A stretch of DNA of 50,058 bases. It comes from a bacterium (lineage in GTDB: Bacteria; Chloroflexota; Dormibacteria; Aeolococcales; Aeolococcaceae). A model generated the notes under the pieces. It ran no database searches. It saw only the letters and a list, made by a program, of their open reading frames with translations, and was not told where the DNA came from. The DNA is taken from the NCBI GenBank assembly GCA_021847925.1, contig JAJZNI010000129.1, positions 1-50,058 on the forward strand, written 5' to 3'. This document shows, piece after piece, positions 1-50,058 of this stretch. Position 1 is the first letter of the stretch, and every line of letters begins with the position of its first letter. The translations under genes were made by a program, and so were the position numbers.

Positions 1-2
1 CC

Positions 3-626
3 CTGAAGACCACCGGAGAGCTGCGCCGGAGGGCTCGACGATCCGCCGGCGCGATCGGTGGGGCCGCGGTGGTCCTCCTCGCGGGCACCATCACCTGGAT
101 CGCCGTCCAGGGGCGGCCGTGGGGCACGGCGAGCGGTGCAGTGCCCGCCGCGGTGCCACTCGGCGGCGGCCTCCTCGCGGTGACGCTCCTCGCCGCCGCC
201 ACCCTGGCGATCGCGCGGGCGCATGAGGGGCTGGCCTTCGCGGCGACGGGCGCCGCCGTGCTGCTCAGCGTCGGAGCCGTCTGGGCCTTCATGTACCCGA
301 TGGCGATCCCCGCCAGCAGCGGGGCGGCGGCGGCCGGCGTTCCCGGGCTCTCCATCGCCACGGCCGCGTCGCAGCCCTACACGCTCACGGTGATGACGAT
401 CGTGGCGGCGATCTTCACCCCCTTTGTCCTCCTCTACCAGGGCTGGACCTACTGGGTGTTCCGTCGCCGCCTCGGCCGCCCACCCGAGCCGGGCGGCCCC
501 CGCGGCACCCCCTTGACGCCGCCCCCCGGGTCCCCCTCCGGCACACCGTCCGAAGGCGGGCCGGCCGGCTTCCCGCCCGGCGCCGGCCCGCGGACACCGC
601 CCGAACCGATCCCGACGGTGCGCTGA
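3..626 (+). CDS. cydB: Cytochrome bd ubiquinol oxidase subunit II, C-terminal part (5' end outside the window)
   Basis: The frame is open from base 3 (LKTTGELRRRA...). Hydrophobic helices and the CydB-type ending 'YP...LSIATAASQPYTLTVMTIVA...P.VLLYQGWTYWVFRRR'. Directly upstream of cydD/cydC. Confidence 0.9.
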   Translation: MKTTGELRRRARRSAGAIGGAAVVLLAGTITWIAVQGRPWGTASGAVPAAVPLGGGLLAVTLLAAATLAIARAHEGLAFAATGAAVLLSVGAVWAFMYPMAIPASSGAAAAGVPGLSIATAASQPYTLTVMTIVAAIFTPFVLLYQGWTYWVFRRRLGRPPEPGGPRGTPLTPPPGSPSGTPSEGGPAGFPPGAGPRTPPEPIPTVR

Positions 627-630
627 GCTC

Positions 631-2382
631 ATGCGCGCGCCCAGCCCCGCCCGGGGGCCGCTGGAGCACCGCCTCCTGGGCCAGGGCGCGGTGCGCAGGA
701 CGGTGGCCGCCTCGGTTGCCCTGGGGCTGCTCGCCTCGGGAAGCATCGTGGTCCAGGCCCTGGCACTGTCCCGCCTTCTCGCCGGGGCGATGGGCGACGC
801 CCGTCTCGACCCGCTTCCGGATGTCGCCTGGCTGGCCGGTGCGGTGGCCCTGCGGGGCCTCTGCGCCGTGGCCTCGGAGCTGGTCGCCGCCCGGGGCAGC
901 GAGGCCGCCAAGGCGGTGCTCCGCGCCCGCCTCCTCGGTGCCGCGCTGCGGCCCGGCGGGGGCCCGCCGGCCGCCGGCCCCGCCGAGGTGGCCACCCTGG
1001 CGGGGCGAGGCCTGGACGCCCTCGACCCGTACATCGGCCGCTGCCTCCCCGACCTGGTGCTGGCGGCGACCGTCCCGATCGCCCTCGCCACGGTCATCGG
1101 CTCGCTGGACTGGGTCTCGGGGATCGTGGTGGCGGTGGTGCTCGTGCTCTTCCCCACCTTCGGCCTCCTGGTGGGCGAGTCCAGCACCCGGCTGGCGACC
1201 GCTCGCTGGGCTCAGGTCGAGGCCTTCGGACGGCAGATCGCCGACGTCTTCGAGGGGCTGCCGACCCTCAGGGCGCTGGGGCGCAGCGCTCAGCAGCGGG
1301 CCCGGATCGCGGGCGCGGGGGAGGCTCTGCGGCAGGCCAGCCTGTCCACGCTTCGCGTCGCCCTCCTGTCCGCCCTGGTCCTGGACACCCTCGCCTCGGT
1401 CTCGGTGGCCATGGTGGCGGTGCCCCTCGGTCTGCGCCTCCTCGACGGCTCGATCCACCTGTCCGCCGCCCTGGCGGTGCTGATCATCGCCCCCGAGGTG
1501 TTCCTGCCGCTGCGACGCGCCAGCGCCGAGTTCCACGAGAGCACCGAGGGCCTGGCGGCGGCGCGGCGGGCCATGGACCTGATCCAGGCGCGGGCCTCCG
1601 ACCCGCCGCGCAGCGGAGGGGTGCCATCCCCGGGCGCGGCCGCCCGGGGCGCCCCTGTCCCCGATCCCGCACGCGTCCCGGTGACGCTGCACCGGGTGCG
1701 GGCCGCCCCGCCGGGGCGGGAGCGCCCGGTGCTGGACGGCGCCTCGCTCCGCATCCACCCCGGCGAGACGGTGCTGGTGGTCGGAGCCAATGGGGCGGGG
1801 AAGACCACCACCCTGGCCCTGCTCACCGGCTTCGTGGTCCCCAGCGAGGGTGCGGTGCGGGTGGGGGACCTCGACCTGCGCGAGCTGGACCCCGGCCTCT
1901 GGCGCCGGCGCCTCAGCTACCTCCCCGAGCGTCCGGCCCTGCTGGCCGCGTCCCTCGCCGACAACCTCCGGCTCGCCGACCCGGCCGCGGGCGACGCGCG
2001 GCTGCGCGAGCTGCTGGAGGCGATGGGTGGCGCAGATCTGCTCGCCCGGCTCCCCGACGGCCTCGCGACGCGCCTGGGAGAGGGGGGTCGGGCCGTCTCG
2101 GCCGGGGAGCGCCAGCGCATCGCGCTGGCCCGGGCACTGCTGCGGCCCGCCTCCCTGTACCTGCTCGACGAGCCCACGGTGCACCTCGACGAGGCCAGCG
2201 AAGCCCGCGTGGTGGAGGCGCTGCGCCGGCACCTGGAGGGCCGGAGCGCCCTCATCGTCAGCCACCGGCCGGCGGTGGCCGGGCTGGCCGACCGGGTCGT
2301 CGCCCTGGAGGCCGGGAGCTTCACCCCCGCCGGGGCCCTCCCTCCCGCGGTGCGGCGGTCCCCGCTGGGGGTCCCGGCGTGA
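631..2382 (+). CDS. cydD: Thiol/heme ABC exporter subunit CydD
   Basis: N-terminal TM domain with 'APEVFLPLRRASAEFH'; Walker A GANGAGKT; signature VSAGERQR; LLDEPT. Follows cydB. Confidence 0.92.
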   Translation: MRAPSPARGPLEHRLLGQGAVRRTVAASVALGLLASGSIVVQALALSRLLAGAMGDARLDPLPDVAWLAGAVALRGLCAVASELVAARGSEAAKAVLRARLLGAALRPGGGPPAAGPAEVATLAGRGLDALDPYIGRCLPDLVLAATVPIALATVIGSLDWVSGIVVAVVLVLFPTFGLLVGESSTRLATARWAQVEAFGRQIADVFEGLPTLRALGRSAQQRARIAGAGEALRQASLSTLRVALLSALVLDTLASVSVAMVAVPLGLRLLDGSIHLSAALAVLIIAPEVFLPLRRASAEFHESTEGLAAARRAMDLIQARASDPPRSGGVPSPGAAARGAPVPDPARVPVTLHRVRAAPPGRERPVLDGASLRIHPGETVLVVGANGAGKTTTLALLTGFVVPSEGAVRVGDLDLRELDPGLWRRRLSYLPERPALLAASLADNLRLADPAAGDARLRELLEAMGGADLLARLPDGLATRLGEGGRAVSAGERQRIALARALLRPASLYLLDEPTVHLDEASEARVVEALRRHLEGRSALIVSHRPAVAGLADRVVALEAGSFTPAGALPPAVRRSPLGVPA

Positions 2383-4154
2383 TCGGGGAGGTGGCGGCAC
2401 CACGTGGCAGCGGCGTCCTGGGCATGAGCCGCAGGCTGGGCGCCCTGCCGCCGCGCGCGCTCGCCGCCGTGGCGGGCGCGGGCACCCTCTCCACCGCGTC
2501 GTCGATCGGCCTGCTCGCCAGCTCGGCATGGCTGATCACCCGCGCGTCCCAGCGCCCTCCGGTGCTCGCCCTCGCCGTCGCCATCGGGTCCGTGCAGGCC
2601 TTCGCGCTCGGCCGCGGCGTGCTCCGCTACCTGCAGCGCCTGGCCGCGCACGGGCTCGCCCTGGGCACGCTCGGCCGCCTGCGCACCTGGCTGTTCGACA
2701 CCGTCGAGCCGCTCACGCCCCGCGGGCTGCCGGGGCGAGGGACCGGCTCGATCGTCACCGGCTTCGTCGCCGACACCGAGCTGGCCACCGAGGGCCTGGC
2801 CCGGGCCGTGACGGTGAGCGTCGATGCCGGTGCCAGCGCCGTCCTCGGGGTCGCGGTCGCGGCGCTGCTGGCGCCCGGCCCCGCCGCGATCCTCCTGGCC
2901 GCCTCCCTGGCGACGCTGGCCATGGCTCTTGGCGCCGCCCGTGCCGGGCGCGGCGCCGCCGCCAGGGAGGCCGTCATCCGCGCCGATCTTGCCGACGCGG
3001 TGGTCGACGCCATCCGCTCGGGCCCCGAGCTGCTCGTCTACGGGCGCGAGGACCTCGTTGCGGAGCGTCTGGCCCAGGTGCGCCGCCTCGCGCGTGCCGC
3101 CGCCCTGCGGCGCGCCGCCGCCGGCGGGGTCGCCCGCGCGCTGGCGGTGTGGGCCGCGGGGGCGGGCCTCATCGCCGTGGTGCTGTCCGGCCTGGCCGCA
3201 CACCGTGCCGGGCAGCTCTCCGGCGTGATGCTCGCCGTGCTCGCCTTCGTGGCCCTGGTGGTGCTCGACCAGTGTGCCGCCCTCGCCGCCGCGCTGCCCG
3301 GGATCGCCACCGGGAACGCCGCGGCCGCGAGGCTTCGCGGCCTGGCCCGCCTCGTCCCTCCCGTGCGGGAGCCCGCGGCCGACCGCAGCCACGCCGCATC
3401 GGGAAGCGCCGCGGCGCTGGCCGGCGTCGGTGTCGCCGCCCCCGGGGGGGACCGCGAGCCCCCCCTCCTGGAGGACGTCTCCCTGGCGGTGGAAGCGGGA
3501 CAGAGGGTCGCGCTCATCGGCCCGACGGGATCAGGGAAGTCCAGCGTGCTCCACGTCCTCCTCCACCTCCTCGAGATCAGCCGGGGATCGGCGACCCTGG
3601 GAGGGGTCGAGGTGAGGGAGATGACCCACGCCGGCCTGGCCCGCCACGCGGCCTGGCTGGCGGACGACACGCATGTCTTCGCCGCCTCGCTCTCCGACAA
3701 CCTCAGGCTGGCCCGCCCCGACGCCGCTGACGCCGAGTGCGCCGAGGCCCTGGAGCGGGCCGGTCTCGGGCCCTGGTACCGCTCCCTCCCCGGGGGGCTG
3801 CGAACCCTCCTCGGGGCCGGCGGGCGGGCGCTGAGCGCGGGGGAGCGTCAGCGCCTGGGCATGGCCCGGGCCATGCTCTCCGGAGCCGGCCTCCTGCTCC
3901 TCGACGAGCCCACGGCGCACATCGACCCGGCCGCGGCACCGCGGCTCCTCTCCGAGCTCCTGGGCGCCGCCGGAGCCCGCGCCGTCCTGGTGGTGGATCA
4001 CGGGCCCTGGCTGGCCGGCGCGGTCGACGCGGTGGTCACGCTCGACGGGGGACGGGTGGTCTCCACCGCGGCGCGCGCGCGCCCGACCGAAGGCCGCGCG
4101 GGCGCCCCCGCGGCGGCGGCGGCGAGGGATCCCAGCGGCACCCCCCGGGGGTGA
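2379..4154 (+). CDS. cydC: Thiol/heme ABC exporter subunit CydC
   Basis: 'GLLASSAWLITRAS..P' and 'FALGRGVLRYLQRLAAH' are CydC motifs; GPTGSGKS, LSAGERQR, LLDEPT. GTGA overlap with cydD. Confidence 0.92.
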   Translation: MIGEVAAPRGSGVLGMSRRLGALPPRALAAVAGAGTLSTASSIGLLASSAWLITRASQRPPVLALAVAIGSVQAFALGRGVLRYLQRLAAHGLALGTLGRLRTWLFDTVEPLTPRGLPGRGTGSIVTGFVADTELATEGLARAVTVSVDAGASAVLGVAVAALLAPGPAAILLAASLATLAMALGAARAGRGAAAREAVIRADLADAVVDAIRSGPELLVYGREDLVAERLAQVRRLARAAALRRAAAGGVARALAVWAAGAGLIAVVLSGLAAHRAGQLSGVMLAVLAFVALVVLDQCAALAAALPGIATGNAAAARLRGLARLVPPVREPAADRSHAASGSAAALAGVGVAAPGGDREPPLLEDVSLAVEAGQRVALIGPTGSGKSSVLHVLLHLLEISRGSATLGGVEVREMTHAGLARHAAWLADDTHVFAASLSDNLRLARPDAADAECAEALERAGLGPWYRSLPGGLRTLLGAGGRALSAGERQRLGMARAMLSGAGLLLLDEPTAHIDPAAAPRLLSELLGAAGARAVLVVDHGPWLAGAVDAVVTLDGGRVVSTAARARPTEGRAGAPAAAAARDPSGTPRG

Positions 4155-4212
4155 GCTCCCCGGCTCCCGGCCACGGTGCGGCGCCGCGACGGGGAGCGGC
4201 CTGGTCCGCGAG

Positions 4213-4272
4213 GGGGCCGGGGTTCCGAGCCCGGGGGGACCAACGACGCTCACCAGCCGGGACCATGGCCTC
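4213..4272. promoter_or_regulatory. Array of DosR/DevR-like boxes with 23-bp period upstream of the GltD-like/kor operon
   Basis: GGGGC-CGGG-GTTCC (4213, weak), GGGAC-CAAC-GACGC (4236), GGGAC-CATG-GCCTC (4259). A -10-like CAGACT lies at 4297. Confidence 0.55.
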
Positions 4273-4308
4273 TACTGGCCGGGCCGGGTGGGCATCCAGA
4301 CTCGAACG

Positions 4309-6153
4309 GTGCCACCCACGGACACGACGAACCCCGACTGGTACCACCGGGTGGTCGACTGCCAGTGGGCATGCCCCGCGCACACGGACGTCCCCCAGTA
4401 CATCCGCCTCATCGGCCAGGGACGCTACGCCGACGCGTACCTGCTGAACCGGGAGACCAACGTCTTCCCGGGAGTGCTCGGACGCACCTGCGACCGCCCC
4501 TGCGAGCCCGCCTGCCGGCGGAGCCGCGTGGACGGCACCGCGGTGGCCATCTGCCGGCTCAAGCGGGTGGCCGCCGATCTGCGCGGGGAGCTCGCCGGGC
4601 GCCTGCCCCGGGCTCCGGAGCGGCGCAACGGCAAGCGCGTCGCCTGCGTCGGCGCGGGGCCGGCGTCGCTCAGCGTCGCCAGCGACCTGCTCCCTCTCGG
4701 GTACGAGGTGGTCATCCACGAACGCCATCCCCTTCCCGGCGGGCTGATGCGCACCAGCATCCCGGCCTTCCGCCTCCCCGAGGCGGTGCTCGACGAGGAG
4801 ATCCGATTCATCCTCGACATGGGTGCCGAGGTCCGTTACGGCTCCCCGGTGGCGAGCCTGCGCAGGCTGCTCGCGGAGGGCTACGACGCCGTCTTCATCG
4901 GCAGCGGGGCGCCGCGGGGCAAGGACCTGGACCTCCCGGGCCGCGCTGAGGGCGGGCGCATCCACATCGGCTTGGACTGGCTGCAGTCGGTGGCCTTCGG
5001 GCACGTCACCGGCATCGGTGAGCGGGTCCTGGTGATCGGGGTCGGCAACACGGCAATGGACTGCTGCCGCACCGCGCGACGCCTGGGCGGGACCGACGTG
5101 AAGGTGGTGGCGCGGCGCCCCCGCGCCTTCTTCAAGGCCTCCGACTGGGAGCTCGAGGACGCCGAGGAGGAGGGCATCGACATCCTCACCGAGCTCGCCC
5201 CGCGGCGCTTCGTGGTGGAGGGCGGCCGCCTGCTCGGGGTGGAGTTCGACCGCCTCGCGTGGGACGAGGGCGCGCGCGCCTCGACCGTGATGGGGAGCGA
5301 GCTCCTCCCCTGCGACGACGTCATCCTGGCGGTGGGCCAGGAGGCGGCCTTCCCCTGGATCGAGCGCGACCTGGGCGTGGAGTTGGGCCGCTGGGACCTG
5401 CCTGTCGTCGATCGGACGACGCTGCAGTCCACCCTCCCCGGCGTCTTCTTCGGCGGGGATGCGGCGTTCGGGCCCCTCAACATCATCTGGGCGGTGGAGC
5501 ACGGGCACCAGGCGGCCATCTCCATCGACAACCACTGCCGGGGGGTCGGCGTCGACGAGCGCCCGGCGCCGCGGGTGGGGCTGCGGAGCATGGACATGGG
5601 ACTCGCCCAGTGGAGCTATCACAACGAGTACAACCCGTCCAAGCGGCAGCGCATGGAGCACGTCGCCATGGTGCGCCGCTTCGCCGCCCTCTCCGTCGAG
5701 GTGGAGCTGGGCTTCGCCCCGGAGCAGAGCGCCCGCGAGGTGGGCCGCTGTCTCAACTGCGACATCCAGACCGTGCTCGTGCCCGAGCTGTGCATCGAGT
5801 GCGATGCCTGCATCGATGTCTGCCCGGTGCGCTGCCTGACCATCACCGCCGGCGCCGACGAGCCCGAGCTGCGCGGCCGGCTCTCGGCGCCCACGCTGCA
5901 CCCCGACGAGCCCCTGTTCGTCTCCACGCCGCTGCCTCAGACCGGCCGTGTGATGGTGAAGGACGAGGACCTCTGCGTCCACTGCGGCCTCTGCGCCGAG
6001 CGCTGTCCCACCGCCGCCTGGCGGATGGAGCGTCTCGAGCTCAGCCTGCCGCGCGCGGGCGGGGTGTGGTCCCCCGACCCGGGCTCGGCCGGGGCCGGCA
6101 CCGACCCCGCCGCCCATGCGGCCGCGCCCCTTCCCGGAGTCGCGCAACGATGA
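4309..6153 (+). CDS. GltD/DsrL-like FAD/NAD(P)H-dependent oxidoreductase with N-terminal Fe-S clusters and a C-terminal ferredoxin-like domain
   Basis: CQWACP, GRTCDRPCEPACRR, VGAGPA, IGVGNTAMDC, RCLNC, CIECDACIDVCP, CVHCGLCAERCP. GTG 4309 is preferred (alternative GTG 4288) because a -10-like hexamer sits 6 nt upstream. Confidence 0.85.
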   Translation: MPPTDTTNPDWYHRVVDCQWACPAHTDVPQYIRLIGQGRYADAYLLNRETNVFPGVLGRTCDRPCEPACRRSRVDGTAVAICRLKRVAADLRGELAGRLPRAPERRNGKRVACVGAGPASLSVASDLLPLGYEVVIHERHPLPGGLMRTSIPAFRLPEAVLDEEIRFILDMGAEVRYGSPVASLRRLLAEGYDAVFIGSGAPRGKDLDLPGRAEGGRIHIGLDWLQSVAFGHVTGIGERVLVIGVGNTAMDCCRTARRLGGTDVKVVARRPRAFFKASDWELEDAEEEGIDILTELAPRRFVVEGGRLLGVEFDRLAWDEGARASTVMGSELLPCDDVILAVGQEAAFPWIERDLGVELGRWDLPVVDRTTLQSTLPGVFFGGDAAFGPLNIIWAVEHGHQAAISIDNHCRGVGVDERPAPRVGLRSMDMGLAQWSYHNEYNPSKRQRMEHVAMVRRFAALSVEVELGFAPEQSAREVGRCLNCDIQTVLVPELCIECDACIDVCPVRCLTITAGADEPELRGRLSAPTLHPDEPLFVSTPLPQTGRVMVKDEDLCVHCGLCAERCPTAAWRMERLELSLPRAGGVWSPDPGSAGAGTDPAAHAAAPLPGVAQR

Positions 6154-7988
6154 CCGCGACACCCTGGGCCGAGGAGGCGGCCGCCACCCGCGCCCCGCAG
6201 GTCAACGAGCTGGCCCTGCGCATCGCCACCGTGAACGGCACCGGCTCATCGAGCGCCAACAACCTGCTGATGCGTGCCATCTTCCGGATGGGGATACCCG
6301 TGTCGGGCAAGAACATCTTCCCCTCCAACATCCAGGGGCTCCCCACCTGGTACGAGATCCGCGTGAGCGGCGCCGGTCACACCGCGCGAGCGCGCAACCC
6401 GGACCTGCTGGTCGCCATGAACACCCAGACCCGGGAGCGCGACGTCGCCGCGGTGCGTCCCGGCGGCTGCGTCCTGTGGGATTCAACCTCCCCGCTGGAG
6501 CGGGCCGGCGAACGCGGGGACGTCACCCTCCTGGGCATCCCCATCGCCCGCATGTGCGCGGAGGAGTTCCACAACCCCCGGGAGCGGATCCTGCTCCAGA
6601 ACGTGGTCTACGCGGGCGCCGTCACGGCGCTCCTGGGCATCGATCCCGCGGTCACCGCCACCCTGATCGACGAGCGCTACCGGCGACGCCCGAGGCTGGG
6701 CGAGGCCAACAGGCGCGCCTTCCGCATCGGCGAGGAGTACGCGCGGCAGCACTTCCCGTGCCCCCTGCCCTGCCACGTCGAGCCGATGCAGGCGACCGGC
6801 GGCTCGATCATCGTCGACGGCAACACCGCGACCGCCCTGGGCTGCATCTACGCGGGAGCGACCGTCGCCGCCTGGTACCCGATCACCCCGTCGACGTCGG
6901 TGATGGACGCCTTCACCGCGTTTGCGCGCCGCTCCCGGCGCGATCCCATGACCGGGCTCTCGACCTGCATGATCGTTCAGGCCGAGGACGAGCTCGCCTC
7001 CATCGGCACCGTGATCGGCGCCGGCTGGGCCGGCGCCCGTGCCTTCACCGCCACCTCCGGACCGGGCCTCTCGCTGATGCAGGCGCTGCTGGGCCTCGCC
7101 TACTACACCGAGATCCCGGCGGTCGTGTTCGACGTGCAGCGGGCCGGGCCCTCCACGGGGATGCCGACGCGCACCCAGCAGGCCGACCTCCTCGCTGCGG
7201 CCCACGCCTCCCACGGCGACACCGCGCACATCCTGCTGTTCCCCGGAGACCCCGCCGAGTGCTTCGACTTCGCGGTGCGCGCCTTCGATCTGGCCGAGCA
7301 CTTCCAGACGCCCGTCCTGGTGCTCTCGGACACCGACATCGGGATGAACGACTGGGTGGTCCCCCGGCTCCGCTGGGACGACACCTACGCCCCCGACCGG
7401 GGCCGCGTGCTCGGCGCGGCCGAGGTCGAGGCGGCGGGGGAGTACCACCGCTACGCCGATGCCGACGCCGACGGTGTCGCCGCGCGCACGCTGCCCGGGG
7501 TCAGCCCGGCGGCCGCGTACTACACCCGCGGCTCCGGGCACAACCGGCTGGCCGGCTACACGGAGGACCCCGACGAGTACCGGGAGGTGGTCGACCGGCT
7601 GGCCCGCAAGCATGCCGCGGCAGGGGGGTGGGTCCCCGAGCCGGTGATCGAGGCGCGGCCCGGGGCGTCGGTGGGTCTGGTCACCCTGGGCAGCGGCGGG
7701 CCCGCGGTGCGCGAGGCGGTGGAGATGCTCCGCGCCCAGGGCGTCGCCGCCGACTGCATGCGCCTGCGCGGCTATCCCTTCCCCGAGGCCGTCTTCCGCT
7801 TCCTGGAGGGCCATGCTTTCTGCTTCGTGGTGGAGCAGAATCGCGACGCCCAGCTCCGCACCCTGCTCCTCGAGAGCGGGGCCGGCTCGGAGCGGCTGGG
7901 CTCGGTGCTTCTCTACGGAGGCGAGCCGATCACCGCCGGCGAGGTGAGCGACGCGGTGCTCGTCCAGCTGCGCCGGCGCGAGGAGTAG
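6150..7988 (+). CDS. korA: 2-oxoacid:acceptor oxidoreductase alpha subunit (gamma-alpha fusion)
   Basis: NGTGSSSAN gamma domain, WYPITPST, QAEDE, TATSGPG, QRAGPSTGMPT. ATGA overlap with the upstream gene. Substrate specificity cannot be determined. Confidence 0.9.
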   Translation: MTATPWAEEAAATRAPQVNELALRIATVNGTGSSSANNLLMRAIFRMGIPVSGKNIFPSNIQGLPTWYEIRVSGAGHTARARNPDLLVAMNTQTRERDVAAVRPGGCVLWDSTSPLERAGERGDVTLLGIPIARMCAEEFHNPRERILLQNVVYAGAVTALLGIDPAVTATLIDERYRRRPRLGEANRRAFRIGEEYARQHFPCPLPCHVEPMQATGGSIIVDGNTATALGCIYAGATVAAWYPITPSTSVMDAFTAFARRSRRDPMTGLSTCMIVQAEDELASIGTVIGAGWAGARAFTATSGPGLSLMQALLGLAYYTEIPAVVFDVQRAGPSTGMPTRTQQADLLAAAHASHGDTAHILLFPGDPAECFDFAVRAFDLAEHFQTPVLVLSDTDIGMNDWVVPRLRWDDTYAPDRGRVLGAAEVEAAGEYHRYADADADGVAARTLPGVSPAAAYYTRGSGHNRLAGYTEDPDEYREVVDRLARKHAAAGGWVPEPVIEARPGASVGLVTLGSGGPAVREAVEMLRAQGVAADCMRLRGYPFPEAVFRFLEGHAFCFVVEQNRDAQLRTLLLESGAGSERLGSVLLYGGEPITAGEVSDAVLVQLRRREE

Positions 7989-7990
7989 CC

Positions 7991-9040
7991 GTGCCGTCCA
8001 TCGCCAAGCCGCCGATCCGCCATCCGGCCCTCCCCGTCAACGAGCTGGGGCTCGCCGAGCGCGACTACGAGGGCGCGATGTCCACGCTCTGCGCCGGCTG
8101 CGGTCACGACGCCGTGACCGCGGCGATCGTGCGCGCGCTCTGGGAGGTGGCGGTGCCGCCGCACATGGTCGTCAAGCTGAGCGGGATCGGCTGCTCCGCC
8201 AAGACCACCGCCTACTTCCTGCGCGGCGCGCACGGGTTCAACGGGGTGCACGGCCGGATGGCCCCGCTCGCGACCGGGGTGGGCGCGGCCAACTCCGATC
8301 TCCTGCTGATCGGCATCTCGGGGGACGGCGACAGCCTCTCCATCGGCATCGGACACCTGGTGCACCTGATCCGGCGCAACCTGCGGATGATCTACGTCAT
8401 CGAGAACAATGGGGTGTACGGGCTCACCAAGGGCCAGCTCTCCGCCTCCGCCGACGTCGGCTCCACGAGCAGCAAGGGCACCCCCGGGGTCATCCAGCCG
8501 GTCGATCCGATGCTGCTGGGACTGAGTCTCGGGGCGACCTTCCTGGCCCGCGGCTTCTCCGGAGACAAGGCGCAGCTCGTGCCCATCCTCAAGGCCGCGA
8601 CCGCCCACCGGGGCCTCGCCCTGATCGACGTGATCTCGCCGTGCGTCAGCTTCAACGACCACGAGGGGTCGACCAAGAGCTACCGCTTCACCCGGGAGCA
8701 CGACGTCCAGGTCACCACCACCGACTTCGTGGAGCCGCGGCCGGAGCTGCTCACCGCCATCGGCCCGGTGGGGATCACCGATCTCACCCTCCACGACGGC
8801 ACCCGGGTGCGGGCCCGCGCCCTCCCCGAGGGGTACGACCCCGGCGACCGCGACGCGGTGGGAGCCTACCTGCGCGAGGCTCACGATCGCGGCGAGGTGG
8901 CGACCGGCATCCTCTACGTCGACCCCTCCCGCCCCACGCTGCACGAGCTCCTCCGCGTGGTGCCCCGCCCGCTGGCCGGCCTGCCGTACGCGGACCTCTG
9001 CCCCGGCGCCGCCGAGCTGGAGCGCTTCGGGGAGAGCTGA
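7991..9040 (+). CDS. korB: 2-oxoacid:ferredoxin oxidoreductase beta subunit
   Basis: TLCAGCG, SGIGCS, HGR, ThDP motif GDGD...ENNGVYGLTKGQ, SPCV. GTG start 2 nt after the korA stop. Confidence 0.9.
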   Translation: MPSIAKPPIRHPALPVNELGLAERDYEGAMSTLCAGCGHDAVTAAIVRALWEVAVPPHMVVKLSGIGCSAKTTAYFLRGAHGFNGVHGRMAPLATGVGAANSDLLLIGISGDGDSLSIGIGHLVHLIRRNLRMIYVIENNGVYGLTKGQLSASADVGSTSSKGTPGVIQPVDPMLLGLSLGATFLARGFSGDKAQLVPILKAATAHRGLALIDVISPCVSFNDHEGSTKSYRFTREHDVQVTTTDFVEPRPELLTAIGPVGITDLTLHDGTRVRARALPEGYDPGDRDAVGAYLREAHDRGEVATGILYVDPSRPTLHELLRVVPRPLAGLPYADLCPGAAELERFGES

Positions 9041-9104
9041 GGGCCGGGCGCCGGGACGCCCCGCCCTGGCGCGCGGGGGCTCCGAAGCGTCACAGTCCGT
9101 GGGC

Positions 9105-10799
9105 ATGGCACCCACGGAGCCGGACCGACCCGTCACCGTCCACGGCGGCCGCCTGGTCGCCGACCGCCTGCGCGCGGGTGGGGTGGAGGTTGTCTTCACC
9201 CTTCCCGGCGGGCACATCGTCGAGCTCCTCCACGGCTGCGAGGAGGCGGGGCTGCGCGTCGTCGACGTGCGCCACGAGGGGTCGGCGACACTCGCCGCGC
9301 TCGGCTACGCCCTCGCCACCGGCCACCCCGGGGTGGCCGCGGTCACGGCGGGGCCAGGTTTCACCAACGCGCTGACCGGGCTGGCCGACGCCGCCCTGGG
9401 CAACGCCCCGCTGGTGCTGATCGGCGGCCGCACCGTCCTCAGGCGGCGCGGGCGCGGGGCCGTCCAGGATCTCGACCAGATGGCCATGGCGGCTCCGATC
9501 TCCAAGTGGGCGGCGGCGGCCCAGGACGCCGGCAGCGTGGAGCGCCTCACCGACGAGGCCCTGCACCGGGCCCGGAGCGGGCGCCCCGGCGCCGTCTACC
9601 TGGAGGTGCCGCACGACGTCTTCATGGCCCGCACGCCTGCGAGCGGCGGGGTGTGGGGCTTCCCGACCGCCGCCTCCCACCCCGCCGCCTCCCCCACCGA
9701 GCTGGAGCGCGCTCTGGAGGCCCTGCGCCGCGCCGAGCGCCCCGTCGCGCTGGCCGGAAGCGGTGCCTTCTGGTCGGGTGCGGGCGAGGAGATCGCCCGG
9801 CTCTGCGAGAGCCTCCAGATCCCCCTCGTCACCACCAGCGCCGCCCGCGGCCTGGTCCCCGACTCCCACGAGTGGTGCCTCGGCTCCTTTGTCCACGCCG
9901 GCATCGCGGTGGCCCAGGCGGATTGCGTCCTGGTGCTGGGCAGCGCCTTCAACGCCAACCTGGTCTACGGCGGCCCACCGCTCTTCAGCGAGGAGCACGT
10001 GCTCATCCAGGTGGACATCGCCGCCGAGGAGCTGGGGGGCAACCGCCGCCCCGACGTCGCCGTGCAGGGCGACGTGGGGAGGGTGGCCGCCGACCTGGCG
10101 GACGCGGGCTCCGGCGGGCGCGATCGCCGCGACTGGCTGCTCCAGGCGCGCGAGCTGACGGCGCTCTCGCGCCCCACGTGGGACGCGCAGGTGGACGAGC
10201 ACGCGGGGCCGCTGGTGCATCCGGGCGCGCTGGCCCGCGAGGTCTGCGCCTGGGCGCGGGACACCTGGAGCGGCGCGGCGACGCTCGTGACCGACGGGGG
10301 AGACTCCCTCACCTGGGCCCTGGCCTACGCGGAGGCGGAGCGCCCCGGGCACCTCCTCTCCACCACCACAGCCCTCGGGACCCTGGGCGTCGGGCTGCCC
10401 TTCGCACTCGGAGCGGCGGCGGCGCGCCCCTCCGAACCGGTGGTCCTGCTCACCGGCGACGGGGCCTTCGGCCTCAGCGCGATGGAGATGGACAGCGCCG
10501 CCCGCCAGGGGTTCCCGATCATCGTCGTCGTGGCCAACAACGGCGGCTGGGGGGACGTGCGCCACCACCAGCGGGCCGCCGTCGGCCGGGAGACCGCCAG
10601 CCACCTGGCGGTCTCCCGCTACGACCTGCTCGCGGAGGCGCTGGGGGGCCACGGGGAGCGCGTGGACACCGTGGCCGATCTCCGGCCGGCCCTGGACCGC
10701 GCCGCCGCGGCCGGGGTACCCGCGCTGGTCGACGTCCCCACCGACCCCGAGGTGCTCTCCGCCCTGCTCCGGGCGATGATGTCCATCGGGATCATGTAG
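9105..10799 (+). CDS. ThDP-dependent enzyme, acetolactate synthase / 2-hydroxyacyl-CoA lyase superfamily
   Basis: VFTLPGGH, RHE catalytic Glu, TAGPGFTN, GRPGAVYL, GTLGVGLPFALG, GDGAFG...NNGGWG. No ilvH/ilvC nearby. Confidence 0.85.
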   Translation: MAPTEPDRPVTVHGGRLVADRLRAGGVEVVFTLPGGHIVELLHGCEEAGLRVVDVRHEGSATLAALGYALATGHPGVAAVTAGPGFTNALTGLADAALGNAPLVLIGGRTVLRRRGRGAVQDLDQMAMAAPISKWAAAAQDAGSVERLTDEALHRARSGRPGAVYLEVPHDVFMARTPASGGVWGFPTAASHPAASPTELERALEALRRAERPVALAGSGAFWSGAGEEIARLCESLQIPLVTTSAARGLVPDSHEWCLGSFVHAGIAVAQADCVLVLGSAFNANLVYGGPPLFSEEHVLIQVDIAAEELGGNRRPDVAVQGDVGRVAADLADAGSGGRDRRDWLLQARELTALSRPTWDAQVDEHAGPLVHPGALAREVCAWARDTWSGAATLVTDGGDSLTWALAYAEAERPGHLLSTTTALGTLGVGLPFALGAAAARPSEPVVLLTGDGAFGLSAMEMDSAARQGFPIIVVVANNGGWGDVRHHQRAAVGRETASHLAVSRYDLLAEALGGHGERVDTVADLRPALDRAAAAGVPALVDVPTDPEVLSALLRAMMSIGIM

Positions 10800-10883
10800 C
10801 GGTCCCGGCGCGCTCAGCCTCCCCCGACCACGGAGAGGTGCGGAGAGGTCACGATCCCAGGCCGGGACGGCACCCGGGACCCG

Positions 10884-11072
10884 TCAGCGCCGGGGCATGG
10901 TCTGGAGCCGCCGCTCGAGCCGGGCGATGGCCTCGGCGTGACGCCGGGCCTCGGTCACGGTCTCGACCCAGGCGTCGGGTACCCGGCCCGCCCGGCGGCG
11001 CAGGAACCGCTCGAGGTTGTCCTTCTCCTCGCGCTCGGCGCGGCGGGTGGCGGCGTCACGCGGCCAGTGCAT
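10884..11072 (-). CDS. Small hypothetical protein (62 aa, charged, probably helical)
   Basis: ATG at 11072 with a GGAGGA RBS 8 nt upstream. Fills the gap between the ThDP gene and xfp and is divergent from xfp. Confidence 0.55.
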   Translation of the reverse strand: MHWPRDAATRRAEREEKDNLERFLRRRAGRVPDAWVETVTEARRHAEAIARLERRLQTMPRR

Positions 11073-11145
11073 AACCGGCCTCCTCCGGTCATGGTGCTCA
11101 GTGTCTGTCCCGGTCCAGTGAAGCGCGGCGTTCCGCGGCCGAGTA

Positions 11146-11182
11146 GGGTCGATGGCCAGGAAGGCCCGGGGCCGAAGGTCAT
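11146..11182. promoter_or_regulatory. Pair of DosR/DevR-like boxes, 23 bp apart, between the small ORF and xfp
   Basis: GGGTC-GATG-GCCAG (11146) and GGGCC-GAAG-GTCAT (11169). Confidence 0.55.
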
Positions 11183-11250
11183 CCGGGCTGGCACCGCCCC
11201 CGGGCGATGCACGAACATGGGGGGCGGGCACCCAGCCCTGGAGGAGCACG

Positions 11251-13629
11251 ATGACCCAGACGGAAGCAGCCGCGAACGGAGCCGGCCCCCTCTCCGACCA
11301 CGACCTCGCTCTCATCGACGCCTACTGGAGGGCGGCCAACTTCGTCTCGGTGGGCCAGATCTACCTGCTGGACAACCCCCTCCTGCGGGTGCGGCTGCGG
11401 CCCGAGCACATCAAACCTCGGCTGCTCGGACACTGGGGCACGACCCCCGGCCTCAACTTCATCTACGCGCACATCAACCGGGTGATCCGCAACTGGGACC
11501 TCGACGCGATCTACGTCATGGGACCGGGGCACGGCGGACCGGCGGCGGTGGCCAACGCCTATCTGGAGGGGACCTACACCGAGCTGTACCCGCACATCAC
11601 CCGTGACGAGGACGGGTTGCGCCAGCTCTTCCGCCAGTTCTCGTTCCCGGGAGGCATCCCCTCCCACGTCGCCCCCGAGACTCCCGGCTCCATCCACGAG
11701 GGGGGCGAGCTGGGGTACGCCCTCTCCCACGCCTACGGCGCGGCGTTCGACAACCCCGACCTGCTCGTCTGCTGCATCGTCGGTGACGGCGAGGCCGAGA
11801 CGGGCCCCCTGGCGACGGGATGGCATTCGAACAAGTTCCTGGACCCCGCCACCGACGGCGCGGTGCTGCCCATCCTGCACCTCAACGGCTACAAGATCGC
11901 CAACCCCAGCGTGCTCGCGCGCATCCCCGACGCGGAGCTGACCTCGCTGCTCGAGGGGTACGGCCACACGGTCCACTGGGTGTCGGGAGACGACCCCGCC
12001 ACCATGCACCAGCAGATGGCGGCCACCCTGGACACCGTGATCGACGAGATCACCGCCATCCAGAGGCGGGCCCGCGAGGATGGCGACCTGGCGCGCCCGG
12101 CGTGGCCGATGATCGTGCTGCGCAGCCCCAAGGGGTGGACCGGCCCCAAGATGGTCGACGGGCTTCCCAGCGAGGGCACGTGGCGCGCCCACCAGGTGCC
12201 GCTGGCCGAGGTCCGGACCAATCCGGAGCACCTCGCCCAGCTCGAGGCCTGGATGAGGAGCTACCGCCCCGAGGAGCTCTTCGACGGGCAGGGGACGCTG
12301 GCCGCCGAGCTGGCGGCGCTTCCGCCCAAGGCGTACAGGCGGATGAGCGCCAACCCCCACGCCAACGGGGGGCTGCTGCTCAGGGACCTGAGGCTCCCCG
12401 ACTTCCGCGGCTACATGCTGGAGGTGGCGCGCCCCGCCACCACCTTCTCCGAGGCCACCCGCGTCCTGGGCACCTGGCTGCGCGACGTGGTGCGCGCCAA
12501 CCCCGATTCGTTCCGGATCTTCGGTCCCGACGAGACCAGCTCCAACCGGCTGCAGGCGGTCCTCGAGGTCACCAACCGGCAGTGGGACGCCCAGACGCTC
12601 CCCGGCGACGACCACCTGGCCCCCCAGGGACAGGTGATGGAGATGCTCTCCGAGCACCAGTGCCAGGGCTGGCTGGAGGGCTACCTGCTCACCGGCCGGC
12701 ACGGCCTCTTCAACTGCTACGAGGCGTTCATCCACATCGTGGACTCGATGTTCAACCAGCACGCCAAGTGGCTCAAGGTCACGCGCGACATCCCCTGGCG
12801 CCGGCCCATCGCGTCGCTCAACTACCTGCTCTCCTCGCACGTCTGGCGGCAGGACCACAACGGCTTCTCGCACCAGGACCCCGGCTTCGTCGACCACGTG
12901 GTCAACAAGAAGGCCGAGATCATCCGCGTCTACCTGCCCCCGGACACCAACTGCCTGCTCTCCACGGCGGACCACTGCCTGCGCAGCCGCCACTACGTCA
13001 ACGTGATCGTGGCCGGCAAGCAGCCGTCCCTCAACTACCTGGGCCCGGAGGAGGCGATCCTGCACTGCACCCGCGGCATCGGCATCTGGGAGTGGGCGAG
13101 CAACGACCAGGGTGACCCCGACGTGGTGATGGGCTGCTGCGGGGACGTTCCCACCCTGGAGACGCTCGCCGCCGTCGACATCCTCCGCCGCGAGCTTCCG
13201 GAGCTCAAGGTCCGGGTGGTGAACGTGGTCGACCTCATGCGCCTGCAGCCCGACACCGAGCACCCCCACGGGCTCTCCGACCGCGAGTTCGACATCCTCT
13301 TCACGTCCGACCGGCCGGTGGTCTTCGCCTACCACGGGTACCCGTGGCTGATCCACCGGCTCACCTACCGGCGCAGCAACCATCCCAACTTCCACGTGCG
13401 CGGGTACAAGGAGGAGGGCACCACCACGACCCCCTTCGACATGGTGATGCTCAACGACCTGGATCGCTTCCACCTGGTGATGGACGTCGTCGACCGCGTG
13501 CCGGGACTGCAGTCCCACGCCGCCGCGCTGCGCCAGCACATGGCCGACGAGCGGGTGCGCTGCCGCGCCTACACCCGCGCCGAGGGCGAGGACCCACCCG
13601 ACATCCGCAACTGGACCTGGACGGGATAG
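11251..13629 (+). CDS. xfp: Xylulose-5-P/fructose-6-P phosphoketolase
   Basis: [82 protein letters not shown]. Confidence 0.97.
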
Positions 13630-13679
13630 CCGGTGGCCCTCCGGATGGCCGGGGCACGGGTGGGACGGCCGGTCGCGGC

Positions 13680-14786
13680 ATGAGGATCCTGGTCGTCAAC
13701 GCGGGGTCGAGCAGCCTCAAGCTCTCCCTGCTCGAGGGCGGGGGCCCCCCGCTCCTCACCGAGAGCGTCCCGGCCGGCGGCGGCGGCCTCGACGAGGGGG
13801 GGCTCCGCGACGCCATCGCGCGCAGCGGGCCGGTCGACGCCGTCGGCCACCGGATCGTCCACGGCGGCACCGAGTTCACCGAGCCCGTGCTGGTCGACTC
13901 CCGCGTGCGCCGGCGCCTGGAGGCGCTCACCGACCTGGCGCCCCTGCACCAGCCGAAGTCGCTGCGCGGCCTCGACCTGGTCTGCCGCCTGCTCCCCGAG
14001 GCGCCCGCCGTGGCGTGCTTCGACACCGCCTTCCACGCCCGCATCCCGGACAGCGCCGTCACCTACGCGCTCCCCTCGGAATGGCGGCGGCGCTGGACGC
14101 TGCGAAGGTTCGGCTTCCACGGGCTGTCGCACGCGTACGCGTCGCGGCGAGCCGCCGAGATGCTGGGCCGGCCCGCGACCGGGCTGCGCGTGGTCACCTG
14201 CCACCTCGGCGCCGGAGCCTCGCTCGCGGCGGTGCGGGACGGCGTCTCGGTGGACACGACCATGGGCTTCACGCCCCTGGAGGGGCTGGTGATGGCGACC
14301 CGCTCCGGCAGCATCGACCCGGGCCTCCTGCTCTGGCTCGAGGAGCACGTGGGGATGCCGCCGTCGGAGCTGGCGACCACCCTGGAGCACCGCTCGGGGC
14401 TGCTCGGGCTCTGCGGCAGCGCTGACATGCGGGCCATCCTCGAACGCGAGGCGGCGGGCGATGGGGACGCCGCCCTGGCCGTGGGCGTGTACCTCCATCG
14501 CCTCCGCGCCGGCATCGCCCAGATGGCCGCGGCCCTGGGCGGGCTGGACTGCCTGGTCTTCACCGGCGGGGTGGGCGAGCACGCTCCCGACGTGCGGGCT
14601 CGCGCCGCGGAGGGCCTCGGTTTCCTCGGCGTCCTGGTGGACGCGGCGGCCAATCGGGAGGCTCACCCCGACTGCGAGATCAGCCCCGCGGGCTCGGGCG
14701 TGCGCAGCCTGGTGATCGAGGCGCGGGAGGACCTGGAGATCGCGAGCGGGGTCCGGGAGGCGCTGGGCCCTCGCCCGAGCGCCTGA
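13680..14786 (+). CDS. ackA: Acetate/propionate kinase
   Basis: ILVVNAGSSSLK, GHRIVHGG, APLH, FDTAFH, GFHGLSH, HLGAGAS, TMGFTPLEG, VFTGGVGE. Confidence 0.96.
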   Translation: MRILVVNAGSSSLKLSLLEGGGPPLLTESVPAGGGGLDEGGLRDAIARSGPVDAVGHRIVHGGTEFTEPVLVDSRVRRRLEALTDLAPLHQPKSLRGLDLVCRLLPEAPAVACFDTAFHARIPDSAVTYALPSEWRRRWTLRRFGFHGLSHAYASRRAAEMLGRPATGLRVVTCHLGAGASLAAVRDGVSVDTTMGFTPLEGLVMATRSGSIDPGLLLWLEEHVGMPPSELATTLEHRSGLLGLCGSADMRAILEREAAGDGDAALAVGVYLHRLRAGIAQMAAALGGLDCLVFTGGVGEHAPDVRARAAEGLGFLGVLVDAAANREAHPDCEISPAGSGVRSLVIEAREDLEIASGVREALGPRPSA

Positions 14787-14825
14787 CCAGGCGTTGGGAG
14801 GGCGGGCCTCCCGTCCCCGGCACCG

Positions 14826-14857
14826 GTGGCCCGCCCGCGGCGCCGCGGGCGGGCCAC
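14826..14857. terminator. Perfect 32-bp palindrome between convergent ackA and gltA; probable bidirectional terminator hairpin
   Basis: GTGGCCCGCCCGCGGCGCCGCGGGCGGGCCAC equals its own reverse complement. No U-tract. Confidence 0.6.
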
Positions 14858-14905
14858 GCCTCGCGGGGCGAGGGCCGGAGAGGCCTCCACCCCGCTGCGG
14901 CCCCT

Positions 14906-16222
14906 TCAGCTGGCGACGGCCGTCTCCGGCGCGTCCAGATGACGCACTCCGGACCCGACGTAGAGCTGGCGCGGCCGGGAGATCTTCTGGGCAGGGTCGA
15001 GGATGCCCTCCTCCCACTGCGCCAGCCAGCCCGGGGTGCGCCCGATGGCGAAGAGCACGGGGAACATGTCGACCGGGAAGCCCATGGCCTGGTAGATGAT
15101 CCCGGAGTAGAAATCGACGTTGGGATAGAGGCGGTGGCTCAGGAAGTAGTCGTCCTCGAGCGCGATCCGCTGCAGCTCCACCGCGATGTCGAGAAGCCGG
15201 TTGCGGCCGGTGACCTCGAACACCTCCTCCGCCACCCGCCGGATGATCCGCGCCCTGGGGTCGAGGCTCTTGTACACGCGGTGGCCGAAGCCCATCAGCC
15301 GGAACTCGCCCCTCTTGACCCGGGCGATGTAGTCCGGGATGTTCTCCACCGACCCGATGGTGGTGAGCATCCGCAGAACCTGCTCGTTGGCCCCGCCATG
15401 GAGGGGGCCGTAGAGGGCCGCGGTCGCCGCGGCCATCGCCGAGTAGGGGTCCGCATGAGAGCTGCCCACGCCGCGCATGGTGGTCGTCGAGCAGTTCTGC
15501 TCGTGGTCGGCATGGAGGATGAAGAGCACGTCCAGCGCATGCTCCAGGACCGGGTTGGGACGGTAGCGGGTGTCGGTCCGCTTCTGCAGCATGCTCAGGA
15601 AGTTGCCGGTGTAGGAGAGGTCGCTGTCCGGGTAGGCGTAGGGAAGCCCGGCGGAGTGCCGGTAGGCGAAGGCGGCGAGGGTCGGCATCTTGGCGATGAG
15701 CCGGACGATCTGGCGCCGGCGCACGGCGCTCGAGACGGGGTCCTTGGCCTCGGGGTAGAAGGTGGAGAGCGCGGCCACCGTGCTCACCATGATCCCCATG
15801 GGGTGGGCGTCGTAGTGGAAGCCGTCGATGAACTTCTTGACGTTCTCGTGGACGAACGTGTGGTGGACGATCTCCGCGGTCCAGTCCCTCAACTGGGCGG
15901 CGTCGGGCAGCTCGCCGTTCAGGAGCAGGTAGGCCACCTCCAGGAAGGTGGCTCTCTCGGCCAGCTCCTCGATCGGATAGCCGCGATAGCGCAGGATGCC
16001 GCGTTCCCCGTCGACGTAGGTGATGGCGCTCTCGCAGCTCGCCGTGTTCAGGAAGCCCGGATCGTAGGAGAGGAGACCTCTGTCATCCGGGCCGGTCGTG
16101 ATCTGGCGCAGATCCGAGGCGCGGATGGCCCCGTGGACCAGGGGGAGCTCGTAGCTCCTGCCCGTCCGGTTGTCCGTCACCGTCAGCGTCCCGGCACCGT
16201 CGTCATCGCCCATGGCGTTCAC
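14906..16222 (-). CDS. gltA: Citrate synthase
   Basis: YDPGFLNTASCESAITYVDG, YRGY, HADHEQNCST, GPLHGGANE, MGFGHRVYK, YPNVDFYSG. Confidence 0.96.
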   Translation of the reverse strand: MNAMGDDDGAGTLTVTDNRTGRSYELPLVHGAIRASDLRQITTGPDDRGLLSYDPGFLNTASCESAITYVDGERGILRYRGYPIEELAERATFLEVAYLLLNGELPDAAQLRDWTAEIVHHTFVHENVKKFIDGFHYDAHPMGIMVSTVAALSTFYPEAKDPVSSAVRRRQIVRLIAKMPTLAAFAYRHSAGLPYAYPDSDLSYTGNFLSMLQKRTDTRYRPNPVLEHALDVLFILHADHEQNCSTTTMRGVGSSHADPYSAMAAATAALYGPLHGGANEQVLRMLTTIGSVENIPDYIARVKRGEFRLMGFGHRVYKSLDPRARIIRRVAEEVFEVTGRNRLLDIAVELQRIALEDDYFLSHRLYPNVDFYSGIIYQAMGFPVDMFPVLFAIGRTPGWLAQWEEGILDPAQKISRPRQLYVGSGVRHLDAPETAVAS

Positions 16223-16287
16223 CTCTACCGCGTCTCATGCCCGATTCCCATGCCCGCACGATGGACCATGGACCAGGCCGATGACAG

Positions 16288-16347
16288 GGTAAACCGGTCC
16301 CCCTTCGCGGGGACCTGCGGACGGCGGCCGCGGGGGCCGTGGGTCCC
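16288..16347. promoter_or_regulatory. Three DosR/DevR-like boxes with 23-bp period between divergent gltA and Nudix-ppk2
   Basis: GGTAA-ACCG-GTCCC (16288), GGACC-TGCG-GACGG (16311), GGGCC-GTGG-GTCCC (16334). Confidence 0.55.
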
Positions 16348-16423
16348 GGCGGCTCCCGGCGCCGGCGCGCACCCCTCGCCGCCGTCACACCGAGGCTCCC
16401 CGGGGGCCGCTACCATCCCCCCG

Positions 16424-16882
16424 ATGGCCGGCGCGCCGCCGCTCCCCGAGGCTGCCTTCCGCGAGATCTACGGCCGGGTCCCCCGGCTCACGGTCGAGGT
16501 GGTGCTGACCCGGGACCGGGAGGTGCTGCTCACCCTCCGGACGATCGAGCCGTGCCGCGGGATGTGGCATCTGCCCGGCGGAACCGTGCGCTTCGGGGAG
16601 CGGCTGGCCGAGGCGGCGCGCAGGGTCGCGCGCGATGAGCTCGGCCTGGAGGTCGGCGCACCCCGGATGCTCGGGGTGATCGAGTACCCGAGCCACTTCG
16701 AGCACGGGCTGGACCACCCGGTGGGGATCGCCTTCGGTGTCGAGGCGGGGGAGGGCGCGGTCCGCCTCGACGGCACGGCCAGCGAGCACGGGTGGTTCCG
16801 CCGCCTTCCCTCCCCGATGCACGAGGAGCAGGCGCGGTTCCTGATCGAGAACGGCCTGGCCGTCACGGAGGAGCCATCGTGA
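16424..16882 (+). CDS. Nudix hydrolase with a degenerate Nudix box (GDP-mannose mannosyl hydrolase-like)
   Basis: WHLPGGTVRFGERLAEAARRVARDELGL. -10-like TACCAT 7 nt before the ATG. GTGA overlap with ppk2. Confidence 0.8.
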   Translation: MAGAPPLPEAAFREIYGRVPRLTVEVVLTRDREVLLTLRTIEPCRGMWHLPGGTVRFGERLAEAARRVARDELGLEVGAPRMLGVIEYPSHFEHGLDHPVGIAFGVEAGEGAVRLDGTASEHGWFRRLPSPMHEEQARFLIENGLAVTEEPS

Positions 16883-17781
16883 GCGACGAGCACCTGGGAC
16901 ATCTCCGCCATCTGGCCCGCTCCCTGCGCGTCGAGCCGGGGACGCGGGTGCGCCTGCCCCACGGCTTCGACCCCGGGCACACGGGCGGGTATGTGCGGGA
17001 GGCGGATGCGGCTGGGGCGCTCGCCGCCGGGGTTCGCCTGCTCAGCAGCTACCAGGCCCGCCTCGCCGCCCAGGACAGCTACGGCCTGCTGGTGGTCCTG
17101 CAGGCGCTCGACGCCGCGGGCAAGGACGGGGCGGTCCAGCACGTGATGAGCGGCGTCAACCCCCAGGGGGTGTGGGTCCGCAGCTTCAAGGTGCCGTCCG
17201 CCGACGAGCTGAACCACGACTTCCTCTGGCGCTACACGCGGGACCTGCCCCCGCGCGGGGTGATCGGCATCTACAACCGCTCGCACTACGAGGAGGTGCT
17301 GGTGGTGCGCGTGCACCCCGAGAACCTGGAGCGCCAGCACCTGCCCGAGAGCGCCCGGGGGAAGGACGTCTGGGAGCGGCGGCTGCGCGGCATCAACGAC
17401 TGGGAGCGCCACCTGGTCGAGAATGGGATCCAGGTGGTCAAGATCTTCCTCAACCTCTCTCCGGAGGAGCAGCGCCGCCGGCTCCTGGCGAGGATCGACG
17501 ACCCCGACAAGAACTGGAAGTTCTCCGCTGCCGACCTCGCCGAGCGCGGCCACTGGCACGACTACCAGCGCGCCTACTCCGACGCGCTCACCCACACCAG
17601 CACCGAGGCGGCACCGTGGCACGTGGTGCCCGCCGACCACAAGTGGTTTGCCCGCGTGGCGGTGGCGGCGGTGATCATCGACGCGCTCGCCGCCATCGAC
17701 CCGCGCTTCCCCGAGCTCGGCCCCGACGAGCACGCGGCGCTGGAGACAGCCCGGGCTCAGCTCATCGCCATGAAGGAGTAG
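16879..17781 (+). CDS. ppk2: Polyphosphate kinase 2 family protein (class III-like)
   Basis: QALDAAGKDG Walker A, SFKVPS, HDFLWR, YNRSHYEEVL, KNWKFS..D..ER, APWHVVPADHKW. Confidence 0.93.
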   Translation: MSDEHLGHLRHLARSLRVEPGTRVRLPHGFDPGHTGGYVREADAAGALAAGVRLLSSYQARLAAQDSYGLLVVLQALDAAGKDGAVQHVMSGVNPQGVWVRSFKVPSADELNHDFLWRYTRDLPPRGVIGIYNRSHYEEVLVVRVHPENLERQHLPESARGKDVWERRLRGINDWERHLVENGIQVVKIFLNLSPEEQRRRLLARIDDPDKNWKFSAADLAERGHWHDYQRAYSDALTHTSTEAAPWHVVPADHKWFARVAVAAVIIDALAAIDPRFPELGPDEHAALETARAQLIAMKE

Positions 17782-18520
17782 CCGGGGGGTCGTCGACCCG
17801 CCACTGGACGCGCGTGTCGACGCCCACCACCCCCTCCATGCGCCCGAGCAGCCGGGACGCCAGCTCCGCCTCGCACCTGGTCTCGACCTCACCGGTGATG
17901 ATCACGACGCCCTCTTGCACGGCCACCACCAGGTGGTTGGCCGCGGGCCCGAGCGCCCACCGGAGAATGCGCTCGGCGTGGCGCCGGAGCTGCTCATCGG
18001 GCAGAAGGTAGACGCGGAGCACGTCGGCGCGGCTGATGATCCCGACCAGCCAGCCTCCGGTGACCACGGGAAGGCGCTTGATCCGCTTCTCGCACATGGT
18101 CTTGGCGGCCTGCCGAACCGTGGTGTCGGGGTGCACGCTGATCACGGGTGCGCTCATCAGGCCCTGCGCCGTGACAGCCTCGCGGCGGCGCCGGATGTCC
18201 TGGGCGTGGCTTCCCTCGAACCAGGGGAGGTGCGTCCCACTCCCCTGGGCCAGCTCCTTCACCAGCAGGTCGGCCTCGGAGATCATGCCCACGACGTGGC
18301 CGTGGGCGTCGACCACCGGCACCGCGCTCACGCGGTTGCTGAGCAGGATCTCGGCGACCGCCTTGACGGGCGTGTCGGGAGGGACGGTCACCACGGGCGA
18401 GGTCATCACGTCACGGACGACGCGCTCCTTCTCCTCCCCGCGACCGACCGGCGCCGCCTCGCGGTCGCGCGGCGCTGAGCCGGCGACGAAGGCCGTCACC
18501 ACCATCCCCTTGCCATCCAT
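17762..18520 (-). CDS. CBS-pair plus BON domain protein
   Basis: VRDVMTSPVVTV..SAVPVVD..GMISEADL; LMSAPVISV..KRLPVV..GIISRADVL; C-terminal BON-like 'VAVQEGVVIITGEV...GVVGVD'. GAGGTG RBS. Confidence 0.88.
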   Translation of the reverse strand: MDGKGMVVTAFVAGSAPRDREAAPVGRGEEKERVVRDVMTSPVVTVPPDTPVKAVAEILLSNRVSAVPVVDAHGHVVGMISEADLLVKELAQGSGTHLPWFEGSHAQDIRRRREAVTAQGLMSAPVISVHPDTTVRQAAKTMCEKRIKRLPVVTGGWLVGIISRADVLRVYLLPDEQLRRHAERILRWALGPAANHLVVAVQEGVVIITGEVETRCEAELASRLLGRMEGVVGVDTRVQWRVDDPPATPSWR

Positions 18521-18603
18521 CTCACACCTCCTCTGCGGGTGCGGAGGTTCGCGGGGGCCTCCCCCCTCAGCATCACGCTGACCCCGCCGAGGCACGGCGT
18601 AAA

Positions 18604-18749
18604 GGGCCATCGGTCACGTCCGGGGGGGCCGGTGCACCGGCAGGGCGGCTCCGGCCGGAGGGGGCTGAGATCCCTCCGTGAAGGTGACGAGGGCCCCATC
18701 GGGGCCGGCCCCGGGGCTCCGGTCCCTGCCGGCATGGGCCCTCCGGCCC
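18604..18749. promoter_or_regulatory. Five DosR/DevR-like boxes (two 23-bp pairs plus one single) between divergent CBS-BON and hyp genes
   Basis: GGGCC-ATCG-GTCAC (18604); GGGGC-TGAG-ATCCC (18661) with GTGAC-GAGG-GCCCC (18684); GGGGC-TCCG-GTCCC (18713) with GGGCC-CTCC-GGCCC (18736). -10-like TAGCAT at 18774. Confidence 0.62.
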
Positions 18750-18786
18750 TGCCCCAAGGGGCGGTGGCGGCCGTAGCATCGGGGTG

Positions 18787-19035
18787 ATGGACGGGCGGAT
18801 CACGAGCCGAGCGACCGGCGCCGCGGCCGGCTCGCCGCCGTGCGACGCCGCCGCGTGCATCACCTGCTCCGACGCGGCCGTGACCTGCCGGGTGCTGGAG
18901 GTGGATGGCGCCGGCCTGGCCCGGGTGGAGGTGGGATCCGAGCAGGAGACGGTGAGCGTCGCCCTCGTCGACGCCCGCCCCGGGGACACGGTTCTCGTGC
19001 ATGCCGGTGAGGCCATCGCCGTGGTGGGCGCCTGA
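18787..19035 (+). CDS. HypC/HupF-family protein, atypical paralog
   Basis: C-terminal 'VSVALVDARPGDTVLVHAGEAI' matches HypC. It has an internal CITC instead of the N-terminal MC. Confidence 0.75.
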   Translation: MDGRITSRATGAAAGSPPCDAAACITCSDAAVTCRVLEVDGAGLARVEVGSEQETVSVALVDARPGDTVLVHAGEAIAVVGA

Positions 19036-19037
19036 GC

Positions 19038-19310
19038 ATGTGCCTCGGCATCCCGGGAGAGATCATCGAGCTGGACGCGGAGCGCCCCGGCATGGCGACC
19101 GTCGACGTCGCGGGCGCCCGCCGGCAGGTGAACGTCCTGCTCCTCGAGGAGGAGGGGCTGGGCCCCGGTGACTGGGTGCTCATCCACGTCGGGTTCGCGC
19201 TCGCGCGCATCGATGAGGAGGAGGCGCAGGCGACCCTCGCCTACCTGGAGGAGATGGGCCAGGCGTATCGCGACGAGCTGCGCGCTCTCTCCTCCACGCG
19301 TCCCGGCTGA
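19038..19310 (+). CDS. hypC: Hydrogenase maturation chaperone HypC
   Basis: MCLGIPG...GDWVLIHVGFALARIDEEEA. Confidence 0.95.
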   Translation: MCLGIPGEIIELDAERPGMATVDVAGARRQVNVLLLEEEGLGPGDWVLIHVGFALARIDEEEAQATLAYLEEMGQAYRDELRALSSTRPG

Positions 19311-19322
19311 CGGGGGCCGCGA

Positions 19323-20450
19323 TTGCGCTTCGTCGACGAGTACCGCGATCGCGAGAAGGCCCAGGCGCTGGCGGCGCGCATCGCCCGCCACTGCGAGCCG
19401 GGGCGCCGCCGCGGTCTCATGGAGATCTGCGGGGGCCACACCCACACCATCTACAAGCACGGCATCGAGGGCTACCTGCCCCCCGAGGTCGAGCTGGTGC
19501 ACGGCCCCGGCTGCCCGGTCTGCGTGATCCCCATGGGGCGGGTGGACGACGCGGTGTGGATGGCCCAGCAGGAGGGCGTGATCCTGACCTCGTTCGGCGA
19601 CCTGCTGCGGGTGCCCGGGGGCCGCGGCTCCTTCCTCGACGCCAAGGCGCGGGGCTGCGACATCAGGATGGTGTACTCGCCGCTCGACGCGCTGCGGGTG
19701 GCGCGGGAGAACCCCCACCGGCGGGTGGTCTTCATGGCCATCGGGTTCGAGACCACCGCCCCGTCGACCGCCATGACGGTGCTCCGCGCCGCCGCGGAGG
19801 GCATCCCCAACTTCTCGGTCTTCTGCAACCACGTCCTGGTCATACCGGCGATGCGCGCCATCCTGGCCGCGCCGGACCTGCGCATCGACGGCTTCATCGG
19901 CCCCGGGCATGTCTCCACCGTGATCGGCTGCGAACCCTACCGCTTCATCGCCGAGGAGCACCGGAAGCCCCTGGTGGTGTCGGGGTTCGAGCCGCTCGAC
20001 GTCCTGCAGTCCATCGAGATGCTGCTGGCCCAGCTGAGCGAGGGCCGGGCCGCGGTCGAGAACCAGTACACGAGGGTGGTCCCCTGGGAGGGCAACCCGC
20101 GCGCCCTGAGGGCCATCGACCGGGTGATGGAGCCGCGCGCCACCTTCGAGTGGCGGGGCCTGGGCTGGATCCCGGACTCGGCGCTGCGCCTGCGCGAGGA
20201 GTACGCGCATCTCGACGCTGAGCGGCTCTTCGAGCTGCCCCAGACGCGGGTGCCCGACCCCCAGGCCTGCCAGTGCGGAGAGGTGCTGCGCGGCGCCATC
20301 AAGCCGTGGGAGTGCCGCGTCTTCGGCACCGCGTGCACTCCGGAGCGTCCGATCGGGACCTGCATGGTCTCCTCGGAGGGGGCTTGTGCCGCCTACTACA
20401 ACTTCGGACGGTTCCAGCGCCGGCGCCTCCGCGAGGCGGCCCCGGCATGA
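19323..20450 (+). CDS. hypD: Hydrogenase maturation protein HypD
   Basis: MEICGGHT, GPGCPVC, GFETT, PGHVS, GFEP, CQCGEVL, CMVSSEGACAA. TTG start. Confidence 0.96.
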   Translation: MRFVDEYRDREKAQALAARIARHCEPGRRRGLMEICGGHTHTIYKHGIEGYLPPEVELVHGPGCPVCVIPMGRVDDAVWMAQQEGVILTSFGDLLRVPGGRGSFLDAKARGCDIRMVYSPLDALRVARENPHRRVVFMAIGFETTAPSTAMTVLRAAAEGIPNFSVFCNHVLVIPAMRAILAAPDLRIDGFIGPGHVSTVIGCEPYRFIAEEHRKPLVVSGFEPLDVLQSIEMLLAQLSEGRAAVENQYTRVVPWEGNPRALRAIDRVMEPRATFEWRGLGWIPDSALRLREEYAHLDAERLFELPQTRVPDPQACQCGEVLRGAIKPWECRVFGTACTPERPIGTCMVSSEGACAAYYNFGRFQRRRLREAAPA

Positions 20451-21523
20451 GCGAGAGGAGCGAGGACGACGTCCTGGAGCGGATCGACCGCATCCGCCGC
20501 CGCCCGGCCCGCGTCGCGGACGAACGCATCACGCTGGCCCATGGCTCGGGAGGGCGCGCGACCCACAGCCTCATCGACGCCGTCTTCCTGGACGCGTTCC
20601 GCAACCCCCTCCTCGAGCCGCTCGAGGACCAGGCGATCTTCACGGCCGGCGGGGCGCGGCTCGCCTTCACCACCGACACCTTCGTGGTCTCCCCCCTCTT
20701 CTTCCCGGGGGGCGACATCGGCGACCTGGCCGTGAACGGCACCGTCAACGACCTCGCGGTGTCGGGGGCGCGACCGCTCTACCTCTCGGCGGGCTTCGTC
20801 CTGGAGGAGGGCTTCCCCGTCGCCGACCTCCGTCGCGTCGTCGCCTCCATGGCAGCCGCCGCGCGGCGCGCGGGGGTGCAGGTGGTCACGGGCGACACCA
20901 AGGTCGTGCAGCGGGGCAAGGCCGACTCCTGCTTCATCAACACCGCCGGGGTGGGGCTCCTCGAGCGACCGGTGCGGCTCTCGGCGGCGGCGGCCCAGCC
21001 CGGGGACCGCGTCATCGTCTCGGGGCCGATCGGGGACCACGGCATCACCGTGATGCTCGCGCGTGGAGAGCTGGGCATCTCGGCGGAGCTGAGCAGCGAC
21101 ACGGCGCCCCTCACCGAGCTGGTGGGACTGCTGCTCGACGCCGCGCCCGCGACCCGGTTCATCCGGGACGCGACCCGGGGTGGCGTGGCGACCATCTGCA
21201 ACGAGCTGGCCCTGGCCTCAGAGGTCGCGGTGGTGCTCGACGAGGGCGCCATCCCGGTGCGCCCCGAGGTGCGCGGCGCCTCGGAGATCCTCGGCATCGA
21301 CCCCCTCTACGTGGCGTGCGAGGGACGCTTCGTGGCGGTGGTGCCGGCCGAGCAGGCGGACGCCGCGGCCCGAGCACTGCGCTCCCACCCCCAGGGGGAG
21401 GCGGCCGCCGTCATCGGCCGGGTGGAGGGAGACCCCGCTGCCATGGTCCTGGTCGACACCGAGTTCGGGGGCCAGCGCATCGTCGACATGCTGGTGGGCG
21501 ACCAGCTCCCCCGCATCTGCTGA
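20447..21523 (+). CDS. hypE: Carbamoyl dehydratase HypE
   Basis: LAHGSGG, GDLAVNGTVNDLA, TGDTKVV, RDATRGG, C-terminal PRIC. ATGA overlap with hypD. Confidence 0.96.
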   Translation: MSERSEDDVLERIDRIRRRPARVADERITLAHGSGGRATHSLIDAVFLDAFRNPLLEPLEDQAIFTAGGARLAFTTDTFVVSPLFFPGGDIGDLAVNGTVNDLAVSGARPLYLSAGFVLEEGFPVADLRRVVASMAAAARRAGVQVVTGDTKVVQRGKADSCFINTAGVGLLERPVRLSAAAAQPGDRVIVSGPIGDHGITVMLARGELGISAELSSDTAPLTELVGLLLDAAPATRFIRDATRGGVATICNELALASEVAVVLDEGAIPVRPEVRGASEILGIDPLYVACEGRFVAVVPAEQADAAARALRSHPQGEAAAVIGRVEGDPAAMVLVDTEFGGQRIVDMLVGDQLPRIC

Positions 21524-21636
21524 CACCGCAGGGGACCGCGAGGCGCGGGGCGACGCGCGGGGTACGCGCGTGCTAGGGTGGTGAGAGGTCCCACGAGCTC
21601 GTGGTCATGCGCCACCTCGCACGGAGGGCAGAGGAG

Positions 21637-21840
21637 ATGACCCATCTCACCTCGCCGTACGCAGCGCCCACGATCATCTATGACACTGCGACCGGTCCCA
21701 TCGAAGCACGCCTGTGCCCCGGGTGCGGGCTCCCCGAGCGCCTGTGGAAGGAGGATGGCGGGAGGGGTCACGTGACCGCGGACGGCGACAGCTACTGCTG
21801 CCGCGGGTGTGCCGACCAGACGGGGTGCACCTGCGTCTGA
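21637..21840 (+). CDS. Small Cys-rich protein, bacterial metallothionein-like
   Basis: 67 aa with 7 Cys (CPGC ... GDSYCCRGCADQTGCTCV). GGAGGG/GAGGAG upstream and a -10-like TAGGGT at 21574. Confidence 0.65.
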   Translation: MTHLTSPYAAPTIIYDTATGPIEARLCPGCGLPERLWKEDGGRGHVTADGDSYCCRGCADQTGCTCV

Positions 21841-22025
21841 CGCGGGCACGCGAGGGGGCCGCGTCGATCCGGGCTCGCGTTCCGTCTTCACCGAGGGCAT
21901 TCCGGCATGGACCACACCTCCGCGCGCAGCGACCCCGCGCTCCGCCAGCACGCCTGCTTGCAGCGAGTACGACCACCGGCGTGATCGGACAGCACTCCGA
22001 GGTCACCCGCGAGCGGCGGAGCCCC

Positions 22026-23204
22026 ATGCCGGGCATGAGCCCGGTCGACGGCGCGAGGGACCGCGCACCGACCGTGGAGGGGAGCCTCCCGGACGGGCGC
22101 CGGCGAATCGTCGCTGCCGACGTGCTTCGCGTGGTGGCGGCGTTCGCCGTCATCGGCACCCATGTGCTCGCATGGACGCCCTCCCGCGCCCCCTGGACGG
22201 AGATGCAGCAGCTCACCCGCTTCGCCCTGCCGCTGTTCGTGATCGTGAGCGGGCTGCTGCTCCAGCACCGGTACGCGCACACCCCCCGGGGGATGGGCTT
22301 CCTGCGCCATCGATTCTCCCGAACCCTGGTGCCCTGGATCGCCTGGGCACCGGTTTTGTTCCTGCTCGGGCTGACCGCGACCGGTCAGGTGTCGCGAGCG
22401 GGCGGAGCGGGGAACTGGTGGGAGTACGGCGCGGGTCACCTCTGGTTCCTGCTGCTCATACCCCAGATGTACCTGGTCTTCACGATCTGGCCGAGGCGGC
22501 ACCTGTGGCGCTGGGCGGGCCTAGCGATGCTGATCCAGACGGGGCTCCAGGTGCAGCGCCTCGCCTGGCCGATGGGCGCGCACAGCCTCGCCGCGGTGCC
22601 GACCCTCTGGTTCGGCTTCCTGCTCTTCCCCTACTGGATCGGCTACTTCGGGGTGGGAATCGCCGCCAGCCGGTGGCTGCCCGGTGATGGTCGGGCGTCC
22701 CCGCGCCGGCTGATCGGGGGCGCGATCACCGTCGCGGGCGGAGCCGTGCTGGCCGTGTGGTCACCGCTCAGCTCGGCGGCGAACGGCCAGTTCGACCAGG
22801 GCACGGGCGCCTTCCTCGACCCGGCGCTCGCCCCCCTCGTGCTCGGCGTGCTCATCGTCGCCGCGAGCGCCGGCGAACGTGCGCTGACACCGTTCCCCGC
22901 GCTCGCGGGGCTCGTCCGGCGGTTGAGCGGATGGAGCCTGGGCATCTACATCGTCCACCCGCTGGTGCTGAACACCGTGACCGCCGCGCTCCTCGGGTCC
23001 GAGCTCGGCAGCGGCGACCCGTGGGTGGTCGCGAGCAGCGCCCTCGCCGGCTTCGCCGTGACCCTGGCCGTCAGCGCGGCGCTGGTCAGGTTGATCGAGG
23101 CGACGCCGGCGGCTCCGACGGTGGGACTGAGCCGGCGGACGCTGCCGCCCGGCCCCGGGGGGTACCCGCACCATCCACCGGCGGGACAGCACGCGCGCCA
23201 CTGA
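22026..23204 (+). CDS. Membrane-bound acyltransferase 3 family protein
   Basis: R...ADVLRVVAAFAVIGTH, FALPLFVIVSG, RFSRTLVPW, HLWFL, SLGIYIVH; multiple TM segments. Start uncertain (22026 or 22035). Confidence 0.85.
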   Translation: MPGMSPVDGARDRAPTVEGSLPDGRRRIVAADVLRVVAAFAVIGTHVLAWTPSRAPWTEMQQLTRFALPLFVIVSGLLLQHRYAHTPRGMGFLRHRFSRTLVPWIAWAPVLFLLGLTATGQVSRAGGAGNWWEYGAGHLWFLLLIPQMYLVFTIWPRRHLWRWAGLAMLIQTGLQVQRLAWPMGAHSLAAVPTLWFGFLLFPYWIGYFGVGIAASRWLPGDGRASPRRLIGGAITVAGGAVLAVWSPLSSAANGQFDQGTGAFLDPALAPLVLGVLIVAASAGERALTPFPALAGLVRRLSGWSLGIYIVHPLVLNTVTAALLGSELGSGDPWVVASSALAGFAVTLAVSAALVRLIEATPAAPTVGLSRRTLPPGPGGYPHHPPAGQHARH

Positions 23205-23228
23205 GGCGCCGTCACCGCCGCGCGAGGG

Positions 23229-23570
23229 CTACTCGATCTGGCGCTTGACGGACTCGGGGTCGGCGCAGCCGACGATCCAGGCGTCGTAGTCGGCGCCCTC
23301 GAACACGATCCGCACCCCCCGCGGGGTGTTGTGGTGAACGGCGGCGAAGAGGCGCTCACCACCGCCCGTGATGCTCGCCACCTCGAAGACGCCGGGCAGG
23401 CGTCCGCCGACCTTGAAGCCGTGATCCGCCGGCTCGTGGGCGTTGTCCAGCACCTCGACCGACCGCACCGACGAGCGCGGGGCGCGCAGATCGGCGTGCA
23501 CCCCCTCGAGCTTCTCCGCGGGGGTGAGGTGAAGCACGAGGTCGTCCCCGTCGATCCTGAGCTCTGCCAT
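23229..23570 (-). CDS. Hypothetical protein (113 aa, beta-rich appearance)
   Basis: MAELRIDGDDLVLHLTPAEKLEG...GRLPGV...IVGCADPE. Protein-like composition; -10-like CATAAT upstream. Confidence 0.7.
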   Translation of the reverse strand: MAELRIDGDDLVLHLTPAEKLEGVHADLRAPRSSVRSVEVLDNAHEPADHGFKVGGRLPGVFEVASITGGGERLFAAVHHNTPRGVRIVFEGADYDAWIVGCADPESVKRQIE

Positions 23571-23662
23571 CCGTGTCTGCGCATTATGGTCCAGCACGGC
23601 GCGCTCCGCGAGGGCCTCGGCTCGGGGCCGGCGGCGGCCGGCCGGCGAGGCGGCGCCGCGGA

Positions 23663-24199
23663 TCATCGCGCGGCGAAGATGGTGGCGCGGTAGTAGAGGA
23701 GCTCGGCGACCGACTCGCGAACATCGTCGAGGGCCCGGTGCGTCTCCGCCTTGGCGGGAGCTCGCAGCAGCACGTCCGGGTACCAGCGGCGGCAGAGCTC
23801 CTTGATGCTCGACACGTCGACCGACCGGTAGTGGAGAAACGCCTCGATCTCGGGCAGCTGCGCCGCCAGGAAGCGGCGGTCGGTGCCGATGGAGTTGCCG
23901 CAGAGCGGCACGGTCCGCGGTGCCGGGATGTGCCGCCGAAGGAACTCCAGGGTGAGCCGGCCCGCCTCCTCGAGGGACGTCGACGACGCCGCGATGGCGT
24001 CCAGGAGGCCGGACGCCGTGTGCATGGCGCGGACGGTGCCGTCCATCCGCCGGAGCTGGGCCGCGTCGGCGTGGACGATGATGTCCGGGCCCTCCGCCAC
24101 CACCGCGAGCTCATCGTCGGTGATGAGCGTGGCGATCTCCACGATCACGTCGCGCGCGGGGTCGAGGCCGGTCATCTCGAGGTCCATCCAGGCCAGCAC
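23663..24199 (-). CDS. orn: Oligoribonuclease
   Basis: WMDLEMTGLD, EIATLITD, MH..SGL, LCGNSIGTDRRFL, HYRSVDVSSIKELCRRW, HRALDD. Confidence 0.95.
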   Translation of the reverse strand: MLAWMDLEMTGLDPARDVIVEIATLITDDELAVVAEGPDIIVHADAAQLRRMDGTVRAMHTASGLLDAIAASSTSLEEAGRLTLEFLRRHIPAPRTVPLCGNSIGTDRRFLAAQLPEIEAFLHYRSVDVSSIKELCRRWYPDVLLRAPAKAETHRALDDVRESVAELLYYRATIFAAR

Positions 24200-24312
24200 G
24201 GCCGATCATGGTACGGGCCGGCGCGCGAGGATGCGGCCGCCCGCTCGCGGACCTCCGCGCCCGCTCGGCGGCGGGGGGCGCGCCGCCAGCCCGCGGATGC
24301 CCTTACATACAC

Positions 24313-24329
24313 ATACCCTGTAAGGGTAT
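24313..24329. promoter_or_regulatory. CsoR operator overlapping the copA -10 element
   Basis: Perfect inverted repeat ATACCCT-GTA-AGGGTAT (17 bp), matching the TACCC-N5-GGGTA CsoR-type consensus. It overlaps TATTAT at 24327, 6 nt before the copA ATG. Confidence 0.88.
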
Positions 24330-24338
24330 TATGGGCCC

Positions 24339-26843
24339 ATGGCCGACACCGCCCCGCCCGCCGAGCAGATCGAGCTCGAGATCGAGGGCATGACCTGCGC
24401 CTCGTGCGTCCGCCGCGTGGAGCGGGCTCTGACCGGGCTTCCCGACGTCCGGATCGCGAGCGTCAACCTGGTGACCGAGAGGGCTCTGGTCACCCTCGCC
24501 CCGACGGCCAGCCCGGATCGGGTCCGGGAGGCGGCCGCTCGGGCCGTCGGCGCCGCCGGGTACTCGGTCCGGGCCGAGGCGACCGCTCCCGCCGAGCCGG
24601 GCGGGCACCTCCAGCTCGCCATCAGCGGGATGACCTGCGCCTCCTGCGTCCGCCGGGTGGAGCGCGCCCTGGGCAGCGTCGACGGGGTCGGCTCGGCGAG
24701 CGTCAACCTCACCACGGAGATGGCCGACGTGGTCCTCTCCACCCCGGTGGACGCGGCCCGCCTGGTTGCCGCGGTGGCCGCGGCCGGGTACGGCGCGGAA
24801 CCCCTCGTGGGCCGGAAGAGCCCGCGCGAGGAGGCGGAGGAGCGGCGCGCCCGGCGCCGCTCCTCCATCCGGGCCCGCGCCGGGCGCGTGGCGGTCGGAG
24901 CCGCCCTCAGCGTGGCCGTCGTGGTCCTCAGCTACGGGTTCGGCTCCGCACGCTGGTCCCCGTACGTGCAGCTCGCGCTCGCCCTCCCCGTCTGGGGGTG
25001 GGTGGGCTGGATCTTCCACCGCGGGGCGCTGGCCACGGCCCGGCACCTCACCGCCAACATGGACACCCTGGTGTCGCTGGGATCGAGCGTGGCCTTCGTG
25101 TACTCGGCGGTCGCCATCTTCGCGCTCCCCGGGCGGACCACGTACTTCGACGTCGCCGCGCTCATCGTCACGCTGATCAGCGTCGGCAAGCTCCTCGAGA
25201 TCGTCGCCCGCGGCCGGGCGGGGGATGCCATCGAGGCCCTGGCCGGGCTGCAGCCGCGCACCGCCCACCTGCTGGCACGGGCCGCCTCCGCGGATCGCTG
25301 GGCCGAGGCACAGGCCATGGACGTCCCCGCCGAGACGCTCCGGGTGGGCGACGTCCTCCAGGTCCGCCCCGGCGAGCGGATCCCGACCGACGCGACGGTC
25401 GTGGACGGGACCGGAAGCGTCGACGAGTCCATGCTCACCGGGGAGAGCCTTCCGGTCAGCAAGCGCCGCGGAGACGACGCCGTGGGAGCCACGATCAACG
25501 GGACGGTCCCCCTGGTGCTGCGCGTCACCAGGGTCGGCGCCGACACCGTTCTCAGCCAGATCCTCGCCCTGGTGGAGCGGGCACAGACGGAGAAGGCGCC
25601 GGTGCAGCGCCTCGCCGACCGGGTCTCGTCCGTCTTCGTGCCGGCCATCCTGCTCGCGGCACTCGCCACCTTTGCCGGCTGGATGCTGAGCGGGCACGGC
25701 TTCGTGAACGCCATGGTCCCGGCGGTGGCGGTGCTGGTGGTGGCCTGCCCGTGCGCCCTGGGCCTCGCCACCCCGGTCGCGGTGATGGTCGGCACCGGCC
25801 GCGGCGCGGAGATGGGCCTGCTCATCCGCGGCGGCGAGGCACTGGAGCGGATCCGCGCCCTGCGGGCCGTGGTCTTCGACAAGACGGGCACGCTGACCCT
25901 GGGGACGCCTGCCGTCGTCGACGTGTCGCCGGTGGGTGGCGCGGACGTGCGGCGGGCGCTGGTCCTGGCGGCGGCGATCGAGCAGGCGTCGGAGCACCCG
26001 CTGGCGCGGGCCGTGGTGAATGCGGCCCCCGCCGGACCGCTCCCTGCTGCCCAGGGCATCGAGGCGGTCCCCGGCGGCGGCGTGCGGGGCCGCGTGGACG
26101 GCTCGGAGGTCGCCGTCGGGTCGATGCGCTGGCTCGCTGAGATCGGGGCGGAGACCGGCGCCGGCACGTCCCTCGCGGACGCCGCGGCCCAGCGTGCCCG
26201 GAGCCCGTTCGGAGTGGCGGTCGACGGCCGCGTGGCGGCGGTGATCTCGGTCGCGGACCCCCTGCGACCGGACAGCGCCCGCGGCGTGGAGCGCCTGCGC
26301 GCGCTGGGCCTCCACGTCGTGCTGGCCACCGGGGACGTGCGGGCCAGCGCGGAGGCGATCGCCACCGAGGCGGGGATCCCCGAGGTCCGCGCGGAGCTCC
26401 GCCCGCAGGACAAGGCGGCGCTCGTGCGCGAGCTGCGCGCGGCTCACGGCCCGGTGGCCATGGTGGGAGACGGCATCAACGACGCCCCCGCCCTGGCCCT
26501 GGCCGACGTGGGCATCGCCATGGCGAGCGGGACCGGGGTGGCCATGGCCGCGGCGGACATCACCATCGTCCACGGCGACATCGAGGCCGTGAGCCTCGCG
26601 ATCGCGCTCTCCCGCGCCACGCTGCGGACGATCCGGCAGAACCTGGCCTGGGCCTTCGGCTACAACGTGCTCCTGGTGCCGCTCGCCGCCGTCGGCATCC
26701 TGCCGCCGATCTGGGCCGCCCTGGCGATGGCCTGCAGCTCCGTGAGCGTCGTCCTCAACGCCCTGCGCCTGCGGCGCTTCGGCAACCCGGCGCAGCGGTC
26801 GGCGGCCCAGATCACGGCCGGGGAGCCCGCCATCGCCGTCTGA
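24339..26843 (+). CDS. copA: Cu(I)-exporting P1B-1 ATPase with two HMA domains
   Basis: Two GMTCASC motifs, [31 protein letters not shown] and MxxSS Cu(I) signature. Confidence 0.95.
24390..24671 (+). repeat. Intragenic direct repeat: duplicated HMA coding segment in copA
   Basis: atgacctgcgcctcStgcgtccgccgSgtggagcg at 24390 and 24630, 240 bp apart. Both encode [14 protein letters not shown]. Confidence 0.8.
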
Positions 26844-26894
26844 CCCCGACCACCCCACCAGGATCACCCGCACCCACCCACACGGAGAGATGAC

Positions 26895-27104
26895 ATGCCG
26901 GCCCTCAACCTGATCGCCCCCGACATCAGCTGCGACCACTGCAAGCACACCATCGAGACCGAGCTCCCCACGCTCGAGGGGGTCGGGGTGGTCGAGGTGG
27001 AGGTGCCCACCAGGACGGTCCACGTCACCTACGACGACACGGTCACCGGGGAGCCCGCGATCCGCGCCCGGCTCGACGAGATCGGCTACCCGGTCGGGGG
27101 CTGA
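26895..27104 (+). CDS. copZ: Copper chaperone
   Basis: 69-aa HMA domain with ISCDHC and terminal GY, immediately after copA. Confidence 0.9.
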   Translation: MPALNLIAPDISCDHCKHTIETELPTLEGVGVVEVEVPTRTVHVTYDDTVTGEPAIRARLDEIGYPVGG

Positions 27105-27113
27105 GGGGCCTCC

Positions 27114-27392
27114 ATGGCGGCACCCGGGTACAGCGCCGACAGGGCCTCGCTCCAGGCCCGGCTGGCGAGGATCGAGGGGCAGGTGCGCGGTCTCCAGCGG
27201 ATGCTGGACGAGGACCGCTACTGCATCGACGTCCTCACCCAGGTGACGGCGGTGAAGGCGGCGCTCGACAAGGTGGCGCTGGCCCTCCTCGACGACCACG
27301 TCAGCCACTGCGTCGTCGACTCCGTCCGGGAGGGCACCCACGCGGAGAAGATCCGGGAGCTCACCGACGCGATCGGACGCTACCTGGGCTGA
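27114..27392 (+). CDS. csoR: Copper-sensing repressor CsoR
   Basis: RLARIEGQVRGL..M...RYCIDVLTQ...HVSHC; intact C-H-C ligand set. Lies in the copA-copZ operon. Confidence 0.9.
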   Translation: MAAPGYSADRASLQARLARIEGQVRGLQRMLDEDRYCIDVLTQVTAVKAALDKVALALLDDHVSHCVVDSVREGTHAEKIRELTDAIGRYLG

Positions 27393-27422
27393 GCCGGTGG
27401 CCGGGCCGCCCCGCCCCGGCGC

Positions 27423-27692
27423 TCATGCCAGCGAGAGGAAGAGGCGCTCGAGCCGCTCCTCATCGGTGGCGGCCGCCCCACCGTCCCGCGACGCGTCGCG
27501 GCACTGCTGGAGACCGGTGGCGATGAGCCGGAACCCGGCCCGGTCGACCGCGTGCGACACCGCGGAGAGCTGGGTGACCACGTCCGCGCAGTCGCGGCCC
27601 TCCTCCAGCATGCGGATGACGCCCCGGAGCTGCCCCTCGGCGCGGCGGAGCCGCCGGACCACCTCGTGGGTCGCGGGCTCGTCAAGCTGCAC
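27423..27692 (-). CDS. Second CsoR/RcnR-family regulator lacking the Cu-binding His (CstR/Rv1766-like)
   Basis: RLRRAEGQLRGVIRMLEEGRDCADVVTQL...IATGLQQC. Both Cys are kept; His is replaced by Gly. Confidence 0.85.
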   Translation of the reverse strand: MQLDEPATHEVVRRLRRAEGQLRGVIRMLEEGRDCADVVTQLSAVSHAVDRAGFRLIATGLQQCRDASRDGGAAATDEERLERLFLSLA

Positions 27693-27728
27693 GCCCGTCT
27701 CCCCGGAGCGCGGGAGCCGTCCCGCCGC

Positions 27729-28106
27729 TCACGCGCTTCTCGTGGCGGCGCTGGCCTCTTCGACCTGGCGTCGCACGTCCGCCATGTCCAGGCCGCGAAC
27801 CGCGTCGATCAGCTTGGCCAGGCTCGCCGCCGGCAGGGCGCCCGGCTGGGAGAAGACCAGGATGCCGTCGCGGAAAGCCATCAGGGTGGGGATGGACATG
27901 ATGCCGAGCGACCCGGCGAGACCGGGCTCCGCGTCCGTGTCCACCTTGCCGAAGACGATGTCGGGGTGCTCACCGGACGCGGCATCGAACACGGGCCCGA
28001 AGGCGCGGCACGGCCCGCACCAGGCTGCCCAGAAGTCGACCAGGACGATGCCATCCCGGCTCACGGTTTCGGTGAAGGTCTTCTCGTTCAGGGCGATGGT
28101 GGACAT
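27729..28106 (-). CDS. trxA: Thioredoxin
   Basis: VLVDFWAAWCGPCR, SIPTL. GGAGG RBS. Confidence 0.93.
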   Translation of the reverse strand: MSTIALNEKTFTETVSRDGIVLVDFWAAWCGPCRAFGPVFDAASGEHPDIVFGKVDTDAEPGLAGSLGIMSIPTLMAFRDGILVFSQPGALPAASLAKLIDAVRGLDMADVRRQVEEASAATRSA

Positions 28107-28122
28107 GGTGCCTCCAGCATGG

Positions 28123-28170
28123 ATACCCGCCAGGGTATTATTCCTGCGGTCATCATACCTCCGGGGGTAT
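28123..28170. promoter_or_regulatory. Tandem CsoR-family operators (16 bp each) upstream of the trx-regulator operon
   Basis: ATACCC-GCCA-GGGTAT (28123-28138) and ATACCT-CCGG-GGGTAT (28155-28170), 32 bp apart. Confidence 0.8.
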
Positions 28171-28258
28171 TGAGCGAAACGGGCCCGCGGGGCCGGGGCC
28201 GGGGCCCGGGAGGGGCCCCGGCGGGCGATAGACTGGGGCGGGGCCGAGGAGGTGAGGC

Positions 28259-28603
28259 ATGCACGACTACCACGCCATCAAGGCGCTCGTCGCCCGCCTG
28301 CTTCGCGACGCGGACCCCGCCCAGGACGTCGCAGAGGTGCGCGTCCGGGCCAGCCCGATCTACTCGGCGGCCGCCCTGCGGCAGGCCTACGGGGTGCTCA
28401 CGGCGGGCACGCCGCTCGCCGGCTCGCGCCTCGAGGTGGAGGACCTCCCGGACCGGCGCGAGTGCGCGCGGTGCGGGAGCGCCTACGCGGTGTCGCCCGA
28501 GGACATCGCGGGGCACCTGGTCGTCTGCCCCCATTGCGGCGAGCCGTCGCCCCGTGAGGTGGGCACGGGCGTCGAGATCGTCGGGGTGACCCGGGGCGGG
28601 TGA
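28259..28603 (+). CDS. hypA: Nickel metallochaperone HypA (divergent)
   Basis: MHD N-terminus (canonical MHE), GTPLAGSRLEVE, CARC and CPHC zinc site, terminal G.GVEI. GGAGGTGA RBS and -10-like TAGACT at 28229. Confidence 0.85.
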   Translation: MHDYHAIKALVARLLRDADPAQDVAEVRVRASPIYSAAALRQAYGVLTAGTPLAGSRLEVEDLPDRRECARCGSAYAVSPEDIAGHLVVCPHCGEPSPREVGTGVEIVGVTRGG

Positions 28604-28621
28604 GGCCCCGCTGGTGGCGGG

Positions 28622-30898
28622 TCAGAGCAGCCCGGCGGCGTCCCGCGCCCCAGCGATGACCGCCTGCCCGAGGCTGATCCCCCCGTCGTTGGGAGGCACC
28701 CGCGCGTGGGTGAGCACGCGGAAGCCGCCGCCGCTCAGCAGGCCGGCCACCCTCTCGGTGAGGAGGAGGTTCTGGAAGACGCCACCCGAGAGCGCGACCA
28801 CCGCGAGACCGCTGCGCTCGCGCACGCGCAGGCAGGCGGACAGCACAGCCATGGCCAGGCCGTTGTGGAAACGGGCCGCTATCAGCGGCACCGCGACCCC
28901 GGCCCGGAGGTCGGCGACCACGGCGCGGACCAGGTCCCCCGAGGCCACCTCGCAGGGATCGCCGCCGCTGACCGCGACCGTGTAGGCGGAGCTCTCCCCG
29001 GGCTCGGCGACCTGCTCCAGCTCCACCGCCGCCTGACCCTCGTAGTGGATCGTGTCCCTGACCCCGAGGATGGCCGCGACGGCGTCGAAGAGCCGGCCGG
29101 CACTGGTCGTGAGAGGGCTGGCGACCCCGCCACGGGCCAGGGCGACGACCGCTCCCCAGCGCTCGGCGTGCGCCTGCGCGACCCGCAGGCCGGAGGGCAC
29201 GTCGCCACGGAAGGCGGCGTCGAGGTGGGCCGCCGCCATCCGCCACGGCTCCCGGATGGCCATGGCGCCTCCCGGCATGCGGACCGGAGAGAGGTGCCCC
29301 GCGCGGCGAAATGAGGTGAGGTCGGCGACGAGGATCTCGCCGCCCCACATGGAGCCATCGAGCCCGTACCCGAGGCCGTCGAGGGCGACCCCGATGACGG
29401 GGCCCGGCTCCCCGTTGTCGGCGAGGCAGGCCGCGATGTGGGCGTGGTGATGCTGCACCGCGATCCGCTCCACGTCCGCCATCCCCTGGGCGTGCTTGGT
29501 GGAGAGGTAGTCGGGATGGAGATCGTGCGCTGCCAGCTCGGGCCGGATGTCGAAGATGCGCATGAAGTGGTCGATGCCCTCCCGGTAGGAGCGCAGGGTC
29601 TCCCAGTTCTCCAGATCCCCGATGTGGTGGGAGACGAAGGCGCGGTGCCCCTTGGCCAGGCAGAAGGTGCTCTTCAGCTCCGCCCCGCAGCCCAGCACCG
29701 GGCGGGGAAAGGGGCGGGCCAGGGTCACCGGCTGAGGGACGAATCCGCGGGAGCGGCGGAGGGCGGTCTCGCGCCCCGCCACCACGCGGACCACGGAGTC
29801 GTCGGTGCGCACGTGGATGGGACGGTCGTGGGTGAGGAAGGCGTCGGCGATGCCGGCAAGGCGGCGGAGCGCATCCTCGTCGCCGTAGGCGATGGGCTCG
29901 TCGGAGACGTTGCCGCTCGTGAGGACGAACGGCTCGGCCAGGTCGCGCGCCATCAGGTGGTGAACCGGGGTGTAGGGAAGCATCACCCCGAGGGAGCGGT
30001 TGCCGGGCGCGACCGAGGGGGCCACCGCGCCGCCCGCATGGCGTCGCAGCAGCACGATGGGCCGGCGCGGGGAGGTGAGAGCCCGCGCCTGCGCGTCGCC
30101 GATCTCGCCGAGCAGGCGCGCCGCGTCGAGGTCTGCGGCCATGACCGCGAACGGCTTGTCCTCACGGTGCTTGCGTGAGCGCAGTGCCGCCACCGCCGGC
30201 TCCGAGCCCGCGAGCGCGGCGAGATGGTAGCCACCCAGCCCCTTCACCGCGAGCACGCCGCCATCGCGCAGCAGGGAGACGGCGGTATCGAGGGGATCGC
30301 CGGCGAGGGTGGCTCCGCGCCCGTCGACCAGCCGCAGAGACGGTCCGCACCGCGGGCAGCAGACCGGCTGGGCATGGAAGCGACGGTTGCCGGGGTCCCG
30401 GTACTCGCGCTCGCAGTCGCGGCACATGGCGAAGCCGGCCATGGTGGTGGCCGCCCGGTCGTAGGGGACGTCGCGGATGATGGTGAACCGCGGGCCGCAG
30501 TTGGTGCAGGTGATGAAGGGATGGCGGTGGCGGCGATCCCGGGGGTCGAACAGCTCGCGCAGGCAGTCCTCACAGGTGGCGGTGTCGGGCGAGATCAGGG
30601 TCTGGCGCTCCCCCACCGGGTCGCTCGGAGCGATGACGAACCCGGACCCGCCCTCGGGCTCCACGGTGTGGCTCTCGATGCTGTCGATGACGGCGAGCGG
30701 GGGTGCCTCCTCGCGGAGCCGGCGCACAAACGCGTCCAGGGTGGAGGCGGAGCCCTCCACCTCGATGACCACGCCGGTCGTGTCGTTGCCGACCAGCCCG
30801 GTGAGCCCCATGCGGGTGCCCAGCGCGTGGACGAAGGGACGGAAGCCGACTCCCTGGACCACCCCCTCCACGCGCAGACGACGGCGCCGGATGGGCAC
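28622..30898 (-). CDS. hypF: Carbamoyltransferase HypF
   Basis: GVVQGVGFRPF acylphosphatase domain, two zinc fingers (CEDC/CTNC; CRDC/CPRC), KGLGGYHL, QHHHAH, PPNDGGISLGQ. Confidence 0.96.
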   Translation of the reverse strand: MPIRRRRLRVEGVVQGVGFRPFVHALGTRMGLTGLVGNDTTGVVIEVEGSASTLDAFVRRLREEAPPLAVIDSIESHTVEPEGGSGFVIAPSDPVGERQTLISPDTATCEDCLRELFDPRDRRHRHPFITCTNCGPRFTIIRDVPYDRAATTMAGFAMCRDCEREYRDPGNRRFHAQPVCCPRCGPSLRLVDGRGATLAGDPLDTAVSLLRDGGVLAVKGLGGYHLAALAGSEPAVAALRSRKHREDKPFAVMAADLDAARLLGEIGDAQARALTSPRRPIVLLRRHAGGAVAPSVAPGNRSLGVMLPYTPVHHLMARDLAEPFVLTSGNVSDEPIAYGDEDALRRLAGIADAFLTHDRPIHVRTDDSVVRVVAGRETALRRSRGFVPQPVTLARPFPRPVLGCGAELKSTFCLAKGHRAFVSHHIGDLENWETLRSYREGIDHFMRIFDIRPELAAHDLHPDYLSTKHAQGMADVERIAVQHHHAHIAACLADNGEPGPVIGVALDGLGYGLDGSMWGGEILVADLTSFRRAGHLSPVRMPGGAMAIREPWRMAAAHLDAAFRGDVPSGLRVAQAHAERWGAVVALARGGVASPLTTSAGRLFDAVAAILGVRDTIHYEGQAAVELEQVAEPGESSAYTVAVSGGDPCEVASGDLVRAVVADLRAGVAVPLIAARFHNGLAMAVLSACLRVRERSGLAVVALSGGVFQNLLLTERVAGLLSGGGFRVLTHARVPPNDGGISLGQAVIAGARDAAGLL

Positions 30899-31106
30899 GG
30901 CTCAGCGACGCAAACCGGGGCTGATCATGGCGGTGGGACGGTGATGCCGTGACCTCCGGCGCGAGCGTCCCGTCGCGCGGCGGGCGCGGGGGAGGATGGC
31001 GGTGAGCCGGCGCAGGTCCGGCCTCCTCGGAAGGCTCTCACACCGCCGGCGAACCCGGCAAGGTGGTCCCGGCGCCGAGGGCGGGGATGCGAACGGCCCG
31101 CCCGGC

Positions 31107-31337
31107 TCAGCCGGACCAGAGGCTCCGGTACCAGGCCGGCTCGGGGATCCCGATCCCCGAGGCCGGCGGGAAGGCGACCCGCATCACCGGAGTCTGGCTC
31201 CCGGCGACCAGCAGCTCCTCACCGCAGCCCCGGCACCGGATCGACATCGAGAGCAGCTCGACGTCGGCGCCCGCCGCCTCCAGGAAGTGCCTGGTGGAGC
31301 ACCTGGGGCAGATGATGGCGAGACGGTGGATCGTCAT
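31107..31337 (-). CDS. Small putative zinc-ribbon protein (76 aa)
   Basis: MTIHRLAIICPRC...IRCRGCGEEL: two CxxC motifs. Lies between the hydrogenase protease and hypF with boxes upstream. No obvious RBS. Confidence 0.5.
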   Translation of the reverse strand: MTIHRLAIICPRCSTRHFLEAAGADVELLSMSIRCRGCGEELLVAGSQTPVMRVAFPPASGIGIPEPAWYRSLWSG

Positions 31338-31480
31338 GGCTGGTGCGGCGGGGTGATGAGCGGGGCGGGGCCGCCCCGCGATCATGATGGCGCCGCGGCG
31401 AGGAGAGCGCATCGGCCGGTGGTCCGCACCCTGTGCGACGGTTGCGCCCAGGCCGGCGGTGCCCACGCTCACGTGGGAGG

Positions 31481-31540
31481 GTGACCAAGGGCCCCACCGA
31501 CATGTGCCCTTCACCCGCGGCGACCGGTGCGACCGGACCC
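31481..31540. promoter_or_regulatory. Three DosR/DevR-like boxes with 23-bp period upstream of the zinc-ribbon ORF and hypF
   Basis: GTGAC-CAAG-GGCCC (31481), GTGCC-CTTC-ACCCG (31504), GTGCG-ACCG-GACCC (31527). Confidence 0.55.
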
Positions 31541-31603
31541 CCCCGGCGCCGGTCACCGGCCGCCGGCGCGGATCCGGCGACGGCGCCCGGGGTCGCCGCG
31601 CGG

Positions 31604-32089
31604 TCAGGCCCCGGCCAGGGCGCGCAGGCGCGTCACCAGGAGGTCGGCCGCCGGACCGACGGCGCTCTCGACGGCGGGGGAGAGCCCCTCCCCCTGCGCG
31701 TCATCCCCGGCCGCGAGCGCGAGCAGATCGACGCGCGCGGGAAGCCGCTCCAGGGTCCGGGCCAGCCGGATCATCTCGGCGACCCCGATACCGTGGGTGT
31801 CGAGCCCCGCGCTCCGGCCACTCAGGCGGTCGGCGCCGCGCCCGGCGTCGTCGACCCAGGTCACCTCGCCGGGGACGCAGCCCCGCCAGCGGGCAGCGTC
31901 CACCAGCACGGCCACATCCGCCTCGGACCAGAGGTCGAGGAGATCGGTGAGGTCGCCGCCGCAGGACAGCGCCCGCACGCCCTCGGGCAGGCTCGGACGG
32001 GCACGCTCCAGCACGGCCATCCCGGCGCCATCGTCGCGACGCATGGGGTTTCCGACGGCGATGACCACGACCCGGGGGGCGGCGCTCAT
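31604..32089 (-). CDS. Hydrogenase maturation endopeptidase
   Basis: [37 protein letters not shown] overlap with the large subunit gene. Confidence 0.92.
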
Positions 32090-33381
32090 CGCCGCTCGAC
32101 GGTCACGTCGAGGAAGTGCGCCGAGCAGGAGATGCAGGGGTCGTAGTTGCGGATGGCCTCCTCGCAGAGGTGCTGCAGGGCACTGTCCCGAAGCCCGAGG
32201 TTCTCCACCACGACACGGCGCAGATCGCTCTCGATGGCGTCCTGGTTCTGGGCCGTGGGGGGCACGATGACCGCGCTCAGGACGGCGCCGTCCTCGTCCA
32301 GCTCGTAGCGGTGATAGAGGAGACCGCGGGGCGCCTCGGTGATGCCGTGGCCCACGCCGGCCCGGGGCTCGACGGGCACGGCCGGGCGCTCCGGCTCCTC
32401 GTACCCCTCGATGAGGCCGATGGCGTCGTCGCAGGCGGCGAGGGTCTCGACCGCTCGCACCACGATGCTGCGGAAGGGGTTGCGGCACTCCGGCCCCAGA
32501 CCCGCGTCCGCAGCCGCCTCGCGCGCGAGCGCGGGGAGACGGTCGTGGTTCACCGTGTAACGGGCGAGGGGACCCACCAGGTAGCGCCCTCCCCCCTTCC
32601 GGTGGGCGTGGAGCGCGGTGGAGTGGGCGACGTGCTCCTCCTCGAAATGGTCGAGGAAGGCGTCCACCGGGATGTCGAGACCGCGATCGGAGGCGACGCG
32701 CCCGTCGACGACCGCGTACTCCGAGGGGTGCCGGAGGGCCACCATCTCGTGGGCCACCTCGAGGTCGGGGAACGTGAAGGTGGAGACCCAGCGCACCGTC
32801 TCCAGGGCGGCGTCGCGGGCCCAGCGCAGCTCGTCGAGCAGACCGCGCAGCTCGGAGAGGGTGGGAACGCGGTAGAAGCCGCCCACGCGCACGTTGACGG
32901 GATGGACCGACCTCCCGCCCACCACGTCCATGATGTGGTTGCCCACCTTCTTGAGGCGCAGCGCCCGCTCCACCACATCGCGATGCTCGCGGGCCAGCTC
33001 CAGGGCGCTTCCCGCGCCCAGGAAGTCGGGGGCGTGCAGGAGGTAGATGTGGAGCACGTGGCTCTCGATCCACTCGCCGCAGTAGAGCAGCCGCCGGAGC
33101 GCGCGAAGGGGTTCGTCCACCACCACGCCGCAGGCTGATTCGATCGCCTGGCACGCGCTCATCTGGTAAGCGACGGGACAGATGCCGCAGATGCGGGCGG
33201 TGATGTCGGGAGGCTCGGTGTAGGCGCGCCCGCGCAGGAACGCCTCGAAGAAGCGGGGCGGCTCGTAGATCTGCAGCCTGAGATCGGTCACGGTCTTGCC
33301 ATCGATGACCACATGCATGGCCCCCTCGCCCTCGACGCGGCTGAGTGCCTCGAGGCTCAGGTCGCGGGTCTGGTGGGTCAT
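32086..33381 (-). CDS. hydA: Group 3b [NiFe]-hydrogenase large (alpha) subunit
   Basis: RVEGEG, RFFE, L1 [26 protein letters not shown]2 [12 protein letters not shown] followed by a 9-aa cleavable tail. Confidence 0.95.
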
Positions 33382-34172
33382 CGCGGCCCTCCTCGCTTCT
33401 CGGCGGCGGCGCTGGCCGCCGCAAAAGCGGGGGCGCCGGTGTTGTACGTCCGGAAGATGCGGACCAGCTCCGGGCCGCTCATCCCGCACGAGCGCAGCAC
33501 GTCGCTGAGGGCCGCCGTGTTGGGCGTCTCCGTGGGACCGAAGCATCCATAGCAGCCCCGGTGGAAGCTGGGGCAGATGGCACCGCAGCCGGCCTGTGTC
33601 ACCGGTCCCAGGCAGGGTGTGCCGTGGGCCACGGTCACGCAGACGTTGCCGCGACGTTTGCACTCCTGGCAGACGCTGTACGCGGGCACCAGGGGCTTGC
33701 GCCCGGCCAGGAAGGCGCTCACCACCTCGAGGAGCTGGTGCCTGCTGACGGGGCACCCGCGCAGCTCGAAATCGACCGGAACGTGGGCCGCGATGGGGGT
33801 GGAGCTCTCCAGCGTGGAGATGTAGTCGGGATGCGCGTACACCGTGCGCGTCATCTCCCCCACGTCGGCCAGGTTGCGCAGCGCCTGGATGCCGCCGGCG
33901 GTGGCGCAGGCGCCGATGGCGACGAGGTGGCGGGAGGTGGCTCGCACCTCCTGGATCCGCTCCGCGTCGTGGGGCGTGGTCACCGATCCCTCGACCAGGG
34001 AGAGGTCGTAGGGTCCCTCGGTCACGGCGGTGGACGCCTCCAGAAAGTAGGCGATCTCGACCGCGCCGGCGAGCGTCAGCAGCTCATCCTCGCAGTTGAG
34101 GAGAGAGAGCTGGCAGCCGTCGCAGGAGCCGAACTTCCAGACCGCGAGCTTGGGCCGGCGGGTGCTCTGCAT
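33378..34172 (-). CDS. hydD: Group 3b [NiFe]-hydrogenase small (delta) subunit
   Basis: [50 protein letters not shown]. Confidence 0.93.
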
Positions 34173-34174
34173 GG

Positions 34175-35035
34175 CTACAGCTCCCTCCGGGCGAGCAGCG
34201 GCGCCACCCTCGACCAGGGCAGGACCGGTCCCTCCGAGCAGATGAAGAGACCACCGAGCTGGCAGTGCCCGCAGCGCCGGATGCCGCACTGCATGGTTCG
34301 CTCCAGGGAGGCCAGAACCCGCTGCGGCGCAACCCCCTGGGCCATGACCCCGGCGGCGGCGAAGCGCATCATGACCTCGGGGCCGCAGACCATGGCCACC
34401 GTCACCTCGGGATCGATGGTGAGGCGCTCGATCAACGTGGTCACCACCCCGACGTCCCCCTTCCAGGCCGCGGTGGCGTAGTCGACGGTGGTCCTGACCT
34501 CCATGCGCGCGCTGGCCTGCCAGCTCGCGATCTCACCGCGGAAGACCATCTCATCGGGAGATCGGGCGCCCACCAGCAGGGTCACGCGACGAAAGCGACG
34601 GCGACGGCGCAGCACCTCGTGCACCACCGGGCGCAGCGGGGCCAGTCCGATGCCCCCGGCGACCAGCAGCAGGTCTCCACCCGCCGCGGCCTCGACCCCC
34701 CAGGCCGTACCGTACGGCCCGCGCACCCCGACGACGTCCCCCACATCGAGAGCGCAGAGGGCCTTGGTGACGGCCCCCACCGCACGGATGGTGTGCAGCA
34801 GCCGGCTCTGCGAAGCCTCGACGCCGCTCACCGAGATGGGCACCTCGCCGACGCGGGGCGCGTAGAGCATGCAGAACTGCCCGGCTGCCGGGGTCGGGAT
34901 GGACTCGGTCACGGGCACGATGCCGATGGTCACCGTGTCCTCGGTCTCGCGGGTGCGGGACGTCACCCGGTACGCGACCGGGGCCATCTCGTCGCGCACG
35001 CTCGGCCGTTCAGCGGGTTCCGCTGCCAGTGCCAT
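34175..35035 (-). CDS. hydG: Group 3b hydrogenase gamma subunit (FAD/NAD(P)-binding, 2Fe-2S)
   Basis: [48 protein letters not shown]...C.EGPV. Confidence 0.93.
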
Positions 35036-35480
35036 AGACGTCCAGGAGGCGCAGACGGACGGATTGGAGACGGCCCAGCATCACCCGCGCGAAACCCTGG
35101 GTCAGCAGGTAGCCGAGGCGGGGATCGGCCTCGCATTTGTCGCGCAGGCACCGGGCGTCGAAGGCGACGCCCGAGACCGGCTCGAGGGCGTCGGCGTCGA
35201 ACTGCCAGCGGTAGGGTTCGAAGAGCCAGGACCAGCCCAGCACGTCGCCGCCCCCCAGGGTGTCCACCACCACCGTGCCGCGCTCGGGGACGTAGAAACC
35301 CAGCGCCGCCCTCCCGCTGCGCAGGAGGTAGAAGGCGTCGGCCGGCTCGCCGGCCGTCAGGATGCGCTGGCCCACCGCGAAGTGGACGTTGCGGCCGCAC
35401 CCTGCGATCAGGTCCAGGCTGTCCCGGTCCAGCCCGCGGAAGAACCTCTGCTCGGCGATGAGCTCGGCGATCGTCTTCAT
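35010..35480 (-). CDS. Stand-alone cyclic-nucleotide-binding domain protein (no HTH)
   Basis: 156 aa: '[22 protein letters not shown]...[14 protein letters not shown]...FDADA'. Overlaps both the beta and gamma genes. Confidence 0.88.
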
Positions 35481-36700
35481 CCCCTCGCCCTCGTGGGCGG
35501 CCCGGTGAGGCCGTCGGTGGCGCGGATGGCGGCCGCCTCCTCGGTGATGTCGATGCCCGCCGGGCACCAGGTGATGCAGCGCCCGCAGCCGACACACCCC
35601 GAGGTGCCGAACTGCTCGTGCCAGGTGGCCAGCTTGTGGGTCATCCACTGCCGGTAGCGGGCCCGTGCCGACCAGCGCATGGATCCTCCGTGGAGCTGGC
35701 TGTGGTCGACGCTGAAGCAGGAGGCCCACACCCGGTGCTGCTCCGCGTGCCGAGGATCGAGACCACCCGCCTCCCTGAGGTCGACGCAGAAGCAGGTCGG
35801 GCACACCAGGGTGCAGTTGGCACACGAGAGGCAGCGCTCGGCCACCAGGTCCCAGCGCGGGTGCTCGAGGTTGCGCATGAGGAGACCGGGAAGGCCGGCG
35901 GTGTCCAGCGAGCGATCCACGCGCGCCGCCGCCGACGACCACACGGCTGCGGCGGCGTCGAGGTCGGACGCGGACGGCGGCGATGCGCGCAGCGCCGAGA
36001 TCGCAGCGGCCCCGCGCTCCGACCCCACCTCGACCAGGAAGCGGTGGCCCGCCCCTGCATCGTTCCGCTCCGCGCCCGCCGGGACCTGCGCCGACCGGGC
36101 CGGCCCCTCGCCGTCGCCGACCAGCTCGGTGAGGGCGAGGTCATGACCGGCCGTCGCCCGGGGACCGGTGCCCATCGACGTGCAGAAGCAGGATCCCGAC
36201 GGCGCGGCGCAGTTGACCGCGATGAGGAGCGCTCGCTCGCGACGCGCGGCGTAGTCGCGGTCGGGATGGGCCGTCTGCATCAGCACACGATCCTGGACGG
36301 CGATCGCGGCCAGGTCGCAGGCGCGCAGCCCGAGGAGCGCGTAGCGGGCGGGTGCCGCCGGGGCCTCGACGTGGATGCCCTCGGTGTCCACCCGTGCCTG
36401 CCAGGAGACGACCTCGGGCGGGAACAGGTGGTGCTTCCAGGTGGCGGCGCTGACGGAGTGACCGAAGAAGGCCCCGTCCTCGCGCCTCGTGAGCCGGTAG
36501 CCGCCCGGCCTCTGGTCGTCGGCCCAGCCGCGCGGCAGCTCGGCGACGTCGGACATCTCAGCGAGCACGATGGCTCCGTCCCTCACCGTGGGCCCGACGA
36601 CCCGGTAGCCATCGCCACGCAGAGAGTCGATCAGGCTCTGCAGACCGGCAACGTCGATGACAAGCCGCGGCGTCGCGATGTCGCTTTCCCTTGAGGGCAT
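35477..36700 (-). CDS. hydB: Group 3b hydrogenase beta subunit (Fe-S)
   Basis: GLRACD, NC....[46 protein letters not shown]. Alternative GTG start at 36709. Confidence 0.92.
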
Positions 36701-36741
36701 CTCCGGCACTCAGGGTGACGGTTCGTCCCCCGCCGCTGCCA

Positions 36742-36778
36742 GAGGCGGTGGTCAGGGCATGCCCGGGACCAAAGGGCC
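36742..36778. promoter_or_regulatory. Pair of DosR/DevR-like boxes, 23 bp apart, upstream of the hydrogenase operon
   Basis: GAGGC-GGTG-GTCAG (36742) and GGGAC-CAAA-GGGCC (36765). An out-of-phase GTGAC-GGTTC-GTCCC lies at 36715. Confidence 0.5.
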
Positions 36779-36905
36779 TCGCCCGGCGCGAGAAACCGAG
36801 AGCCGCGTCCCGAGGCGGGGCGGGAGGCGCACCGTGGCCGCGAGCCGCGGGCGCGCTCCCCCTGGACGCGGGCGATGAGGACGGTCCCGGGACCGCGGCA
36901 GCGGG

Positions 36906-37943
36906 TCAGGCGGGGCCACCCGTCCACGACCGGAGCACCGCCCTGTAGTTGGCTCGTTCGAACGCCTCGCCGCTGCCGGCGGTGGCCTTGGAGACGCGCC
37001 CGCGCAGCCCGGCGACCGAGGCGTGGCCGTGCCCGGCAAGCCACCCGCGCAGCTCCGCGGTGATGGCCGCGACACGCTCCGGGCCGGAGCGGAGGAGCTC
37101 CGAGGTCGTCATCACCACGTCGGCTCCGACGGCGAGTGCCTTGGCCACGTCCTCTCCGGAGCTGACCCCGGAGGTGGCCGCCAGCGAGACGCCGCCGGGC
37201 AGCTGGGGGCGGAGGATGGCGATCCAGCGCAGCGGCAGCCTCAGCTCGGCGGGCGTGGACAGCTCCAAACGAGGCCGGACCTCCATCGTCTCGAGGTCGA
37301 GGTCAGGTTGATAGAAGCGATTGAAGAGCACGAGCCCGGCGGCCCCGGCACGCACCACCCGGGCGGCGAAGCTTGACAGCCCGGAGTAGAAGGGCGAGAG
37401 CTTGACGGCGACCGGCACCGGGGCCGCCCGGCACACCGCGGCGACCAGCTCCAGGGTGGCGACCTCGATGGTGGCGCCGTCGAGCCGGGGATCGGCGGCC
37501 ACCCGGTAGACGTTGAGCTCGACGGCGTCCGCGCCCGCCTCGGCCATCAGCGCCGCGTAGCGGCACCAGGCACCGACCGAGGTGGCGTTGAGGCTGGCGA
37601 TCACCGGGACGTCCACGGCGCGCCGGATGCGACCCAGGTTGGCGAGGTAGCGCTCCGCGAGCGTGCGCATCTCGACGTCGGGGAAGAAGCCGCTGGCCTC
37701 CGGGTTGCTCTCGGAGCCGGCCTCCAGGGCGGCGGTGGTCTCGAGCTCCTCGGCCGTGATCTCCTCCTCGAAGAGGGAGGGCAGCACCAGGGCGCCGACG
37801 CCGGCGCGGGCGATGCGGATGGCGGTGTCCACCTCGCCGGTGAGCGGGCTGGCGGAGGCGACGATCGGCGACCTCAGGCTGAGCCCGAGGTAGGAGGTGG
37901 TCAGGTCCACCGGGACGGTGCGGTGGTGTGGCGCGGAATCCAT
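36906..37943 (-). CDS. Dihydroorotate dehydrogenase-like FMN protein lacking the catalytic Cys loop
   Basis: DLTTSYLGLSLRSPIVASASPL, SLFEE, PVIASLN, ELNVY, VKLSP, LFNRFYQPD. Start 37943 or GTG 37910. Confidence 0.85.
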   Translation of the reverse strand: MDSAPHHRTVPVDLTTSYLGLSLRSPIVASASPLTGEVDTAIRIARAGVGALVLPSLFEEEITAEELETTAALEAGSESNPEASGFFPDVEMRTLAERYLANLGRIRRAVDVPVIASLNATSVGAWCRYAALMAEAGADAVELNVYRVAADPRLDGATIEVATLELVAAVCRAAPVPVAVKLSPFYSGLSSFAARVVRAGAAGLVLFNRFYQPDLDLETMEVRPRLELSTPAELRLPLRWIAILRPQLPGGVSLAATSGVSSGEDVAKALAVGADVVMTTSELLRSGPERVAAITAELRGWLAGHGHASVAGLRGRVSKATAGSGEAFERANYRAVLRSWTGGPA

Positions 37944-38181
37944 CGGGATCGGCTTCCTCGTGTGCGGGGGGCCGGCGCTGCCCGGGCCCGGGGGCGGGGA
38001 CCCTCGCCGTGTGGGTGGTCGGGCGCGGCGCCTCGGGGACCAGGGTACGCGGCACGCCCGAGAGCTGGCTGCGGCGGCCCCGCCCGATGGGGGGAGGCGA
38101 CATCCTGGCCAAGAGCGCCGGTCGGCGGTTGGCCACGGTTGCCGATGCGCGCAGCGGCCGCAGCGGGGAAGATGCGAGGAG

Positions 38182-39672
38182 GTGCAGAGCAGAGCAGCGC
38201 AGGCTGCCGAGACGGCCCCCCGTCGCAGCGGCACGGCGTGGCTGTCCGGCGTCCGGATCATCCAGGGCGGCATGGGCGTCGCCATCTCGGGATGGCGACT
38301 GGCCCGGACGGTCGCCTCGCACGCGGCCTGCATGGGCGTCGTGTCGGGGACGTGCATCGACAGCGTGGTGGCGCGCCGGCTCCAGGACGGTGACCCCGGC
38401 GCTCACGTGCGCCAGGCGATGGAGGCCTTCCCGGACCAGGAGGTGGCGACCCGCGTGCTGGACCGCTACTTCGTCCCCGGAGGCCGGGCGCCGGGCACGC
38501 CGTACCGCCGGGTGGGCATGCACACCCACGCCGAGCGCCCCCACCTTCGCGACCTGACCGTCCTCGCCGCGTTCGTCGAGGTCACCCTCGCGCGCCAGGG
38601 CCACACGGGCCCGATCGGGATGAACCTCCTCACCAAGGTCCGCCCGCCAACCCTGCCCACCCTCTATGGGGCGATGCTCGCAGGCGTCGACTGCGTGCTG
38701 ATGGGCGCGGGCATCCCCAGGGAGATCCCCGGCGCGCTCGACGCGTTCGCGGATGGCCGGGCCGCCACCCTGCGCCTCCATGACGGCCCCTCGCAGGGCG
38801 AGGACGAGCCGCTCCTGCGCCTCGACCCGGGGGCGTTGACGTACGGCGCTCGCCGGCTGGCGCGCCCGGCGTTCCTGGCCATCGTCTCGGCCGCCTCCCT
38901 CGCCGCCATGCTGATCCGCCGCTCCACCGGCAGGGTGGACGGCTTCGTGGTCGAGGGACCCACGGCGGGAGGCCACAACGCCCCTCCCCGCGGGCGGCTG
39001 ACCCTGGACGAGACCGGCCAGCCCGTGTACGGCGAGCGCGACCGGGCCGACCCCGAGCGGATGCGCGAGCTCGGCCTCCCGTTCTGGCTGGCCGGGGGGA
39101 CGGGATCGCCCGAGGCCCTCACCAAGGCACGCGAGGCCGGCGCGACCGGGGTTCAGGTGGGCACGCTCTTCGCCTACTCACGCGAGTCCGGGATGGAGCC
39201 GGCGCTGCGCCAGCGCGTCCTCGACGCGGCGCGGCGGGGAGGCGCCGGGGTCCGGACCGACCTGCGCTCCTCCTCCACCGGGTTCCCCTTCAAGGTGGTG
39301 CAGATGGAGCGCACCGTGGCCCGCGCCGACGTCTACGCCGCCCGCCCCCGCGTCTGCGACAACGGGTACCTGCGCGAGCCCGTGGCCCTCACCCAGGGCC
39401 ACGTGACCTGGCGCTGCGCCGCCGAGCCGGTGGCCGCCTTCGTCGCCAAGGGCGGCGACCCCGACGAGGCACGGGAGCGACGCTGCCTCTGCAACGGCCT
39501 GCTCGCGACCGCCGGGTTCGCCCAGGTGCAGAAGGACGGGACGGTGGAGCCGCCCATCGTGACGAGCGGGGACGACCTCGTCCGGCTCCCGAGCCTCCTC
39601 CCCGCCGGCCGCGACGACTACGGCGCGTCCGACGTCATCCGCTACCTCCAGGGCGAGGCGGCCACGCTCTGA
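38182..39672 (+). CDS. Nitronate monooxygenase / FabK-like FMN oxidoreductase with a Cys-bearing C-terminal extension
   Basis: IIQGGMGVAIS, MGAGIP, VVEGPTAGGHN, LAGG, GVQVGTLF, S.TGFP; then VCD, RC, CLCN. Start codon uncertain. Confidence 0.82.
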   Translation: MQSRAAQAAETAPRRSGTAWLSGVRIIQGGMGVAISGWRLARTVASHAACMGVVSGTCIDSVVARRLQDGDPGAHVRQAMEAFPDQEVATRVLDRYFVPGGRAPGTPYRRVGMHTHAERPHLRDLTVLAAFVEVTLARQGHTGPIGMNLLTKVRPPTLPTLYGAMLAGVDCVLMGAGIPREIPGALDAFADGRAATLRLHDGPSQGEDEPLLRLDPGALTYGARRLARPAFLAIVSAASLAAMLIRRSTGRVDGFVVEGPTAGGHNAPPRGRLTLDETGQPVYGERDRADPERMRELGLPFWLAGGTGSPEALTKAREAGATGVQVGTLFAYSRESGMEPALRQRVLDAARRGGAGVRTDLRSSSTGFPFKVVQMERTVARADVYAARPRVCDNGYLREPVALTQGHVTWRCAAEPVAAFVAKGGDPDEARERRCLCNGLLATAGFAQVQKDGTVEPPIVTSGDDLVRLPSLLPAGRDDYGASDVIRYLQGEAATL

Positions 39673-39725
39673 GGGTCCCGCCCCGGGCGGGACGAACGGC
39701 CCAGCTCTCCCATGACCCTCTCCCC
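39666..39725. promoter_or_regulatory. Three DosR/DevR-like boxes with 23-bp period upstream of the regulator/heme operon
   Basis: GCTCT-GAGG-GTCCC (39666), GGGAC-GAAC-GGCCC (39689), ATGAC-CCTC-TCCCC (39712). -10-like GATGCT at 39749. Confidence 0.58.
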
Positions 39726-39749
39726 TGTTCCGGCCGGCGCACCGCGCGG

Positions 39750-40268
39750 ATGCTGAAGGCGATGCTGGTGTCGGACTTCGTGCAGATCGCCCGGCCCTTT
39801 GCCGAGGTTAAGAGGGAGCTCTCGACCTCGAGCGCGGGGTGGCTCGCCGACTCGGCGGTCGCCGCCTACGCGGAGGGTGAGCAGCTCTCGATGCGTGTCT
39901 TCTCCTCCATCGGCCCGGTCCGGGTGAGCAAGCGCGTGTGGGCCGACCTCGGGGAGCCCAGCGTGCGCCCGGACCGCGTCACCCAGCCGCTGACCTGGCG
40001 TGCCGCCGGGGCGACCAGCCTCTTCCCGGCGATGGAGGCGGAGATCGAGGTCACCCCGATGGGGGACAGCATGACCGCGATCAGCTTCCAGGGCAGCTAC
40101 GTCCCGCCCCTCGGCCCCCTGGGCCGGAGCGCCGACCGGATGCTCCTTCACCGCCTCGCCGAGGCCAGTGTCCGGGGCCTGCTGGAGCGCATCGCCCGGC
40201 ACCTCGAGGGACCCGACGCCACAGCCCCGGTCGCAATCCGCCGCGCTCAGACCGCCCCGGGCGGATAG
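39750..40268 (+). CDS. Hypothetical protein (possible START/SRPBCC-like fold)
   Basis: Protein-like ORF 'LTWRAAG...LFPAMEAEIEV...FQGSYVPPLGPLGRSADRMLLHRLAEASVRGLLERIA'. First gene of the operon; start may be ATG 39762. Confidence 0.75.
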   Translation: MLKAMLVSDFVQIARPFAEVKRELSTSSAGWLADSAVAAYAEGEQLSMRVFSSIGPVRVSKRVWADLGEPSVRPDRVTQPLTWRAAGATSLFPAMEAEIEVTPMGDSMTAISFQGSYVPPLGPLGRSADRMLLHRLAEASVRGLLERIARHLEGPDATAPVAIRRAQTAPGG

Positions 40269-41039
40269 ATGGTGGCGGGCGGGGTCGCCACGGCTCGGGG
40301 AGCGGCCCCGGACCTGCCGTACGCCCGGTCGCAGGCGCCGGCCGCCGTCACGCCGCGCCGGCACGGGGTGACGCGCACGCTCGCGGTGGACCGCTACCTC
40401 GAGACCATCTACTGCATCGCCGGCGAGGGCGAGCCCACCCGGCCCAGCCGCATCGCACACTGGCTCGAGGTGAGCGCGCCCACGGTCAGCATCGGCCTGC
40501 GCCGGCTGCGCGCCGGAGGATGGGTGCACACCGAGCTGGACCACCAGGTCATCCTCACCCCGGCCGGGCGCGCGATCGCCGAGGGGGTGGTTCGCCGCCA
40601 CCGTCTGGTGGAGCGCTGGCTCACCGACGTCCTGGGAATGGACTGGGCGTCGGCGCACGCCGAGGCCAACCGGTTGGCCCCCGCGACGTCCGCCGACGTC
40701 CTGGAGAGGCTGGACCGGGTGCTGGGAGAGCCCAGCACCTGTCCGCACGGGCAGCCCATCCCCGGGCGCCAGTCCCCCGGTGGCGAGCTCATCGCCCTCT
40801 CCGAGCTCGAACCCGGAGCCGCGGCGCGGGTGCGCCGGATCTCCGAGATCATCGAGCACGAGGCGTTCCAGCTCCTCTCCGAGCTGGGAGCGGCGGGGAT
40901 GCGGACGGGCACCGAGGTGACCGTCCATCCCCTGGACGACCACGTGCTGCTCGACCTCGACGGCGGACTCACCCGGCTGCGCCTGCCGCTGGCCGCGGCA
41001 CGGCTCATCTGGGTCGAGGCCGGAGGGCCGCGCCGGTGA
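40269..41039 (+). CDS. DtxR/MntR/IdeR-family transcriptional regulator with a FeoA-like C-terminal domain
   Basis: YLETIY, HTH 'IAHWLEVSAPTVS...RRL', LTPAGR, RRHRLVERWL, CPHGQPIP. Real start may be GTG 40368. Confidence 0.9.
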   Translation: MVAGGVATARGAAPDLPYARSQAPAAVTPRRHGVTRTLAVDRYLETIYCIAGEGEPTRPSRIAHWLEVSAPTVSIGLRRLRAGGWVHTELDHQVILTPAGRAIAEGVVRRHRLVERWLTDVLGMDWASAHAEANRLAPATSADVLERLDRVLGEPSTCPHGQPIPGRQSPGGELIALSELEPGAAARVRRISEIIEHEAFQLLSELGAAGMRTGTEVTVHPLDDHVLLDLDGGLTRLRLPLAAARLIWVEAGGPRR

Positions 41040-42508
41040 CCGCGCCCGCGCCGGACCGCCCGATCGGGGGCGCGCGGCGCCCGTCCGTCGCCGTCGTGGG
41101 GGGGGGCATCAGCGGCCTGGTGGCGCTGCACCACCTGGCCCGCTCGGGGCTCGTCGACGTCACCCTGCACGAGGCGTCGCCCCGCCTTGGGGGAAAGATC
41201 CTCGGCGGGTGGCTGGGAGATCCGGGCGTCCCGGTGGAGCTCGGCCCCGACGGGTTCGTCAGCCGCGGCTCGGACCTGCCCGAGCTCTGCGAGGCGATCG
41301 GCCTCGGAGACGAGCTCGTTTCCGCAGCCCACGGGGTCGTGCAGATCTGGAGCCGGGGCAGGCTCCGAACCCTGCCCCGGGGCCTGGTCATGGGCCTTCC
41401 GGTCCATCCGCTGGGCCTCCTGCGGAGCCGTCTTCTCTCGGTGGCCGAGCTGGGGCGCCTGAGCCTCGACCTCATCCTGCCCCCCACCCGGTGCCCCGGG
41501 GACGTGAGCATCGCCGCCCTGGTGGGGACGCGGCTCGGCCGCGGCGCGGTCGATCGGCTCGTCGAGCCGCTGGTGGGCGGTGTCTACGCCGGCACGGCGG
41601 AGTCGCTGGGGGTCGACGGCGCGCTGCCCGGGCTGCGCGCGCGCCTGGACGGCAGGCGCAGCTTGATCCGCGCTCTGCGCTCGGGACAGCCCGCCGTGGC
41701 GCCGAGCATGGTCACCCTCCGGGGTGGCCTCACCACCCTGGTGGAGGCCCTGCGTGCCGACGCCCTCGCCCGGGGAGCACGGATCCGGCTCGATTCCGCG
41801 GTGCGCGGGCTCCGCCCCGCCGCGGGGGGCGGCTACCAGCTCCTCGACGACGGCTCCCGTCCGGTCCACCACGACGCCGTCGTGGTGGCGACCCCCGCGA
41901 GTGCCGCCTCAGCGCTCCTGGCCCCCCTGGTCCCCGGCGTCGAACCCCTCGGCGGGGTGGCCTACGCGCCGGTCTCGGTGGTCGCGCTGCTCTACCCGGC
42001 GACGGCCGTGGCCGGCGAGCCGCGGGGGACGGGCTTCCTCGCCTGCCGCGCTGACGGAGGGATGCTCCGCGCCTGCACGTGGACCGACCGGAAGTGGCCG
42101 CACCTGGCCCGCGACGGGGTCCTGCTTGCCCGCTGCTCGATGGGCGGGATCGGCGATCGCAGGCCCCTGGAGCTGGACGACGGCGAGCTGGCCGGGCGGG
42201 CCCACGCCGAGCTGAGCGACGCCGTCCCCCTGCGCCAGGGGCCCCTGGACCGGCTGGTCGCCCGCTGGCCGAACGCCATCCCCCAGTACGCCCCGGGACA
42301 CCGTTCCCTCGTCGAGAGCGCCCTCTCGCACCTCCCGCGGGGCATCCGCCTGGCCGGCGCGGCCTATGAGGGGGTGGGCCTGTCCGCCTGCGCCCGGCAG
42401 GGCCGGACCGCGGCTCAGGGGGTGCTCGACGATCTCGCGAGCCGTTCCCACGACCGGCTCGCGGTCTCCGCTGCGTTCGGCGCGGAAACAGGTGCGCCGG
42501 GGCCGTGA
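41036..42508 (+). CDS. hemY: Coproporphyrinogen/protoporphyrinogen oxidase (HemY/CgoX type)
   Basis: VVGGGISGL, EAS.RLGGKI, ELGPDGF, EPLVGGVYAG, GTGFL, KWPH, AIPQY..GH, GAAYEGVGL. GTGA overlap. Confidence 0.9.
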   Translation: MTAPAPDRPIGGARRPSVAVVGGGISGLVALHHLARSGLVDVTLHEASPRLGGKILGGWLGDPGVPVELGPDGFVSRGSDLPELCEAIGLGDELVSAAHGVVQIWSRGRLRTLPRGLVMGLPVHPLGLLRSRLLSVAELGRLSLDLILPPTRCPGDVSIAALVGTRLGRGAVDRLVEPLVGGVYAGTAESLGVDGALPGLRARLDGRRSLIRALRSGQPAVAPSMVTLRGGLTTLVEALRADALARGARIRLDSAVRGLRPAAGGGYQLLDDGSRPVHHDAVVVATPASAASALLAPLVPGVEPLGGVAYAPVSVVALLYPATAVAGEPRGTGFLACRADGGMLRACTWTDRKWPHLARDGVLLARCSMGGIGDRRPLELDDGELAGRAHAELSDAVPLRQGPLDRLVARWPNAIPQYAPGHRSLVESALSHLPRGIRLAGAAYEGVGLSACARQGRTAAQGVLDDLASRSHDRLAVSAAFGAETGAPGP

Positions 42509-43734
42509 GCCTGCGTTTCGACGATCGCCCCATCCTGGTCTTCTGGGAGACCACGCGGGCCTGCCCGCTGGCCTGCCGGCACTGCCGCGCCGAGGCGCTG
42601 CACCACCCGCTCCCCGGCGAGCTCAGCACCGCCGAGGGTCTGCGGCTCATCGACGAGATCACCCGCTTCGGCCGGCCGCACCCGGTGCTCGTCCTCACCG
42701 GCGGGGACTGCCTGCAGCGCCCCGACCTCGAGGTCCTGGTGGGCCACGCGGGCGAGCGCGGGGTTCCGGTGGCGCTCTCGCCATCGGTCTCGCCCTCGCT
42801 CACCGGCGAGCGCATGGCCGGGCTGCGCGAGCTGGGCGTGCGCAGCGTGTCGGTGAGCCTCGACGGGGCCCTCCCCGCCACGCACGACCGCACCCGCGGG
42901 GTGGAGGGCCATCTCGGCCAGACCCTGGGGGCGATCGCGTTGCTGCGAGGCCTGGGGTACACGGTGCAGGTGAACACGACGGTCATGGCCGGCAACGTCG
43001 AGGAGCTGGCGGACGTCGCCGCCCTGCTGTTGGCGGCGGGGGTGGGCGTGTGGGAGGTCTTCTTCCTCATCGCGGTCGGTCGCGGCGCCGCCCGCGAGGC
43101 CCTCACCGCGGCGGAGTGCGAGGACGTCTGCCACCTGCTCGTCGACGTGGCCCAGCGCGGGATGGTGGTGCGCACCGTGGAGGGCCCCTTCTTCCGGCGC
43201 GTCGCCGCCGCCCGCCGGGGACGGCCCGCCGCGCCCGGGGAGACCGGCCCGCTCCACCGCCGGCTCGCCGCCCGCCTCGACGACCTCCTCGCCGGCGGGG
43301 GCGCCGCGGTGCCCCGCGCGCCGGTGGAGGACGCCCCACCCAGACCTCCGCGCCCGCTCCGGCCTCCCGCCGGGGTGGGGGGCGAGCGGCACCGGGGGAG
43401 CACGTCCACGACCGCGACGCGCGACGGCTCGGGGCTCATCTTCGTCGCCCACGACGGCGGCATCCTCCCCTCGGGCTTCCTGCCCCTCCCGCTCGGAAAC
43501 GTGCGCCGCGACAGCCTGGTGGACGTCTACCGGGACAGCCCGCTGCTCCGCGATATCCGGGCGGCGCGGTTCGCGGGGCGCTGCGGGCTCTGCCCCCACC
43601 GGCGCCTCTGCGGAGGATCGCGGGCGCGCGCCTTCGCGGCGAGCGGCGACGCGCTGGGGGAGGACCCGGCCTGCGCCTACCTCACCCCGGCGTACTCCGC
43701 GTGGCCGGCGCGGGCCGCGGAGGTCGGAGCCTGA
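42505..43734 (+). CDS. Radical SAM/SPASM protein of the NirJ/AhbD-like group
   Basis: FWETTRACPLACRHCRA (CxxxCxxC), LTGGD, SVSLDG, HD..RG, QVNTTV, LGNVR, GRCGLC....CGGSRARA....GD...EDPAC. Lies between hemY and hemH. Confidence 0.85.
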   Translation: MSLRFDDRPILVFWETTRACPLACRHCRAEALHHPLPGELSTAEGLRLIDEITRFGRPHPVLVLTGGDCLQRPDLEVLVGHAGERGVPVALSPSVSPSLTGERMAGLRELGVRSVSVSLDGALPATHDRTRGVEGHLGQTLGAIALLRGLGYTVQVNTTVMAGNVEELADVAALLLAAGVGVWEVFFLIAVGRGAAREALTAAECEDVCHLLVDVAQRGMVVRTVEGPFFRRVAAARRGRPAAPGETGPLHRRLAARLDDLLAGGGAAVPRAPVEDAPPRPPRPLRPPAGVGGERHRGSTSTTATRDGSGLIFVAHDGGILPSGFLPLPLGNVRRDSLVDVYRDSPLLRDIRAARFAGRCGLCPHRRLCGGSRARAFAASGDALGEDPACAYLTPAYSAWPARAAEVGA

Positions 43735-43754
43735 CCGGCGCGCCGGGACCGGGG

Positions 43755-44660
43755 GTGAGCCACGGCGTCCTGCTCCTCTCCTTCGGCTCCGCCCGCGACG
43801 AGGACGACGTTCCCGCCTACCTCGACCGCGTTCGCCGGGGCCGGCCGGTGCCGGCGGCGCTCGTCGCGGACCTGCGGGCGCGCTATCGCCGCATCGGGGG
43901 CTCCCCGCTCGCCGACATCACCCGGCGTCAGGCCATGCTGCTCCAGCTCCGCCTCGACCCCCGGGGCCGAGGCGACGTGCTGGTCCGTCCCGCGATGCTC
44001 CACGCCGCACCGGAGATCCCCGACGCGGTCGCCGACCTTCTCGGCGCGGGTGCCCGGTGCCTCGTCACCCTGCCGCTCGCGCCGCAGGTCTCCCCGCACC
44101 ACGCCGCCTACGAGGCGGCCGTGCGCGAGGCGGTCGCCGGGCGAGCGCCCGTCCACGTGGCCGGGAGCTGGCATCGCCACCCCGTCCTCCTCGGTGCCAT
44201 CGCCCGGCGCACGGCGCCGCTCCTCGCCGCTCCGGACGACGCCGAACCCGCGGTGGTCCTCTTCACCGCCCACAGCCTCCCCCTGGGCGCCCCCGGGGTG
44301 GAGACGTACCGCCACCAGGTGGGCGAGACGGCGGCCGACCTCGCGGGAAGGCTGGGGCTGGAGCCAGGTGCCTGGCGGATGGTCTTCCAGAGCCGCAGCG
44401 GCCCGGCGGAGGACTGGCTGGGACCCGACATCGGCGACGCCATCCCCGAGCTGGCCGCCACCGGCTGCCGGCGGCTCGTGGTGGTCCCCGTGCAGTTCAT
44501 GACGGATCACCTCGAGGTGCTGTACGACCTCGACGTGGCGGCCCGCGCCGCCGCCGAGGCGGCGGGCATGCGCTACCTCCGTCCGGGGTCGCTCAACGCC
44601 GCCCCGGAGTTGATCCAGGCCCTCGCGGACGCCGTCGCGGCGGCGCCCGGCGACGCCTGA
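43755..44660 (+). CDS. hemH: Ferrochelatase (coproporphyrin ferrochelatase CpfC/HemH)
   Basis: GVLLLSFG, RYRRIGGSPL..IT..Q, LAPQ.S, FTAHSLP, FQS, WLGPD, PVQFMTDHLEVLYDLD, SLN. Confidence 0.92.
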   Translation: MSHGVLLLSFGSARDEDDVPAYLDRVRRGRPVPAALVADLRARYRRIGGSPLADITRRQAMLLQLRLDPRGRGDVLVRPAMLHAAPEIPDAVADLLGAGARCLVTLPLAPQVSPHHAAYEAAVREAVAGRAPVHVAGSWHRHPVLLGAIARRTAPLLAAPDDAEPAVVLFTAHSLPLGAPGVETYRHQVGETAADLAGRLGLEPGAWRMVFQSRSGPAEDWLGPDIGDAIPELAATGCRRLVVVPVQFMTDHLEVLYDLDVAARAAAEAAGMRYLRPGSLNAAPELIQALADAVAAAPGDA

Positions 44661-44678
44661 CGGAGGGGCCGGACCGGA

Positions 44679-47600
44679 TCAGCGGGTGCAGGCCGCTGCG
44701 GCGGCGGGCTCCTCCGCCACCTCGGGTGGGGACCCGAGGGGAGCCGAGCCGTCGGCGCGCGCGGGGTAGCGCTCGGCCCCCCGCGCGGCCATCTCCTCGT
44801 ACGTCGCCCAGACCCGGTTCACCTCCTCCTGGGCGAGGGCGAGGAGGCGCTTCGCCTCGTCGGGATGGCTGCGGCCCAGGATGCGGTAGCGAAGCTCCTG
44901 CCTCGCGTAGTCGATGAACGGGATGCGCGGCCGGGGCGAGTCGAGCAGGAAGGGGTTGCGCCCCGCCGCCCGGAGCACGGGGTCGTAGCGCATCAGCGGC
45001 CAGTAGCCGCTCGCGACCGCGCGGTACTGCTGGTCGAGGCCGTTGCGCAGCTCGATGCCGTCCTTCTCGATGCCGTGGGCGATGCAGTGGCTGTAGGCGA
45101 TGACCAGCGAGGGACCCTCGTACGCCTCGGCCTCCCGCAGGGCGCGGAGGGTCTGCTCGGGGTCGGCCCCCATCGCCACCCGGGCCACGTAGACGTTGCC
45201 GTACGCGATCGCCTGGAGGGCGAGGTCCTTCTTGCCCACCCGCTTGCCGGCGGCGGCGAACTTGGCCACGGCGGCGAGCGGCGTCGCCTTGGACGCCTGC
45301 CCCCCCGTGTTGGAGTACACCTCGGTGTCGAGCACCAGCACGTTGACGTCACGCCCGCTGGCCAGGACGTGGTCCAGCCCCCCGGAGCCGATGTCGTAGG
45401 CCCAGCCATCGCCGCCCACGATCCACACGCTGCGACGCACCAGCTGGTCCAGGACGCTCACGAGGTCGGCCACGGCGGGGGTGGGCTCGGGGAGCGCCTC
45501 GAGGCGCCGGCGCAGCTCGGCGACGCGCTCACGCTGGGACTGGTACTCGGACTCCCGGCGCTGGGACGCACCCAGGATCTCGCCGGCGAGCGCCTCGCCG
45601 ACCTGCTCGCGCAGCTCGCCCAGGCGGTCCCGAGCGAGGCCGAGCTGCTGATCGGCCGCCAGCCGGAACCCGAGGCCGAACTCGGCGTTGTCCTCGAACA
45701 GCGAGTTGGACCAGGCCGGCCCGCGCCCCTGCGCGTTGGTGGTCCACGGGGTGGTCGGCAGGTTCCCCCCGTAGATCGAGGAGCAGCCGGTGGCATTGGC
45801 GACCACCAGCCGGTCTCCGAAGAGCTGCGAGAGGAGGCGCAGGTAGGGGGTCTCGCCGCACCCGGCGCAGGCGCCGGAGAACTCGAAGAGCGGCTCCAGG
45901 AACTGGGTCCCGCGCACGGTCTCGAAGTCCACCCGCGAACGCTCGACGAGCGGGAGCGCCTCGAAGAAGGCGATGTGGCGGCGCGCCGCGTCCACGAGCG
46001 GCTCGCGCCGCGCCAGGTTGATCGCCCTGCGCCCCGTCCCGCCGGGCGCCGTGATCGGGCAGGCCTCGACGCAGAGCGCGCACCCCGTGCAATCCTCCGC
46101 GTACACCATGAGGGTGAACCGATGGTCGGGAAGCCCGCGGGCGGCGAGGTCCATCGACGGGAAGCCGGCGGGCGCCCCCGCCAGCATCTCCTCGCCGTAG
46201 AGCTTGGAGCGGATCACGCTGTGCGGGCAGACGAAGCTGCAGTTGCCGCACTGGATGCAGAGCTCGGGGTCCCAGGCGGCGATCTCCTCGGAGATGTTGC
46301 GCTTCTCGTAGGCGGCGGTCCCGGTGGGGTAGGTCCCGTCCACGGGCAGCGCGCTCACCGGCAGGTCATCACCGTGACCCGCCATCATCGCCGCGGTCAC
46401 GGTGCGCACGAAGACGGGTGCGCTGTCGGGGACCGGCGGACGCACCGCCCGGGTGGAGGTCACCCGCTCGGGGACGTCGACGCGGTGCAGCGCCGCCACC
46501 GCGGCGTCCACGGCCGCGTTGTTGCGCTCGACCACCTCGGGCCCGCGGCGGGCATAGGTCTTGGCGATGGCGCCCTTGATGGCGGCGATCGCCTGGTCCT
46601 GAGGCAGCACGCCGGAGATCGCGAAGAAGCAGGTCTGGAGCACGGTGTTGACCCGCTTTCCGAGACCCGCCTCGCGCGCCACACGGCTCGCGTCGATGGC
46701 GTAGACGGCGAGACGCTTGGCCAGGATCTGCTCCTGCGCCCCGCGCGTCAGCGTGTCCCAGACCTCGCCGGCGGGGCTCGGCGTGTTGAGCAGGAGGGTG
46801 GCCCCGGGAGCCGCGCGCTCCACGACCTCCGGCCGCTCGATGAGGCGGGGATGGTGGCATCCGACAAAGCTCGCCTGGCCGATCAGGTAGGGGGCGCGGA
46901 TCGGGTCGGGCCCGAAGCGCAGGTGCGAGACCGTCTCCGACCCCGACTTCTTGGAGTCGTAGACGAAGTAGCCCTGCGCCTGCAGGCCGGCGTCGACACC
47001 GAGGATCTTGATGGTGTTCTTGTTGGCCCCGACCGTGCCATCCGCGCCCATGCCGAAGAAGAGGGCGCGCAGCGTGCGCGGGGACTCGATGTCCAGGGCG
47101 CGGTCGTAGGGCAGGCTGGTGCCGCTCACGTCGTCGTCGATGCCGACGGTGAAGCGCGGGCGCGGGTGCTCACGGGCCAGCTCGGCGAAGACGCCCGCCA
47201 CCATCCCGGGGGTGAGCTCCTTGGAGGAGAGGCCGTAGCGGCCGCCCACCACCAGCGGCATCACGTCTCGTGCCCCGCCGCCGTGGGCCTCCGACAGCGC
47301 CCCGAGCACGTCGAGGAAGAGCGGCTCACCGAGGGACCCGGGCTCCTTGGTGCGGTCGAGCACCGCCACCCGGCGCACGCTCCGCGGCAGGGCGGCGAGG
47401 AGGGCGTCGGCCGGGAAGGGCCGGTAGAGGCGCAGCTGGACGACCCCCACCCTCTCACCGCGCTCGGCGAGATAGGCCGCCGTCTCGGCGGCGGTCTCGC
47501 CCCCCGAGCCCATGATCACGATCACCCGCTCGGCGTCGGGGGCGCCATGGTAGTCGGCGAGGTGGTACCGGCGACCGGTGCGCTCGCCGAGCATGTCCAT

Positions 47601-48329
47601 CACCTCCTGGACGGCGGCGGGCACCTGGGCGTAGAAGGGGTTGACGGTCTCGCGTGCCTGGAAGTAGACGTCGGGGTTCTGGGCGGTGCCCCGGATCACC
47701 GGATGCTCGGGGGAGAGCGCCCGGGCACGGTGGGCACGGACCAGCTCGGCGGGGACCAGGGCGCGCAGGTCGTCGTCCGTCAGCAGCTCGACGGTGTTGA
47801 GCTCGTGCGAGGTGCGGAACCCGTCGAAGAAATGGACGAAGGGGATGCGGGTGCGCAGGGTCGCCGCCTGGGCGACCACGGCGAGGTCGTGAGCCTCCTG
47901 CACCGACGCGGACGCCAGCAGCGCGAACCCCGTCTGGCGCACCGCCATGACATCCGAGTGGTCACCGAAGATGGAGAGCGCCTGGGCGGCCAGGGAGCGG
48001 GCGGCGACGTGGAAGACCGTCGGGGTCAGCTCCCCGGCGATCTTGTACATGTTGGGCACCATGAGGAGCAGGCCCTGGGAGGCGGTGAAGGTGGTGGTGA
48101 GCACGCCGCCCTGGAGCGCGCCGTGGAGAGCGCCGGCGGCGCCCCCCTCGCTCTGCATCTCGATCACGGTGGGGACGCTGCCCCACACGTTCGGGCGCCC
48201 CCGGCTGGCCCACTCGTCGGCCAGCTCGGCCATCGGTGAGGAGGGGGTGATGGGGAAGATCGCGCACACCTCGTTGAGCCGGTAGGCGGTCGTGACCGCG
48301 GCCTCGTTGCCGTCGATGGTGGTGCGCAT
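44679..48329 (-). CDS. nifJ: Pyruvate:ferredoxin (flavodoxin) oxidoreductase, homodimeric type
   Basis: DGNEA, FPITPSS, MQSEGGAAG, FFDGFRTSHE, GADGTVGANK, CIQCGNCSFVCP, CTGCALCVEACP, FSGACAGCGE, GGDGWAYDIG, YSNTGGQ. Confidence 0.96.
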   Translation of the reverse strand: MRTTIDGNEAAVTTAYRLNEVCAIFPITPSSPMAELADEWASRGRPNVWGSVPTVIEMQSEGGAAGALHGALQGGVLTTTFTASQGLLLMVPNMYKIAGELTPTVFHVAARSLAAQALSIFGDHSDVMAVRQTGFALLASASVQEAHDLAVVAQAATLRTRIPFVHFFDGFRTSHELNTVELLTDDDLRALVPAELVRAHRARALSPEHPVIRGTAQNPDVYFQARETVNPFYAQVPAAVQEVMDMLGERTGRRYHLADYHGAPDAERVIVIMGSGGETAAETAAYLAERGERVGVVQLRLYRPFPADALLAALPRSVRRVAVLDRTKEPGSLGEPLFLDVLGALSEAHGGGARDVMPLVVGGRYGLSSKELTPGMVAGVFAELAREHPRPRFTVGIDDDVSGTSLPYDRALDIESPRTLRALFFGMGADGTVGANKNTIKILGVDAGLQAQGYFVYDSKKSGSETVSHLRFGPDPIRAPYLIGQASFVGCHHPRLIERPEVVERAAPGATLLLNTPSPAGEVWDTLTRGAQEQILAKRLAVYAIDASRVAREAGLGKRVNTVLQTCFFAISGVLPQDQAIAAIKGAIAKTYARRGPEVVERNNAAVDAAVAALHRVDVPERVTSTRAVRPPVPDSAPVFVRTVTAAMMAGHGDDLPVSALPVDGTYPTGTAAYEKRNISEEIAAWDPELCIQCGNCSFVCPHSVIRSKLYGEEMLAGAPAGFPSMDLAARGLPDHRFTLMVYAEDCTGCALCVEACPITAPGGTGRRAINLARREPLVDAARRHIAFFEALPLVERSRVDFETVRGTQFLEPLFEFSGACAGCGETPYLRLLSQLFGDRLVVANATGCSSIYGGNLPTTPWTTNAQGRGPAWSNSLFEDNAEFGLGFRLAADQQLGLARDRLGELREQVGEALAGEILGASQRRESEYQSQRERVAELRRRLEALPEPTPAVADLVSVLDQLVRRSVWIVGGDGWAYDIGSGGLDHVLASGRDVNVLVLDTEVYSNTGGQASKATPLAAVAKFAAAGKRVGKKDLALQAIAYGNVYVARVAMGADPEQTLRALREAEAYEGPSLVIAYSHCIAHGIEKDGIELRNGLDQQYRAVASGYWPLMRYDPVLRAAGRNPFLLDSPRPRIPFIDYARQELRYRILGRSHPDEAKRLLALAQEEVNRVWATYEEMAARGAERYPARADGSAPLGSPPEVAEEPAAAAACTR

Positions 48330-49963
48330 CACATGGGCTCCGGAGTCATCTCGATGGCATGCACGGGGCACTGCTCGTAGCAGGTCCCGCAGCCGGTGCA
48401 GCGTTCGTAGTCGAAGCGGTAGCGATTCCCCTTGCCCAGCTTGACCACGGCGTCCTCCGGGCAGGCCCCGAGGCAGCCGTCGCACTCGAAGCAGTTCCCA
48501 CAGGAGAGGCAGCGCTGCGCCTCGTAGACGGCCTCGCGCTCGCCGAGCCCGCCGACCACCTCCGCGAAGTCCCCCACCCGCTCCGCGGGAGCGCGCTCCG
48601 GCTGGCGGCGGGCGCCCGCCTCCGCGAAGTACCAGGGGTGCAGCTTCTCGTAGGCGGCGAGCTCGTGCTTCGGCGGGGTCGCCTCCTCAGCGCCGTGCAG
48701 ATGGGCGTCGATGTGGCGCGCCGCCTTCTTGCCGTGTCCCACGCCCACCGTGACCGTGCGCTCGGCGGGCACCATGTCCCCACCCGCGAACACCCCGGGG
48801 CAGCCGGTCATCATCGAGGCCGAGACCACGACGGTGCCGTCCCGCTTCAGCTCCACCCCGGGAACCCGGCTCAGAAACTCCGTGTCGGCGTCCTGTCCCA
48901 CCGCCAGGATGACCGTGTCCGCGGCGAGCTTCTCGAAGCGGCCGGTGGGCTGCGGGAACCCGGAGCCGTCGAGCTCCATCACCTCCACGGTGAGCTCGGA
49001 CCCCTCGAAGGCGGTGATGGTGTGCAGCCAGTTGATCCGCACCCCCTCACGCTCCGCCGCCTCCGCCTCCTCCTCATGGGCGGGCATCCGCTCGCGGTTG
49101 CGCCGGTACACGATCATGGCCTCGCTCGCGCCCAGGCGGCGCGCCACGCGGGCGGCGTCCATGGCGGTGTTGCCACCTCCGTAGACGGCGACCCGGCGCC
49201 CGATGACGGGACGCTCCCCCGCCGCGACGTCACGCAGGAACGAGACCGCATCCACGATGCGCCCCGCCTCCCGCGCCGGGATGTCCACGTGCTTGGAGAG
49301 GTGCGCGCCCACCGCCACGAAGACGGCGTCGAAGCCGCCCTCGGCGCGCTCCGCGGCGAGGTCGGTGACGCGGTGACCCTGGGTGAAGCGCACCCCGAGC
49401 GCCTCGATGCGCGCCAGCTCACCGGCGAGCACGTCGCGCGGCAGCCGGTAGTCGGGGATGCCGTAGCGCATCATCCCGCCCGGCTCGGGGCTCAGGTCGC
49501 GGATCTCGACGCGGTGACCGCGGCGGGCGAGCTGGTAGGCGGCGGAGAGCCCGCTCGGCCCCGAGCCGACCACCAGGACGCGCTTCCCGCTCGGCGCGGC
49601 GGGCGCCGGGAACGACCACCCGCGCTCCAGGGCGAGGTCACCGAGGAAGCGCTCGACGGCGTGGATGGAGACGGAGCTGTCCAGCTCCTTGCGGTTGCAG
49701 ACGTCCTCGCAGGGGTGGTAGCAGACGCGACCGTGAATCGCCGGCAGGGGATTGTCGTCGACCAGCTGGCGCCAGGCGTCCTCGTAGCTTCCGTCGCGCA
49801 CCAGCGCGAGCCAGGCCTGGATGTTCTCGCCGGCGGGGCAGCCGCTGTTGCAGGGGGGGAGCAGGTCGAGGTACTGAGGGCGGCGAGTCCGCACCGGCCC
49901 CGCCCTCGACGCCCCGTGGAGCAGGTCGGGCAGCGGTGTCAGCTCGAGTCCGCCAGGGCTCAT
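48329..49963 (-). CDS. GltD/DsrL-like NAD(P)-binding Fe-S flavoprotein with a C-terminal 2[4Fe-4S] domain
   Basis: PCNSGCP, GRVCYHPCEDVCNR, VGSGPSG, GGGNTAMD, YRR, RCLSCGNCFECDGCLGACP, CTGCGTCYEQCP. GGAGG RBS; TGATG coupling to nifJ. Confidence 0.9.
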   Translation of the reverse strand: MSPGGLELTPLPDLLHGASRAGPVRTRRPQYLDLLPPCNSGCPAGENIQAWLALVRDGSYEDAWRQLVDDNPLPAIHGRVCYHPCEDVCNRKELDSSVSIHAVERFLGDLALERGWSFPAPAAPSGKRVLVVGSGPSGLSAAYQLARRGHRVEIRDLSPEPGGMMRYGIPDYRLPRDVLAGELARIEALGVRFTQGHRVTDLAAERAEGGFDAVFVAVGAHLSKHVDIPAREAGRIVDAVSFLRDVAAGERPVIGRRVAVYGGGNTAMDAARVARRLGASEAMIVYRRNRERMPAHEEEAEAAEREGVRINWLHTITAFEGSELTVEVMELDGSGFPQPTGRFEKLAADTVILAVGQDADTEFLSRVPGVELKRDGTVVVSASMMTGCPGVFAGGDMVPAERTVTVGVGHGKKAARHIDAHLHGAEEATPPKHELAAYEKLHPWYFAEAGARRQPERAPAERVGDFAEVVGGLGEREAVYEAQRCLSCGNCFECDGCLGACPEDAVVKLGKGNRYRFDYERCTGCGTCYEQCPVHAIEMTPEPM

Positions 49964-50058
49964 GCCGTGCCTCCGGTCGTGGGTTGGTTGGGCGTCGGTG
50001 TCGCGCCCACCGCGGGGGCGCGGCGCGCGCCTCGTCACCCGTCACGACACGCGGGGGA

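Follow-up and report, generated by a model that had tools for sequence, protein, structure and literature searches.

The palindromic boxes that stand at a 23-bp pitch between the genes of a 50,058-nucleotide stretch of DNA (the window, taken at its full length) most probably represent genuine binding sites for a DosR/DevR-like oxygen-stress regulator of hydrogenase and fermentation genes, as motif, spacing and conservation suggest. The organism, an uncultured bacterium from soil, belongs to the candidate phylum Candidatus Dormibacterota and is neither an actinobacterium nor a mycobacterial relative; the boxes would very probably serve in it as operators of a two-component response regulator of the DevR/DosR type, within a low-oxygen programme. 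Activation of this regulon at low oxygen is what we infer from homology only.

Box set and 23-bp spacing

All 21 boxes listed in a preceding sequence-only reading were located in the sequence where it had placed them. When compared with GGGACNNNNGTCCC at its 10 specified positions, two of them scored 5, five scored 6, one scored 7, ten scored 8 and three scored 9. Seeded EM on 31 promoter stretches returned the motif cnGGG[A/C]C[C/G]nn[G/C]G[T/G]CCCng, and the refined matrix graded 12 of the listed boxes as strong (at least 7.7 bits), 4 as weak (3.5-5.8 bits) and 5 as not box-like (16288, 16311, 31527, 39666 and 39712), scores that are partly circular for the training sites, as the promoters had been selected for having boxes. 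The seven arrays described earlier largely hold as sites, except that a single credible box remains in array C (16334) and in array E (31481): the matrix gave -5.8 and -3.5 bits to 16288 and 16311, and 3.5 and -3.2 bits to the claimed array E partners 31504 and 31527. Every step within an array had also been put at 23 bp; five strict pairs at this distance stand (4213/4236, 4236/4259, 18661/18684, 18713/18736 and 30935/30958, all intergenic with at least 8/10 consensus positions), while the pitch was partly imposed by the choice of register. For array C, a better register read from the sequence (16310) gives steps of 22 and 24, not 23 and 23.

Enrichment was assessed with the naive consensus GGGAC-N4-GTCCC at a threshold of at least 8 of 10 positions, which keeps the spacing test free of matrix-training circularity. 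The window contains 72 such positions, 22 of them intergenic (3343 intergenic bases in our own gene map), so that their density is sixfold higher between genes (6.6 per kb) than in coding DNA (1.07 per kb). When the 21 intergenic regions (3222 b) were shuffled 2000 times with dinucleotide counts preserved, the mean was 7.9 sites (sd 2.8, maximum 20) against the 22 observed, and exact 23-bp pairs averaged 0.018 (maximum 2) against the five observed; none of the shuffles reached five, nor was this count ever attained at any spacing from 1 to 80. Both expectations of the sequence-only reading, a motif commoner between genes than in coding or shuffled DNA and an excess at 23 bp, were borne out.

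The mean box score at 23 bp on either side of a strong site was 5.14, compared with ~3.2 at other offsets. Genome-wide, intergenic pairs peaked at 23 (n=9) and 24 bp (n=4) by the naive consensus, over a background of ~0.8 per distance, and the matrix gave four pairs at each of these distances and 0-2 elsewhere between 10 and 100. Coding DNA throughout the genome showed no spacing peak by either method, yet it holds 6.7 times more matrix sites than intergenic DNA. With permissive thresholds, the genome-wide excess between genes was small (1.4-fold at 8/10 or better; 1.0-1.1-fold at 6-8 bits), which means that many of the predicted single sites have to be noise. Three congeneric islands yielded 1-2 pairs each at 22-24 bp by the naive consensus, counts that were equalled by shuffles in 1, 25 and 19 of 500 trials.

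Table 1. Candidate boxes and -10-like hexamers in the window; distances to hexamers are centre to centre.
Feature	Position	Strand	Consensus match	Matrix bits	Context and remarks
Array A, distal third box	4213..4226	+	8/10	5.7	weak; 23 bp to next box
Array A, middle box	4236..4249	+	8/10	8.5	73 nt before GTG at 4309
Array A, promoter-proximal strong box	4259..4272	+		13.2	GltD-like/korA/korB/TPP-enzyme operon
-10-like CAGACT	4297..4302	+			predicted kor promoter; 34 nt from proximal box
Array B, distal box	11146..11159	+	6/10	9.6	before xfp-ackA
Array B, proximal box	11169..11182	+	7/10	10.2	before xfp (start 11251)
Array C, sole credible box	16334..16347	.	9/10	9.6	divergent gltA (-) / NUDIX-ppk2 (+)
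-10-like CAGCGT	18575..18580	-			CBS-BON; 33 nt from box 18604
Single strong box	18604..18617	-		11.6	CBS-BON (gene 17762-18520, minus strand)
Array D, upstream pair 18661/18684	18661..18697	+	8/10, 8/10	5.8, 9.4	CBS-BON/hypC divergent region
Array D, proximal pair 18713/18736	18713..18749	+	9/10, 8/10	8.2, 11.1	hypC-hypC-hypD-hypE operon; 23 bp apart
-10-like TAGCAT	18774..18779	+			predicted hypC promoter; 34 nt from box 18736
Extra pair 30935/30958	30935..30971	-	8/10, 8/10	5.4, 5.8	before hypF (minus strand, start 30898)
Array E, single strong box	31481..31494	.		13.0	between hycI (-) and small ORF (-)
-10-like CACCCT	36712..36717	-			hydrogenase operon; 34 nt from box 36742
Array F, proximal degenerate box	36742..36755	-	6/10	7.7	hydrogenase operon (36709 down to 31604, minus strand)
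Array F, distal primary box	36765..36778	-	8/10	9.5	hydrogenase operon
Array G, primary box	39689..39702	+	9/10	11.5	SRPBCC / DtxR-family / HemY-like / radical-SAM / ferrochelatase operon
Array G, degenerate secondary box	39712..39725	+		0.2	0.2 bits only

Conservation at individual promoters

The tandem primary/secondary arrangement proposed earlier recurs in related genomes as pairs at 22-24 bp before kor, xfp, hypC, the hydrogenase and the heme genes, and all conservation counts given here come from kin genomes that are not independent of each other. Box 4259 ranks in the top 0.001% of genome positions by matrix and is kept with the downstream CCAGACT in 4/4 genomes of the genus, the hexamer CAGACT being kept in 4/4 congeners. 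Its middle partner at 23 bp was called in the own genome, G003 and G001, while a duplicated motif in G002 leaves candidate partners at 32 and 23 bp; pairs at 22-24 bp were counted at 3/4 kor loci, and for box 4213 conservation in the congeners was not clear. Before xfp, the distal box has a similar counterpart in G001 and G002, and the pair was found at 22-24 bp in the own genome and in these two (3/3 loci given to the EM). No xfp pair was visible in G003, G010 and G011, whose loci were left out of the EM.

The single CBS-BON box persists as a GTGACCGAyGGCCC-like sequence in 4/4 genomes of the genus. G002, the sole congener with hypC1 at this locus, keeps the pair 18713/18736 and the downstream TAGCAT and lacks the pair 18661/18684. 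At the hydrogenase operon, the equivalent of box 36765 is a perfect 10/10 palindrome in G001, G002 and G003, followed after 23-24 bp by a CTGrCCAACGGCTC-like counterpart of box 36742 in the own genome, G001, G002, G003 and G010 (pairs at 22-24 bp in 5/5 loci given to the EM). Before the heme operon, an xTGACCCTnTnCCCT-like sequence follows the primary box at exactly 23 bp in 4/4 genomes of the genus, and box 39712, though not box-like by matrix, is kept in this way. A third array G candidate, 39666, was rejected, as it overlaps the stop codon of the upstream gene, scores -2.1 bits and is not box-like.

The pair 30935/30958 before hypF is absent from the earlier list of boxes. It was not kept in G002, G010 or G011, and its role as an operator is doubtful. 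Box 31481 likewise lacks conservation, and the small ORF next to it has no orthologue in the congeners. The proposal that one regulator co-ordinates all the listed operons fits the conserved boxes at kor, xfp, CBS-BON, hypC, hydrogenase and heme, and is weaker for gltA/NUDIX-ppk2, whose putative membership carries the caveat of a single good box (16334) with no orthologous context in the congeners.

From the proximal box to the -10-like hexamer, the centres lie 34, 34, 34 and 33 nt apart at kor, hypC, the hydrogenase and CBS-BON, respectively, a distance that fits activation. With the starts assigned by our own heuristic codon-based gene caller, on which start-codon distances and any leaderless reading depend, CAGACT ends 6 nt before the GTG at 4309, TAGCAT lies 4 nt before the GTG at 18784, the heme box is found 61 nt before the start in 4/4 genomes of the genus, and several regulon promoters appear to yield leaderless mRNAs.

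Candidate regulator and kinase

The sequence-only reading expected a DosR/NarL-family gene outside the window, and such a gene was found on contig C116 (5426-6094), among only five genes with a GerE domain in the genome. Its best PDB match is M. tuberculosis DevR (3c3w; E 4e-59, 203 bits, full length, ~49% identity as counted from the alignment), the next being VraR at 143 bits. The alignment shows the same residues as in DevR at Asp54 and Lys179/Lys182/Asn183, and the KTVKN recognition stretch is kept. In NCBIfam, which is without a DevR model, MadR (170 bits) and NarL (163 bits) were the best matches, both below cut-offs. A 23-bp box pair also precedes the regulator gene itself and is kept in 14/20 close loci; autoregulation is supported as a prediction. 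By collinearity with G002, C116 adjoins the window start with a gap of ~50 bp.

In the product of the gene at 15202-16347 of contig C157, a GAF domain with a 192-bit match to DosT (2vzw) precedes HisKA_3 and HATPase domains; the protein has one GAF domain, the second one of DevS/DosT being missing, and we assume that this kinase is paired with the C116 regulator. A single contig of G001 carries the regulator gene 7.5 kb ahead of kor and the kinase gene ~12 kb beyond the hydrogenase, which places both in the same genomic island as their putative targets.

Proposed mechanism and alternative explanations

We propose that the haem of the DosT/DevS-like kinase would sense the loss of O2 (or NO/CO), upon which the regulator would be phosphorylated. 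A regulator dimer would occupy the better ('primary') palindrome and co-operatively recruit a second dimer to the degenerate ('secondary') box one 23-bp pitch away, and the promoter-proximal box, centred ~43 nt before the predicted transcript start, may activate RNA polymerase in a class II-like manner. The predicted output is a low-oxygen redox-balancing programme, which would comprise 2-oxoacid:ferredoxin oxidoreductase, phosphoketolase with acetate kinase, a group-3b-like NAD(P)-linked [NiFe] hydrogenase with Hyp maturases, and the CBS-BON protein and heme synthesis genes in the window, together with cytochrome bd, an ADP-forming acetyl-CoA synthetase-like protein and the regulator itself on the neighbouring contig.

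It is improbable that the boxes, as real operators, belong to another factor (another GerE-family regulator or an unrecognised one) while the DevR-like protein controls something else. The box motif equals the DevR/OsdR motif, the DevR-like protein retains the DNA-contacting KTVKN stretch (the recognition helix was compared for the C116 regulator alone), and its gene has a conserved box pair in its own promoter and shares an island with the targets in congeners, whereas the assignment of regulator to sites is by homology only and four further GerE-domain genes exist (on C47, C69, C54 and C4), two of them adjoining HisKA_3 kinases. We also regard it as distinctly improbable that the DevR-like regulator binds but differs from the mycobacterial model in its signal (NO, CO or redox) or its sign (some boxes repressing). 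A different signal would suit the single GAF domain of the kinase and the PDB titles, which name DevS a redox sensor and DosT a hypoxia sensor, but cytochrome bd, the hydrogenase, ferredoxin-linked oxidoreductases and fermentative ATP-forming enzymes suit a low-oxygen programme, and Hyd3 and cytochrome bd are up under hypoxia in M. smegmatis according to the available text of PMC2799521. As to the sign, the boxes far from promoters (31481, 18661/18684) have no obvious activating geometry, while the 33-34 nt between box and hexamer fits activation elsewhere. A last alternative, in which G+C-rich intergenic DNA, hairpins or terminators produce the arrays together with a 23-bp ruler fitted to loose matches, is very improbable and largely refuted by shuffles and conservation. 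In its favour, at 74% G+C, 5% of all window positions match at least 6/10 of the consensus, so that most registers offer some weak 'box', 5/21 boxes are not box-like, and folding is possible for the GTCCC/GGGAC inverted repeats at 16296-16315 and 39675-39693. Against it, these two hairpins fold no better than shuffles (z -0.26 and -0.33), dinucleotide shuffles never reproduced the site count or the 23-bp pairs, coding DNA of the same composition has no spacing peak, and flanks diverge while boxes and pitch stay conserved.

Comparison with known systems

With the boxes read as operators of a DevR/DosR-type regulator, one system to compare is the group 3b hydrogenase Hyd3 of M. smegmatis, whose DosR dependence was reportedly described in a 2014 paper. 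DosR control of Hyd3 had been taken as established in the sequence-only reading; what the available text of PMC2799521 documents is hypoxic induction beside a DosR-type gene cluster (at 0.6% O2, Hyd3 up to 67-fold and cytochrome bd >50-fold). The subunit order beta, gamma, delta, alpha, then maturation protease is shared (same text of PMC2799521). Unlike Hyd3, the operon described here holds an inserted cNMP-binding gene. Its four subunits resemble Hyd3 in having sulfhydrogenase (group 3b) families as their best NCBIfam matches, although below equivalog cut-offs.

For OsdR/OsdK of Streptomyces coelicolor, the published consensus AGGGCCGATCGGCCCT, which its authors describe as conforming to the DevR site, fits the matrix derived here (PMC5069765, available text). 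That text links OsdR to development and makes no mention of a hydrogenase, and the word 'tandem' is absent from the main text. OsdR targets cluster around the regulator gene and include pyruvate phosphate dikinase and protoporphyrinogen oxidase (PMC5069765, available text). In the present genome, boxes are found at a PPDK-like gene (C105) and at the HemY-like operon.

The system differs from DevR/DevS/DosT of M. tuberculosis in its phylum, in its single-GAF kinase, in promoters that look leaderless, and in its pitch of 23 bp (22-24 in relatives) versus 21 bp at tgs1-Rv3131 (available text of PMC3177182). Its targets serve metabolism (kor, xfp-ackA, hydrogenase, heme) rather than being universal-stress or alpha-crystallin genes; the one Usp gene found lies at a contig edge, its promoter missing from the contig. 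The two systems share a NarL-family regulator, identical in its phospho-acceptor and DNA-contact residues, as well as a haem-GAF sensor kinase and a palindromic box of the same core. In M. tuberculosis, all regulon promoters are described as having 2-4 tandem boxes, one strong and the rest degenerate, with the proximal DevR box centred at -42.5 (PMC3177182, available text). The tandem boxes, the proximal one ~43 nt before the transcript start (predicted here), and the putative autoregulation are likewise in line with the DevR regulon as presented in the available parts of PMC3177182 and PMC3029386.

Phased boxes between genes

All 21 DosR/DevR-like boxes (14-bp GGGAC-N4-GTCCC palindromes) listed by the sequence-only reading are present where it had placed them, and they are uneven, matching 5 to 9 of the 10 specified consensus positions. 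Genes were called with a codon log-odds model trained on the long high-GC3 ORFs of the genome, which gave 44 genes and 3343 intergenic bases in the window. Sites scoring at least 8 occur there at 6.6 per kb of intergenic DNA versus 1.07 per kb of coding DNA, and 22 were observed in the 21 intergenic regions versus 7.9 +/- 2.8 in dinucleotide-preserving shuffles, so that the motif is commoner between genes than in either control. The proposed comparison of inter-site spacing with shuffles likewise returned the expected excess at 23 bp: five intergenic pairs in the window stand exactly 23 bp apart versus a shuffle mean of 0.018, neither the site count nor the 23-bp pair count was reached in any shuffle (0/2000), and five pairs were reached at no spacing from 1 to 80 in any of the 2000. 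With no threshold set on the partner, positions 23 bp to either side of a strong site scored 5.14 on average versus about 3.2 elsewhere, with lesser bumps in the profile at 45-46 and 52. Across the genome, intergenic pairs of consensus matches peak at 23 bp (9 pairs, 5 of which lie in the window) and 24 bp (4 pairs), spacings of 46-48 bp total 9, and coding DNA is flat. The intergenic enrichment and the 23-bp excess together argue that the box signal is real and specific to intergenic DNA.

The claim of seven phased arrays stands for five of them; those at gltA/NUDIX-ppk2 (array C) and near hycI (array E) hold one credible box each (16334 and 31481, respectively). A separate spacing of 67 bp was also seen in six intergenic pairs of at least 8/10 across the genome (C11, C30, C41, C63, C106, and C186), versus a background of about 0.8; the case on C30 is part of a four- to five-box array (4108, 4153, 4175, 4198).

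A matrix for the boxes

Unseeded EM, whether run on the intergenic DNA of the window or of the whole genome, did not recover the box motif; the patterns that it found instead were A+T-rich or of low complexity (CATCATCAT runs, a CsoR-like palindrome, and A+T-rich islands). For this reason the consensus of the sequence-only reading served as the seed of the matrix used here. Training took in 31 hand-picked promoter stretches, drawn from this genome and from relatives, a selection that introduces bias, and the matrix is partly circular for its training sites; spacing played no part in training. The seeded EM settled on cnGGG[A/C]C[C/G]nn[G/C]G[T/G]CCCng, which contains the palindromic operator core GGGnC-N4-GnCCC; the C and G that flank its centre (positions 7 and 12) hardly vary, at a frequency of 0.97. 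The matrix accords with the DevR box, where G5 and C7 are described as essential in the excerpted text of Chauhan et al. (2011; PMC3177182), and with the Streptomyces OsdR consensus AGGGCCGATCGGCCCT, as quoted from Urem et al. (2016; PMC5069765).

Of the 21 boxes, 12 reach at least 7.7 bits on the seeded matrix (the top 0.07% of genome positions), four fall at 3.5-5.8 bits, and five are not box-like. A genome scan at a cut-off of at least 8 bits yielded four intergenic pairs at 23 bp and four at 24 bp versus 0-2 at other distances from 10 to 100 bp, and coding DNA, with 6.7 times more matrix sites, has no spacing peak. These results fit the DevR-type architecture of two to four tandem boxes per promoter, a primary with degenerate secondaries at fixed phase; the pitch here is 23 bp (22-24 bp in relatives).

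The sole perfect 10/10 consensus match in the window (13503-13516) lies in the xfp coding sequence; as three congeners have not preserved it at synonymous sites, it was rejected as an operator and is probably a chance match. Terminator hairpins were also considered for the array at the heme operon (array G) and for the repeat at 16296-16315, and were rejected since both fold no better than shuffles. A 14-bp-stem G+C hairpin between the convergent ackA and gltA genes gave z = -2.4 versus shuffles and is on that score likely a bidirectional terminator; consensus matches at 14804 and 14819 belong to this hairpin region, not to the regulon.

Conservation of the boxes in relatives

Three genomes of the same genus (G001-G003) have the same island in the same order; the genomes compared are kin, so that counts of conservation overstate independence. 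At the hydrogenase operon the distal box is a perfect 10/10 match in G001-G003, and a degenerate CTGrCCAACGGCTC-like box follows it by 23-24 bp in 5/5 genomes, including our own and the related G010, which argues that the weak box 36742 of the sequence-only reading is real. The heme operon retains its primary box 61 nt before the start in 4/4 genomes, with an xTGACCCTnTnCCCT box exactly 23 bp after it in all four; box 39712 is accordingly taken as real despite its low score. Box 39666, proposed as the third of that array, was rejected as the end of the upstream gene. All four genomes share the proximal box before kor and a CCAGACT element, and a box 23 bp upstream was called in three of them, a duplicated motif in G002 giving a distance of 32 or 23 bp. 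The single box 18604 before the CBS-BON gene is kept in 4/4 genomes, and the hypC pair 18713/18736 is kept in G002 together with a TAGCAT element.

Elsewhere the pattern is patchier. Box pairs at 22-24 bp precede xfp in our genome, G001, and G002, and were not found at xfp in G003 or in the further relatives G010 and G011. No conserved counterpart was found for 16334, 31481, or the pair 18661/18684; the orthologous context of the gltA promoter is absent in G001 and G002 and different in G003, and an extra pair at hypF (30935/30958) is not conserved in G002, G010, or G011. About 45 nt before the xfp start, in the window and at the equivalent places in four related loci (L081-L084), we noticed a GATGCNCGACCATG-like element that is kept in our genome, G001, G002, G003, and G010 and is out of phase with the xfp-ackA boxes (array B); it may belong to the promoter or the leader.

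Promoter geometry

At four of the nine promoters examined, a -10-like hexamer follows the proximal box, centre to centre, by 34 nt (CAGACT, kor; TAGCAT, hypC; CACCCT, hydrogenase) or 33 nt (CAGCGT, CBS-BON); none was found at 33-34 nt at the other five. This distance would put the proximal box at these four promoters near -43 from the predicted transcript start, matching the proximal box of M. tuberculosis at -42.5 in the quoted part of PMC3177182. The hexamers end 2-6 nt before the predicted starts of the GltD-like gene (the first of the kor operon), hypC, and hydrogenase beta. Such closeness to the start codon, by our own start calls, suggests leaderless transcripts at three promoters in this phylum.

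A DevR-like regulator and a haem-GAF kinase

A probable candidate for the NarL-family regulator, expected to be encoded outside the window, was found on the adjoining contig C116. Among five GerE-domain genes in the genome, one encodes a NarL/LuxR-family response regulator (receiver plus GerE helix-turn-helix; GerE match 65 bits) whose best PDB match is M. tuberculosis DevR 3c3w (residues 7-218, 203 bits; VraR 143, NarL 133), with about 49% identity by our own count of the alignment. NCBIfam has no DevR model, and the MadR and NarL matches of the protein are below their cut-offs. Lys182, reported to be important in DevR, and the DNA-contacting Lys179 and Asn183 are aligned and identical (positions counted along the 3c3w chain), as is the KTVKN stretch. 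Asp54, the phosphorylation site of DevR according to the quoted text of PMC3029386, is aligned and identical as well.

A 23-bp box pair lies 72-95 nt before the regulator start, and 14 of 20 loci with regulators at 86-90% identity have a pair in the equivalent position, which fits autoregulation. C116 ends in cydB and the window begins in it; collinearity with G002 indicates that the two contigs are neighbours separated by about 50 bp, which puts the regulator about 5.5 kb before the window. There it is transcribed divergently from a GNAT/ADP-forming acetyl-CoA synthetase-like gene, after which comes cydAB. The regulator gene has its closest relatives in MAGs that are labelled Candidatus Dormibacterota, Dormibacteria, or Changshengia, apart from a few with other labels, indicating that the organism is not an actinobacterium. 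A DevR-like gene was tallied in 156 of 201 genomes, the unpublished G057, G066, and G074 included; nothing else reported here draws on unpublished genomes, and tallies with G005, G027, G032, and G036 were left aside.

The predicted cognate sensor is a 381-aa kinase of DevS/DosT type on contig C157, in which a single haem-GAF domain is fused directly to HisKA_3-HATPase; a domain search found no second GAF domain in it. The GAF domain scores 192 bits versus DosT 2vzw and 172-175 bits versus DevS. In G001, a stretch of about 47 kb on a single contig holds regulator, targets, and kinase, with regulator and kinase flanking the island. Two Pyridox_ox_2 genes flank the kinase gene on C157, and one of them is preceded by a three-box array.

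Genes of the window and further predicted targets

The assembly comprises 2.44 Mb in 188 contigs (73% G+C, 87% complete), and the window is its entire contig C13. Naming by Pfam and NCBIfam upheld the gene labels given earlier.

Positions of features in the window or, where a contig is named, elsewhere in the genome
Feature	Position or context	Strand	Named by
cydB tail, then cydDC	window start		Pfam/NCBIfam
GltD-like iron-sulfur flavoprotein, korA, korB, TPP enzyme	kor operon		Pfam/NCBIfam
xfp, ackA	window		Pfam/NCBIfam
gltA	divergent from NUDIX-ppk2	minus	Pfam/NCBIfam
CBS-BON gene	divergent from hypC-hypC-hypD-hypE	minus	Pfam/NCBIfam
copper ATPase and CsoR genes	window		Pfam/NCBIfam
hypA, hypF	window		Pfam/NCBIfam
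beta, cNMP-binding protein, gamma, delta, alpha, HycI	hydrogenase operon	minus	Pfam/NCBIfam
SRPBCC, DtxR-family, HemY-like, radical-SAM, ferrochelatase	heme operon		Pfam/NCBIfam
second PFOR	window		Pfam/NCBIfam
CsoR-family gene	27114-27392	plus	
CsoR-family gene	27423-27692	minus	
cyclic-nucleotide-binding-domain protein	35010-35480	minus	
hexamer-to-start stretches	4297-4311, 18774-18786, 36707-36717		
GATGCNCGACCATG-like element before xfp	11203-11220		
ackA/gltA hairpin	14826-14857		
aaaaccCCCcggGGGgtTat palindromes	24300-24335, 28115-28175		
CATCATCAT/GATGATGAT runs	approx. 11088, 18561, 28141, 30921, 31373		
DevR-like regulator gene	C116:5426-6094		
box pair before regulator gene	C116:5331/5354		
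DosT/DevS-like kinase gene	C157:15202-16347		
three-box array before Pyridox_ox_2 gene	C157:17228-17288		

The Pfam domains and gene order of the hydrogenase fit the group 3b [NiFe] type (alpha, beta, gamma, and delta plus a maturation protease). The best NCBIfam matches of the four subunits, ShyA/HydA, HydB, ShyC/HydG-like, and ShyD/HydD, point to sulfhydrogenase (group 3b) families but are all far below equivalog cut-offs, which makes group 3b a putative assignment. The operon also includes, between the beta and gamma genes, a 156-aa protein with a cyclic-nucleotide-binding domain.

The genome scan predicted further single-site targets, namely cydA, a small ferredoxin, the two Pyridox_ox_2 genes that adjoin the kinase gene, a PPDK-like gene, enolase, GAPDH, and an H+-pyrophosphatase; at such scores sites are enriched only 1.7- to 7.6-fold, so that many of these may be false. 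The Usp family is a hallmark of the mycobacterial regulon, and a search of our genome found one such gene, cut off from its promoter by a contig edge.

Two other patterns surfaced in the EM runs. G/C-core palindromes of the type aaaaccCCCcggGGGgtTat occur directly before the copper ATPase (24339) and between thioredoxin (minus strand) and hypA, beside the two CsoR-family genes, and look like candidate CsoR operators. The CATCATCAT/GATGATGAT runs picked up in 'intergenic' DNA may be His-rich termini of proteins (Hyp or others) for which the gene calling set the start too short.

Implications

Candidatus Dormibacterota has, to our knowledge, no cultured, genetically tractable member, and almost nothing is consequently known of its gene regulation. 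Sequence alone here offers a regulator, a likely sensor, a DNA motif, a promoter architecture, and about ten predicted target operons, each testable in vitro. Regulons of the DevR/DosR type are induced by hypoxia, NO, or CO. A search for RNA runs covering window positions 3800-13700 found none. The prediction is that these soil and peat bacteria, when oxygen is limiting, turn to ferredoxin-linked fermentation and hydrogen metabolism by way of the mycobacterial dormancy switch. A wider reading, which we consider possible though rather unlikely, is that the DosR/DosT switch is not an actinobacterial speciality but the master control, in uncultured Dormibacterota, of an entire island for survival without oxygen (with a fermentative hydrogenase, phosphoketolase, cytochrome bd, and ferredoxin-linked oxidoreductases), acting via leaderless class II promoters whose strict 23-bp (2.2-turn) pitch would reflect a dimer-dimer geometry unlike the 21-bp mycobacterial case. 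The phylum is known as an aerobic trace-gas oxidiser; if this reading were true, it would also make H2 when oxygen runs out.

Comparison with known systems

We found no paper linking Dormibacterota with DosR/DevR, with supplements and part of PMC (about 1.7 million articles) lying outside the search. In M. tuberculosis, the excerpted text of Chauhan et al. (2011; PMC3177182) reports two to four tandem boxes in every DevR regulon promoter, where DevR on a conserved box co-operatively recruits DevR to poorly conserved neighbours. The boxes need helical phase: the two centres at tgs1, -42.5 and -63.5, are 21 bp apart, and secondary-site binding is lost when 5 or 15 bp are inserted. The OsdR targets named in the quoted part of Urem et al. 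(2016; PMC5069765) include pyruvate phosphate dikinase and protoporphyrinogen oxidase, and in M. smegmatis a group 3b hydrogenase and cytochrome bd are induced by hypoxia, as excerpted from Berney and Cook (2010; PMC2799521). Among 30 actinobacterial devR-like loci, pairs of at least 8/10 stand at 23 bp (3), 33 bp (3), and 21 bp (1), too few to decide on a pitch. The present boxes add a second, distant data set on the spacing of DevR-type dimers on DNA.

The reading of these boxes as a DosR/DevR-like regulon is thus supported in silico, as a DevR/DosR-type regulon in a candidate phylum and a member of an already known kind of system. It resembles the DevR, OsdR, and M. smegmatis systems in motif and tandem architecture and in its predicted regulator, sensor, and autoregulation, and may do so in the position of the proximal box too; it differs from them in its phylum, its 23-bp pitch, its single-GAF kinase, and the content of its targets.
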